Made by a program: the position numbers and the translations under genes. This document shows positions 1 through 64,000 of a stretch of 64,000 nt of DNA, one piece after another. The stretch is from Macrostomum lignano (Eukaryota): NCBI GenBank assembly GCA_002269645.1, contig NIVC01003252.1, positions 1 through 64,000 on the forward strand, given 5' to 3'. The notes beneath the pieces were generated by a model that was given only the letters and a program-made list of their open reading frames with translations, was not told the origin of the DNA and made no database searches. The number at the start of each line of letters is the position of its first letter. The first letter of the stretch is position 1.

Positions 1-862
1 TCTGAAGCAGATCAGGATGCTAAACTCTGGAACCCGTCGGTTTTCGCTACAAAAATGCTTACTTGTTAAATTTCAAATGAAGCAATTAGCATGCTTTTTG
101 TACGCGGTGCACTCAGAGGTTTATCAAGCCATTTATTCATAAAATGTTTCTGTGAGACCTTCTAACACGCAAAGTTTCAGCAAAAATTCAGTCCTTTTTT
201 GCCTCTTTTCTCAATCGATTATATACTGGCCAAACCCCATTAATATCAATAGAAGCATACTTGCAGGGAAGCGGTTTAACAGCTAGTTAGATCTATCGTG
301 TCTCCTGCTGGATTCATCTGCAAAAGTCTAATTGCCGTTTATGGTCGTAGAAACCATTATTACAATTGATTGCTCAATGGGAGTCGACTAGGCATTAAAT
401 TCCAAGCTTCCATCGGGACCGCGCAACCAACGCCGGAGGCCGGAGATCGGGCCATAATTAAATGCAGCCGGGCAGTTTTTCGAGGCAATTTTCTTTTAAA
501 ACAAATTTTCTAACCCTGTGTCTGTCGTTCTCTTTCGAAAAAAATAATTGTTGGCTACCAACTGCCGCCACTGGTGATAGCTGCAGCCGAGCCACTTCCG
601 ACAGAAACACACGAAGATGAAATGATACACGTAGCTGCACTACTGTTGCGGCCCCAGCAATGGGAAGCTCTATGGGAACCAGCGATAGTCCCTCGTGGGA
701 GAGACGATCGGCTCTCGTGAGCAAATGGCGGCTAGATACGGGATGCAAATTTTTGTTATAAATTGATAAATGGAGCTTTTAAACGGGACAGAGCATGACC
801 ACTGGGCACGAGCCGAAATTCTAGCAGATTATTTTCGAAGTCCTTCTCATCAGACAGAAACA

Positions 863-1458
863 ATGGCCGATCAGCAGGAACTCATGGACATCTTCGACCA
901 GATGGACCGAGACGGAGACCGGATTCTGACTAAAGCGGAGATCTCCAGCTTTTTACTGAGTCGCAACTTCAACAAGAAGTTTATTGAGGTTTGTAAAAAT
1001 TTTATATTTTACTCAAAATTTTGTCAACAATTAAATATGTTAAACATTAACTTACACAGGAGTTCTTAGCAACTTTTGACAGTGACAGCGATGGACGAGT
1101 TACGGAGGCCGAGTACGGCAGAAGCTGGGCCTGATGCCAAGTGGCGAGAAGAAGTGAGTTCTTTTTGGCTGAATGTCTCATTGGTTTCAATTGTTTGTTA
1201 TACTTTTCGCACTCAATTTGAACTGTAATGTCCTCCTCCAGCTACTCAAAGTGGTACCAGATCTTCCAAAAGTTCGACAAGGATGGGCTCCGGCTTTATA
1301 GACGAGCACGAGCTGCCGCAGCTCATGGTGGAGATCGGCAGCAAGACCACGTACAGTCCGGAGCAGTTCCGCAGGTGGATCGCCGAGCACGACGCCAACA
1401 AGGACGGCAAGATCAGCTACCCGGAGTTCCTCAACTGGTGTGCGCGGAGCAAGTGATG
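863..1458 (+). CDS. 4-EF-hand calcium-binding protein, copy 1 (SME16/calmodulin-like); 3 exons, two apparent frameshifts
   Basis: Exons 863-988, 1060-1153 and about 1242-1458 with GT-AG introns. Loops DRDGDRILTKAE, DSDSDGRVTEAE, DKDG(S)GFIDEHE and DANKDGKISYPE. Exon 2 is 94 nt versus 95 nt in copy 2 (-1 near 1117), and there is an extra G in gatgggctcc near 1287. Confidence 0.8.
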
Positions 1459-1844
1459 TGCAGCATACTGGAGCCAAGTATTTTTTTAGTTTTCGATACG
1501 GCTACTCTTGAAACTGCATCCCCCCATTCGCATCTCTGTTTGCTTCTTCCTTACTCGGATTAAACTGCAAAATCCACAGTTTTAATTCTGTTTTATTTTA
1601 GCTTTTCTCCAGCATGCGCTACTCATAACTCTGTTATACTGGATCAGGACTATTTGATAGACAATTAGGTTCCATATTATTTGCGCCATGTTTATAAATT
1701 TGTTATAATAAATAAAATTTATTAGCTGAGTGCGAGTTGCGCCCCCGCATAGACATCTTTGCGGTTCGAATTCGAAAAAAACGTTATTTTTGTTTTACAA
1801 GATAGATGCCTAAAAAGTTAGCTTGAATCAAAAAGTTTTCAGAA

Positions 1845-1917
1845 CACCCCAGGAGGGACTCGAACCCTCAACCTCCGGATTAGAAGTCCGACGCGCTATC
1901 CATTGCGCCACTGGGGC
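1845..1917 (-). tRNA. tRNA-Arg(TCT), intronless
   Basis: Reverse complement GCCCCAG TG GCGC AATGGATA GCGC G TCGGA CT TCT AA TCCGG AGGTT GAGGG TTCGAGT CCCTC CTGGGGT G folds into a cloverleaf with A and B boxes. A T5 Pol III terminator lies about 11 nt downstream (1830-1834). Confidence 0.95.
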
Positions 1918-2474
1918 TCCCGACAGTTACAATAAGCGAAATCCCTTTTCAAAAGACTGCCTGCTCCCACATTGTAGGCAACCCATTGTGTGGGAGTTTA
2001 AGACTGTGATCGAGAACGGAGTTTAGAAAGACGACAAGGGGGGCTGCAAAACTGTAAAGCGTTTAGAATGCTCAGCTGTGCTCGGAAAACACATGTGCAA
2101 AAGTTCACACGGGGTGTGCTGCTACTCAGCTGAATGAGTCAGTGAATGAATTCAGTCGTTTACCCAAGAAGGCTCTCACGAGAACTATAGCGCTTACTTG
2201 TTTGATTAATGCATAGACTTGATTCAAGTCAATAAAGTTGAATTTAAACCGTTTTAATTCATGTTTTATTTCAATAATATTAAAAGAACAAAATGATTAA
2301 CAAAATCGTCAATGCAGAGCTTTTGGGTGTTAAAATTTGATTGCAACAGCAAGACGTTAAGCAGAGTGTTTGCAATAAAAGAGTCAATGCATCCGGATAC
2401 ATTTTAAGAGCGATACAATTGGTTTGTCTGTGAGATCAGTAAAAACGATCAGTGTCTAGAATCGCTGCTGACTC

Positions 2475-3067
2475 TCAACTTCTGGGTCCTCTCACCCAGT
2501 TGAGAAACTCGGAGTAGCTGACTCTCCCGTCGGCATCCGAGTCGTGCTCGCGAATCCAGTTCTCAAAGTTGGACCGATTGTACTTGGTTGTGCTGCCGAT
2601 CTCCTCCAGCACTTTCGGCAGCTCGTCAGCTTCGATGAAGCCTGAGCCGTCCTTGTCGAATGAATCGAACACGGTTTTCCAAGCCGAGTACCTGAATTTA
2701 GTTAAGATCGGTGCAATTATTTTGATTCCATAATTAGAATGGGCATCTCACAAAACGCCCAGAAGTTCTTACTCAACCTCCTGCGGCGGGATGAGGCCCA
2801 GCTTCTCCAGACACTCGTTCAGTGTCACCTTGCCATCGTTGTTGGAGTCGAAGTTAGCCAGAAAGGTCTAAAATATGATCGTTTTTAATTTTTAACTTCA
2901 CTTTTAAAGCCTGTTTAATTTGTCTAAGCTTTCTTTACCTGGACAAAATCGGCATTGAAGCCCTTCTTTTTCACCAGGTAGTCGGTGAGCTCCTGCTCAG
3001 ACAGAACTCCATCTCCATTGGCATCCATTGCTCGGAAAATTGACTCCATCTCTTCTATGGTTGACAT
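2475..3067 (-). CDS. 4-EF-hand calcium-binding protein, copy 2 (146 aa, intact; SME16/calmodulin-like)
   Basis: Exons 3067-2939, 2867-2773 and 2691-2475 join in frame (441 nt): MSTIEEMESIFRAMDANGDGVLSEQE...FDSNNDGKVTLNE...FDKDGSGFIEADE...HDSDADGRVSYSEFLNWVRGPRS. All four EF loops are canonical. Confidence 0.92.
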
Positions 3068-3503
3068 GATGCCGGTTCCGCTTTGCAAAGTTCGGAAGTG
3101 TAAAACAGTGTAGTGTAGTAGTTTGGCTCAGCTACAGGAGGAATTAACTATTTGATGAGGCCAAGTTCGTGACACGCTGGAGTTGTAAATCCGACTATAA
3201 AAGCAAGCAACTGCGCGCACAGAAGCTTTGTGGTAGGGCAATTTATTTAATTCTCTCTTGCTGCTGAACGAGCTGCCATCTCATTGTGGCCCCATAGATG
3301 AGTTTGAATTGCGCAGTGTCTGATCTGCTGGTCCTGCTCCTACGAGCTCTGCTCTCCGTCTCTCTCTTTCTCTCCCTCCCTCATCTCTCAAAGCAGAGTG
3401 CCTAGTATTGAAAAGTAAACACTGTGGGAGCGCCGAGGGTGTGCAGAAATTTTAATCGCGGCTCTAAACGGCATTGCCGCGTGCGCGCGCCTCCGTGCCC
3501 AGT

Positions 3504-3504
<1 letters not shown>

Positions 3505-3589
<85 letters not shown>
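3505..3589. repeat. (CT)n microsatellite
   Basis: Near-perfect CT dinucleotide run. Confidence 0.97.
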
Positions 3590-3592
<3 letters not shown>

Positions 3593-4790
3593 GGGCTCTC
3601 AAGCTTTCAAGCAGCAGCGAGTATTTAGTTTGCTATGGCTAGCTGTAGCATTTTGCTCTCCTAAAAAACTGCTATTAGCATTAGCTATTAGCAGAACTGT
3701 TTTTAATTCTGCTGATTAGAAGCATTCGACATTTCTATGCAAATTTATGGTAGACAATAAAAAACTTTACGGTAGACGGCTGTAAATCCCTGCTGAAAGT
3801 GGGGAGAAAGGGATTTCATATAACAATGAAAGCATCGTCAGGTCTGAATATTGATTCGGTCAAGAGATTAATTATTGCGTGGACGAAGCCCGAGCTGGGA
3901 ATACAGAGAAATAGTATAAGAACAACTTGTATACTCTATTATAAAAATTTTAAAATAGACGGATAACGGCGATATACCTCGGCCGAACGTTGGTGCAAGT
4001 TATGAGTACCCATTTGCGTCGAGAGGCGTCGGTTTTCTTAACGGTGATTCCCTGGAAGCCTAATGCGCCGACCTGGATGGAGAAAGTTATCGATTTCAGT
4101 CTCTTTATGTGGGAGCCCTTTCATTTACGAGTTTAAAAAAGTTTTTTTTCGTCACGCATGGATAACGGCTAAGAAATATACTCCCATAAACACCTTGTGG
4201 CTGTTTTGCTCAAGTCTCTGCCCCTAAGCACCAATTTTACCATAGATAAGACTGTCACTCGGGCTTAAAGCCTACAGAAAGCATTACGTCAAGTACGCTC
4301 GTACCAGTATACCTCAGTTGCAACAAAAGCAATAATTTGGATAGAAAACTGTTATACTGTTTTAGCTTTTGCATTTCTATATTACGAGCTATTCTCAATT
4401 CTCATTCTTTAAGCCGCCAACCGTTATTATTCAGTCTCTATGCCTGAAATTTTCTCATCGATCAACAGCATAATTCAACACCAAAAACGCCAGAGAAGTA
4501 ACCGTGCGAACCTTCGCACGCCTGCTTGGGGCCGCCCTTTAGCCTTCAATATAAGCGCGCCTTCCCTGGTGACACATCGAGTCGAAGCTCTCACCATCGG
4601 CAAGATATAAATAGAAGCAAAGTGGCACAACCCGGCAGCCAAAGTGGGCAACCAACACAACAGCTACCGACTTCCTCGGGCCGATTCAGGTGACATTAAC
4701 CAGCGGGATCAGCCCATCGAGCCAAAGACTATTCGCACCGTCAGCCAGGAGCCCGAATCCAGCGTCGAACCAACTGAACCTCCGAGTGAC

Positions 4791-6147
4791 ATGGCCAACG
4801 AAGAAGAATTGATGAAGTTCTTTGACGAGTGCGACGTGGACGGATCTGGCGAGATCACCTTGGCTGAGCTTAAGGAAGTTTTTGCCAATAAGAAGGTGGA
4901 TGAAAACGCGCTTTCGGTAAGGACCTTGAAAAAGATTTCCTGTGTGTGATCGTATTTAATGTAAACAAGGTACTCGCAAAAACTGATTAATTTTTTTTGT
5001 GTTTTTCAGAGCTACATTGTTTCGATCGCGACCAAGACGGCAAGATAAGTCGCGATGAGTACCGAAAGTCTCTAGGCCTGTTTCCGGAGAGCGAGAGAAA
5101 GTAGGTTTCTTGAATTGATGTTTGTTTTACTGCATCAATGTGTGCCTTTGCACGCGCTTATTAATAAGTCATACGAGGTCAGCAAAATCAAAGTAATGTA
5201 AATAAAAATTCTTTTTTCTACCGTATGAATGTACCCGCTCCTTGCGGGTGCAGCAATATTGTCCAGCTCATTTATTTCCCTCGGTATGAAAACAGTAAAT
5301 TGAGGTTCCTGTATTCGGGTCCACAAGTGCCTTACGCATGGTTGACAAGCAGAAATATAAGGTGTATATAAGGTGTATGGTGTGTTACGGTGTATATAAG
5401 GAACATACTCGTCGAAATAATTTAACAGAAATGCCGTCGGCGCACGAAAGCACTCTGGGGGGGGCAGGGGTAATAAAAATCTGGAAATGAGTTTGTCACT
5501 TGCTATCTAAACAATTTTATGGCCGAAATATTCAAGTAGTTGGCAGGTCAAAGCAAGGAGACAGAAGGCGCCTATTCCAGCAACCGCGAAGAGTAGCTTT
5601 GGATCAATGGCGGAAGGCCCTTTTCAAAAAGAAAGAAAGTGGCTCATCTAGTTTCGTGGACAAACCTAACAAGCCGTCCGATGTTCAAGGATGTCCGATG
5701 TTTAAGCTGCAGAAGAGGCAGAATTCTCTTTGAAGGTATCCCCAGAGGAACACCCGGAGGAACACTGCGGCGCATTGCATCCGTCGTTGTCAATGAGGAT
5801 CGTGGTGATGGCTCCGATGTCTTTACTGTCGTGATTTAGCGAGTTGTGCTTGTTAAACAATGTTTGGCAGTCTCGTAAGTCTCGTAAGCACCTTATAAAA
5901 TTAAAGCCGATTTACTCCAACAAAACCCGACAGAGCGATGGCCTGGCGCGGAGTATTCGAGTCCTTCGATGCAAACGGCTCCGGCAAAATCAGCCGCGAC
6001 GAGCTCGACGCCGTCCTGCGCGAGATGCACGGCGGCGACCACGGCTATGACGCGGAGGCGCTGCAGCGATTCCTACAGCAGAACGATAAGGATGGCGACG
6101 CGGAGCTGGATTATGAGGAGTTTCTCCAGTGGATTCGGCACAACTGA
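4791..6147 (+). CDS. 4-EF-hand calcium-binding protein, copy 3
   Basis: Exons 4791-4916, 5010/5012-5100 and 5934-6147, with the same intron positions and phases as copies 1 and 2. Loops DVDGSGEITLAE, DRDQDGKISRDE, DANGSGKISRDE and DKDGDAELDYEE. Exon 2 is in frame only if the second AG of CAGAG is used; otherwise it carries a small deletion. Confidence 0.85.
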
Positions 6148-6411
6148 GGCGACGCATTATGCTATACGCCTAACATAAAACTTTCCTCCCTTATACACAG
6201 GATTGCCATATAACCATATAACCATTCCGCTTTATTAGTTTTATTGATTTTGGCTTTTATCTATTTAGCAGCCGACATTATATTACGTTATGCTGCTCGT
6301 GCCTAATTCCATCAAAATTAACTAAATAAACAGGCTAAATGTTCCCATTTAAAACTTTTCATTTACCTTCAATAGAAAAAACCTAGTGACGCTATTTTAA
6401 CATCGCAACTC

Positions 6412-8535
<2,124 letters not shown>

Positions 8536-9003
8536 CTTTCTTATCTGTCTCTTTTTTAAAATACATGCTTGTCTCATTGTGCGTAATTCATAAAAAACGC
8601 AGCCGAAACAGCGAGTCCTTAAGAGCGTACTACTAAATCAGTTAGGGACGGTGGACAGAAACCTTCCTCGTCACAAACTTAGATGATTTTTTATCGGCGT
8701 GACGTTAGAGTGCGTATGTATTATTATTTTTTGAAACGGCTTACACATTTCCCGACCGTCAAAGCAAGTTTGCAATGAGAATTGGAGCTCGTTACCCAAC
8801 TTTTATAGTTGACCGAGCCCACGCGAAACGACCGTGGATAATTAAATGCGGAACGATTTCAAAGTAATTTTGCTTGGCGAAAAAAAATAATTGGCAAGAA
8901 GCCAGAGCGGAGAGCCTACGGACGGCTGATGACCGAAATAGAAAAAAAAATTAGGAAAACAGAAACAAGCTTCCAGCTTCCAAGATGAAAGCTAATTACG
9001 AAG

Positions 9004-10874
9004 CTAACGCGGCCTGGAAGGCTGGCTAACGGATTTGCACGCCTCGGTCAGGACAACGCGTGTTGTTACTGGGCGGCACTCCAGCGAGCTTCGCTGCTCA
9101 AGGCTTGGCTCTACAAACTGCTCCCCGATGATGTAGTGCGACATGGCGTGGCACTGAACTGAGTTCAACGGAGCTCCCGAGATGCTGCGATGCTCGACAG
9201 GTCGACCGCGAGTCTGCTGACGTCGACGACGAAGGCACTTCTGGATGGCGTCGCTCACGATGGACGCGCTGCTGCTCTTGTCCTCCTCATCGTCAGTTGT
9301 TGTGCAGCGGTCGATCTCCGAGTGGAACAGCGCCTGCTGCTGAAGCTGCTGCTGTTTTAAGCGGCGTTTTCGAATGCTGCGACCGCGGCTGCGCGACTGC
9401 TGGCTGAGCTGCAGCTGGCGGATGAGATCGTCTAGTGCGTCGGCGGTTCCGATGGCCTGCGTCAGCGGGCCGGAGCAGCCGTGGCGGTTCTGACGGGTGA
9501 TTTGATTTCGGAGTTGCGTTTAAGGGCTGTCATTTTCATGTTCGGATGTACCAACAAGTAGGTTCAGGTAGTTAGCGCGTCTGACTCTTGGGTCAAAGCT
9601 ACCCAATGAACAGAGAATGTACACTGTCTCTTGACGATGAGCAGTCAGTGAAGCTGTGCACACTTGTGGAGCAAGTGTCTGCGTACGTATCTGTGTGCGA
9701 GTCTCAGAGGTCAGGTAAACAAGCATTCTTGTCTCGTAGTAGTCTGCATTACGAGCTACCAGTTGTAAATTTTAACAAACCTTGAGCAGCACCAGGGCAG
9801 CTGCAAGGTGACCGAAGCGACTCAACGTTGCACAGAATGCCGCGCATCAGAGCCGAGTCAGTGCGCGACCTTCAGACGGATCGTTGAACACCGTAGCCAG
9901 AAGGTCGCGCAGAGCGCTCGTGTTCCGATTTGACATCAGCATTTGGCGAATTTGCTGTTAGCGAAGACACCAGTGACTGCTTGGCAGATCTAGTCGACGA
10001 CGGTCGCAGTCGCGGTGAAGCTGACAGAGGAGCTGGCGGCTCAGCCGATGAATTGTGCGGCGACAATTGCTGCGGTGGCTGCTGCTGTTGCCACGGTGGT
10101 TGAATGCGTCAGTGGACTTCCGCTTGCTGTAGCAGCCGAAACACTGGGGGTTGTCATCATCAAGATACGAGTCAGCGTACTGAAGACTTGCGAACAATGA
10201 TTTAGGAATGAGAATGTGGGGATTAATGAGAATCTGAAAATGAAGTAGGATGTGGGAATGAGAGTGTGGGAATGTGGACGTGGGAATGAGGGTGTGGAAA
10301 TGAGGACGTGGAAATGAGGATATAGGAATTAGGGAAGAGGATGTGGGAATGAAGGAGGGTGTGGGAATGAGGATGTGGAAACGAGGATGTACATGTAGGA
10401 GGAAGTTGTAGCCTAGTGGTTAGAGCATCGGGCTCACGGCTTGAAGGTAGGGGGGTTCGATTCTCGATCCCACTGGAACAATTTGTATCCCCTAGCAAGA
10501 CACTTAACTCTGCATTGCTTCAGTTCACCCAGCTGTAAAATTCCCCTACAAGTAAAATGGCCTCGAATTAAATAATATAAAACAATGGATCTATGAAGCA
10601 ATTGGTGCTCACATCAAAACCTTCGTGCCCGCAGCTCAGCGCTTCCAGCATGAGAAACGGCTCATCAGACGCGGATTCAGAATCTGTTTTGTCGTTGACG
10701 TCTTTGCATCTTTCGTTTCGCCGAATCTCCAATAACTCGTCATCGTCATCCTGAGTACAGCTGGTCTCTCTGCTGATTGGACGGAAGATGGCCTGGGCTA
10801 CGGAGCTTTGAGCGGCTGGAAGTCGCGGGTAAGAGGGCATTATGACGCAAAATTTGATCAACATTGGTAATATT

Positions 10875-10942
<68 letters not shown>

Positions 10943-10971
10943 TACTACTACTACTACTACTACTACTACTA

Positions 10972-11026
<55 letters not shown>

Positions 11027-11027
11027 G

Positions 11028-11059
<32 letters not shown>

Positions 11060-11066
11060 GCTACTG

Positions 11067-11138
<72 letters not shown>

Positions 11139-11167
11139 TACTACTACTACTACTACTACTACTACTA

Positions 11168-11219
<52 letters not shown>

Positions 11220-11220
11220 G

Positions 11221-11252
<32 letters not shown>

Positions 11253-14200
11253 GCTACTCACCGGAGTCTGTCACAGCACTCGGCTTCACCATACTGGTTT
11301 TTCTAGAGTCGCTAGCAACGCATTTGGCACTGGTAGGCACGATGGTATTCAACCTGGCCAGGTGGTCCTCGACAATGTTAAGCTGCTGGAATGTCACCTC
11401 GCCTGCGGCTGGAAGCGGTAACGAAAGTCAAATTTGGAAATGAAGAAATTGTGTTGCAAACTCGGATAATGCAAAAAAATGGATGCTCACCCAAATTTTG
11501 GCGTCGCCTTTTGTGCCGCCTCGACCGCGACAAACTTTTTCGGACGAATTGGATTCTGGATATTATTGGTTGAATTTTTAGTAGTTTTTTTAAGCTCGGT
11601 TTTAAGTCGGTATTAGTAAACTCACTGAGATTCACGATTTAACTTAGCCTCTGGGATGTTTAATTACTTTGGCTTTGGGTTGTTCAATTTGACTTTGGGG
11701 TGTTAAGTTAGCCTCTGGGATGTTTAAGTCGCTTCTATCATGTTTAATTAGCGTCTGGGATGATGAATTAGCTTCTAGAATGTTTAATTAGACTTTGGGA
11801 TGTTTAGTTAGCCTCTGGGTTGTTAAAGTAGCCTCCTGGTCTTTAATTAGCCTTTTGGGTGTTTAATTAGCCTCTGAGATGTTTAATTAGCTTCTAGGAT
11901 GCTTAATTAGCCTCTTGGATGTTTAATTAGCCTTTGGGGTGTTTAATTAGCCACTGAGATGTTTATTTGCCTCCGGGATGTTTAATTAGTACCTGGGATG
12001 TTTAATTAGCCTTTGGGGTGTTTAATTAGCCACTGAGATTTTTATTTGCCTCCGGGATGTTTAATTAGTACCTGGGATGTTTAATTTGCATTCGGGGTGT
12101 TTGATTAGCCTCTTGGGCGTTTAACCAGCCTCTGTGATGTTTAATTAGCCTCTGAGATTTTTAGTATTTAATTTGTACGATTCCATCTAAGACACAAATT
12201 GTGTTGCTCAATGCTCAAGGACTCACAATCGTTGCACACTCGTTATTCTGTCCCGCGTCAAGCGAGATTGACAGATCAACAGCGTTGCTCTCGTTGCCAA
12301 GCGAGCTCACCCAGCTGAACGCCAGACTCTGGTCTGAGTAATACTGACAATCACCTTCCAGAGACGATTGGCAGACTGCAGTCTGGCCGTTTGTCTGGCT
12401 GTTCAAGTCTGGGCAGACGCAAGCGACTTTCTCCATCAGTCTGGTTTGCTTAGCCGACGCCACTTCTGGCGGATGCTGGGTACAGAAAACAGAATGGATT
12501 CAGATTTAAGTTTGATTTTGAATTGGAAAGAGATACGAGGGCCTTCGAAACTAGAATAGAACCTAGCTTAAAGGATCCAGGATTATGGGATCTGGGATTG
12601 GGATCTCAAATTTTGGAATCTGAAATAAAGGATTTACGATTTGGTATTTAGTATTTGGGATCTGGGATTAGGTATTTAGAATTTAGGATTTGGGATCTGG
12701 GATTCGGGATTTGGGTTTCTGGGTTAGGATTTGGGACTTGAGATTGGGGATTTGGGATCTGGGTTTTTGGATCTTGGGATTTGGATCTCGAATTTAAGAT
12801 CTTGGATTTGGGAATCTGGGATTTAGGGTGTGGGAGAAATCCTATGAGATTTAGGATTTAGGATTTAGGATTGGGAATTTATGATATAGCATTCATGTTT
12901 GAGGATTTGGGATTTGGATCTGGAATTTTGCGATCTGGGATTTGAGATATAAGAGTTGGAATCTGGGATTGCGGATATGGGGTTTGAGATCCGGGATTTA
13001 GGATCTGAGATATGGGATCTGGGATTTGGGATCTGGGATTTGGGATCTGGGGTTTGAGATCTGGGATTTGGGATCTGGGATTTGGGATCTGGGATTTCTG
13101 ATCTAGGACTTGGAATCAGAAAGTTGGGATCTAGGATTTTGGATCTAAGATTTAGGATTTGCGATCTAGGATCTGGAATTTAGGATCGATTTGAGATCTG
13201 TTTTTGGTATCTGTGGTGTTGCTGACTTCACATATAAAATATGGGATTCAGGATCTAAGATAATCCCATTCAAACCTGGAAAACAAGACAGCCCTTTTGG
13301 CTGGCACTGGCGCCCCTAGCGGACGGCTTAGGCGCATCCTTCATGGAAGTCGCGGTTGTCGGCGAGGACGATTCCTCGTACACGGCTGCCTCGCCGGTTC
13401 GCCTTTCGTTCCAGGTGCCGTAGCCCTGTGGGCGTTGGACCATGAGAGCTCAGGGCATGTATATGTCCGTCAAAAGTTCCGGAACCCTTGCTACGATGTC
13501 TTCTAGCGGACATAATTTCAGCCCGTTTCAATTGTAACTTGATTCAAATGAAAGCTGCGGATCTCAGCTCCATGATGTGGTAAAGAAAAAGTTTATTCGA
13601 AGGAGCGCGTGTGAACAGGCCAGTGTTATGTACATAAAGGTTAGAGAAAAAAGTGAGGAAAAGACAAACAAGCAATTGTTTTTACTCTTTTTTTACTCTC
13701 CATGAAAGCTGACTGCACAAGAATCCATAAGAGCCTGTTGATTTCAACACAAGTTTTGGCCATAGACTAATGTTAGCCAGGCTGAACACTGCGCGCAAAC
13801 CGATTCCTTCCCATGTGTGTTTGCTCCATAGACTCAGCAACCATAGACAATTGCTTGTTTGCCTTTTCCTCACTTTTTTTTCTCTAACCTTTATGTACAT
13901 AACACTGGCCTGTTCACACGCGCTCCTTCGAATAAACTTTTTCTTGACCACATCATAGAGCTGAGATCCGCAGCTTTCATTTGAATCAAGTTACAATTGA
14001 AACGGACTGAAATTATGTCCGCTAGAAGACATCGTAGCAAGGGTTCCGGAACTTTTGACGGACAGTATATCACCTGTCTCTTAACAATTAGCTACTCAAT
14101 TAGCTACTCAAACACTTCTAATCATACAGAATGCACACTCTACTGACTACTTACTCAGTAGTTATTTTTGAGCAGATTTTTGTGTACGAAATGCAATGCA

Positions 14201-14814
14201 GTTAAAAAAAACTTCGACTTCATTAGACCATTTTAGAAACATAAAATAATCAAAAACAAATTCATTGCTACTCACAATGCTAGATGAGTACTGTTGATGC
14301 TGCTCCTGATGGCGCTGAGTCATCCACTGGCGCTGCTGAGCTGTGGTGCTAGAGTTCGCGCAGTTGCTACCAGAAGCGTGGGGTGGCACCTAAACTCCAG
14401 AGCGGGATTTCAACAAATATTGCTGGTTCTAAGCAAGATTCGACAACAGTTTTATTGAAGATGCTCCAAATATCCTACTTATAGTAGAAATAACAACATT
14501 TTAAAGCGAATTGAAATACTGAGTTACCCGATTAGGCTTGGCCGCTGGCTGATGATGCGAGTCCATTCTGGTGAGAGTCTGTCGCAGGCTGCTGCAGACC
14601 GCCGCCAGCTGCCTCCGGCGTGAAACGGGACGGTGCTGGCTCTGCGATGTCGTTGTTGGAGTGGCGATGGACTGCTGATCGAAGTGGCTGTTAATCAGGG
14701 TCAGGTTGGACTCGTTGAGCAGCTCCACACCGGATAAGTCTGCCTGGGGATCGCTGGGCAGGAGATCCACCTGAAATTGGCAATTAAGCAACCAATCAAT
14801 CAATCAATCAATAG

Positions 14815-14896
<82 letters not shown>

Positions 14897-14905
14897 TAAT
14901 ACAAT

Positions 14906-14943
<38 letters not shown>

Positions 14944-15022
14944 TAATACAATTTCAATCAATCAATCAATCAATCAATTAATACAATTTCAATCAATCAA
15001 TCAATCAATCAATTAATACAAT

Positions 15023-15060
<38 letters not shown>

Positions 15061-15167
15061 TAATACAATTTCAATCAATCAATCAATCAATCAATTAATA
15101 CAATTTCAATCAATCAATCGATCAATTAACCAATCAATCGATCAATTAACCAATCAATCAATCAATT

Positions 15168-15246
<79 letters not shown>

Positions 15247-18200
15247 TAGTTATTCCTGACCTCCTCCTTCTCCTCATCCGTCTGCCGCTGCTCAACTTCC
15301 TGCTCGGCAGTTTCCGAGCCAGCACTCAGCTTAAATTTGCAGGCAACTTTCTGGCTACTGTCAAGATGCTCGCTGACAGTCACTTCGCCGACTTTCATAT
15401 CAATATTCAAGTCGCCATCCTGAGAGCCGGCCGTGCTTTGGTTGCTCGCAGACGGGCGCAAAGAGCTCTGGAAAGGTGAAAAGGTGAATCAATGTAGATC
15501 TGAATATAGAACCTTCTGGTTGCTTCAGTTCTACACAACCCTGATCCTCGCCGCATCCCTGAACCCCTAGTCACCCCGACCTTCCCATCAACCTGACCCT
15601 ACCGCTCACCCATAACCAAGCACACCCTGACTCCCTCACCCTGACCCCCTCACCCTGACCCCCTCACACTGACCTCTTCACCATGACTCTCACCATGATC
15701 CTCACTATGACCCCCATCCTGACACCCTACCCTGACCCCCTCATCCTGACCCCCTACCCTGACCCCCTCACCATGACCCTCCTCATCATGACCCCCTCGC
15801 CTTGACCCCGTACCTTGACGACCGTTACCCTGACCCCCTAATCCTGACCCCCTAATCCTTACCCCATAATCCTTACCCCATAATCCTGACCCCCTCATCA
15901 AGACCTCCCTAACCCTGACCCCCCTCACCATGAATCCCTCGTCCTGACCTCCCTCACTCCAATCAAGCCCATTTAAAGAAGACAAATTCTTAAAAAATTA
16001 CCGCGTTTCGCGCCTCCTCTAGCAGTTGACGCTGCTTTTGCGGCGATGCAGCTCGTTTCGCTGGCCACTCGCGCACTGGAACTTCAATGTTGTAGACCAC
16101 GCTGCCGCTCGGAGCCTGCAGACTGGCCCGCCTTGCCGCTTCGTACTCCACCCGATCCGTCTCGGGCTAAATATAAACCATAAAATGTGAAGGGGTTCAA
16201 GGCAATGTAGATTCTAAACCGCCACGCACTTGAAAAACTTGATATAAGTCGACGCAAAAACGTTGAAACAGGCACTCACTTTAGCTCCGCAGGCACTCAT
16301 TTTAGCGCCGCAGGCACTCATTTTAGCGCCGCAGGCACTCATTTTAGCGCCGCAGGCACTCATTTTAGCGCCGCAGGCACTCATTTTAGCGCCGCAGGCA
16401 CTCATTTTAGCGCCGCAGGCACTCATTTTAGCGCCGTAGGTACTCATTTTAGCGCCGCAGGCACTCATTTTAGCGCCGCAGGCACTCATTTTAGCGCCGC
16501 AGGCACTCATTTTAGCGCCGCAGGCACTCATTTTAGCGCCGTAGGTACTCATTTTAGCGCCGCAGGCTCTCATTTTAGCGCCGCAGGCACTCATTTTAGC
16601 GCCGCAGGCATTCATTTTAGCACCGCAGGGACTCATTTTGACGCCGCAGGCACTCATTTTAGCGCCGCAGACACTCATTTTAGCGCCGCAGACACTCATT
16701 TTAGCGCCGCAGTCACTCATTTTAGCACTGCAGTTACTCATTTTGGCGCTGCAGACACTCATTTTAGCGCCGCAGGCACTCATTTAAGAGCTGCAGACAC
16801 TCATTTTAGCGCCACAGGCACTCATTTTGGTGCCGCAGGCACTCATTTTGGTGCCCTGAAGCATAATTTTCATAGCGGGTCACCAGGTGAGGTGGGGGAG
16901 GGACAAAGCATTGGCTTGGCCCCCATAGCTTTTACTGGGAAGACAAGTCCCTGGAAGAACGATACTGAACACCTTACTACAAATGCAAAGTACGCTCGTA
17001 CACAAAGCCATAGAAAAATGTGTCTAAACTATCTCAAGACAATTAGTCTAATACCGCTAAACATACCGTAAACCACAGGAAAACAATTATAAACCACCAC
17101 TGAAAACACCAAAATCGCAGCTAAACACGCATAACTATAACAAAACGAGTAAAACTTAGTTGAAGAACTCACATCGCTATAATTTGAATCTGCATCGGTT
17201 CTGCATGCGACATCCGCTGTTTCACTCTCCGGAGTTGGACTAGCACCGTCTGATTGCGATTTGGGGTCCTAAAATAACAAATAAAGAAGCAAACTCGTTA
17301 GCTGACTCTTTATTAATATCAATGTGAACACTTTTTCTTACCTTTGTCAAAAAGGACACAGTTTTCCTGCTCCCTCTAACCTGACGCAATTCCATGAGTC
17401 TTCGTTGCTCAAATTCATCCTGAAATTTGGCGATTTAGTTTTTTGTTTGTTGCTATGGTGATATTTTCTGACGATTATCCATAGTAACAGGCTGAAAAGA
17501 GCATGCAGCTTTTTAGTTAGAGACATGAGACTGCGTGCACCCTGGGCGCACTTTAGGCGACATTGTCGCACAACCGGCAAGAGGCATTGTTGCCCATTCT
17601 GCCGTCTCCCCTGAGCAGGCACACAAGCGCGCGGATACGTACGCAGTCATGCGCACAGGCGCACACTCACACAGGAGTGCACAGCGTTAGGTAGGTACAC
17701 TTCACTGTGCCTTGTGTGTTGGCCTTCAAGGCCGGTAATTGCACAAGCAGAGCCAAGCCGAGATTCCAATTTTGCCCCAAATTAAAGTGACTGCATTTGG
17801 AATCGACCTCTGCCTCAGCCAATGGAAAGCCATATTGTACAAGGGAAAGTCTGTTCATGCAAAAGACTTCAAAGGTGTAATAAATAGCTCAGAAATCCAT
17901 TCAGACTGCTCAACTCACTGCCTCCTTCGCATCCTCGTGAGCGCATCGAAGCCGACGCGACTCCGTACCGTCAATGTTCAGACCGGGCAGGGAGCCGGGC
18001 CGGCACAGAATGGTGGTGCCGGCAACCAGGTTCATGCTGCTCTCCGGACTGCCCTCCGCTGACTTTCCACCTGAGCTGCGGCGACTGCCGCCCATTGAGC
18101 CTCGCCTTGAGCAGCAGTTGGAGCTGCTGGTGCACAGCATCCGATTCTCCAGCACGTTCTGGCGCTTTTCGCAGCTCTCAATCTGGCGAATCTGCTGCAT

Positions 18201-20400
18201 TATGTTGCTCAAATTTTCTTCCTCATCATCGCAGGTCTGCTTGTGATGGGTTTGTCTGCCGGATGAAACCTTGGAGACCCTGTGACTGCGGTGATCGCCA
18301 CGATGGCGCTGGTGATGGTGATGATTTCGGTTCCGCGGGCCGCTGGACACGCGAACAACTTGACGATTGATAGAAAGGCTGACTGGCGGCTTAGCACTGT
18401 TTGGCAGAGGCGGCGGCGGCATAGCGTAGGGGCTCAACTCGACTGAGTATTCCTGATGACGGTATTGACTTTCGTTAGAGGAGCACTGAGGCTGGTTGCT
18501 GGTCGAGCAGCCATCATCATCTGTGATGGCCGACTCATCCGGGACTTGAGACGGCTGCTGGTAGTTGCCAGAGTAGTGGGCCTGCAGATAGGTAGTCACA
18601 TGTAACTGCATCCTATAATATAAACTTTATTTAGTTGCAAAATTTGACTGAAGAATTTTACTTGCCAACTTATTCAATTAGCACCCTAATGGCCAGATGT
18701 GCAACCGACAGCTCAGCCGCAGCTACGCTTGTAATTCGCGGCGCATCTGAAGGCTGCGTACGGCTGCTCAGTCCAAGGACTTGGGGGTCGACACACGCGC
18801 ACCCTCAATTACCCCAGCTAATGCTGGCACCCATTTTACAGCTGGGTGAACTGAAGCAATGCAGAGTTAAGTGTCTTGCTTAGGTACACAATTGTTTCAG
18901 TGGGATCAAAAACCGTACCCCCGACCTTCAAGTCGTGAGTCCAATGCTCTAACCAATGAGCTACAACCTCCTCGGTGAGAAATTGGTTCTAAGTAAATCT
19001 ATAAATCTTGTCAAACCACATCAAAATAAATGCTTCTGGCTTCGGGTATGCACATATGAAGTCCAGGAACAGTTTTATTGCTCAAAAAACGAATTTCTGA
19101 TCCAGGTACTCACAGTTAGTTCCGGACTTTGTCTTATGGATTAAAAGTAGATAATTGACCCTCTGTTAAGCAACTGAGGAGCATTGATGAATAATACACT
19201 ACGCTAACTAGCATTTCCTTTACACAAAAAACACTGGACGCACCTGTCCAGCTGACTTCCGTCTGTCGCAAACCTCTCCTGTCCTCTTCATTTCGCAATT
19301 TGCATCATCGGAATCTTCTTCCTCCTGACCGCTGCCCGTCACAGTTGCCGTTGGCGGAAAAATCATATCTGAGTCCGTTGACGCCAAGTCGTCAGTTTCT
19401 TTGTCGCGATTCTCTGGTGCCTCAGTTTCAACGTCGCACTCTCGCTGCTGCTGGCTGTGCTGAAAATGTTGATTGCTGTTACAGCTGATCTGCGGCTGAA
19501 CAGACTTGGAGTCCAATTCCAATCGCTTCGGGATGATGAGCTGACGCTGGTGCTGGCGCGTCTGGCACAACTGCAGCTGCTGGTAGCGGTGCTGACACTT
19601 CACTGCGTGACGGCGCATTTCAGCGATGCTTTGCTGCTGATAGTTCTGCTGCATTGGACCAGCTGGCGTTGCGCATTGATTTGCATTGGTCTCAATGTCC
19701 TCCTCTACGCACAAAGAATCGCTGTCGCCTCTGTCCTCACAGTAGAGCCGCGATGTCGCTTCTGAACCTGTAGCTGCCAAGATAGCAGCCTCTGACAAAG
19801 GATAATATTGAATGATTACTATCTTTGCTCGTTTCATATTAGTAAAAGATTTTAAACATCTAGTATTCATTTTAGGAGAATAATGACGAATTATGGTTAT
19901 GTACTCTTTGAGCCTTGACGGTTGGCCCTCAAGGTCCTTCAGGGAGAGTCATACGTCAAGCCCAATAGATCAATTTTTTCGTTTACGGAGTCGAAACGGA
20001 GGAATACTATAAGCCTGCATAGCAGTTCCAACAACTTCATTTACCATTAAAGTCCAAATCTTCAGAGCTCAGCCCGTGGTTGTTGGCCATCTCACAGTGG
20101 ACGGTGGCGCCGTCACTCTCCGCCAGCTGCTGAACTGAGCCCGTGAACATCCGAGCGTCGCGTCGCTTTTTCTTATTTTTCTTTTGCAGCTGCGTCGTCA
20201 TTTGCTGAGAAATCTGCTTCAGTTTCTCCAGCTCGACGAGTTGCTGCTTCCGCTGACGACGCTTTTGCTGCTGCTGCTGCAGCTGCTGCTCTGACAGAGA
20301 CTGCCGCATGATGGCATCGCTCCGATCTTGGCGGAGCTGCGGACCCTGGACTGCGGCAATTGCTGTCGCGGTTTATGGGTGTGTGGTCGCAGTTAAAGCT
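9004..20400 (-). CDS. Multi-exon gene of unknown function (Q/S/acidic low-complexity protein); exon chain incomplete
   Basis: Open, codon-rich segments bounded by splice-like signals: about 20040-20400, 19240-19790 (acceptor tttgtcag, donor cag|gtgcgt), 17921-18612 (tatag acceptor, gca|gtgagt donor), 17170-17270, 15260-15470, 14527-14773, 14275-14390, 12215-12480, 11255-11400, 10600-10860, 9870-10200, and a terminal exon to the stop at 9004. No recognisable domain. Confidence 0.55.
10399..10541 (+). mobile_element. tRNA-derived SINE with CORE-like central domain (3'-truncated)
   Basis: A box TAGCCTAGTGGTTAGAGC and B-box-like GGTTCGATTC, followed by AGCAAGACACTTAAC...CTTCAGTTCACCCAGCTGTAAAA shared with the other copies. 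Confidence 0.75.
10875..11257. repeat. (CTA)n microsatellite
   Basis: Directly visible; begins just after a ccg|gtgagt donor on the minus strand, so it is intronic. Confidence 0.98.
11640..12165. repeat. Degenerate 20-bp minisatellite (GATGTTTAATTAGCCTCTGG)
   Basis: About 25 imperfect tandem units. Confidence 0.9.
12575..13260. repeat. Degenerate (GGGATTT/GGGATCT)n G-rich repeat
   Basis: 7/14-bp periodicity, purest at about 13000-13100. Confidence 0.9.
13464..14065. mobile_element. Foldback/MITE-type element, about 600 bp, with about 215-bp terminal inverted repeats
   Basis: 13464-13679 (TGTCCGTCAAAAGTTCCGGAACC...AAGCAATTGT) is the near-perfect reverse complement of 13847-14064. TA flanks suggest the Tc1/mariner superfamily. 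Confidence 0.85.
14793..15246. repeat. (CAAT)n microsatellite with periodic TAATACAATTT interruptions
   Basis: Directly visible. Confidence 0.97.
15570..15960. repeat. Degenerate C-rich repeat (ACCCTGACCCCCTC-like)
   Basis: Recurrent CCTGACCCC units; G-rich on the minus strand. Confidence 0.8.
16270..16855. repeat. 21-bp minisatellite (GCAGGCACTCATTTTAGCGCC), about 28 copies
   Basis: Near-perfect tandem array; a single related monomer (GCGCCACAGGCACTCATTT) occurs at about 60154-60172. Confidence 0.96.
18680..18973 (-). mobile_element. tRNA-derived CORE-like SINE, near full length
   Basis: Reverse complement has a tRNA head (TTGGTTAGAGCATTGGACTCACGACTTGAAGGTCGGGGG), the CORE-like block, and a 3' body shared with 21421-21745. 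Confidence 0.8.
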
Positions 20401-21029
20401 TCGATAAATCCTATCGACTGACGAGCAACTGTCAGATAGAGATTCTCAATAGGCTGCTGCGTGTTCCCCTTTCTGACTGACAATTTTTTACTTGATTTTT
20501 TAATCTCGAAGTTGTCTATGGCCGAAAGGGTTTGGCTGGAGCCATTTCAGCTTACCGTAATAACAAATTTGATAATGAATTATTTTCTTTTATGTGTGCT
20601 AATTCTCAGTAGTGAGAATGACGTTTTAAGCCCTCAGTTTTCCATTGTCTCTACGTGGTAGACTTTTGAAAGTCTTTTTAAACTAAAACTAAAACTAGTC
20701 TCGGTTTTTCTCATATCGTTAATAGACAAGAAAAATGAACACAAAAGATTGATACTACAATTCTGGTCAAAATTTTTACTGACATTCAAACAAATACTTT
20801 GCGTTTAGGCAATTGAACATTTTTTTATAAATTTCAGAGCAAATGTCTGACTCAGTGTCCATTCCGTAGACTTCTGAGCACACACAAATGCGCCAATACT
20901 GTACGCAGGCGCGCACTCATACAAATGCTCAAACGGGGTGTACAGCGGCACTGACTTTCTAATCATCAGGCATGTACACTCTCTAGCTGTGCCTTGGAGG
21001 TTGGCCTTCATGGGTGTAAACTTCGTGAC

Positions 21030-21255
21030 CAGTGGCGGATCTAGAGTTTCATTTTGGGGGAGGGCCGAGTTCAAGTTTGGGGCGCCAACACGAGTATAAG
21101 GGGCGCCAATTTTTAGGCTAGGGGGCGCAAAAAATGCGTGTAGGGGGCGAAAAATCAAGCTTAGGGGGCGCAAATTTAGGTTGTTGGGGAACGCAATATG
21201 TTCGGTCAAGCTATTTTTTTTTGGGGGGGGGGTGGCCCCCCTAAATCCGCCCCTG
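21030..21255. mobile_element. hAT-type MITE, 226 bp
   Basis: TIRs CAGTGGCGGATCTAG / CTAAATCCGCCCCTG, flanked by an exact 8-bp TSD TTCGTGAC (21022-21029 and 21256-21263). Confidence 0.9.
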
Positions 21256-21420
21256 TTCGTGACAACCCCTGACCAAACTTGGTGCAAAATTCCTAAATGA
21301 TATTGGCTGGACAAGGAATCAAACCAGGGGTCGAGCTGATGAGCAAAACGACCAGGCATTATTAGAGTCCGGATACGAAACTCGCGTGGATAGAGTTCTT
21401 CTGGCTGTCTCCGCAAATCT

Positions 21421-21745
21421 GGTCCTAGTGGTTAGAGCGTCGGACTCACGACTTAAAGGTCGGGGGTTCGATTCCTGACCTCAGCGAAAAATCTGCGTCC
21501 TTGAGCAAAAATATTAACTCGACATTTCTTCACCCATGACATTGTGAGACATTGTTCACTTAAGCTGTCAAATGGGTGCCAGCATTAGCTGTGGTAATTG
21601 AGGGTGTGTTTGGCGACCCCCAGTCCTTGGAATGAACAGCCGTACGCAGCCTTCAGATTCGCCGAGCAGTAGCCGCGGCTGAACTGTCGGTTGCACATCT
21701 GGCTCAATTGGGGCAGGTGTAAACAATTATTAATATTATTTTTAT
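21421..21745 (+). mobile_element. tRNA-derived CORE-like SINE, near full length
   Basis: CCTAGTGGTTAGAGCGTCGGACTCACGACTTAAAGGTCGGGGGTTCGATTCCTG head, then CCTTGAGCAA...TTAAC...GCTGTCAAATGGGTGCCAGC and the shared 3' body. Confidence 0.8.
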
Positions 21746-22794
21746 TACTATTCCTATTTGAGTTAAGGCTCATTCACACCACAATTGAATAAAACCTAAT
21801 TTTCCGTGATGACGAACTTCCATTCTCATTCCTTTCTACATCGATCGTGAAGATTTTAATGGCTCATGTGATAGCAGTGGGAATCATTCTTTAGAGACTG
21901 ACACTGACGTCTCTCAACTTAACTGTAAATATTACTTACAGTAGTCACTGAATTCAATCAAAATGTAATCAACCTCAAGAAAAAACTTGCCGCACTCCAA
22001 AAACACCAGGACTTGTGTAAATACAACTTTTGAAACATCACATCACAAGTTAGAGTTGAAGCGAATCGGTACACAGACAATGTCCTCCATCAGGGTATCA
22101 GTAGCAATTGCACTGTATCCCCTACTCAGGATGGAGTGTGAAATGAGTTATTGTAAGCTAGCCAATCGGACAAGGCGAGGTCTCAAGAACGGATTGAACT
22201 GGGAATGCGCGCTTGCTTTCGATTTTTCTGAATCGAATGGATCAGCAGTGTTTCACTTCCTGCCAAGGGTTAATGCAGTGCATTTTAGATACAGTTTGCG
22301 ATGGACATAGCTGTTTGCTACTGCAAACAGTTCATAGCCGTTGGTGAGTCAACAAACTGCGTATCGGAAGTCCACGTACCGGAAGTCCACGTACCGGTGT
22401 CACTCACGTAAACGATAAACGTTATACGCTCGTACTCATAAGATATGAGAGAGAGAGAGAGAGAGAGAGAATAGGCAGCTGAGGAGGCTGCTCAATAGGA
22501 TGAATGCATTCCACAGAACGGAATATGTGCCTGATCTAACATTCCCCATCACTGTTACCAAGCGTTCACTTACTGCTTGTAAATGTTGTAAATGCACTGA
22601 GCCTTTATTATGAGAATTCAGAAAATTTAATAAGAAGCTTTCAAATGCTGATATCGACCTCAGGAGGTTCAACAAGAATGCAAAAATAATATTCTTAGAT
22701 TTTATTCGCAATTTATCAACATAAACTCTTCGAATTCACAGTTAAAATGGTTTTAAGGTTCTTATAAAGACTCACACAGCTTTACAGTTTCACC

Positions 22795-23440
22795 TAACTC
22801 ACAGCTTCATCCATACCAACTCAGCCTCACGGCTTCATCCAGACCCACTCAGCCTCACAGCTTCATCCAGACCCACTCAGCCTCACGGCTTCATCCAGAC
22901 CCACTCACCCTCACGGCTTCATCCAGACCCACTCAGCCTCACAGCTTCATCCAGATCCACTCAGCCTCACAGCTTCATCCAGACCCACTCAGCCTCACAG
23001 CTTCATCCAGACCCACTCAGCCTCACAGCTTCATCCAGACCCAATCAGCCTCACGGCTTCATCCAGACCCACTCAGCCTCACGGCTTCATCCAGACCCAC
23101 TCAGCCTCACAGCTTCATCCAGACCCACTCAGCCTCACAGCTTCATCCAGACCCACTCAGCCTCACAGCTTCATCCAGACCCACTCAGCCTCACAGCTTC
23201 ATCCAGACCCACTCAGCCTCACAGCTTCATCCAGACCCACTCAACCTCACTGCTTCATCCAGACCCACTCAGCCTCACAGCTTCATCCAGACCCACTCAG
23301 CCTCACAGCTTCATCCAGACCCACTCAACCTCACTGCTTCATCCAGACCCACTCAGTTTCACTGCTTCATCCAGAACCACTCAGCCTCACAGCCTCATTC
23401 AGACCCACTCAGCATCAAAGCTTCATCCAGACCCACTCAG
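22795..23440. repeat. 28-bp minisatellite (AGCTTCATCCAGACCCACTCAGCCTCAC), about 23 copies, derived from the end of WSC-PAN gene A
   Basis: On the minus strand the unit reads GAG GCT GAG TGG GTC TGG ATG AAG CTG TGA = EAEWVWMKL*, the last codons of the adjacent gene. Confidence 0.95.
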
Positions 23441-24200
23441 CCTCGCTGGCCAGCTCAGCGGGCACAGCGGTGAATCTCAGCAGGCGGCACATGCGGCTTG
23501 AAGACACGAAGGCGCAGCCCTGACAGTCCGGGCTTCGTTGGCAGGCGGCAGCGCACTGGATGGCGCTCTTGGCAGAGACGCTGCGGTGGGTGATGGAGCT
23601 CGATGAAGCCGATATGTTTGGCACGGCAGACACCGGCAGTTTTGTCAGGTTTGGCCCATCTGAAGTACAATATGATTAATACCATTTATTGATAAATTTC
23701 TGGAAACAAATTTAACTGTTTGATTCGTCCAAACTAAAATCAAGCTAGCTACTACCTGGCGGGTAGGAGAGCTCGTAGATGGAGTTTCTAAAATATCCAC
23801 CACACGGATGCTGAAAGATAGCTCCACTGCAATATTTAGAACATTCGTTTGCAGGTGCGGGGCCAAGTGACCCATAGGTGGAATCGCAGCAGCAGAAAGA
23901 GCCGTGGTTGACACCAAAGTAGCGAAAACGACCGAATGCGCAGATCCTGCTGCACATCTCCAGTGTCATTGTGGAGAGTTGGACAAAGCCTCCACCATGA
24001 ACTCCACCATCAGTTGAGTATGGGCCGATTGTCAGCAGCCCTTTTAGACCAAGAAGGTCCCGGTTGCTGTTATCGCCGTCTACGAAGCAGCCGATGTGGT
24101 TGAATCCAAGCGGCTGAGCGGGCACCGTCACAGCTGCACAGCTAGCAAGGCTGGCACACAGCAGCACGACAGCGAGTTCATTTACAATTTTTTGCGTCAT
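23415..24200 (-). CDS. Secreted WSC + PAN/Apple domain protein A (229 aa, intact)
   Basis: Exon 1 (24200-23756): signal peptide ...LAVVLLCASLASCAA, then WSC (HIGCFVD...MTLEMCSRIC...FRYFGV...CCC...ECSKYCSG...CGG...NSIY). Phase-1 intron (cca g|gtagt...ttcag). Exon 2 (23659-23415): PAN-type CAAACQRSPDCQGCAF...MCRLL. Confidence 0.88.
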
Positions 24201-25563
24201 GGTTGTATCGAACAGTCTGTATTTTTGTCCTACACTGAGGCCTTTAGTGTGCAGTTTTTATCGCAAATGTTTGGCTTATAGAGACAAAGTCTTATTTGCG
24301 TCTTATTTGAAAAAAAATTGCCTTGCCTGACAACGTTGTCATTGGCTAGCGAATTGTCTGACAAATGGAAACAGTATTGACTCCAACCCTTTGTTCAAAC
24401 ATAGGTCTAAATTTTCTGGTTTACTTTCTAAACATTTGGAGTCAATGGTTATATCTTAGCAGGTAGGTAGCTCTGTTGATAATGATGAGTCGATGCTTCA
24501 GTTTGAGCAACTGTTTATTTGACAGCTTTGACATCAATTGCAACATTCTGATGGCGATGTATATGAGCTAAGAGCTTTTACAACTTGCGTAAAGACATTT
24601 TAATAATTTGTTTTAACAAATCTATTTTTAAAAATATATAGTTAGCTAACTGCTCGTTTGGTTGATGTATTGAAACTGCTGCTCAGGGGGGTTCAAATTG
24701 AGTGCTTAAGAATGTAAATGACTTATTGACAATGACTTTTCTATCAAGCAACTAGAGGAAAAGATCTGGGGCGAAAAGCTTTCATGCAAACTGCATACAT
24801 GTAAGTGAGCTGGCTCACAAGGAAAACTTTACTTTCCAGTTGCTTTGTTTCCTGACAAAAAAATTCTGCATCGGATGACTACCTGAATCAAGACTTCCTT
24901 TCGTCTTTCCGTTGCGGACCTGCCGACACGACCAATTCCTATTTCCTGACTTGCCAGCGCTGCTACGAGCTACTAATAGAGACACGTGCTTTGGGAAGCC
25001 AACGCTTTTTCTTTTTGCACAATAGGAAAGTTTCCTGCTTCGAACTCAATGAATCTATACTGATTCAAACTCACGTGATAACGTCTGCTTAGACACAAAT
25101 TTTCAGAGGAGTTGAGCGCCTGACTACCTTGTTTTAGCGTAGCTATAGCAAGGGGACTACTTAAAAACTGTTGGTAAGTAGTCCTTGGCGTTTAGTTCTC
25201 TCTGCGTCATTCTTTTCTTTGACAATTACTTTCAGCTATGGCCCTAGTTTTAACGCAACGCACCTTCAATTTCTCTGATATCTATCACAGTAGTTTACAG
25301 TAATTTCCATTATGTACGCGCTTGAATCTTGAAAAGTACGTAGTAGAATTAAAATTAAAACTTAAAATAAAAGAATGAAATTGTAACGCTCTTATCGATG
25401 CCTAACATATGAGCGCATGGTGGCTCATAATAGTCTCCATTCTATTGATTTCAAAACAGAATATCACTCAGTGTTTTTTTGATTAGTGAGCAACGAGCTC
25501 GATCTATTCAAGTTTTTTTGTCAAGCGTGTTAGCCATTGATTTGGTTTCATCGGTTTCAATCG

Positions 25564-28530
25564 TCAAGTCAATATTTTCGAGACCAAACATCTCGGTTCC
25601 CTGCTCACCGATATCTGTCTGGTGCAGTTCAAACTTGTTCTGTTTTTCAGCACCCTGTCGTGGTCTTCACTGTTATCTAACGCAGTGTCCAGGCTAATTT
25701 CTAAAGCTTTCATTAATCTGGTACTAGTTACAAAGTCCGGTACACTGTAGAATCGGCGACTGCACCGCAGCTCTGACGTGGCTACAAAGAAAAACAACAG
25801 CCAGTCATCATCAACTTTTCGCGTGATGCAGACTTTGCAGAAGTTGCTGAGCTCCTGCCTTCGATGACATTTGGATTTCCAGTACAACTTGAATGCTTCT
25901 GTGGCAACTTCGGTGGTTAGAAGGTCGCTAACCAGAGGCTTTGCCAATTTTGACCAATCTCTTTCTTCCTGCATAAATTTAGTCTCGACATTCATGATGA
26001 GATCGTCGAACTCCCTTTGGTACTGCAGCTTATCCGTTGCCGTATTAAACGGGAACATTCCCTGGGTATTAGGCACTAAGGCTTTATTTTGTAGTTTCTG
26101 CAAGCCGCTGCTTGAGGCCAGCAGCTCAGCCAGGCCTAGCGTCAGTCCAGCAAAGTTAATGAGGTCCGGCTTCGATGCGTCGTACAGCGGTGGCGCCAGA
26201 GCAGTCAGTAGGATGTGAATGAAACCCCGAAAGTCTTCTGTCGTATAGACTTGTAAACTGCTGGGTTCCAGTTTTAATGAGATCAGATGAGGCAACTCAA
26301 AGATGCGGTATTTCTTACAGAACCTGGCGACATTCGCCCTCCAACGAGCAGTTGCGAAAGTGTAAAAACCGCACCTAAACCAGATTTTTCAGCCGATCCT
26401 CCCATTGACTTGAGTTTCCGATAGTTACGCAAGATTGTGTGACGTTGCTAGTTTAAGTGGTCCCGCAAAAGGGCCGTTGGACTATAGTTTCCCTTGCAAT
26501 TTCTCATTTTAATTTCTCCAATAGTTTATTTTAACGTTTACTTATAGTAGCGTGCAAATAATCTGGATCAACTGCTAATTCACTGTGTATTTGGTAGGCC
26601 TTGCGCTCGTCTGTGAATTTTGGCACGATCGATAATTTCAAATTCTCTCGCCAGCCAATGAAAACTCTCCGTGTTTTACGCTACCCATTTTGCGCTCTTT
26701 ATTAACCCCCGCCTGGTGGCGGGCTGGGGGCCTCCTCACTTCGCGGCTCTTGTTTTCCTTCTCCTGCCTTCTGTCTCGAGCCTCCTTATCTCTCGCCACG
26801 GCTCCTCTGTCTGGGCCAGCCTGTTTACACTGCCTGCCACTGTCTGCCACGGCTAGCGCCAATCTCACCACTACGCATCTGCCACTGCTGTGCTCATCGC
26901 CGTTAATCACCACAGTGCATGGCCTTGCATCACTCGCCTACCACTCGACTACAATTTCTAATTCACCTTCAATTCAAAAACATTGTTGCAGCCGCCAGTG
27001 TCCCAAAAGCACAATAAGTTCTGTATTAACATTAACCAAATTTGAATATTGATCTCAACAATAAAACAACTACGGCAGTTACCTGCCTTGTATGCCAAGT
27101 GCTCCGCTACACAATCCGCTTATCAAGACTTGACTCGATTCATTTTGGGACTACGACTTACGACAACTCTCGTAAAACGGCCCTTCTAAGGGTCATAGCC
27201 TCTACGCCAATAACGTGACAGATTGGATCATGATTTTTTAAGCAGCTCTTCGTCTTTGAGTTCTTTAAAGCCAGTAGAAAATATAATTGAGCTCACAGAG
27301 TTTCTAAAATATTCTTTATCGAATGGCCAAGCTGACTCATTCAAATTTGCTAGAAATACTTGTTTTACCTGATCAAACATGTCATTTACTCTATCAAATT
27401 CATCCTCTCGAAGATAGATGGATTTTTAGTTTTTTAATACCACAGGCTCCAAATTGAGCGTTGTCAATTTAAGGCACTGTTGCTTAATGTTATTATTAAA
27501 AATCCTTGTCAGGCTCAATATTCAGTCAACCAATAGTGCATTTACATATTCTGCGGCTCTAGGATTGTCAAGACGGAATCGCGCTGGAGCACTCTTCTTG
27601 AAATGATTCATGAAGTTGATAATTAGTTTCAGATCATCAGAGATAAACCGAATCTCTGGCGGACTTTTCACAGCTTCAATTGAATTTCCTATAAAAGCGC
27701 TGATAAACTTTGACCACAAAACGAATTTTTTGGTCTCATTATTGCAATTTAGGCTAAGCGAATCTATATATTGTACCTGTATTGACGCTGACGACCCGCT
27801 AGGAAAGTGGCTGCTCGGTTGACTTGTTGTGCGCCGGCAGTTGTAGAATGGGTTCTGATTTGCCAGAGATGTTTTTAAGCCAACCCGTGTCAGGTGTCTT
27901 CTTGAATATCTTCTGTAGGATTTTTCTAAGCGGCCGATAAATTTAATTTGCAAAAGCTTTTCATTACTAACTTCAGAACTATTGAATGACAACGAATTAG
28001 ATTTCATAGAGTTTTCAAATTTGTTTCCAATGCTGACCGAAAGCAGAGTTCTAGATCCGGTTTTAAGGATAGTCGCCAGTAACGTTTCCATTTGCAGGTG
28101 GCCATCGCGCCGCTCAACGTCTCGCAGTTGCTCCAACAGTACAGCCAGGCCCTGTTTCAGAAATTCCTTGGTCTGGGATTCCTCAATATGCATTTTGGAG
28201 CAGCTTTGGTACAGTATCCTGCTGAACTCTGCCAGCTCGATCATAAATGGTCTAGACAAGGCAGTCTTTGCTTTTCCCGACAGCATGTCTTCCAGTCGCT
28301 GCTTCACGGTGTCGAAAGCTTTCTCAATTTGGCGTTTGCTTGAACTGCTGATGCCATCGCAGCTCAGTTTGCGCAAGCTGCTGCAATTGCTAAGTTGAGC
28401 AGCCTTGCTCCATGAAGTCTCTCTATGGAAGGCTACATTGAGGCAGTCAAGTCGGGGGTGGTTGCAGTCGAGCTGGTTGTCAGCATTGACAGGCAAAGCA
28501 GAGAGATCAAAAGGCAAGAAAGCGGGGAGC
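25564..28530 (-). CDS. Large coding exons of an unknown protein (may join the 9-20 kb gene)
   Basis: Long non-repetitive ORFs 27522-28517 (331 aa) and 25564-26295 (243 aa), plus smaller open segments at about 27060-27480. No domain recognised. Confidence 0.55.
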
Positions 28531-29309
28531 TACTTTCCATGTTTTTTTTAAAGATTATTACACAAGAAAACGGAAAATTAGTTAAAACGAGTTGCACAAT
28601 ATCTTTTGGTGCAACTGCACTTTATATAATTGACTGATAATTGATCAGTAAGCAACTGCGTGTGAAAATAATATATTTTCTGACAATTTTTTAAACTGCT
28701 TAATGTTTATTTAAACCTACTAGTGCTGAGAAAACAGGCACGGTACCCTGCGAAAGCAGAGGGTGTAGCACACGCCCAATTTTTCAGTCTGGGATCAGGA
28801 CTGCTAATTGATACCGATTTCGCAGAATATTTTTGTGAAAATTTTCTGGCTAAGATATTGATACATGTTTTCTAGTACTCGAGAACTGCTATACAATGCT
28901 GATTTCTAAAATAAAAAAACATGCAGTTTCCAAAGTCTTCAAGCACTCACTGTTATATTTTTAATTTGCTATATTCAATCAAACCAGATGTTGACCAGCA
29001 CCTGTGGTAATGCCGACAGAAAATCTCTGTAGGTTCTGCGCCTCCCGTTGAATTTTCTTTAAATTGGTGTTGTTTGGGCCATAGACATTGCAGTCATCCT
29101 GACGCATGTAGAAACGAAGTCAAAAGGCACATCACCCCGACCCACTAAGGATGTCTACGGCCAAAAGATCATCGGCTAACGAGTTTGCTGTACAAGATAA
29201 AAAAAAGCTTATTTTTACCATAGATAAAAACATAGACGTACGGCTTTGCGGCATGGATGAAGGAATAAAAAGGATCGCTCATCTAAAAGGAAGTCTATGG
29301 TCAGGACTC

Positions 29310-29589
29310 CCTAAAAATTGGGATATTCCCCCCATAAATTTCATTGGCTGCTGGAATTTAATAATCGCCCCCTAAGTTCTTACTGACTGGAGTTTGTACG
29401 CAAAGGAAAATCCAAAGTCGCGATTAGCGTTGGACATCGATAACTGCCTCTTTCTGTGCCACGATGGCTTAAGGGAAAGAAATTAGCATTTCCCCCAAGT
29501 AAAAGTTTTAGCCATTAAGAACTTAGGGGGGCATTAATAAATTCCAGCAGCCAATGAAATTCATGGGTGGGAATATCCCAAATTTTAGG
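29310..29589. mobile_element. Small inverted-repeat element (MITE-like), about 72-bp arms
   Basis: CCTAAAAATTGGGATATTCCC...CCCCTAAGTTCTTA (29310-29382) versus TAAGAACTTAGGGGGG...GGGAATATCCCAAATTTTAGG (29516-29589). Confidence 0.7.
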
Positions 29590-30589
29590 AAGTACTAGCA
29601 ATCTACGCCCCCCGTTGGGGAGCCAAAGAAATGCAATACACGTTTTTTTAATAAGCTACATGTATCCTTGAAATCTTAAAAAATCTCCTGTCAAACCTTG
29701 TAAGCCTTGACATGTCAGTAATCCCCCCACAAGCTTTAACATATCAACTCCCCCCCTTGACATCTCAGCAATGCAATGGATTCCCAAATGAATCTCTTAA
29801 CTTCGACATGAAGCTTCTTTTATTTTTTACATTACGCTTTTTTTATCAGCGATCCCTCCCCTGAGGAGGCATCAAATAATGTAATAAAAAGTTTTCAATA
29901 AACTACATGTAGCTTCTGACTTTAGCTTTGAAATCTCATTTATACCCCCGTGAGCCTTGACATGTCAGCTATCCCCCCCCCCGTAAGCCTTGACATGTCA
30001 GCGATGGCCTCCATAAACCTTGAAATCTGAAAAATCCCCCGTTAACCTTGAAACCCGATAAAATATAACCCTCAACCCACACCTGACCTAAACCTAACTT
30101 TAACCCAACCTAAAGCCTTGAATCTCAGCAATTCTTCTCCCTAAGCCTTGACATTTTAGTGATTCCTTCTTTAAGAATCACAGCACTATAACGATTCCCT
30201 CGCTTTGACATCGTAGCAATTCCCAAATGAATCTTTTAACTTCGACATGACTTTTCTTTTATGTATACATAGTGCTACTTTTATTTTTTACATGACTCTT
30301 CTTCTATCAGCGCCCCCCCCCGTGGCGAGCCAACAAAAAATGTAATAAAAAAATTGAGTAAAGTAAATGAACTTTGAAGTAGCTTCTGACTGTTGCTTTG
30401 ACATCTCAGAAACGCCCCCATAATCTCAGTTATTCTCTGTGAGCCTTGACGTCTCAGTTTTTCTCCCTAGCCCAGCACTATAGCTTCATTTAATTTTTAC
30501 ATGACACCTTTCATGTCTAACATGACGCTTCTTTTATTCTACCATGATGCTTCTTAATTTTTTAAATGACACTTTCATTAGTTTTTAAA

Positions 30590-33480
30590 GGAGGCTTCTA
30601 TGATTTTTATATGACGCTTCTATGATATTTTACATGACGCTTCTATGATTTTTTATATGACGCTTCTATCATTTTTACATAACGCTTCTATGATTTTTAC
30701 ATGACGCTTCTATGATTGTTTACATGACGCTTCTATGATTTTTTATATGACGCTTCTATCATTTTTACATAACGCTTCTATGATTTTTACATGACGCTTT
30801 TATGATTTTTTACATGACGCTACTATGATTTTTACATGACGCTTCTATGATTGTTTACATGACGCTTCTAGGATTGTTTACATGACGCTTCTATGATTTT
30901 TACATGACGCTTCTATGATTGTTTCATGACGCTTCTATGATTGTTTACATGACGCTTCTATGATTTTTATATGACGCTTCTACGATTTTTGCAGGACGAT
31001 TCTATGATTGTTTACATGACGCTTCTATGATTTTTACATGACGCTTCTATGACTGTTTACATGACGCTTCTATGATTTTTATATGACGCTTCTACGATTT
31101 TTGCAGGACGATTCTATGATTTACATGACGCTTCTATGATTTTTACATGACGCTTCTATGATTGTTTCATGACGCTTCTATGACTGTTTACATGACGCTT
31201 CTATGATTTTTACATGACGCTTCTATGATTGTTTACATGACGCTTCTATGATTTTTTATATGACGCTTCTATCATTTTTACATAACGCTTCTATGATTTT
31301 TACATGACGCTTTTATGATTTTTTACATGACGCTACTATGATTTTTACATGACGCTACTATGATTGTTTACATGACGCTTCTATGATTGTTTACATGACG
31401 CTTCTACGAGTTTTTGCAGGACGATTCTATGATTGTTTACATGACGCTTCTATGATTGTTTACATGACGCTTCTAAGATTTTTTACATGACACTTCTATG
31501 ATTGTTTACATGACGCTTCTATGATTGTTCACATGACACTTCTATGATTGTTTACATGACGCTTCTATGATTGTTTACATGACGCTTCTATGATTTTTTA
31601 CATGGCGCTTCTATGATTGTTTACATGACACTTCTATGATTGTTTCATTACGCTTTTATGATTGTTTACATGACGCTTCTATGATTGTTTATATGACGCT
31701 TGTATGATTTTTACATGACGCTTCTATGATTGTTTCATGACGCTTCTATGACTGTTTACATGACGCTTCTATGATTTTTACATGAAGCTTCTACGATTTT
31801 TACATGACGCTTCTATGATTTTTTACATGACGCTTTTATGATTTTTAACATGACGCTTCTACGAGTTTTTGCAGGACGATTCTATGATTTTACATGACGC
31901 TTCTATGATTTTACATGACGCTTCTATGATTTTTACATGACGTTTCTATGATTTTTTACATGACGCTTCTATGATTGTTTCATGACGCTTCTATGATTGT
32001 TTACATGACGCTTCTATGATTGTTTACATGACGCTTCTATGATTGTTTACATGACGCTTCTATGATTGTTTACATGACGCTTCTATGATTGTTTACATGA
32101 CGCTTCTATGATTGTTTACATGACGCTTCTATGATTGTTTACATGACGCTTCTATGATTTTTACATGACGCTTCTATGATTGTTTACATGACGCTTCTAT
32201 GATTGTTTACATGAAGCTTCTATGATTGTTTACATGACGCTTCTATGATTGTTTACATGACGCTTCTATGATTGTTTACATGACGCTTCTATGATTGTTT
32301 ACATGACGCTTCTATGATTGTTTACATGACGCTTCTATGATTGTTTACATGACGCTTCTATGATTGTTTACATGACGCTTCTATGATTGTTTACATGACG
32401 CTTCTATGATTGTTTACATGACGCTTCTATGATTGTTTACATGACGCTTCTATGATTGTTTACATGACGCTTCTATGATTGTTTACATGACGCTTCTATG
32501 ATTGTTTACATGACGCTTCTATGATTTTTACATGACGCTACTATGATTGTTTACATGACGCTTCTATGATTTTTTACATGACGCTTCTATGATTGTTTAC
32601 ATGACGCTTCTATGATTGTTTACATGACGCTTCTACGATTTTATATGACGCTTCTATGATTTTTTAAAAGACGCTTCTATGATTTTTTACATGACACTTC
32701 TATGATTTTTTACATGACGCTTCTATCATTGTTTACACGACGCTTCTATGATTGTTTACATGACGCTTCTATGATTGTTTACATGACGCTTCTATGATTG
32801 TTTACATGACGCTTCTATGATTGTTTACATGACGCTTCTATGATTGTTTACATGACGCTTCTATGATTGTTTACATGACGCTTCTATGATTGTTTACATG
32901 ACGCTTCTACGATTTTTTACATGACGATTCTATGATTGTTTACATGACGCTTCTATGATTGTTTACATGACGCTTCTAAGATTTTTTACATGACACTTCT
33001 ATGATTGTTTACATGACGCTTCTATGATTGTTCACATGACACTTCTATGATTGTTTACATGACGCTTCTATGATTGTTTACATGACGCTTCTATGATTTT
33101 TTACATGGCGCTTCTATGATTGTTCACATGACACTTCTATGATTGTTTACATGACGCTTCTATGATTGTTTACATGACGCTTCTATGATTGTTTACATGA
33201 CGCTTCTATGATTGTTTACATGACGCTTCTATGATTGTTTACATGACGCTTCTACGATTTTTTACATGACGCTTCTATGATTGTTTACATGACGCTTCTA
33301 TGATTTTTTTACATGACGCTTCTATGATTTTTTACATGACGCTTCTATGATTCTTTAAATGACGCTTCTACGATTTTTATATGACGCTTCTACGATTTTT
33401 TACATGACGCTTCTATGATTGTTTACATGACGCTTCTATGATTTTTTAAATGACGCATCTATGATTTTTATATGACGCTT
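30590..33480. repeat. 22-23-bp satellite (TTTACATGACGCTTCTATGATTG), about 2.9 kb, about 125 units
   Basis: Directly visible; homogeneous core at about 32000-32900 with degenerate edges. Confidence 0.97.
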
Positions 33481-33789
33481 TTTTTTAAAGTCTTTTAGTT
33501 TTCCTGACGTTGAAAAGCTTTAATTAAAAAAATTCCACTCTATGAAAATATGAACCATCGTCGCTGCATTTAGCATTTCAGTTTGTTCACCTCTAGGCTA
33601 GCTCTCATCGTTTTGATAACATGAAATTTTTCACTTATATAATTCAACACTTTAAAATCCAAGCATAGAGTAAATCACACGAAGCAGTTATGACATAATC
33701 AGTTTCTCAGTCAGTCAGTATCAGTTAACAATATGGTTACACAATTTAAATCAAGTCTGGTGCTACGCTTCCACACTGCATTTTCAATT

Positions 33790-34090
33790 CAAGTCGGAGT
33801 TACAATTCAGTTATGATGCAATCTATTTCAGAATCAGAATTCAACCAGTCAGTTTTTTCTCTAGCATTCTTACAATGCATTTCAAGTCGAAAAGTTTGCT
33901 TGACCTTTGCAAAAAAGCATGTTTTTCGAATATTTAATGCCTTTAGCATCGAGCAATTTCTTAGCCACGATGCATGTACAGTCACGGGAAAATTTCTGAT
34001 CGAACAGTGCAAGTTCGAACAAAATCGGTCCAGCCATTTTTTCTCTAATCGATCACATAGACACAGACAGACCATTTTTAGTATATAGGA
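33790..34090 (+). mobile_element. Probable non-autonomous Helitron/Helentron-like repeat 3' end
   Basis: CAAGTTCGAACAAAATCGGTCCAGCC...ACAGACAGAC...TTTTTAGTATATAGGA resembles the ends of invertebrate microsatellite-carrying Helitron-like elements (recalled pattern). A related end occurs at 46060-46170. Confidence 0.45.
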
Positions 34091-34374
34091 TTGGCCATAG
34101 ACTCGCTTTCAGATGAGCGATCCATTCTATTCATTCATCCATGCTTTGCGTGCACCTTTTCACCTGTGAACTATAAAGGGGCCAGTTGGCAGAGTGTCGA
34201 TAGCAGTTCTCCTATAATTGCCATCCACTCAGCAAATAACCTGACGCAATTCTCTGCCTTTAAACGCAAGCCGCCCTAGTTACTCGTTGCTCATAGTCGA
34301 ATCGCAGATATTTCAAGAATCCTTGCTTAGCAACTCGAAACTCGAGCAGTATGGACAGCTGTTTCAGTTAATTA

Positions 34375-34595
34375 CACCTTTCTCGTTCAATTTTGATCAA
34401 AGTCCAGTTCTAAAAAACAAGCAGAAATTAAATTCAGACAATTCAGACTGGGGGAAGTTTTGTCTATGGCTAAACCTTGCTTCGGTAGCAGAATGTTTTG
34501 AACTGGGGTTTGTTGCCCCAGTCTGAGTTGTCTGAATTGAATTTCCGCTTGTTTTTTTAGAACTGGACTTTGATCAAAATTGAACGTGAAAGGTG
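34375..34595. mobile_element. MITE, 221 bp, about 80-bp TIRs, TA target duplication (Tc1/mariner-type)
   Basis: TA|CACCTTTCTCGTTCAATTTTGATCAAAGTCCAGTTCTAAAAAACAAGC...GCTTGTTTTTTTAGAACTGGACTTTGATCAAAATTGAACGTGAAAGGTG|TA. Confidence 0.85.
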
Positions 34596-34913
34596 TAGTA
34601 CGGAAGTCTTAATGCTGTAAATAAGTATGCCAACTTAGGGCAGCCCGATTAGCGAAATTTTCTGTCTTGCTTTTGACTGTTTGTCTATGTTTAAACGCCA
34701 AACTCGCTAGTAGAGGCAAAAAATCGATTTTTCCATTTTTGTTTACGAGCTGCACACCATTTTCTACGGCTTCAAACTTTCTATGGCCAAATCCAAGACT
34801 ACAAGACACAGTTCGACGAGAGGAGCGACTGATCGCTACACAGGATATTGCAGCAAAACTACAAGTGCAAGTTAAATCATAAACTAATTATCAATTATCT
34901 TCGAAATTATACA

Positions 34914-35168
34914 ATGGCCCAGCTGCTACTCTTCTTGTTGGTTCTGTTTGCTCTGATTGTCGATGGTGAGTTTCTAACATTCCCTTAGAACTCAGAACTC
35001 AGAACTCTAAATCAGTAACGAGACATTGTAACCCACCCTCGCCCATCCCTTGTTTCAGCCTTCAGTCGCAACTGCAAAGCAGCTGGTTCCTTTTGCAACA
35101 GCGATTCACAGTGTTGCAGCGAAAGCTGTTTAAACTGGCTGTTGGTGTCTGGAAACTGCATGGAATAG
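34914..35168 (+). CDS. Secreted inhibitor-cystine-knot (knottin, conotoxin-framework C-C-CC-C-C) peptide, 53 aa
   Basis: Exon 1 34914-34965 (gat g|gtgagt), phase-1 intron, exon 2 35059-35168 (tttcag|cc). Product MAQLLLFLLVLFALIVDAFSRNCKAAGSFCNSDSQCCSESCLNWLLVSGNCME*, with spacing C-6-C-5-CC-3-C-9-C. Confidence 0.85.
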
Positions 35169-35637
35169 GGCGACACGTGCGGTTGAGGTCACAATTGATT
35201 CAGTGCTCAAAATGTGTGCTTATTTCACACATTGAAAATGCACCCAATTTCAGTTCTGTCCAGCGTCGCGCATCCAAGTGCTTATCGGCTTTGCAGTGAC
35301 TTGACATGTTATTTTACTATTAGTAGTATCTATCTACGCAGCTGTGTTTTTTAGTAAATTCTAAACTCTAAAATATAATGTTCTTCGGCTCGACGCCTGT
35401 TGGTTGAAAATACTCCTACTTGAAAGTTTTTAAAAGTATTCTGATTTTTCAATAGCACTTTTAAACATGCTTCGTGACCATTAATGACGTATGGAAGAAA
35501 GTTGGATATCCGACAAAATTGCGTCAATTTTTTAAAAGTAAAATTCAAAGCTAAAAGGCATTTCACAAAAGACTATTGTAATCTTACTAATTTTCATCCT
35601 GACAAACAAACAGCCTTATATTTCAAAAATAAATTCG

Positions 35638-35760
35638 CAGTGTTTCACTGGCTCGATCATATTGTGGCTGGTCATTGTATCTAATAGGGCGACACGTGCA
35701 GACTGAGGTCATACATGTAGTTGATTTGGTGCTCAAACTGTGTGCTCAATACCGTTAGGC
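35638..35760 (+). pseudogene. Partial tandem duplicate of the knottin C-terminus and 3' UTR
   Basis: Reads VFHWLDHIVAGHCI* (compare CLNWLLVSGNCME*), followed by TAGGGCGACACGTGC...TGAGGTCA...GTGCTCAAA matching 35166-35220. Confidence 0.6.
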
Positions 35761-36555
35761 AGATATCCATTTATTTTTTACTGAAAATTACCTCCCATTT
35801 TAGCAGCGTTGAGCGTTCGAACTCTGTCGGTTTTGCTTTTACATGTTTTACTACTGATTGAAGTAGCATTTTAGCAGTATTTTAAATTATATTCCAAACT
35901 GACAATTTTATACAAGTAATATTCAAGGACAACTAGTGTTAGTGTTCCTAAGGACTAGTCTGCTGCATGACCGATGAATGCGAGCGTACAACAAGATGTT
36001 TTGCTTCTGTAATGTTTATGTAATTTTCTAAGTTTATGTAATGAGCAAGTACTTGTATCTGTAAAAGAAAGGAACTTCTTTGTTTTAAAAAGTAGCCTTG
36101 ATCTCAGTACCAGTAAAGATAAAGAAAAGCGTACCATGATGAATTTCTCGTAGGATACAATTGTGAGTTCTCGCCACCTGACGCGTATGCTACGAGCGTA
36201 CGACGTATATCTTCCTGTGGAGACTTCATCCTCTCCACGGGAGTTCAAAGCTGCGAGGTTTGATCGTCAAGTCTCTCGCTCCGTCGCACTTACTGCACTG
36301 AGCCTGGGAGCACAGGAGCCTGCAGTAGCCTCAGTGGAGCCTCAATAGACTAAAGACGTGGGAATTTTTGCACTCGCAACTTAGTTTTAAGGCTTGATTC
36401 CCATGGCAAGTCACTTCTTGTGTATACTGACTGAGTCGCTCGTTGCGCAAGTCATGCTTCGTGCGTAGTGAATTTGTGAAGCTGCTGTTGAACCTGGCTT
36501 TTAGAGAGAGAAGACTTATACAGCTAGCTATGGCGCATCTTGTCCTCCCGTCCTG

Positions 36556-37138
<583 letters not shown>

Positions 37139-38387
37139 TAGCATTCAAGCGCTAATTTCATCACAAATAAATACGAACGTACAGTTTCTGCTAAAATGCG
37201 CCTACTTCTATGATAATTAGCCCAAATCAAATATGGTGAAACATCTACACTGGATTACTCTTTTTGCTTGCAGTAGTTTTTAAACCAACCTCAATTTGTT
37301 TACATTTTTGTTTCAAGATTGGTAGAATCTACATTCGCATCAATCATTTCAGTGACATAAATTCGAAATTATATTTAAGTGAAGGTTTCAGACTTGTTTG
37401 ATCCTTTTTTTGCGAGGGCCTACGTAACTGTCGATGGAAAATACAGGTACAAAGCCTGCCGCGACGTCCCAGCAAAGGAACAGACGCGACCAGATGTCTC
37501 CTCGCTAGCTGTGGGTCGCCTATCCGCAAAGAAGTCGCGCCCATAAGTCAATCCATCTAAGAATGCGATCATGCGCGTCTATAAGAAAAAATCAAAACTG
37601 AGCCAGCCGTGTTTCCCGATGAAGTTATGCATTATGGCTGGTTTACTGGCACAAAGAAGAAGAAGCTGCTACGATCAACCCATGACTTAAAGCGTTGCTT
37701 ATAGTCAATTGTGACTCCCGAGAGTTAAACTGAGTTTTATAGTTTTTGCATTTTCTGTGAAACCCTTATTGAAGCATTCATGTATTTTTGGAAGCAAGTA
37801 AGACAAGAACCTACCATGGCTTCTAAAATCATTTTTCTACACGTAGAAGGGAATCGATTTTGGGACAAAATGATTATTTGAAAAGAAAATTCGAGACCGT
37901 ATCATGTATTTAGAAGATAGCCTACTCAAATAGCCTGTCTTGCCTTAAAGAAAAGTGCACTTACTTGAAGACCATAATCTTCCAGAGCTGCAAATGTGCA
38001 GAGAGCGAGAAAGATTGGCGAAATTAACAGGCTAATTCACCATGGTAACGAGGTTTTGAGTTTGGGATAAGGTTTTCGAGATTTCGTACGATAGTTTAGC
38101 GACTACAGCAGCTTGCGATACACATGTTCGTATAATTCATCCATTCATCTAAGGTCTATTTGCATTCAACCTTATCCCAAGCAAAACTAAATTTTTTTGG
38201 CAAGATCGGACCAATGTGATCGACAATTTTGATGCAATGCAAATCGCATTGATCTAAAAAACAGAGCCCTACACCATTGGTTCATTCATCCAAGATAGCG
38301 CGGATAGACGGCTATGAAACTTCTTTCATTTCTGTCCCGTACCACATCCCGCGGCTCCCAGGTGTGTCTCTAGCAGTCACGGCCGAC

Positions 38388-39066
38388 ACGTATCACCTGC
38401 CAACTATTCTCTGTGCTCTCCTCACCTGCGTGGCAGGCAGATTCGTTCACTTCTCCTACGTGGGCTGCTATGTTGACTTTACTGGCACAGTTCGAGACAT
38501 GAAAGGCATTACTAAAATGGGTAGCCTCGAAATGTCGCTTGAGATCTGCAGCGGTATCTGCTCTCTAAGCAGCTTCCCGTATTTCGGTGTGCAGTTTTCT
38601 AAGCAGTGCTTCTGCGATGCCTCCTTTGGGTCGCAGGGAAAGGGAGAAGAGAGAGAATGCAACATGACTTGCAGTGGAAACTCAGGTCAAATCTGCGGAG
38701 GTGCCCGTCGCAACTCGGTGTATGCTCTGAGCTACCCTGGTCAGTAACTGAGTGTCTTATTTCTCTTTTGCAATAAAGCGACCAAGACAAACCATAAAAA
38801 CTGGCACTTTGGTCCTCAATACAGTTTCAGACAGAAACAGCTACACGTTGGTAAAGCCAAGCAACCCGACTGTCACATTCAATAGAACTTGCTCTTTTCT
38901 CGTCGTTGCCCAGTCTGACGCGGACTGCCTGCTCCGTTGCAGCGCCAGAGCCGACTGCCACGCGGCCGTTTTCTCCAAACGGCTGCTCGCCTGCTACCTG
39001 CTTGACTTTGTCTACCCGCCAACCAGCCTGACCGGACCCGACTGGACTCTCTACCAGCGTGGCTGA
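38388..39066 (+). CDS. Secreted WSC + PAN/Apple protein C; start codon uncertain (ACG at the expected Met)
   Basis: Exon 1 to 38739 (cct g|gtcagt): (T)YHLPTILCALLTCVAG, then WSC YVGCYVD...MSLEICSGIC...PYFGVQFSKQCFC...ECNMTCSGNSGQICGG..RNSVY. Exon 2 38831-39066: CLLRCSARADCHAAVF...ACYLL. The frame is otherwise intact. Confidence 0.8.
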
Positions 39067-39347
39067 GCGTGTGTCCCAGTACAGCAATGGCTCAGCAACA
39101 GCAACTGGAACTGCTGTCTGTCTTTTTGAGAAGGCGTGAAATTTTACAGAAAACTAAAAAGGCTTAACATTTTTATAATTTTTTTTAATTAGGACAACAT
39201 TTTTCATGCAATCAGACATGTTGTTGGAGGCAGAGTTACCCTGCCCGATCAAATCTAACGATGATTGATTTTAACTACTCGTTATTGAGCGACGAGTCAG
39301 CCAGTCAGTATAAATAAATCTGCCGATGTCAGTCAGTCAGTCAGTCA

Positions 39348-39750
39348 GTCAGTCAGTCAGTCAGTCAGTTACCCACTCACTCAGTCAGTCAGTCAGTCAG
39401 TCAGTCAGTCAGTCAGTCAGTCAGTCAGTCAGTCAGTCAGTCAGTCAGTCAGTCAGTCAGTCAGTCAGTCAGTCAGTCAGTCAGTCAGTCAGTCAGTCAG
39501 TCAGTCAGTCAGTCAGTCAGTCAGTCAGTCAGTCAGTCAGTCAGTCAGTCAGTCAGTCAGTCAGTCAGTCAGTCAGTCAGTCAGTCAGTCAGTCAGTCAG
39601 TCAGTCAGTCAGTCAGTCAGTCAGTCAGTCAGTCAGTCAGTCAGTCAGTCAGTCAGTCAGTCAGTCAGTCAGTCAGTCAGTCAGTCAGTCAGTCAGTCAG
39701 TCAGTCAGTCAGTCAGTCAGTCAGTCAGTCAGTCAGTCAGTCAGTCAGTC
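39348..39750. repeat. (TCAG)n microsatellite
   Basis: Near-perfect array of about 100 units. Confidence 0.98.
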
Positions 39751-41026
39751 TGACACCAGCACCAGAGAATGGCTTTTGAATGGCTTAACGATCAAACGAG
39801 AAATTCGAAAAGACGGTCTGCTTTTCCGGTAAAGAACAACGAATGAAAAGTTCTACGCTTTATCCGACCGGACGTAGCTTGGTTGCGGATTAAACCAGTT
39901 GTGCGCAGTGTTGTGCTCTGGTGCGTTGTGGGTGAGCCTTTGCTTAAGTCACGTTGGGCTTTGGCTGACCGTGAGGAATGCTGCACCCCAGCAAGGTAGC
40001 TCTGCAAGCCTAATTAATGTGCCCACGCTAGCATAAGCAGACGCGGAAATACAAAGCTAAGGCTAAGAACTGATTCGCTACTGCAGAACATAAAGCAAAC
40101 TTAGCAAGAATACCATGTAGGCGGCAACATCAGTATGGAGGCGGCTGGGGAGACGGCGGCGAACCTGGACGAAGACATCGCAAAGAAGGAGAAGGAGATC
40201 AGACAGTTGTGTCTTAGACCGGGAAGATAATTACAGTGAACTGCTTGATCGATTGTTGTCACAGAACAGGGCTAATGAACGGATGGAGTGTTCTCACAAA
40301 GCAAAGAGCAAGGCTCTTTCGATGTGTGATTTCATTGGCGGCTAGTGGTCGTGGTGGGCGAATCACTTAAAAAGAAGAGAAAACCTAATCCGGATTGCAT
40401 AACGGTAAATACAGTATATGGTAGGCAGTTGCAGACTAACGATGCAAATGATCAATGACGGTGTCCTGGTGACTAATAAGAATGGAATTGCTGATGCGAC
40501 TGATCTAATTAACTACCTACGCTACTTAATTAAGATAGTCGAACTGTTTGATGCTTTGGCAGCAACGCTTTGAAAAACCAATGGACAACAAGATCCTCAG
40601 AACCCCAGACGTGGAAGAGCTCTTACCTTTGTTAGGTTAACTTTAAGCAATTTAATCGCAGTACATGTAGTAGATATTTCCGTCCGGCTTCAAATTTCAG
40701 CATCTCTTCTGTATCTGTTGAGACCCACCCTGGGATCAATACAACAATTAGCAACTAGTGAATATTGAGGTCGACATGAATTATTACACCAAGAATGAAG
40801 TCAACACTGATATTGAAACACATCCAGACTGCTGATGATGCTATACGTGATGAAAGATTGACCATCCACTTCGAGTATTTCTAGTCTATTTTTTTTAAAC
40901 ACAACGTATTCCGTAAGCAAACTGGCTTGAAGTTAAAGGTAAACAAAAGCAGCGTAGAGCAGCCGTTACTCTTCTAAAAATCAATCAATCTTTTAACCTC
41001 GTTTATCAATCAGTAATGACGCGTCC

Positions 41027-41750
41027 TCAGGCGTGCACGAAGAGAGTCCAGTTGGGTCCGGTCAGGCTGGCTGGCGGGTAGGCGAACGCCAGCAGGCGGC
41101 AGTCGAGCAGCCGCTTGGAGAAGACGACGGACGGCCTGGCAGTCGGCTCTGGCGCTGCACTTGGCCAGACAGTCCATGACGGATGGGGCATCGGCCGGCC
41201 AGGACGATGTCTTGCTGTTCTCCAGAGTAAAGTTAGTATTCTCCAGTTTGCAGAAATTTTTTGTCTGAAGAAGATATTGTTTAAAAAACATCAGCAACTT
41301 TGAAAGGCAACTGCATAACCAAAGCAGCAACTTACTCTGGTAGGTCAGAGCGAACACAGAGTTGATGCTCGAGGCTCCGCACATCTGTAGCGGATTTCCC
41401 GTGCACTGCCTGTTGCACTGACTATCGCTGAGCTGTCCGTGGAGTCCATAGGAGGTGCTGCAGAAGCACTGCCGGCTGACCTGCACTCCAAAGTAAGGGA
41501 AGCCGCCCAGAGAACAGACGTTAGCACAGAACTCGTGTGACATGTTGCTGAGACTCTGAACTATGCCGGCTGAAGCGAAAACGGTGTTCGGCCCCAGCTT
41601 AGTCATTCCAAGTAGTCCGGTGTCAGGTCTCTGTTCGAGTTATCACCATCTTTGTAGCAACCGAAGTAGGAGATCTTCACCATCCGGCCAGCTGCACAGA
41701 ACAAGGGAGCGCACAGCAATCCCGACTACCAAGAAAATACGCGTTGACAA
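41027..41750 (-). pseudogene. WSC + PAN/Apple paralog D with at least 4 frameshifts (pseudogene or unpolished assembly)
   Basis: Reconstructable as RIFLVVG-LLCAPLFCAAGRMVKISYFGCY...RDL-TGLLGMTKL...FCANVCSLGGFPYFGVQVSRQCFC...QCNRQCTGNPLQMCG...TYQ, donor at 41335, exon 2 from 41264, stop at 41027-41029. Indels at about 41722, 41624, 41258 and 41130; the start reads TTG. Confidence 0.75.
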
Positions 41751-42244
41751 TTTTACAGTATCTAAACTTATGTTTACAGCAAGTTTTTTTTTTAACCATT
41801 TCAGACGTCCGTGAAACTTTTAAAGCTTCTCCGGGTGAGCAGAGATTTTCCGCAGTTTTCTATCCAATCAGATTAGATCTAGAAAACATAGGCAGTCTAT
41901 AGAAGGATACAAATGAACAACTACTCGCTCGGCAAGCTTTTTCACCTTAAGGGCCAGATAAAGAATCCAGCTAATGGATGCAGACCAGATAAGAGTGGAA
42001 AGGCGACGGAATAGAAAATTAGAGACGAGGTAAGCGAGGAGAAGCGAGAGGTGGGATGAGAGAAAAGATGGATGATAAGAGGAAAAAGGGAGAGAAAAGA
42101 GATGAAAGATGGGAGAGGAGAGGGGAGAGAGAGGAGAAGAGGGTAGAGAGGAGAAATGAGATTTGTACTTTTGTACCTTTGTACACTCTCATGCATATGA
42201 ATAATAATACGTAAGCATTATTAACAAATGCTGTTTTTATGATC

Positions 42245-42410
42245 ATGATTACACCTGGCCTAATTGGGCAAGATGTGCAACCGACAGCTCAGCAGCATCT
42301 GAAGGCTGCGTAAGGCTCGTCAGTCCAAGGACTGGGGGATCGCCACACACACCCTCAATTACCCCGGCTAATGCTGGCGCGGCACCCATTTTACAGATAG
42401 GTGAACTGAG
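42245..42410 (-). mobile_element. 3' fragment of the CORE-like SINE
   Basis: Matches 18680-18850 (GGCCAGATGTGCAACCGACAGCTCAGC...CCATTTTACAG). Confidence 0.75.
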
Positions 42411-43384
42411 TCTTGCTGATGTGTTCCTTATTACCAGTCCTCAACTGTAACCAAGGAACAATCACTTCTAGCTCGGTAGCTAGGCAACCCAGTAAGTCAA
42501 CAGAAGGTATTTAAATACCTTGAGTCCTTATGAGATATCTCTTCAATGTGGATCTCGTGTAGATCTCGTCTGTAGTTCCTTTTGTGAGTATCAGTTGATC
42601 TGATAGATCAGGCGCCTTGGTTCTTCAGTTGCTCTGGTCTTGGTTCCTCTTGTACTTCCGATGAAGTTGTTCCGGCCGGTATCTGTCGTTCGGACCAATA
42701 GGAAGCTTCCAAATTAACAATGGGTACCCTGCGCCAAACTGCGGTATCGTCTAAGCCTTCTCCTTCTAGCAGTGCCTCTATGCACTCTAGGAATAGGTCC
42801 GGAAACCACTGATAGTCTTCTAAGATCTATCAGGGGCAGTCCTTCTGGAGACTGCAACCAGTGGAGTCTAACTAGACTCAAGAGTCTCAACAGACTCAAA
42901 TAAACTCAAGTCACACTAGACTAGAGCGAGACGTCTCAACCAACGGGCGCAAATGAGTAAGGCTTACCGCAATAACTCGACCGAGCTTCGAGTTTCTTCA
43001 GGAAGTCTGCTGCAGCTTCCTCTTCGGAGCTTTCTCTTCGTAGAACTTGTTGGCTTCGGGTCCGTTCCGGACCACTTGTATTTATAGGCGCACAAGCTGT
43101 TGAAACCCGCGGATTTTGAACCCGGGGAATTCCAATCCCCGGAACTACTTTTGCATGTATTCTGAAATCTAAGGTCATACACAAACAAAAACTTGTTAAT
43201 AGTTAGTAGGATAGAGGTAGACATAAAATGGAGCACATTCGTGTAAAATTAGGGTTTGAGACATTGTTGGCTGGGGTACTGTGCAGAATGTCAGGCAATG
43301 TCTGTCTGACTCTAAAACATGTATTGGCAAACCCTGGCCTCTCCCTGACTCCCCCTATGTCCCTTGGATCCTTTAAAATTTCTA

Positions 43385-44073
43385 TAGTCTCTTCTGTTTC
43401 CTCTCTTCTCTCTCGTCCCTCGTCTCTCCTCTCTCTTCTCTCCTCTCTTCTCTCATATCTTCCCTCATCTCTCTTCTCTTTCATCTCTCTTATCTCTTGT
43501 CTCTTCTCTCTACTCTTTCCTCTCTCTCTCCTCTCTACTTTTCGTTTTCTCTCTTCTCTCCTCTCTCCTGTCTCCTCTCTACTTTTCGTTTTCTCTCTCC
43601 TCTCCTCTCTCCTCTCTACTCTTTCCTTTTCTCTCTCCTCTCCTCTCTCCTATCTTCTTTCGTTTCTTCCCTCATCTCTCTTCTCTTTCATATCTCTTAT
43701 CTCATCTCTTCCCTTTCGTTTTCTCTCTTCTTCTCTCTCCTCTCTCCCCCTCTTCTCTCGTCTCTTCCTTCTCCTCTCTATTCTTTTCTCTCTTCTCTTA
43801 ACTCTCTCCTCTCTCCTCTCTACTCTTTCCTCTCTCTCTCCTTTCTCCCCTCTTCTATCGTCTCTTCTCTCACCTCTTTCCTCTCTCTCTTTCCTCTCAT
43901 TTCTTTTCTTGTTTTATCTCTTCTCTCTCCCCTCGTCGCTCGTCTCTTCCCTCACCTCTCTTCTCTCTTGTCTGCGTTTTTATCTCTCCTTTCTCTTCTT
44001 TTATCTTTTCTCTCTTATCTCTTCTCGTTTCTCTCTGCTCTGCGCTCTCTCTATCTCTCTGTCTCTCTTTCTC

Positions 44074-44136
<63 letters not shown>

Positions 44137-44900
44137 TCTCCTCTCCCATCTCTCTTCTCCTCTCTACTCTCTCCCCTCTTCATTCTCCTATTTCCTCTTC
44201 TCTCTCCCTGTCTCTCCTCTCTCCTCTAGTCTCTGTAATCTCTTCTCTCTTATCTCTCCTCTGTTCTCTCTACTCTCCCATCTCTCGTCTGTTCACCCTC
44301 ATCTCTGCTCTCTCATCTGTCATCTTTACTCTCTAATACGTTCTCTCACTTATTTCCTCTGTACTCTTCTCTTTCACCTCTTCAGACTCCTCTCTTTCCT
44401 TACTCCTCTCTTCTTTTCTCTTCCCTCTTCTATACTCTCTCTCCTCTATTATCTTCTCTCGTCTCTCTGCACTCTCCTCTCACCTTTTTCATCTCTCATC
44501 TCTCCTTTCATTTGTCTCATCTCTACAATCTCATCTCTCCTTTCTCCCCTCTTCTTACACCCCTCTCTTATCTCTATCTCTTCTCTTCTCACTCCTCTCT
44601 CCCCCTCTTATCTCCTCTCTTCTCTATCCTTTCTACTCTCTCCTCTCCTCTTGACCCTCTGTCATCTTCTTTCTGCTCTCTCATCTCTACTCTCTTCTCA
44701 CTCTTCTCTACTCTCCTCTCGTCGATCCTCTGTCTCATCTCTCCCCTCTTCTCACCTTTACTCTTTCCTCTCCCTCCTTTCTCCCCTCCTCTCGCTTCTT
44801 CCTCCCTTCTTCTCTGCTCTCTCCTCATCACTTGTCTCTCCTCTTATCTTCGATTTTTTCTCTTATCCCCCTCTCGCCTCTCCTCTCTTCTAATAGTCTA
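43385..44900. repeat. About 1.5-kb degenerate CT-rich polypyrimidine tract
   Basis: Almost entirely C/T on the plus strand; source of the spurious L/S-rich ORFs. Confidence 0.95.
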
Positions 44901-46364
44901 TTCCTTCTCCTTTCCACTCTCATCTGGCCCGCACATAAGCTGGATTCTTTATCTGGCTTTTGAAGTAAAAGTCTGCCGATCCCTGCTTCGAAAGCCAGTT
45001 TGTGGGACGTACTACTCTGATAGTTGTTCTCATGCTTTGATCACGTCATCTTTCTTGCCAATTTGCAGCCCTGAAAGGAATTTGTGTATCTTCAGCTCCA
45101 CTGCAGTCTGCATCAGTCTAACAACCAAGGAAATACGCATTTCTTAGGCCATTTAAATTTCAAAGTACTTTTAAGAGAAACTTAAAATTTCAATGGTGTG
45201 CCTAATTTAGTAGGGTTGTATTTCATTGCATCGCATCGCCTTTTCATAAATCTTTCGCTTTTACAAACCATGCTGGATTGCCTCGATTTGCCAATTGCCA
45301 TCCACTGTTAAACTGCTGCAGAGTTTGCCTATACAGAGGGCAGGGCAGTGGTTAGAATTTCTCACTAAACTGTTATGGCTAAACGTAGCCTCTCCACTCT
45401 CGGGGTGCGAGATTGCGAGAAGGCTATAAATAAATTTATTCCAAAACACTTTACATTTGCTATGTACATTCAGTCCTATCGCCTGACCCTTCGTCTGGCT
45501 CTGGGGGAATGAGTGAGTGAGTGGCACAAACAACAGAAAAAGCAGACAAACTTCTTACAGTCCTTACTGTAAGTTCTTACTTCTTACAGTTTCTTTTTCG
45601 GTTGAGTTACAGAGTTGAAACTTTACATTTAGATAGAGAATGGGTCAATGAAGAATTGTGTCAAGTTTGAAGTCAATCGCTTCACGTGGAGCAAACTTAT
45701 GGCAGCTGAAAGTTAGTCAATTTTGAAACCCTTTTACACATCTGGGCCCAGATCGGGAAAGAGAAGCAGGCGGGCGGAGGTTGGGGTGGTTGCTACGCTG
45801 AAAAAAACAGCCTAAGTTTAAAAGTGCACAGCGCCGTTTAGGATTAACCTTGAGACTCGAAATTTTACACAATTATGTCAAAATAGTTGAAAATTGTCTG
45901 TGTCAAATTTGAAGAGAATCAGTAGAAGTGGAGCGGCGCTATGGAGGATTAAGTGAAAAAATCGCGCATTTTGAGCTGTTTTTGCACTTTTAGGTGGGAA
46001 GACTCAAATTTAGGAAATTTTAAGGTAGCCTATGACACTTTCCGTAGTGAATTTAGAGTGGGTGCAAAATTTGGTGTAATTTGGTTGAGCGGTTTGGGAG
46101 TCTATAGCGAAGATTTTTGTACACAGACAGACACACACACAGAGTTTTGATTTTTATAGTTAGAGATTTTCAGTCCAAAATAGCAGCATTACAACTCACG
46201 TGTTGCGCTAAAAGGGGAACATGGCTCATGGCGTATTTTTCTGGTAAAATATTTTTTCTGGTAACATGATTCATTTAAGATTTAGGTGCGCATGCGTGTA
46301 CTTGCTTACTTACAGTAGCATCCTACGATTAACTTCCTTTTCCTTTTTACGGGAGGTTGAACAC

Positions 46365-46465
46365 TCTACATTGCTCAATAACACAAATTGTTCCAGTGGG
46401 ATTGAAAATAGAACCCCGGACCTTCGAAGCGCGAGTCGAACGCTCTGACCAATAGGCTACAGACT
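46365..46465 (-). mobile_element. 5' (tRNA-head) fragment of the same SINE
   Basis: Reverse complement GTAGCCTATTGGTCAGAGCGTTCGACTCGCGCTTCGAAGGTCCGGGG...ATCCCACTGGAACAATTTGTG matches 10405-10490. Confidence 0.7.
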
Positions 46466-47418
46466 TCATTAACAAAGTTGCATTAGTAAACTTACATACT
46501 GAGCACAGCGCAGCTGATTTTCTCATTTATCAGACAGTGTAGACACTGTGAATTGATAAGCAAACCCGATCAGAACCAATGCATAAACCCTCAATTCATG
46601 GCCCCATGGTTACTAGAATCCTTGGGTCTTTGGAAGGAGAGTCGCTGGTGCTACTCATTTCTTGTATTTGTGCATAGCCAGACAGTAATAAAATGGCACA
46701 AGATAGCTTAAAAACCTTGCTTTAAGCTTGCAGTCCTAAGTATGAATCCAGGAGTTGTCCTAGAAAAATGCAGCTGAAAATTATACTTGAGAATTCAGCA
46801 ATTCAACGATGGTTGAAAACATACCGTTTCTTCTATCTGCTAAGATGCAAAACTTTTGGTCTTACCAGCTCCGGGCAGCAAAGCTGTCTTCATTGTTGCG
46901 AAAGTTTGAAAATTCTCAGCTATTCAAAAACTTAAAAAATGGAGGAAAAGCAGCAGTCTTGAGGATAGAAAAAGTTGAGTATAGGTAATTTTTAAAGGTT
47001 CAACAACTTTTTTACAGCTCCTGAACTCTCGCCCCTTCTTGTACCATCAATGAGCCAACTTCTTAGCTGAGTTCTCTGCAGCAGTCATTGTTCGATTGTT
47101 TCTCGAAGCTGCTAGCTTTACCTCTCTTCAAAGCATCTCTATCAAGCCGAAAAAGTTTAATCCCACTAGCAATTTTTATTTCTAAAATGCAATTAGCTGT
47201 TGGTTTGCGAGGATACCCTACATTTCAGAACAATGTCTTGTTACACTACCTGCTGTGCGAACTAGGCATGATACTGTTGCGCAGTCTACTCACTCGACAG
47301 TTCCTCAACCATCGCGGCCTCCACACAATAAAACATCCATATACTAAAAATGGTGCTAATCTTGCTTGAAGACTATTCATTGTTTTTCCTGTTTCAAGCT
47401 GAGTGAGACATTAAAAAG

Positions 47419-47790
47419 GTTCTTCTTGTTTTGTTTGCTCTGATTGTAAATTATGGTGAGTTTCTAACATTCTCTAGACTCTTCTCATCAGTAAAGGTGA
47501 AGTGACGTTGTGTGCCACCTTCGGCCAGCATTGTTTCAGTTCTCGGTGCAGCTGGATAATTTCTTTATCGAATATGGCAACTGCATCGAATAGGGCGACA
47601 TGTGGATGGGTGAGGTCAAAATTCTTTCAGCGCTCAAACTCTGTACCCAATACCGTTCAGCAAAGATTTTTTACACATTGAATATAAAATTTATTTCAGA
47701 TGGCAGCAGCGTTTAGCGTTCAAGTGACGCCATTCAGTGACTCGACTACTCGACAAGTAGTATTTTCGCAACTGTACTTTTCAGTAAATT
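47419..47790 (+). pseudogene. Decayed paralog of the 34.9-kb knottin gene (no start codon, cysteine core deleted)
   Basis: Shares TTCTTG..TTGTTTGCTCTGATTGT, the donor ATG|GTGAGTTTCTAACATT, acceptor TTGTTTCAG, GCAGCTGG, terminal GGC AAC TGC ATC GAA TAG (47591-47593) and the 3' UTR with 34930-35360. Confidence 0.8.
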
Positions 47791-48948
47791 CCTAACTTAT
47801 ACCGTATTAGTAAAGGAGAGCTAGACAAAAGACAGTCGAATCTGGAATGTTTAAAAAAAGGCTAGAGGATGCCCTATGGGTGAACATTATTCCCTCCTGT
47901 AATTGTTGCAACTAATTAGACAGGAATAAAAAAGTACATACCGGTATATTAGCGAGAAAAATTAAACGTGGGCAAACCTAGCAGCCACAAAAGGTCTAAA
48001 TGTGCACCCCGCCCCCCTCCCGCACACTGAAGGTGGTTAGCACTCGCGGGATCGTGCAAACCGATGCATACTATGTTATGTTCCTGTCGTGTTCAGCTGT
48101 TATGCTCGGTTCTTTACTCTCCTTCGTAGCTGAACTCTTCTAAGGCTCAACTGCAGGGACTCTAGAGCAGTCAGCGTGGATTTCTCCGTTTACGGCTGCT
48201 TCTGTCGCCACCGCTTCCTTCAGGGCCAGGTACCTGAGGAACGATTCATTTTTTGTTGCTCAGACAGTCAGAATACTACTTTTACTTGTAGGATACCATA
48301 GTCATTGGCCTACAAAACTATTTTAACGTCTACTCACCTACAAGTAAATTATATTTATGTGGAATATAATGCTTGGCCACCTGAAGCAGCAGGGTTTAAT
48401 AGTCGAATCGTTGCTTGTTGCGCACGTCATGCTCTGTGTGGTTAAAGGATGAAGCTGGTGAGTTCTTCAGCTAGCTATAGCAATTCTTGGCTTCCCATTG
48501 TGTACAGCTTAACGACACAACCGATGGTAGCATTCTGATGAAAATGTCTTTCTGACTTTCATGAAATGCATCGAAGAAGCCTTACCGTGACATCGCAACA
48601 ACTAGTGGAACGGACGCGCCAAAGTGCCTCCACTTGAGGTTGGCTATCAGCACAATGAGCGCTGATAAGCCCATCTCTAAGAACGTGACCAAGCGTGTCT
48701 ATGGGAAAAATCATTTTACGCTATGCCTGATATTTTCCCTACGAAGGTATGCATCATGGCTCGTTTATTGGCACGAGAAACTGCTAAGCGACTTGAACCG
48801 TTGCTTGTAAATGTATTCGCTTGACTCCCTTGATTCACTTGTGCATTAAACTGCATCCTAGTTACAGCACTTTTGTGAACTCCTTCTTGTAGCCAAATTA
48901 CCTGCAAAAGCATTCATTGTTAAATGATACAAACAAGCTAGGAAGCTT

Positions 48949-51039
48949 GACTTACTTACTTGACTTAGCTGCAGGGGGCTCCGTGCGTCCGGAAACAGCG
49001 AGGGGGCGTTGCCGCCCATTTCGCTAACCCCTGGCAACCACGGGCAGCTAGTGCTGCGGTGTCGCGCAGGGAGTTCCGGTGGCGCCGGCGTCCGCAGCGC
49101 GGTCCCCTTCCGGAGAGTCCAGGAGGGGATTGTCGCTCGCCCGGTAGCCCTTAGGTAGCGGACGAGCTGGCAGAGATTCTCGGGCCTGAAAACGTCGGAG
49201 AGGTCCGGGTTTGGGCCGAGGTAGGTGAGCCTGTCCTGAGTAAAGGCGGGGCATTCACAGATGAAGTGCTCCGCATTCTCGACACCGGAGAGGCAGAAAG
49301 GGCATTCCTCACTGCGGATTTTCTCCTGGAGGTAACGATGCCTGGCAAAGCAGCCATGACCCGAGAGGGCCATGGTAACCGCCCTGATGTCCCTGCGGTT
49401 GAGTCCAAGCAGGGCCCTGCGTAGGGCGGAGGAGGGACAGGGGACAGCCGCGCAGGATTGCTGGCAGTCGGGGGCGTTAGCCTACCTATCCCTGTGCTTA
49501 GAAGCCACCCACTGGTTGATCCGAGTGGTGACAAGGGCGATGGGGGTGGGGGCCACGGGCAGGGGACCAGTGAAAGAACCGGTCGAGCCAGCCTTGGCCA
49601 GGCGATCGGCCAGCTCGTTGCCGGGGTGGCCCGAATGCCCGGGGATCCACCTTAGGGACACCTTGTTGGAGGCGCCTAAGCGGTTGAGCTGCCCGATGCA
49701 GCCGAGGACTGTATGCGAGCAGGTGGTGGTGCGCTCAAGGGCGTGAATCGCCGCTTGACTGTCCGAGTGGAGGGTAACTTCCTTCCCCCAGACGCGCTGA
49801 ATGTACAGCTCCATGGCGCAGGAGCTGATGGCGAGAACTTCGTTCTGGAAGACGGTGGAGCAGGTGCCGGTGTGTTGGGAGAAGGTCGCCACAGTTCTCC
49901 TTCCAGACACGATGCAGTAGCCGTATCCAGAGGCGGAGTTGATTTGGGACCCGTCAGTGAAGCAGTGGATTTCATGGGGTTTCCAGTTGTCTCTCGCTTC
50001 ATGGCGTGGTGGAATGCTTGTTTTGAATTTGAGCGGGGGCAGAGCGTGGACGGGATTCCGTCCGAGAGGGTCAGCAGGCCTCTCGCTGCTTCCAGGTCTC
50101 GCAGGCTGAGGTCGCCATGCGGCCGGAGGTTCCGCTTTCTGAAGGCAAACTGCTTCTGGATTTGGACACCCGCGTCAAGCAGACGACATGTGGTTTTCAT
50201 TGCCTCCCCTCTAACAAAGAGGTCGAGGGGGGAATGTCCAAGAAGGAGTTCATGCCAGCGAAGGGCGTTGAGGGAGCCGCGCTCATGATAGCTCGACAAG
50301 CGCGGCCTTGCACCCTATTTAAAACCTCAAGAACCCCTTTCACCTCTAGGGCACTGTTCCAAATGAAGCCGGCGAAGGAGATGGCCGGTCTAACAATGGC
50401 AGTGTAAATCCACCAGAGGCGGCGGGGGGTGAGGCCCCAGGTAGCACCGAAAGCTCTGCGAATCTGCGCGAGAGTCGCGAGAGCTTTGCGGGCCTTGGTT
50501 TGGACGTGCGGGTTCCAGCTCAACCTGTGGTCGAGGGTGACGCCCAGACATCTAGTTTTTTTCTCCATGGCAACAGGTTTGCCAAAGAGGGAGAGCGGTT
50601 CGATCCTCCAGTTTCGGCGGCTGGTGAACATGATAGCCACGGTTTTAGACTCAGAGAACCTGAGACCGCAGCTTTGTGCCCAGCGCTCGGCACGGTGGAT
50701 GAAGGCTTGAAGGAGGTCCCTGAGGACCGCGGGCGATGGTCCAGTCACAGTGGCGGTAACATCGTCCGCATAGCCGACCTTCTGAACAGGGTCCGGATGC
50801 GGGCTGCAAAGCAGCTCGTCCATGACTAAGTTCCAGAGGATCGGGCTGAGGACTCCACGTTGCGGTCCGCCTTTCTGGACTTCCACGGAGCGTGAGTGTG
50901 CCAGGAGGTGCGAGGTGGCAGTACGATGGGAGACCATGTACATAATCCAGCGGGTGAGGTGCTCGTGCGTGCCCCGGGATTCCAGGGCTCGCTTAAAGGC
51001 TTCAAAGAGCACATTGTTGAAAGCACCAATGTAAGCACC
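48949..51039 (-). mobile_element. 5'-truncated non-LTR retrotransposon with RT + RNase H + C-terminal CCHC knuckle (LOA/Lian-like), inactive
   Basis: RT motifs GAFNNV, PQRGVLSPILWNLVMD, GYADD and RCLGVTLD; RNase H CFTDGS, LHSDSQAA and WIPGHSGHPGNELADRLAK; CPFC...[10 protein letters not shown]. (TAAG)-type 3' tail and exact 13-bp TSD AGCTAGGAAGCTT at 48936-48948 and 51040-51052. Frameshifts near 50230 and 50038, and an in-frame TAG at 49482. Confidence 0.93.
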
Positions 51040-51534
51040 AGCTAGGAAGCTTAGATGGCTTCTAAGAAGTGATTCGAATGCTTATGGCTTTTGGACGAAT
51101 GGACGAAACAACTAGTATCTAGTAAAAAAATTAGAGAACGCTACATGTATCTATAAGATAGCCTGCTTAAAGAAGTTTTCAAATCATCATTGCGGAAGGT
51201 AGGGCTTGAGGAAGTCGCCATAGTGACAAGATAAAAAGAGCTTTGGAGAGACAAAACTTGTCCCAAAAAACACCTTGAATATAAAAATATCCGGATGCCA
51301 GGGAAAAGAAACAATTAAACAAAGGAAAACTCTAAAAGAATATCGGTGCTTCCTTTCACACGCTACTCTTCTGTAGGCGATCACAAATGCCCCATGGAGG
51401 TGAAACCTCAGCCAATCCTTGCACAGCATTGGTAGGCGATTCTTCCATTATTGGCTTCTTCCAACTAATATACTCGCAATAAGAAGAACCTTTTCAGCAA
51501 CTGTTTGTTTAGTCACTCTCAGGAATTTTTCCCA

Positions 51535-52361
51535 ATGCTGAAACTCTGCGCTCTGTTGCTCTGCTGGGCATTTGGCTCCGGACGCAGCGCCGCTGCTGCG
51601 GTGCCGCCTCAACCGCTGGAGTTTCGCCACCTCGGCTGCTACGTGGATGGCGCTGATGGCAACCGAGATCTTGCAGGACTGGAGGGTGTCGAAAATTTTG
51701 GAGAGTTTGAGACTCACCCACTCGCCCCAGCATTTGGTTACGATAGCGCCAAGATGACATTGGAAATGTGCAGCCAGATGTGCTCTTACGGCCGATTTCG
51801 CTACTTTGGAGTTCAGCATCATAAGTTCTGCTGCTGCGGCTCGGCCTACGGATCGAACGGCATCGCACCAGCTGGCAACTGCAGCTCAAATTGCAACGGA
51901 AACTCGTCTCTGATTTGCGGTGGAGCTTCAAGAAATTCCATCTACGAATTGACTTACTCACCAAGTAAGCGTTTCGGATTAACGCAGCTCGTAGCGCGCA
52001 AACGCAGGTTATGTGAATTTAGCGAAGGACGACCTAAGAAATGAGTTTTTTAACCAACAATATTCGAATACATTTGACCCATTAGGATAAAAATGTTTTC
52101 ATCCACATTTCCGCAGTCGATCCGGTGATGCCGAAACTGCCAGTGACGTCTCTGCCGAACATCACAACCTCCGCAAGCTCCATCACTCACCGCAGCATTG
52201 CAACCAGCAGTGCAGTTGAATGCGCCACCCTCTGCCACGGCAGCCCGGACTGTCAGGGCTGCGCCTTCGTGCCTTCGAGTCGCATGTGCCGCCTGCTGAG
52301 ATTCGCCGCTGTGCCCGCTGAGCTGGCCAGCGACGCTGAGGGGGTCTGGATGAAGCTGTGA
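51535..52361 (+). CDS. Secreted WSC + PAN/Apple protein B (intact; closest paralog of A)
   Basis: Exon 1 51535-51964 (cca a|gtaagc): MLKLCALLLCWAFG..., WSC HLGCYVDG...MTLEMCSQMC...FRYFGVQ...CCC...NCSSNCNG...CGG..RNSIY. Exon 2 52117-52361: CATLCHGSPDCQGCAFVPSSRMCRLL...GVWMKL*. Confidence 0.9.
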
Positions 52362-52472
52362 GGCTGAGTGGGTCTGGATGAAGCTGTGAGACGTAGTGGG
52401 TCTGGATGAAGCTGTGAGACTGAGTGGGTCTGGATGAAGCTGTGAGGCTGAGTGACCGGTGGGATGAAGCTC
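52334..52472. repeat. 28-bp repeat spanning the stop codon of gene B, about 5 units
   Basis: Same unit as 22795-23440. Confidence 0.9.
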
Positions 52473-53829
52473 CGAGTCGTCTTAGCTCGTCTGAACGATT
52501 TTGACCCGCTATATATCTTTCGTGGAAAATATACAATCACTAATATCCTCACATTGTAACAATTTTGTGTTAAGACCTCAATGAAAAAGTATTTTTGTTC
52601 TTATTGTTTCTGCTCTAGTTCCTCAACGCTGCGTCCTAGACTAATGTTAGATTGCGCGACAAATGAAGCCGTTTTTAGCAAGGGACGGAGCGACTTTCAC
52701 TAAAGCGGATACTGTGTCCGTGGATCGAATGCTCGAATTCTCGGAACTTAAGCTGCTGCAGTGCTGTCAAGCCTGACTCATAACCGAAGTATAATCTGCA
52801 ACATTGAACAGTTGCCACTCTATGCGCCAGTGAGCATTTTTTCTTGGACTATTCTGAGATAAAAGATACGAGAAAACTGATCAGGTAGCTTTAATCCGCC
52901 CAACCCTCGCACACCGCTCCCCGCACTTCATTCATCAACTCAAGTCTGCCTTGGCGTAGCAAAGTTGCGTCACTCGCAAAGATTGAGCCAAGGGGATACT
53001 TTACAAGTACCTGCACTCTCAAAAGTGGCGACCACAGACGGAATCTTCCGTAATGGCGACTGAGTATAGTTTTTTTGTTATTCCGACTATTGTGCAATCA
53101 AGACAACTGAGTGAAACGTTATGAGAAAACTGTTTTCACTATTTTAAAACAAACAAACATTTATTCCCAATTTTTCAAGGAATTTTCTCAGAAAGATTTT
53201 TTGCCGCAGATTTGTAGAGGTTTAGCAGTCGAAGGCTCTGTTCCTTTGAGTCAATCGAATGATTGCATAGGCTTAAAATAATTATATTTCTTTATTATTG
53301 AAGTTTCCGGAAGGTTCTGCAAAAACGTGTGTCCTTATAACAAAACTTAGTTGTATGTACGTATTGCTTAAATAGTGGCTAAGCGCTACAAGTTCTTGTA
53401 AATTAATAATTTACTATGCATAAAGGGTGTAGGAACAATATTGTGAACTTGATGAAAATTTCAGGAAAAGCGTAGAATGTTTAATAGTACAATAATGGGG
53501 AAATTTCTACTATTCAGTTTGGGAAGGTCACTACAGATTGTCCAACATAAAAATACATGCGAGTTAAAAAAAGTTTAAACTTCAAGAAGGTAATTTATCG
53601 TCAAATTTCTGCGCAATTTTAAGTCTATGTGAGCGCCGTTTGTTGTGATAACAAGATGGGTATTGAATGATGATGATGGAAATGATGGATGATGGATAAT
53701 TGATAATGAAATCAACGTTTTCTTAATTACCAGTATCAACCTGATAAGAAGAACAAAGAACAAAGTGCAGAATGCAAAACTGAAAACTAATTTGCTATTT
53801 CTTTTATTGGTCATGAATCTATCCGTCTT

Positions 53830-54150
53830 ATGAAGAAATTAAACAAAATATTTCCTAGCAAATTTATAAAAAAATATCAGAATTTCATTTACTGTTGAAA
53901 AGGCCTAGAAGTACATCTGCAACCTAAACAGCCCAGTCCCTAAGCCTTTGTGCTTTTAAAAGTTTACGTGTTCTGATGATTGGCACAACTAAACGACATT
54001 TGTACACACGAGGAAAAGAACATAGGCTAAACAACTCACCAATCAATGAATGTCCACTTCATTGCAATGGATGTGCGAACAATTCAATTGACAGTCAGTT
54101 TGGAATAATCGACAAGTGCCAGACAGAAAGCAAACTTCTCACCCGTTGTA
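53830..54150 (+). mobile_element. Decayed Penelope-like GIY-YIG endonuclease remnant
   Basis: IGTTKRHLYTRGKEH...SPI...HC..C...F.IIDKC follows the PLE pattern YIGxTxRxLxxRxxEH; the upstream part is frameshifted. Confidence 0.55.
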
Positions 54151-57100
54151 GAGATCTCCGAAATACAGTAAAAAGCAAACTACTAGAAGTAGCTAGTAAG
54201 ATAAAAATGCGAAAAACCTAAAAATATAAATTCCACGCGGTCACACTATTTTGTAATATCACGAAAACAGCGAATGATTATTCTGCAACATTAAATTTTA
54301 GAACTCCAAATATGGTAAATGATACCCGAAACCTATTTTATTCGCAAAAATTCTATTCAATTTTCAAAGAGTCAACTTCCTAAAAAGTGAACCCGTCACC
54401 TCATCGAAATGACCTGATGCTAGCAAAATTTGCCTACAAATACAATCCAAAATCCGAGCTAAAATCTCAGACTCGCAGCAGCCTCAAAACATCTTGAGCT
54501 TTGCCAGAGCAGCAGAGCGAGGCTACATCTCTGAGGGAAATAGATACTGTTCGGTAAGCCATTGTTCAAGTCTTCGTTATTTTTATTATACCTACCGTCA
54601 CCTACCCTCGCATTTACCTTTCTTTTCATAATAATTAAGCATTTTCAAAACGTACAACTGGTTACCAAGCTCACTTTCCTCAATTTGCTTATATAAATAA
54701 TAACCACTTGTTCAAAATAAATTTATTTTGACTGACGATGATTGTGGACAATCGAAACTAGTCGCAAGTGATCTGTTTTTCGTTGTTTTTCCTTTTCAAC
54801 AAGATGGAAGTCGCTGTGGTACTTAAAAAAGCCCAAAATTTTTTGAAACGTGTGTGTTTAATATTTACCCAGATAATTACTCGTAATTATGGATTTATCC
54901 AGGTTTTCGCCACTCAAAAACTTCAAATGAAGTACGTCACAATCTTTGTTTGTTCAGCTGTGTTTGAAAATTAACTTGACGCAGATAAGACAGGTGTGAG
55001 AATTTAAACTATTTGAACATATTTATCGAAATGTGCAAATATGCTAGATGCATATCTGAAATCGATTTTGCGACTGTCAAGTGCAACCGACCGTTAAAAC
55101 AAAATCGAAAAGTGTTGACAGCTCCGGATTTTCCGCAAGCAAAAATGGCAAAAAGCTGTAACCCAGATTTTCTCAAGTGCTTAAAATCTATCCTGATGTG
55201 CTACCTCGAGGATTCTGGATCAGGTGATGGGGAATCGTTCATATCTGATTGCGTACAGGTTGCCCGTTGATAGGGGCACTGGATACATACTACATCACAT
55301 GCTTTATGCATTCGAGATGCAAATTTCCACGGATGTGATTGCCAAGCCGCTCTGAAAGTGTGCGCTGCCTGTTCAAGAGTATGTTCAAGAATTAAGTCGG
55401 GCCTTGCAGCCAGGCAGAAGCTAATCAGCTACGAGAGACGCCAGCGCTGAAGCAGGATGAAGCTGCGAAGTTTCAAATAAGCTGGATCGGCCCGGTGAAA
55501 GTGATCGAGAGGTGATCGAAGGGGCTTTTCAATGTAGAAAACCTATCAAAACGAAATAAATATCACAGTTTGTGCACTTTAACAACTTCTGTAAGTTCGC
55601 CGACGCAGCTCGACCTGCTACATCAGAGCCACCCGACGGTGTGTCACCATTGAACGAGCATAATGGGGGGGCACGGATTCTGAGAATGAGAGCGGGACTC
55701 TCAGTGACCGGCGCCACCCGAGAATCAAAGAGATAGCCGACCCCTCGGAAGATCACACTGAGCCCATGTGGACGCCTCACTGTCATGGCCAGCCTGTTTT
55801 ATTTTCATCGTGGGCACAGTCATCATAAAGCCTGTTAGAGTCTCATCATCTTTTTGCACGGAAATCACATACTAGTACGATCCTCACTGAAGTAGTAATC
55901 ATTGATGCATCATTAAGTTACTTTCATCGCATCATCAAGAAGTTTTCAACAGAACTCAAAGTTAATCACTTGATAGTTCTAGCTTTTGTCTTAATCAAAA
56001 CAATATGCCGATGGAGGGTATTCGGACTGGCATCGGTTGACGCCTCCAGAAGTAGTGAGGCGGAAACCATGGGAGATCAATGTGCCAGCAGTCATCGTCT
56101 CATATTGCGCGTCGTAAGCAATCTGAAAGAAAGAGAGCCTGTTATTAACGGCAGCTACACGTCAACTGCGCTATCGGTTGATAAAGCATATTTTAGCAGG
56201 ACAGCCGGACGGAACTGTGTCAGTGCTCAAAGCAATGAGATGGCTACGCCGCCCAGGCAGGCTGCTCGAGGTCCTCGTATTCTTTCGTGTTGTTACTGGT
56301 ATTGTTTTTTTTCCTACGCTAGTGAGGGTCAAGCTTCCTGAGGAAATGGCTCAGCAGCTGCGCGGCGTGCCGGTGCCAATGGCCACCTGCGCATCCTGCC
56401 AGCTTTAGCCGGTATGGCTGGCCGCTTGGCTTTAATCGTGTCCCTCCCCAGCCGTGCGCCCTGCCCCGTGATCTGTGCTGATTGGCTGCGGTCAGGCTGA
56501 CTGTGGCGCAGGTGCTGGACACGGCTATGGGCGGGGTTGTGATTGGCTGGCGGCCCTTTGCGCGGTTTTGCGGGCTTAGCCGGTGGTGCTGTCGGCCCCC
56601 ACCCCTAGGTCTGGGTCTTTATTTTTATTGTTACTTTGCGCATTTTTTCTCTCACCTCTGGTTAATAAATTCAGCTAATTATCTAGGAGTTTGCAAAGGC
56701 CCAAAAGAAACCCCCAACAGAACGAGTGAAACTCCAATATTAGTAAAAAATAATGCAGTACCGATTGAGTTGCCTGGATCCGCAAGAGCTTACTAGTCTA
56801 ACACTGTTATCGTAGCGTCGTGTGCGAGAGTTCTTTACTCAGCTTCTGGTAAGCAGTTTGCTTCAAGTCATTCTTTCCGCTAAGCTGGTGAGACTAAGGG
56901 GCCAACAGTTTCTTTTTTGCCAGGAGAGCGGAGCAGTCAGTTAAGGGTAAACTGGCGGACCACGTACGCATATTCAATACTGTACTATACATGTATTTTT
57001 GCGGTAGTCCGTGAATACGCACAAACAAGTGTCGCAACTCCTCCGGTAGCAACTCGAGTTCTGAGCGTCATCACACCAGAACAAGCTTTTTGCGTTCACA

Positions 57101-58314
57101 GAGAGTCATTTCGCCTGTCTGTATTCCTATCAGTAATATGTAGAGCGTCACTACGCCTGTTTTTACTTATTCATTGCACTTGGGTTGAGCGCCCGAACCG
57201 AACCGACTCCAGTTACATACTACAATATAGTGTTGAAAGTTACAGATTCCTTCATGCAAATTCTCCAAAAGGCTGTTATGGATATCATCAAGTTGCCTCT
57301 TTTCCTGAGGCTCTTAACATATGTAGGAGGAGGGTACAACTGAACTGAACTGAATATTAAACTTTATTAGAGTTAGCTCGTAATACAATGCGTATATGTA
57401 AAAGAGATTTTTGAATCGGGAGCTCGTGATATGCAATTTACGAGCGTATTTTTTAGAGCATGGAGACTGCTATGTGAATCAGCATTCAGAAATTATAAAT
57501 AATTTGTGACTCGCGCTACCGCAGAAAATATTTCAGTTTTCTTTGAGACAGAATATAAAATACGTTCCGCAACAGTATCCTCAAATCTTGTCGAATTACG
57601 GATTCAAGGAGCTGAGGAAAGCATTTTAGATGACTAAACAAATACCAGTAGTGGGCAGCATAGCAGACCGTCTCGAATTCGAGATGGAGAAGTTGATATT
57701 GATCCACCAAAGCACGACACTTACTTGCTGTCCATCATTCTTAGTACAATGCAAGGAGTGTTCGATACTCTCACCAAAACGCAGTGAACTCACAAACAAA
57801 GGAGTCCCTCCGGAGCGGCTCGTTCGTCGCTGGTGAGGGGATGTGGCATCACAAGAGTGCATTGCTGATATGGCCATGTGATGAGCAGTCCGTCGATGGG
57901 ATTTTCCAATTAAGACAGTTTCATTTCTTGCGCCTCAAAACTAAATAGAAATACACAGACTTGAGCACGACTCTGGGCATCGATGCCAATTTAGTTTTTA
58001 CGCCATGGGCCCCAGAGTGTTAAGCCTCCCGGCACGACACAAACCGCCAGCGTCAGGTAGAGCCTCAGACTGCAGGACATCAGAAAAAAAGGCAGCCAAA
58101 GCAAGACCGCGGCAACACTGCAGATCCTCACAGCCTGTCGGCATCAGTCGACACGCATACCCACTACACTGAACTCTTATTAGTGCACTGGCTCTTATCC
58201 AACCAGATCGTTTCTAGAAAGCCGGTATAAAAGCAAACAAAGACAGCTTTAATCATCGCTTCCTACACTCGTATGAGCAGCAGCAGAATTGAAATCCCAT
58301 CTGCTCAAGTAACT

Positions 58315-59033
58315 ATGCTGAGGACCATCGCCTGCATTGTGGGTCTCGCCGTCCCGGTGCTTTGTGTTGCCGGTAGAGTAACTCAGATGTCCTACATTGG
58401 CTGCTATGTGGACAACGAAGGCCGAGACCTGAGAGGACTCTCTTCAGTGAGCAAAATCGGACAGTTGAGCATCGATAAGAGTACTTTCTCACTGAAAAGC
58501 GAGAGTATGACGCACGAGCTCTGCACCAGCGTCTGCTCTTTGGGCGTCTTCCCGTACTTCGGTATTCAGGTCGGTAAGGAGTGCTTCTGTGGCACCTCCT
58601 ACGGATCTCTGGGAGCTGCTAGCGAGACCGACTGCAACCGCGTTTGCACTGGGAACGGAGCTTCTAAATGCGGAGGCCCGTGGCGCAATTCCGTATTTGC
58701 TTTGACCTATCCGAGTAAGTTTTTATTACAACGATTTTATTAGAGTTTTCAAATGTGATTTCGGCACATTTTGTAAAAGTTTGTGTAATTCTTTTAGAGA
58801 AACAGTACTTTGAGCAGTCGCAGAGGCCCAACCAGACAGTGGAGTCCATACACAGCACCTACTGGACCAGCGCTGCCCGAACCGACATCGAGTGCATGTT
58901 GCTGTGCGAGGCCTCAGCTGACTGCCAGGCTGTGATTTTCTCTGGCCAGCAGCGCCTGTGCCACTTGCTGAGGTTCGCCTACCCGTCTGCAAGCCTGAGC
59001 AGCACCGATGGAGACTTCTTCGTTCGTGGCTGA
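58315..59033 (+). CDS. Secreted WSC + PAN/Apple protein E (intact)
   Basis: TATAAAA at about 58227. Exon 1 58315-58714 (alternative in-frame ATG at 58273; ccg a|gtaagt): MLRTIACIVGLAVPVLCVAG, WSC YIGCYVD...MTHELCTSVC...PYFGIQVGKECFC...DCNRVCTGNGASKCGGPWRNSVF. Exon 2 58798-59033: CMLLCEASADCQAVIF...LCHLLRF. Confidence 0.9.
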
Positions 59034-60823
59034 CTGACTTTCGATCCTGTCAGCCTTTTTGATCTGATGTGAAATAGAAAACAAAACCTCTTGCTAATTT
59101 TTCAGATAAAAGTGAAGCAAATTGCGTTCAGAGATTGGATTTTGAAAGAAATTTATTGTACTATTCTAGAAGCTCTACATAGACTGTTCTGTCCTTCTTC
59201 AACGAATGTTACGTGTGATCACTAGAGTCTTAAACAGCTTTATTCTAGTGTACTCTAAATTTTACAGCAAACTACCATATAAGTAAGCGTCAGTAATAAA
59301 AAAAGGCCAAAGCGTTTAATTTTCGTTAAATTCAAGTTTTTCTCAACGGCCAAAATAAGGTTGACAAATTGCTTTATAATAAATGTACGCTTCTTGATTG
59401 AGGCCATGTTTAGTAACAAAAACTCATTTTTAGTATATAGGATGTTCTGATTGTAATTATTTAAGCCTACTACGAGCATATGTTTTTTCGTCATTTAAAT
59501 TTTTGCCCTACCATCAGCAGTCTGACGTGACAGATTAATAGAGATTTTACACATACAAGCCTTAGAAAACCATGGAAATTAGAAATCAAAGTGGCTTTAA
59601 CTGCGAACCAATGATTCGTTGGCCTTTACAGCTGGAAGGCATGGCTAAAATAAAGAATGGCGCAGAGAGAACCATGTGCTAAAATCAGCCGGCATGGTAA
59701 ACAAAGATGATCGAGGAATGCATACGTAACTGGTTTGGAGTTTGATGATCGTGAAACATTACAAATTAATAGCAAAATAACTTAATTTCATGGTGTTTTC
59801 AGTTCTTTAGTTCTTTTGCGCAATTTCAAGTTTCTGTGAGCGCTACGTGAAAACAAGATGGAAGTCGCTGTGGTAGAGTAAAGCCTCAAATCTGTAACGC
59901 GTGTGCGTGATATTTACCCAGAGACAAACTGGTACATATTGCACAGTGTCAGTGCATCAGTGAAATTCAATATTTACAATATTTAAGCTATTTCTCTCGG
60001 TCTTTAACTCGTCAAGTTACTTTGGCTATTCTACAAATATATCGCAAGCATTCACATTCGTTATTAAGCAACAATCAGCTCCTGACTTTCGCGTCACGTC
60101 AAGTCCTACTTATCATGCCGCTGGCCAGACTACTGAAGTGCTTACTACTTATTTGGCGCCACAGGCACTCATTTCGACCCCAGGAGCAAAATTCTGGATT
60201 TCCATTAAGCTGTATAAGCTTAAGAGTTTTTTCGGTCAATCATGCGTTGGCAGGTCTCCCACAGCTTCTACTGGGGCGGGACATGCCCCCTGTGTCTTCT
60301 GGCGATGGCCCGATCTAAATACTTCAGCACTATTCTACCAATATACTTACTCTTGAAAATTAAGTGACCTTTCATTAGAATTGCTTTTTAGCGAATCGTA
60401 CCTCTTACTACCTCTTACTCACCCGAGAAGTCTGCATGCGAGCTAGAGTGGGATACAAACATCTGGCTTTTAGGCCACTCAAATAAAAATTTGCTGCTGC
60501 GAGATATTTTAATCAGTCTTCCATTAGCAGATGTGTCTAGATAAGTTGATCAGCAGTATTTGTTTTTCATTGTTTAGCAATTTGACGATCATTATTCACA
60601 TTTTTAATGCAGAACAATATATACCTTTTAACAATCTTTGGACATAATTGTGAAGTTAATTTAGTCATTAGCCAGCTCAGTCCTAGAAAAGTGAGTTTGA
60701 TTTAGTCAGCAGTCGGGGTTTACCATAGACTATGGTAAAGAAATGAAATTGATTTAGTCAAGGTTCTCTAAATCCGTCTTTCGTAACTTTTATTAACTCA
60801 AAGTGAATTTTTTTAGTCGTTAT

Positions 60824-61016
60824 GGGCCGTATGCAGAAAGCTCTGTCTAGGGTAGTCCGGTCTTGAAAAGCTAGTCTGGACTTGGATTTGGTATGCAGAA
60901 ACACAAAGTTAGACCAGTCTACTATAGCAGAACTATGCTAGCTGGACCATAGACTATAGACTGAACTACACAAGTCCGGACTAGCTAGTCTGGACTAGGC
61001 TTTCTGCATACGGCCC
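60824..61016. mobile_element. PIF/Harbinger-type MITE, 193 bp
   Basis: TIRs GGGCCGTATGCAGAAAGC / GCTTTCTGCATACGGCCC with a 3-bp TSD TAT. Confidence 0.8.
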
Positions 61017-61535
61017 TATATCTTTGAGAATAACACAAACGAACACAACACAACACAAGACACAACAAATTATTGTTACGACGCTTCACTTTTCAACTCA
61101 ATCAACGATGTCTTCGATGTCTTTCGTGGCAATGCAGCGGGGTATGTACCGAAGGCTCTCACGATGCCAGGCTTCGCAGTGAGGCAGCTGCTATACTGAC
61201 CTCCAGTTCACGCTCAAGAAACAGAGAATAAAGTGATAAAGGCTTGAACTCTTGCTCTACCTCCATGGCTGGTGGATTCCAATGGGCACGAGCATTGTCA
61301 AACAGAAGGCAGAACGGCTCATCAACAATGCAGACAGTTCAGCCATGAACTCTGCAACCAAACTATGCAAGCCATGAACGCTGCCACCATGATGACTAAG
61401 TAAAATTCACTTTGACTAAAATCAAGTCATGGAAGGGTTTAACATCTTCAAATCCGATGGTCAGCGTGGCTGACCATGCATCACTTTAGCTAAAATCCAA
61501 CTCTTTATGGCCATAGACTCAACTTTTGTCTTCAC

Positions 61536-63865
61536 TTAACAGCATATCGCGAAAACCCATATGGTCAGCTTGGCTGACCATGGCTGCAAGTAGTCTATAT
61601 GAAGTATAATAACGACAAAACATGCATTCAAGCATGTCAAAAACTCAAAAATATCGTCAAAAATATCAAAAACATGAAAATTTATTTCACAAAAAACATG
61701 AATTACTAAAATGTAGCATTGCTTTGAGTTCTTTTTTAATAAATTTTGCAAAAGATCCAGTAAATGTAGCTTTACTTCTGTTGCTATTACACTACCTAAC
61801 TTTTATGCAATGTGAGGCAAGACAATAACAGGTAGTCAGCAGGAGTAAAACGAACAACTCTCCTCTCAGCCTACGAGTGCCAGGCTCGAAAGCAGTCAGG
61901 GATGCACAAGCCGGGCTGACCCGGGCACTGCTGACAGACGAAGACGGTACGTTTGGTGATGCCATTGCGATAGCAGACTCTGCAGCGACGTGCAGGTCGC
62001 TGGTTACCAGGTGTGGCAGGCAGCTTACTGGGCAAGTGAACAGCATCGGCAACAGGACGCGATGGGTAGACGCACCGTCTTTTTCCAGGCCCTGAGCTGT
62101 CTATCAGGGCAACGATCAGTTGTTCCATGAACTTCAGAAAAGTCAGTGAGCCGCCGGAGTGCCGGAAAAAAATCCAGGCATTGTGCGACAGCTGCAATAG
62201 GAAATGAATTCCGAGCTTCTGGTGCCAGCGGTACATCTTTCTGCTTGGGTGGTAGGGCTGCAGCGCAGAGTCAAGGCGGTCGACACCACCCATGGACTTT
62301 GAGTAGTCCGTCACAGTCACCGGCTTTCGAACAACCTCCATTTGTCCACCTCGTCTGTACCGTTGTCGCGCAGTGCTCTGGGCCGTACCGAAGGTGTCAA
62401 GCAGGTAGACTGTCTTAATACCGCTTGCTTTTCTGTCTGTCAGCTTCACTGCCAAAACATCACCGCTTCGCATGTAGCAGTGGGATGGAGGCACTGCTGG
62501 CATCTGCCGGAGCTCGACTGGAATGCCGCGGTCACAGCGAACGGTACCTGTTAGTAAGGTACTGTGAGCTAGTAGAAACTCGGCCAGTCGTCGGGAGGAG
62601 AAATAACTGTCAACAAACACCCTGTAGCCCAGATTTAGCAGGTCCTTCGACAGCTCCACCACTATTCGCTCGCTGATGGACAGATTGTAGTCGACGAATT
62701 CGCTGCCAAACTTGCTGTTTTCCTCAGCTGTCGAATGAACGAGGACGTTCCATAAGTAACCGGTCTTAGAGTCACAAAGACAATAGGTCTTAATTCCATA
62801 TCTAGCCCGCTTGCTGGGAATATACTGTTTGAACGCTAGTCGTCCTTTGTGCTGAACAAGCTCCTCGTCAACAGCGATGTCCCTGTCAGGCTGAAAATTC
62901 TGCTGACAAACTTCCTTTACTGAGTTCAAGAACGGGCGGATTTTGCGAAGCGGATCGTCATTGTCACCAACGCGACAGTCGTAGAACCTCAGAAAAGATA
63001 AGATTTGTTGGAACCGGTTTCGAGACAGGCAGTTTTCACTCAGGAACAACTGGTTGTCATAAAACTTTCCAGTGGCCCAGTAGTTTTTTATCTCTGGCTT
63101 GCGCACGATTCCCATGTAAAATATTATTGCGATGGTCTTTCTTATCTCATCATCTGCACAGTCTCTCCAATCGGTCAATCTCGGTGGCAGCTGCTGGTCA
63201 TCCTCTTCGTTCTCAAAGATTCGCAGCTCCTCCCATGCGCGAGCATTGGTGAATTCTTTCAAATGACTAATAATGTCCTTCGTGAATAAGTTGAAAAAGA
63301 GTAACGGCTCATTTGCTGGTGCTTGAACACCAGGATTCATACCGTGGACTCCGAGAAACTCGGGAAGCTGCCCAGCTCTGTCATCTTCTCCGTCGCTGAC
63401 AATTGTCCATTCGTTTTCCTCATCCTCCATCTCCAAGGTTGGCTCCTCAATTACTTCAATAACTGAGTCCTGATCTGACTCAGTCGATGAGCTGTTGGAC
63501 TCGTCGCTTGTAAGAAGTTGATGAAGACTCATTATTACTTATCCGTCGAAATAGCAAATTATATGACAATTCTTCTTAAAATGAAGAGGTAAACAATCTA
63601 GATTGAATGCAAAGGAGAAAAATCTTACTAGGGATAGTGATACAGTACGAGGAAGGAAGGGCAGAAGCAGTCAACAGTGATAGGTTCTATGGCTGAAACC
63701 CCAAAGCAGGTCACAGAGTGTTCCAAGCACACTCTCTCAAGTAACGGGTTTTGGCGATGTTAAAGCAGCACTATAATTTTACATAGCAGTAGTCTATGGT
63801 CAGCCCTGCTGACCATACGGGTTTTCGCTTAATGTAGAGAAAATGCGCGGTATGGAACTGGTTAA
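61536..63865 (-). mobile_element. piggyBac DNA transposon (about 2.3 kb; exact termini ambiguous)
   Basis: TTAA at 61536-61539 followed by CAGCATATCGCGAAAACCCATATGGTCAGC; matching inverted sequence GCTGACCATACGGGTTTTCGC at 63808-63828, with TTAA at 63829 and 63862. Confidence 0.7.
61871..63532 (-). CDS. piggyBac transposase (553 aa, uninterrupted)
   Basis: Acidic N-terminus; catalytic motifs IAVDEEL, FVDSYF and MGGVDRLD; QYIPSKRARYGIK; C-terminal cysteine-rich domain CRVC...CQQC...LC...CF..WH. Confidence 0.95.
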   Translation of the reverse strand: MSLHQLLTSDESNSSSTESDQDSVIEVIEEPTLEMEDEENEWTIVSDGEDDRAGQLPEFLGVHGMNPGVQAPANEPLLFFNLFTKDIISHLKEFTNARAWEELRIFENEEDDQQLPPRLTDWRDCADDEIRKTIAIIFYMGIVRKPEIKNYWATGKFYDNQLFLSENCLSRNRFQQILSFLRFYDCRVGDNDDPLRKIRPFLNSVKEVCQQNFQPDRDIAVDEELVQHKGRLAFKQYIPSKRARYGIKTYCLCDSKTGYLWNVLVHSTAEENSKFGSEFVDYNLSISERIVVELSKDLLNLGYRVFVDSYFSSRRLAEFLLAHSTLLTGTVRCDRGIPVELRQMPAVPPSHCYMRSGDVLAVKLTDRKASGIKTVYLLDTFGTAQSTARQRYRRGGQMEVVRKPVTVTDYSKSMGGVDRLDSALQPYHPSRKMYRWHQKLGIHFLLQLSHNAWIFFRHSGGSLTFLKFMEQLIVALIDSSGPGKRRCVYPSRPVADAVHLPSKLPATPGNQRPARRCRVCYRNGITKRTVFVCQQCPGQPGLCIPDCFRAWHS

Positions 63866-64000
63866 ATACGTGGCACTTGACTAAATCGATTTCATTTTTT
63901 AACTATAGTCTATGGTAAACCCCGACTGCTGACTAAATCAAACTCACTTTTCTAGGACTGAGCTGACTAATGACTAAAGTAACTTCACTTATGTCCAAAA

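Follow-up and report, generated by a model that had tools for sequence, protein, structure and literature searches.

The window, positions 1-64000 of Macrostomum lignano contig NIVC01003252.1 (with 100% identity to the contig over 48324-64000), holds the first half of an array of tandem two-exon genes whose intact copies encode a signal peptide, a WSC module and a minimal PAN core. The array comprises at least 11 copies across about 61 kb. These genes form a new and uncharacterised family, which otherwise represents a common kind of expansion of known domains within one lineage. Confidence is high in the structural and evolutionary side of this account. The whole explanation, a Macrostomum WSC-PAN tandem family subject to gene conversion and supplying secreted binders that act in the male germline, is favoured with moderate confidence.

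Results

Organization of the array

A sequence-only reading of the window had proposed five paralogs (A to E) with a signal peptide-WSC-PAN architecture. When the exon translations of A and C were searched against the window using tblastn, exactly five loci were recovered at the expected positions (exon 1 E-values of 1e-16 to 1e-40), which confirmed that the five-paralog set is real and far above chance. As an array size, five proved too low: the end of the window cuts the array, the contig carries at least six additional copies or fragments downstream, and 4-5 of the 11 copies are either dead or without a start codon. In each of the five copies, one exon for WSC and one for the PAN-like module are separated by a GT..AG phase-1 intron of 71-152 nt, directly after Y-x-P/Q. 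This interdomain intron had been predicted, and the gene models and Pfam searches also support the proposed architecture, the division into two subfamilies and their motifs (CCC and a WMKL end in A/B; PYFG[VI]Q, CFC and F[AV]YP.[AT]SL in C/D/E). Of the five, A, B and E alone are intact.

23756..24200, minus strand: gene A exon 1 (A/B subfamily, intact), signal peptide and WSC (35.3 bits); ATG at 24200, donor CAG/GTAGTA at 23756/23755
23415..23659, minus strand: gene A exon 2, linker and minimal PAN core (PAN_1 25.4 bits), end ...AEWVWMKL*; acceptor TTCAG at 23660, phase 1, intron 96 nt
51535..51964, plus strand: gene B exon 1 (A/B subfamily, intact), signal peptide and WSC (44.6 bits)
52117..52361, plus strand: gene B exon 2, PAN core (PAN_1 24.4 bits), end ...GVWMKL*; phase-1 intron 152 nt
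58273 (or 58315)..58714, plus strand: gene E exon 1 (E/H type, intact), signal peptide and WSC (52 bits)
58798..59033, plus strand: gene E exon 2, PAN core (PAN_1 22.3 bits); phase-1 intron 83 nt

The alternative start of gene E is a second ATG, at 58315, directly before the hydrophobic core. Exon 1 of this gene falls within the NCBI model BOX15_Mlig003596g1, and the published model P0001 uses the donor predicted for it. Applied to another locus, the same splice logic yields exactly the NCBI proteins P0003 and P0004. Once the putative signal peptide, recognised by its sequence and by a low confidence of the model over residues 1-20, is removed, the encoded proteins are about 190 residues long. 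Pfam searches of the copies found no domain other than WSC and PAN, and no hydrophobic tail or membrane anchor was found, the proteins ending about 45 residues past the PAN core.

The annotation of the locus is incomplete. The NCBI record contains no gene model for A, B or C, although it does annotate the related copies P0002-P0004; in the reference annotation most copies are missed and two are fused into a chimera. A second, duplicated locus elsewhere in the M. lignano genome carries only 5 copies, and a 48-kb block with six copies is missing from it. An element that is not a family member lies inside the array, just upstream of gene B.

48858..51012, minus strand: degenerate non-LTR retrotransposon fragment with reverse transcriptase and RNase H (Pfam RVT_1 45.9 bits, RNase_H 42.9 bits)

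Copies C and D are not intact.

38400..38739, plus strand: gene C exon 1 (C/D/J type), signal-peptide-like segment and WSC (63.5 bits)
38831..39066, plus strand: gene C exon 2, PAN-like module (PAN_1 20.4 bits, just below cut-off); acceptor ending TTTCAG, phase-1 intron 91 nt
41039..41719 (about), minus strand: copy D (C/D/J type), pseudogene; intron 71 nt

The frame of gene C is open from 38277, without any in-frame ATG upstream of the signal-peptide-like segment or the domain; at the positions of the two ATGs in its relative J', C carries substitutions, so that its start codons are gone. Rescue by the ATG at 38314 followed by a short intron was rejected, the candidate acceptors at 38437 and 38441 being out of frame. 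In M. lignano the spliced leader terminates in ATG, and trans-splicing at an in-frame AAG (about 38292-38294) might in principle provide C with a start, which would place about 50 extra residues ahead of its hydrophobic core. Copy D is a pseudogene. Set against J', the intact relative closest to it, D lacks both ATGs and shows indels of -2, +2, +3, +1, -3 and +4, a TGA at 41605-41603 and a CCGT duplication at 41134-41127; the F[AV]YP motif of D can be read only by crossing a frameshift.

Both exons encode modules of the PAN/Apple fold class

All five copies exceed the curated cut-off of the Pfam WSC family (PF01822, 27.8 bits), with scores of 35.3-63.5 bits. The eight WSC cysteines (C30, C70, C74, C90, C92, C107, C111 and C119 in gene E numbering) are invariant or nearly so over 19 sequences, the CGG motif is present, and the cysteine pattern is the one described for Wsc1 (PMC9024836), in which the C-x3-C of the helix pairs with the C-x-C of the strand. 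Foldseek searches with the full-length model retrieved Kremen (5fwt, E-value 4e-6) and Wsc1 (7pz2, E-value 2e-4, target TM score 0.72), and the family profile matched Kremen1 and Wsc1 at 2.5e-11 and 3e-8, respectively. For this structure and profile work, the split-codon residue was left out of the E and B query sequences. The array proteins thus have the WSC family, fold, eight-cysteine pattern and CGG motif in common with Kremen1/2 and yeast Wsc1. However, Kremen is a Kringle-WSC-CUB-transmembrane protein that binds proteins and Wsc1 is a membrane-bound stress sensor whose stalk is rich in Ser and Thr, whereas the array proteins have no membrane anchor and carry a family-specific, variable insertion of about 30 residues after the first WSC strand. 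Kringle or CUB domains, a Ser/Thr stalk, a transmembrane segment and the WSCD sulfotransferase partner domain were all absent from the array proteins.

Exon 2 had been read as a PAN/Apple domain, and this holds for the PAN core. Genes A, B and E pass the curated PAN_1 cut-off (PF00024, 21.4 bits), while C and the pseudogene D (16.3 bits) remain below it. The match is limited to profile positions of about 16-57 out of 76. Exon 2 has four cysteines, in a C-x3-C-x5-C-x11-C pattern invariant in 19 sequences, and the two core disulfides are predicted to join the helix to the central strands; a short conserved tail follows. Given the partial profile cover and the four cysteines, exon 2 encodes the core of a PAN domain rather than a complete Apple domain: the third disulfide and the N-to-C bridge of the strict Apple domain (factor XI/prekallikrein) are not present. 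An AF2 model of exon 2 of gene E alone (pLDDT 93.2) gave, among its best 50 PDB matches in Foldseek, almost exclusively PAN/apple-fold structures and no WSC structure (best probability about 1.0), in agreement with the PAN fold of a five-stranded sheet packed against one helix. It superposes on the Sarcocystis SML-2 and Toxoplasma MIC4 lectins and on the N domains of HGF and plasminogen (TM 0.55-0.66 on the query, probability about 1), with which it has the C-x3-C...C...C hairpin core in common, although it contains two disulfides only and identity is 15-20%. The WSC domain also adopts the PAN fold (PMC9024836), and each protein consists of two modules of the PAN/Apple fold class.

A family so far seen in Macrostomum only

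The single-unit WSC-PAN matches obtained in protein searches were all M. lignano proteins, and no such protein from outside Macrostomum was found among the best 150 matches listed, below whose scores weaker ones are possible. One metagenome protein combines two WSC domains with PAN_4 in a 676-residue context. The orthogroup published for gene E, OG0000005, contains 92 sequences from M. lignano, M. spirale and M. hystrix. So far, the WSC-PAN family is thus seen, and expanded, in the genus Macrostomum only. The taxonomic check that had been proposed for signal peptide-WSC-PAN-only proteins gave this genus alone among the matches listed, and the statement that no named family has this architecture stands: for the single-unit form, literature and protein searches yielded just uncharacterised Macrostomum proteins.

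Fungal WSC proteins dominate the non-Macrostomum matches. Among them, soluble WSC lectins (Serendipita indica WSC3) and WSC domains on glycoside hydrolases or copper radical oxidases are likewise secreted and have a carbohydrate-binding role (PMC9024836), but they carry several tandem WSC domains or a catalytic partner, and no C-terminal PAN core. A rival proposal is that the array encodes innate-immune lectins for microbe recognition, for instance beta-glucan binders expanded like pattern-recognition repertoires. Fungal WSC binds beta-glucan (PMC9024836) and PAN/apple lectins, with SML-2 among the structural matches, bind galactose; tandem expansion, the variable loop and the copy-number difference between the duplicated loci would also fit. 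This role is nonetheless unlikely in our opinion, as dN/dS is below 1 throughout and the sole published expression label is testis and germline.

Purifying selection and gene conversion

Across intact pairs, dN/dS ranges from 0.2 to 0.6 at a dS of 0.9 to >2 outside the 3' end, indicating that the intact copies are under purifying selection overall and not "diversifying rapidly", as had been suggested. No long region with dN/dS >1 was found in the tested pairs, and positive selection was not detected at the level that could be tested. A 70-codon patch of the K1-K2 pair with a dN/dS of 2.6 was discounted, because its dS of 0.02 corresponds to a single synonymous difference. The diversifying reading is also overstated in that the sequence mosaic is largely the product of gene conversion.

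In the A-B, A-I, B-I and C-J pairs, dS falls to 0.21-0.24 in the last 47 codons, versus 0.9 to >2 elsewhere. DNA identity between A and B steps from about 65% to 80-95% at the 3' end, GC3 is elevated in the homogenised tract, and the E-H and K1-K2 pairs are dS mosaics. Judged from these sequence patterns, conversion appears, in each subfamily, to homogenise the last 140 or so coding bases; part of the low 3' dS could instead come from selection acting on synonymous sites or on an RNA element. The A/B-type homogenised tract passes straight into a minisatellite built from the gene's own last codons, and tblastn with the C-terminal peptide of gene A matches every unit of it.

22798..23444, minus strand: 28-bp minisatellite, 23 copies (TRF); its first unit is the last 9 or so codons and the stop of gene A
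52335..52454, plus strand: the same 28-bp minisatellite, 4.3 copies (TRF); begins inside the coding end of gene B

Taken together, these results indicate that the family evolves through duplication, pseudogenisation and patchy gene conversion. In this it resembles other lineage-specific tandem families of secreted proteins for reproduction or recognition, which evolve by birth-and-death with conversion: tandem copies, pseudogenes, conversion mosaics and copy number differing between duplicated loci are found here as well. The likeness is an analogy of evolutionary mode and does not imply function.

The array might also be regarded as mostly decaying and unimportant, the relic of a duplication burst in a repeat-rich, recently polyploid genome. 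The dead copies, the unannotated genes A, B and C, the 48-kb block missing from the duplicated locus, and the transposons and satellites interspersed with the genes are in keeping with such an origin. On the other hand, intact copies have retained open reading frames, their splice sites and the full set of 12 cysteines, the related copies P0002-P0004 are annotated in the NCBI record, and neutral decay would not preserve a dN/dS of 0.2-0.6 at such dS values. We consider it improbable that the array is a relic.

Published expression data

Mlig003596 and 11 other family ids were looked up in the supplementary data of Brand et al. 2020 and Grudniewska et al. 2018, and orthogroup membership and label were recovered. 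The final labels of OG0000005 are Testis and germline_FACS, not tail or prostate, no in situ pattern is attached to it, and its members fall into the classes Non-Specific, Other and Testes. The label applies at the level of the orthogroup and not of the gene, one testis-class member being sufficient for it. A tail-region member would have given the label positional_mix, from which it follows that OG0000005 has none. None of the six family ids searched in Grudniewska et al. 2018 was found there.

These data bear on the possibility, raised in the sequence-only reading, of seminal-fluid proteins, which would be made by prostate gland cells and transferred at mating. Precedent exists, many prostate-limited WSC proteins being known in M. 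lignano: WSC or "fungistatic metabolite" is the top match of many of the 76 prostate-limited transcripts in Table S1 of Weber et al. 2018, and two prostate-limited transcripts match an oyster protein annotated "Plasminogen", a name that hints at a PAN module. Mlig-pro46, described as WSCD2-like, lowers sperm competitive ability when knocked down, and knock-down of Mlig-pro63 lowers the suck propensity of the partner. Like the array genes, these candidates (Mlig-pro5, -pro46, -pro63 and others) encode small WSC proteins from multi-copy loci of the same species; they are regarded as secreted and fast-evolving (Weber et al. 2018, Patlar et al. 2019). However, they are other genes. None of the 12 family ids occurs among the published candidate-to-gene mappings, which cover 18 of the 76 candidates, or in the table transferring in situ patterns to genes, and the published knock-down primers have no match in the window. 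Several of the candidates have one or two WSC domains with no PAN reported, and they are prostate-expressed, whereas the gene E orthogroup, labelled testis and germline, has no tail-region member. The precedent stands, and we consider it unlikely that the array genes themselves belong to the seminal-fluid set.

The absence of a tail-region label also argues against components of adhesive, mucus or epidermal secretions, since the adhesive organ lies in that region; the Macrostomum literature searched contained no such link. Small secreted cysteine-rich proteins with lectin modules do occur in such secretions, but we regard this role as very unlikely.

Discussion

We propose that the WSC-PAN proteins would be soluble extracellular binders of glycans or glycoproteins, in which the variable WSC loop may set ligand preference while the conserved PAN core and tail may dock to a common partner. 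The male germline would be their most likely site of action, as testis- or sperm-associated secreted proteins; this is suggested by the sole published expression label covering gene E. A reproductive or testis function is, on this evidence, a tentative assignment. A more elaborate scenario would be a Macrostomum-specific system of gamete or mating recognition operating from the male germline: the WSC insertion would diversify specificity for partner or glycan among paralogs, conversion, in A/B perhaps promoted by the minisatellite, would keep the PAN core and tail uniform, and even the duplicated halves of the polyploid genome would carry different numbers of copies. We give this scenario a low probability.

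Homogenisation at the end of a gene, adjoining a minisatellite derived from the coding end, offers a compact example in which to study the seeding of conversion tracts. When expression of these genes is estimated from short reads, the paralogs and conversion tracts will be confounding factors. M. lignano serves as a model species for studying sexual selection among hermaphrodites; for the community working on it, this large, separate WSC-PAN family represents an overlooked candidate reproductive set, in a species in which WSC proteins are already prominent among seminal-fluid candidates.

Gene models and annotation of the window copies

Exactly five WSC-PAN loci were recovered in the window by tblastn with the exon translations of A and C as queries (exon 1 E-values 1e-16 to 1e-40), and a spliced model was assembled from the DNA reading at each of them.

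Spliced models of the five WSC-PAN copies in the window
24200..23756 and 23659..23415, minus strand: gene A, exons 1 and 2, intron 96 nt
51535..51964 and 52117..52361, plus strand: gene B, exons 1 and 2, intron 152 nt
..38739 and 38831..39066, plus strand: copy C, exons 1 and 2, intron 91 nt
58273 or 58315..58714 and 58798..59033, plus strand: gene E, exons 1 and 2, intron 83 nt
~41719..41336 and 41264..41039, minus strand: copy D, exons 1 and 2, intron 71 nt

The phase-1 intron that the sequence-only reading had placed right after Y-x-P/Q is present in all five copies, each time as GT..AG. The claim of five paralogs holds in that each locus has a WSC exon and a PAN-like exon, but D is a pseudogene and C is without a start ATG. 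Alignment of D with J', its nearest intact relative, taken from the duplicated locus NIVC01000622.1, shows that both start codons of D are gone and that it differs by indels of -2, +2, +3, +1, -3 and +4 nt; CCGT is duplicated at 41134-41127, and a TGA lies at 41605-41603. The frame of C is open and spliceable, but no in-frame ATG precedes its signal-peptide-like segment, both J' ATGs being substituted.

The best protein match to E is M. lignano BOX15_Mlig003596g1, an NCBI model which is a chimera joining E exon 1 to exon 2 of paralog H, ~15 kb downstream (window 58324-64000 and 10001-25784 of L001, a read stretch of the same contig; record 58324-74107). No other called gene was found within L001 for B, H, I or J, A and C lying outside that stretch.

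Two modules of PAN fold

All five copies exceed the Pfam WSC cut-off (35-63 bits against 27.8), and the WSC half matches Kremen1 at 2.5e-11 by sequence profile. The assignment of exon 2 to PAN was borne out for A, B and E, which pass PAN_1 (25.4, 24.4 and 22.3 bits, respectively; cut-off 21.4), and by an exon 2 model that matches PAN/apple folds, but C falls just below the cut-off (20.4) and D lower (16.3); in each copy the alignment covers profile positions ~16-57 of 76 only. Profile matches of the PAN half were weak (E-value 0.1-0.2 at best), all of them being PAN domains. In an alignment of 19 family members, exon 1 has a CGG motif and eight cysteines that are invariant or nearly so, and exon 2 has four invariant cysteines (C-x3-C-x5-C-x11-C).

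The AlphaFold model of full-length E (mean pLDDT 76.5; residues 1-20 below 50) had Kremen and yeast Wsc1 as first structure matches. When exon 2 was modelled alone (pLDDT 93.2, pTM 0.82), the top 50 PDB matches were almost all PAN/apple-fold proteins, including the SML-2 lectin, the plasminogen and HGF N domains, the MIC4 apple domains and an Eimeria PAN module, with no WSC structure among these 50. WSC itself has the PAN/Apple fold, with the common helix-to-strand disulfide pair (Wsc1 structure; PMC9024836), and the protein therefore pairs two PAN-fold modules that differ in type, the second of them reduced to a PAN core in which the third or Apple-type disulfide is missing. The N-termini are putative cleavable signal peptides, and the WSC-PAN proteins have no hydrophobic C-terminus.

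Extent of the array and duplicated locus

Window 48324..64000 matches NIVC01003252.1, a 104-kb contig of the DV1 assembly, at 100% identity and in the same numbering, which places the window at positions 1-64000 of that contig. Six more copies or fragments lie past the end of the window.

Copies on NIVC01003252.1 beyond the window
F: pseudogene, interrupted by several stops
G: exon 2 frameshifted
H: intact
5' fragment: contains a stop
I: intact, A/B type
J: intact, C/D type

In total the array has at least 11 copies over ~61 kb; their orientations are mixed, and copies of the subfamilies interleave. Of these copies at least four (D, F, G, 5' fragment) are dead, and C is without its start. That the array is mostly decaying comes third by weight among the rival explanations; in intact pairs the overall dN/dS is 0.23-0.6 (Nei-Gojobori), so the coding sequence is under constraint.

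A second locus on NIVC01000622.1, 87-96% identical in DNA, contains only A', H', a fragment, I' and J' (106181-126893, compared with window 21035-24715 and L001 24360-35783). Since this locus jumps from window 24715 to upstream of H, the 48-kb block carrying C, D, B, E, F and G is absent from it. B and C being old paralogs (dS about 1), a deletion in NIVC01000622.1, or an old polymorphism, is as likely as an expansion here. The A' intron measures ~5.5-6 kb, versus 96 nt in A.

Other elements in the window
61871-63532, minus strand: intact 553-residue piggyBac-type transposase frame (DDE_Tnp_1_7, 230 bits, and a C-terminal zinc finger)
48858-51012, minus strand: non-LTR retrotransposon in degenerate form, its RT and RNase H frames broken; it stops ~500 bp upstream from where gene B starts; local GC 0.53-0.54 versus 0.44 for the window
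16269-16849: 21-bp minisatellite, unit CAGGCACTCATTTTAGCGCCG, 27.7 copies
30520-33480: 3-kb minisatellite between A and C, 130 copies, AT-rich (GC 0.34); TRF period 23, yet the printed consensus unit ACATGACGCTTCTATGATTTTT has 22 bases
6412-8550, 36553-37139, 39328-39750 and 43388-44844: long simple repeats, of types (CTGT)n up to 535 copies, (GTCA)n and a 1.5-kb CT-rich tract
25564-28517, minus strand: two long reading frames (243 and 331 residues) between A and C

The 21-bp minisatellite occurs again between paralogs, at L001 27405-27705 (between H and the fragment) and at 12455-12687 of another stretch, L002 (between K1 and K2), and may belong to a mobile element travelling with the arrays. 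The long simple repeats account for long spurious reading frames in the ORF list. The frames at 25564-28517 gave no significant Pfam match, Peptidase_M13_N appearing below threshold only; they may belong to an unrelated gene with several exons or be left over from a mobile element.

Mosaic divergence between copies

Within subfamilies (A-B, A-I, B-I, C-J), dS over the last 47 codons is 0.21-0.24, versus 0.9 to saturation elsewhere in the gene. DNA identity between A and B steps from ~65% to 80-95% at this tract and stays high on into the 3' flank, and GC3 is 0.72-0.89 in the tract versus 0.57-0.68. E and H are identical at codons 1-26, at codons 97-133 and in the intron, with a dS of 0.40 at codons 27-96, whereas K1 and K2 have the reverse pattern. 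We read these dS mosaics as probable patchwork gene conversion. Mean pairwise identity is lowest in the insertion after strand 1 (0.43-0.49) and highest in the PAN core and tail (0.80-0.87). The evolutionary behaviour of the family is a tidy example and not a surprise.

In the A/B type, the last ~9 codons and the stop form the first unit (GCTGAGTGGGTCTGGATGAAGCTGTGAG) of a 28-bp minisatellite.

28-bp minisatellite of the A/B type
22798-23444: after A, 23 copies
52335-52454: after B, 4.3 copies

Paralog I, outside the window, ends in WVWMKLGG*, and its 3' flank resembles the A/B minisatellite in translation.

Taxonomic range

In word-indexed searches the protein matches were all from M. lignano, apart from a single weakly matching WSC protein of fungal origin. 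Because WSC is widespread, an exhaustive profile search over 1.84 billion representatives yielded 9859 matches. Of the entries looked up from the best 150, all single-unit full-length matches (~200-230 residues) were from M. lignano; the other top entries looked up were proteins with several WSC domains, originating from fungi, a diplonemid or metagenomes, or else longer M. lignano proteins of this multi-WSC kind. A 1074-residue M. lignano entry, with four WSC and five PAN_1 matches, is probably a model that reads through another array.

Possible function

No studied member of the WSC-PAN family was found in the literature. The rival explanation of greatest weight is that these are prostate seminal-fluid proteins: WSC-type top matches occur in many of 76 prostate-limited M. 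lignano seminal-fluid candidates, two of which have knock-down phenotypes (PMC5977470, PMC6953679, bioRxiv 10.1101/734301). None of the 12 recovered family gene ids is among the 18 gene-mapped candidates, nor do the published primers for the candidates match in the window; the 12 ids are also absent from the published table transferring in situ patterns to genes. Immune lectins come second by weight, and adhesive or mucus components fourth. Mlig003596.g1 and two sister genes belong to orthogroup OG0000005, which is labelled 'Testis' and 'germline_FACS' (Brand et al. 2020). This orthogroup has neither tail nor ovary members, nor an in situ annotation. Its label is a hint rather than a finding, as it applies to the orthogroup and one member can suffice.

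Taken together, the array described by the sequence-only reading was confirmed with corrections, and its interpretation was supported in part. Databases already list these genes as 'WSC domain-containing protein', and a published orthogroup includes them, but they have never been described as a family; they are an uncharacterised, genus-restricted expansion made of known domains. We infer that they encode soluble extracellular glycan- or protein-binding proteins, the male germline being the most likely site of action, in which the variable WSC loop would determine specificity and docking would fall to the conserved PAN-plus-tail as a shared part.
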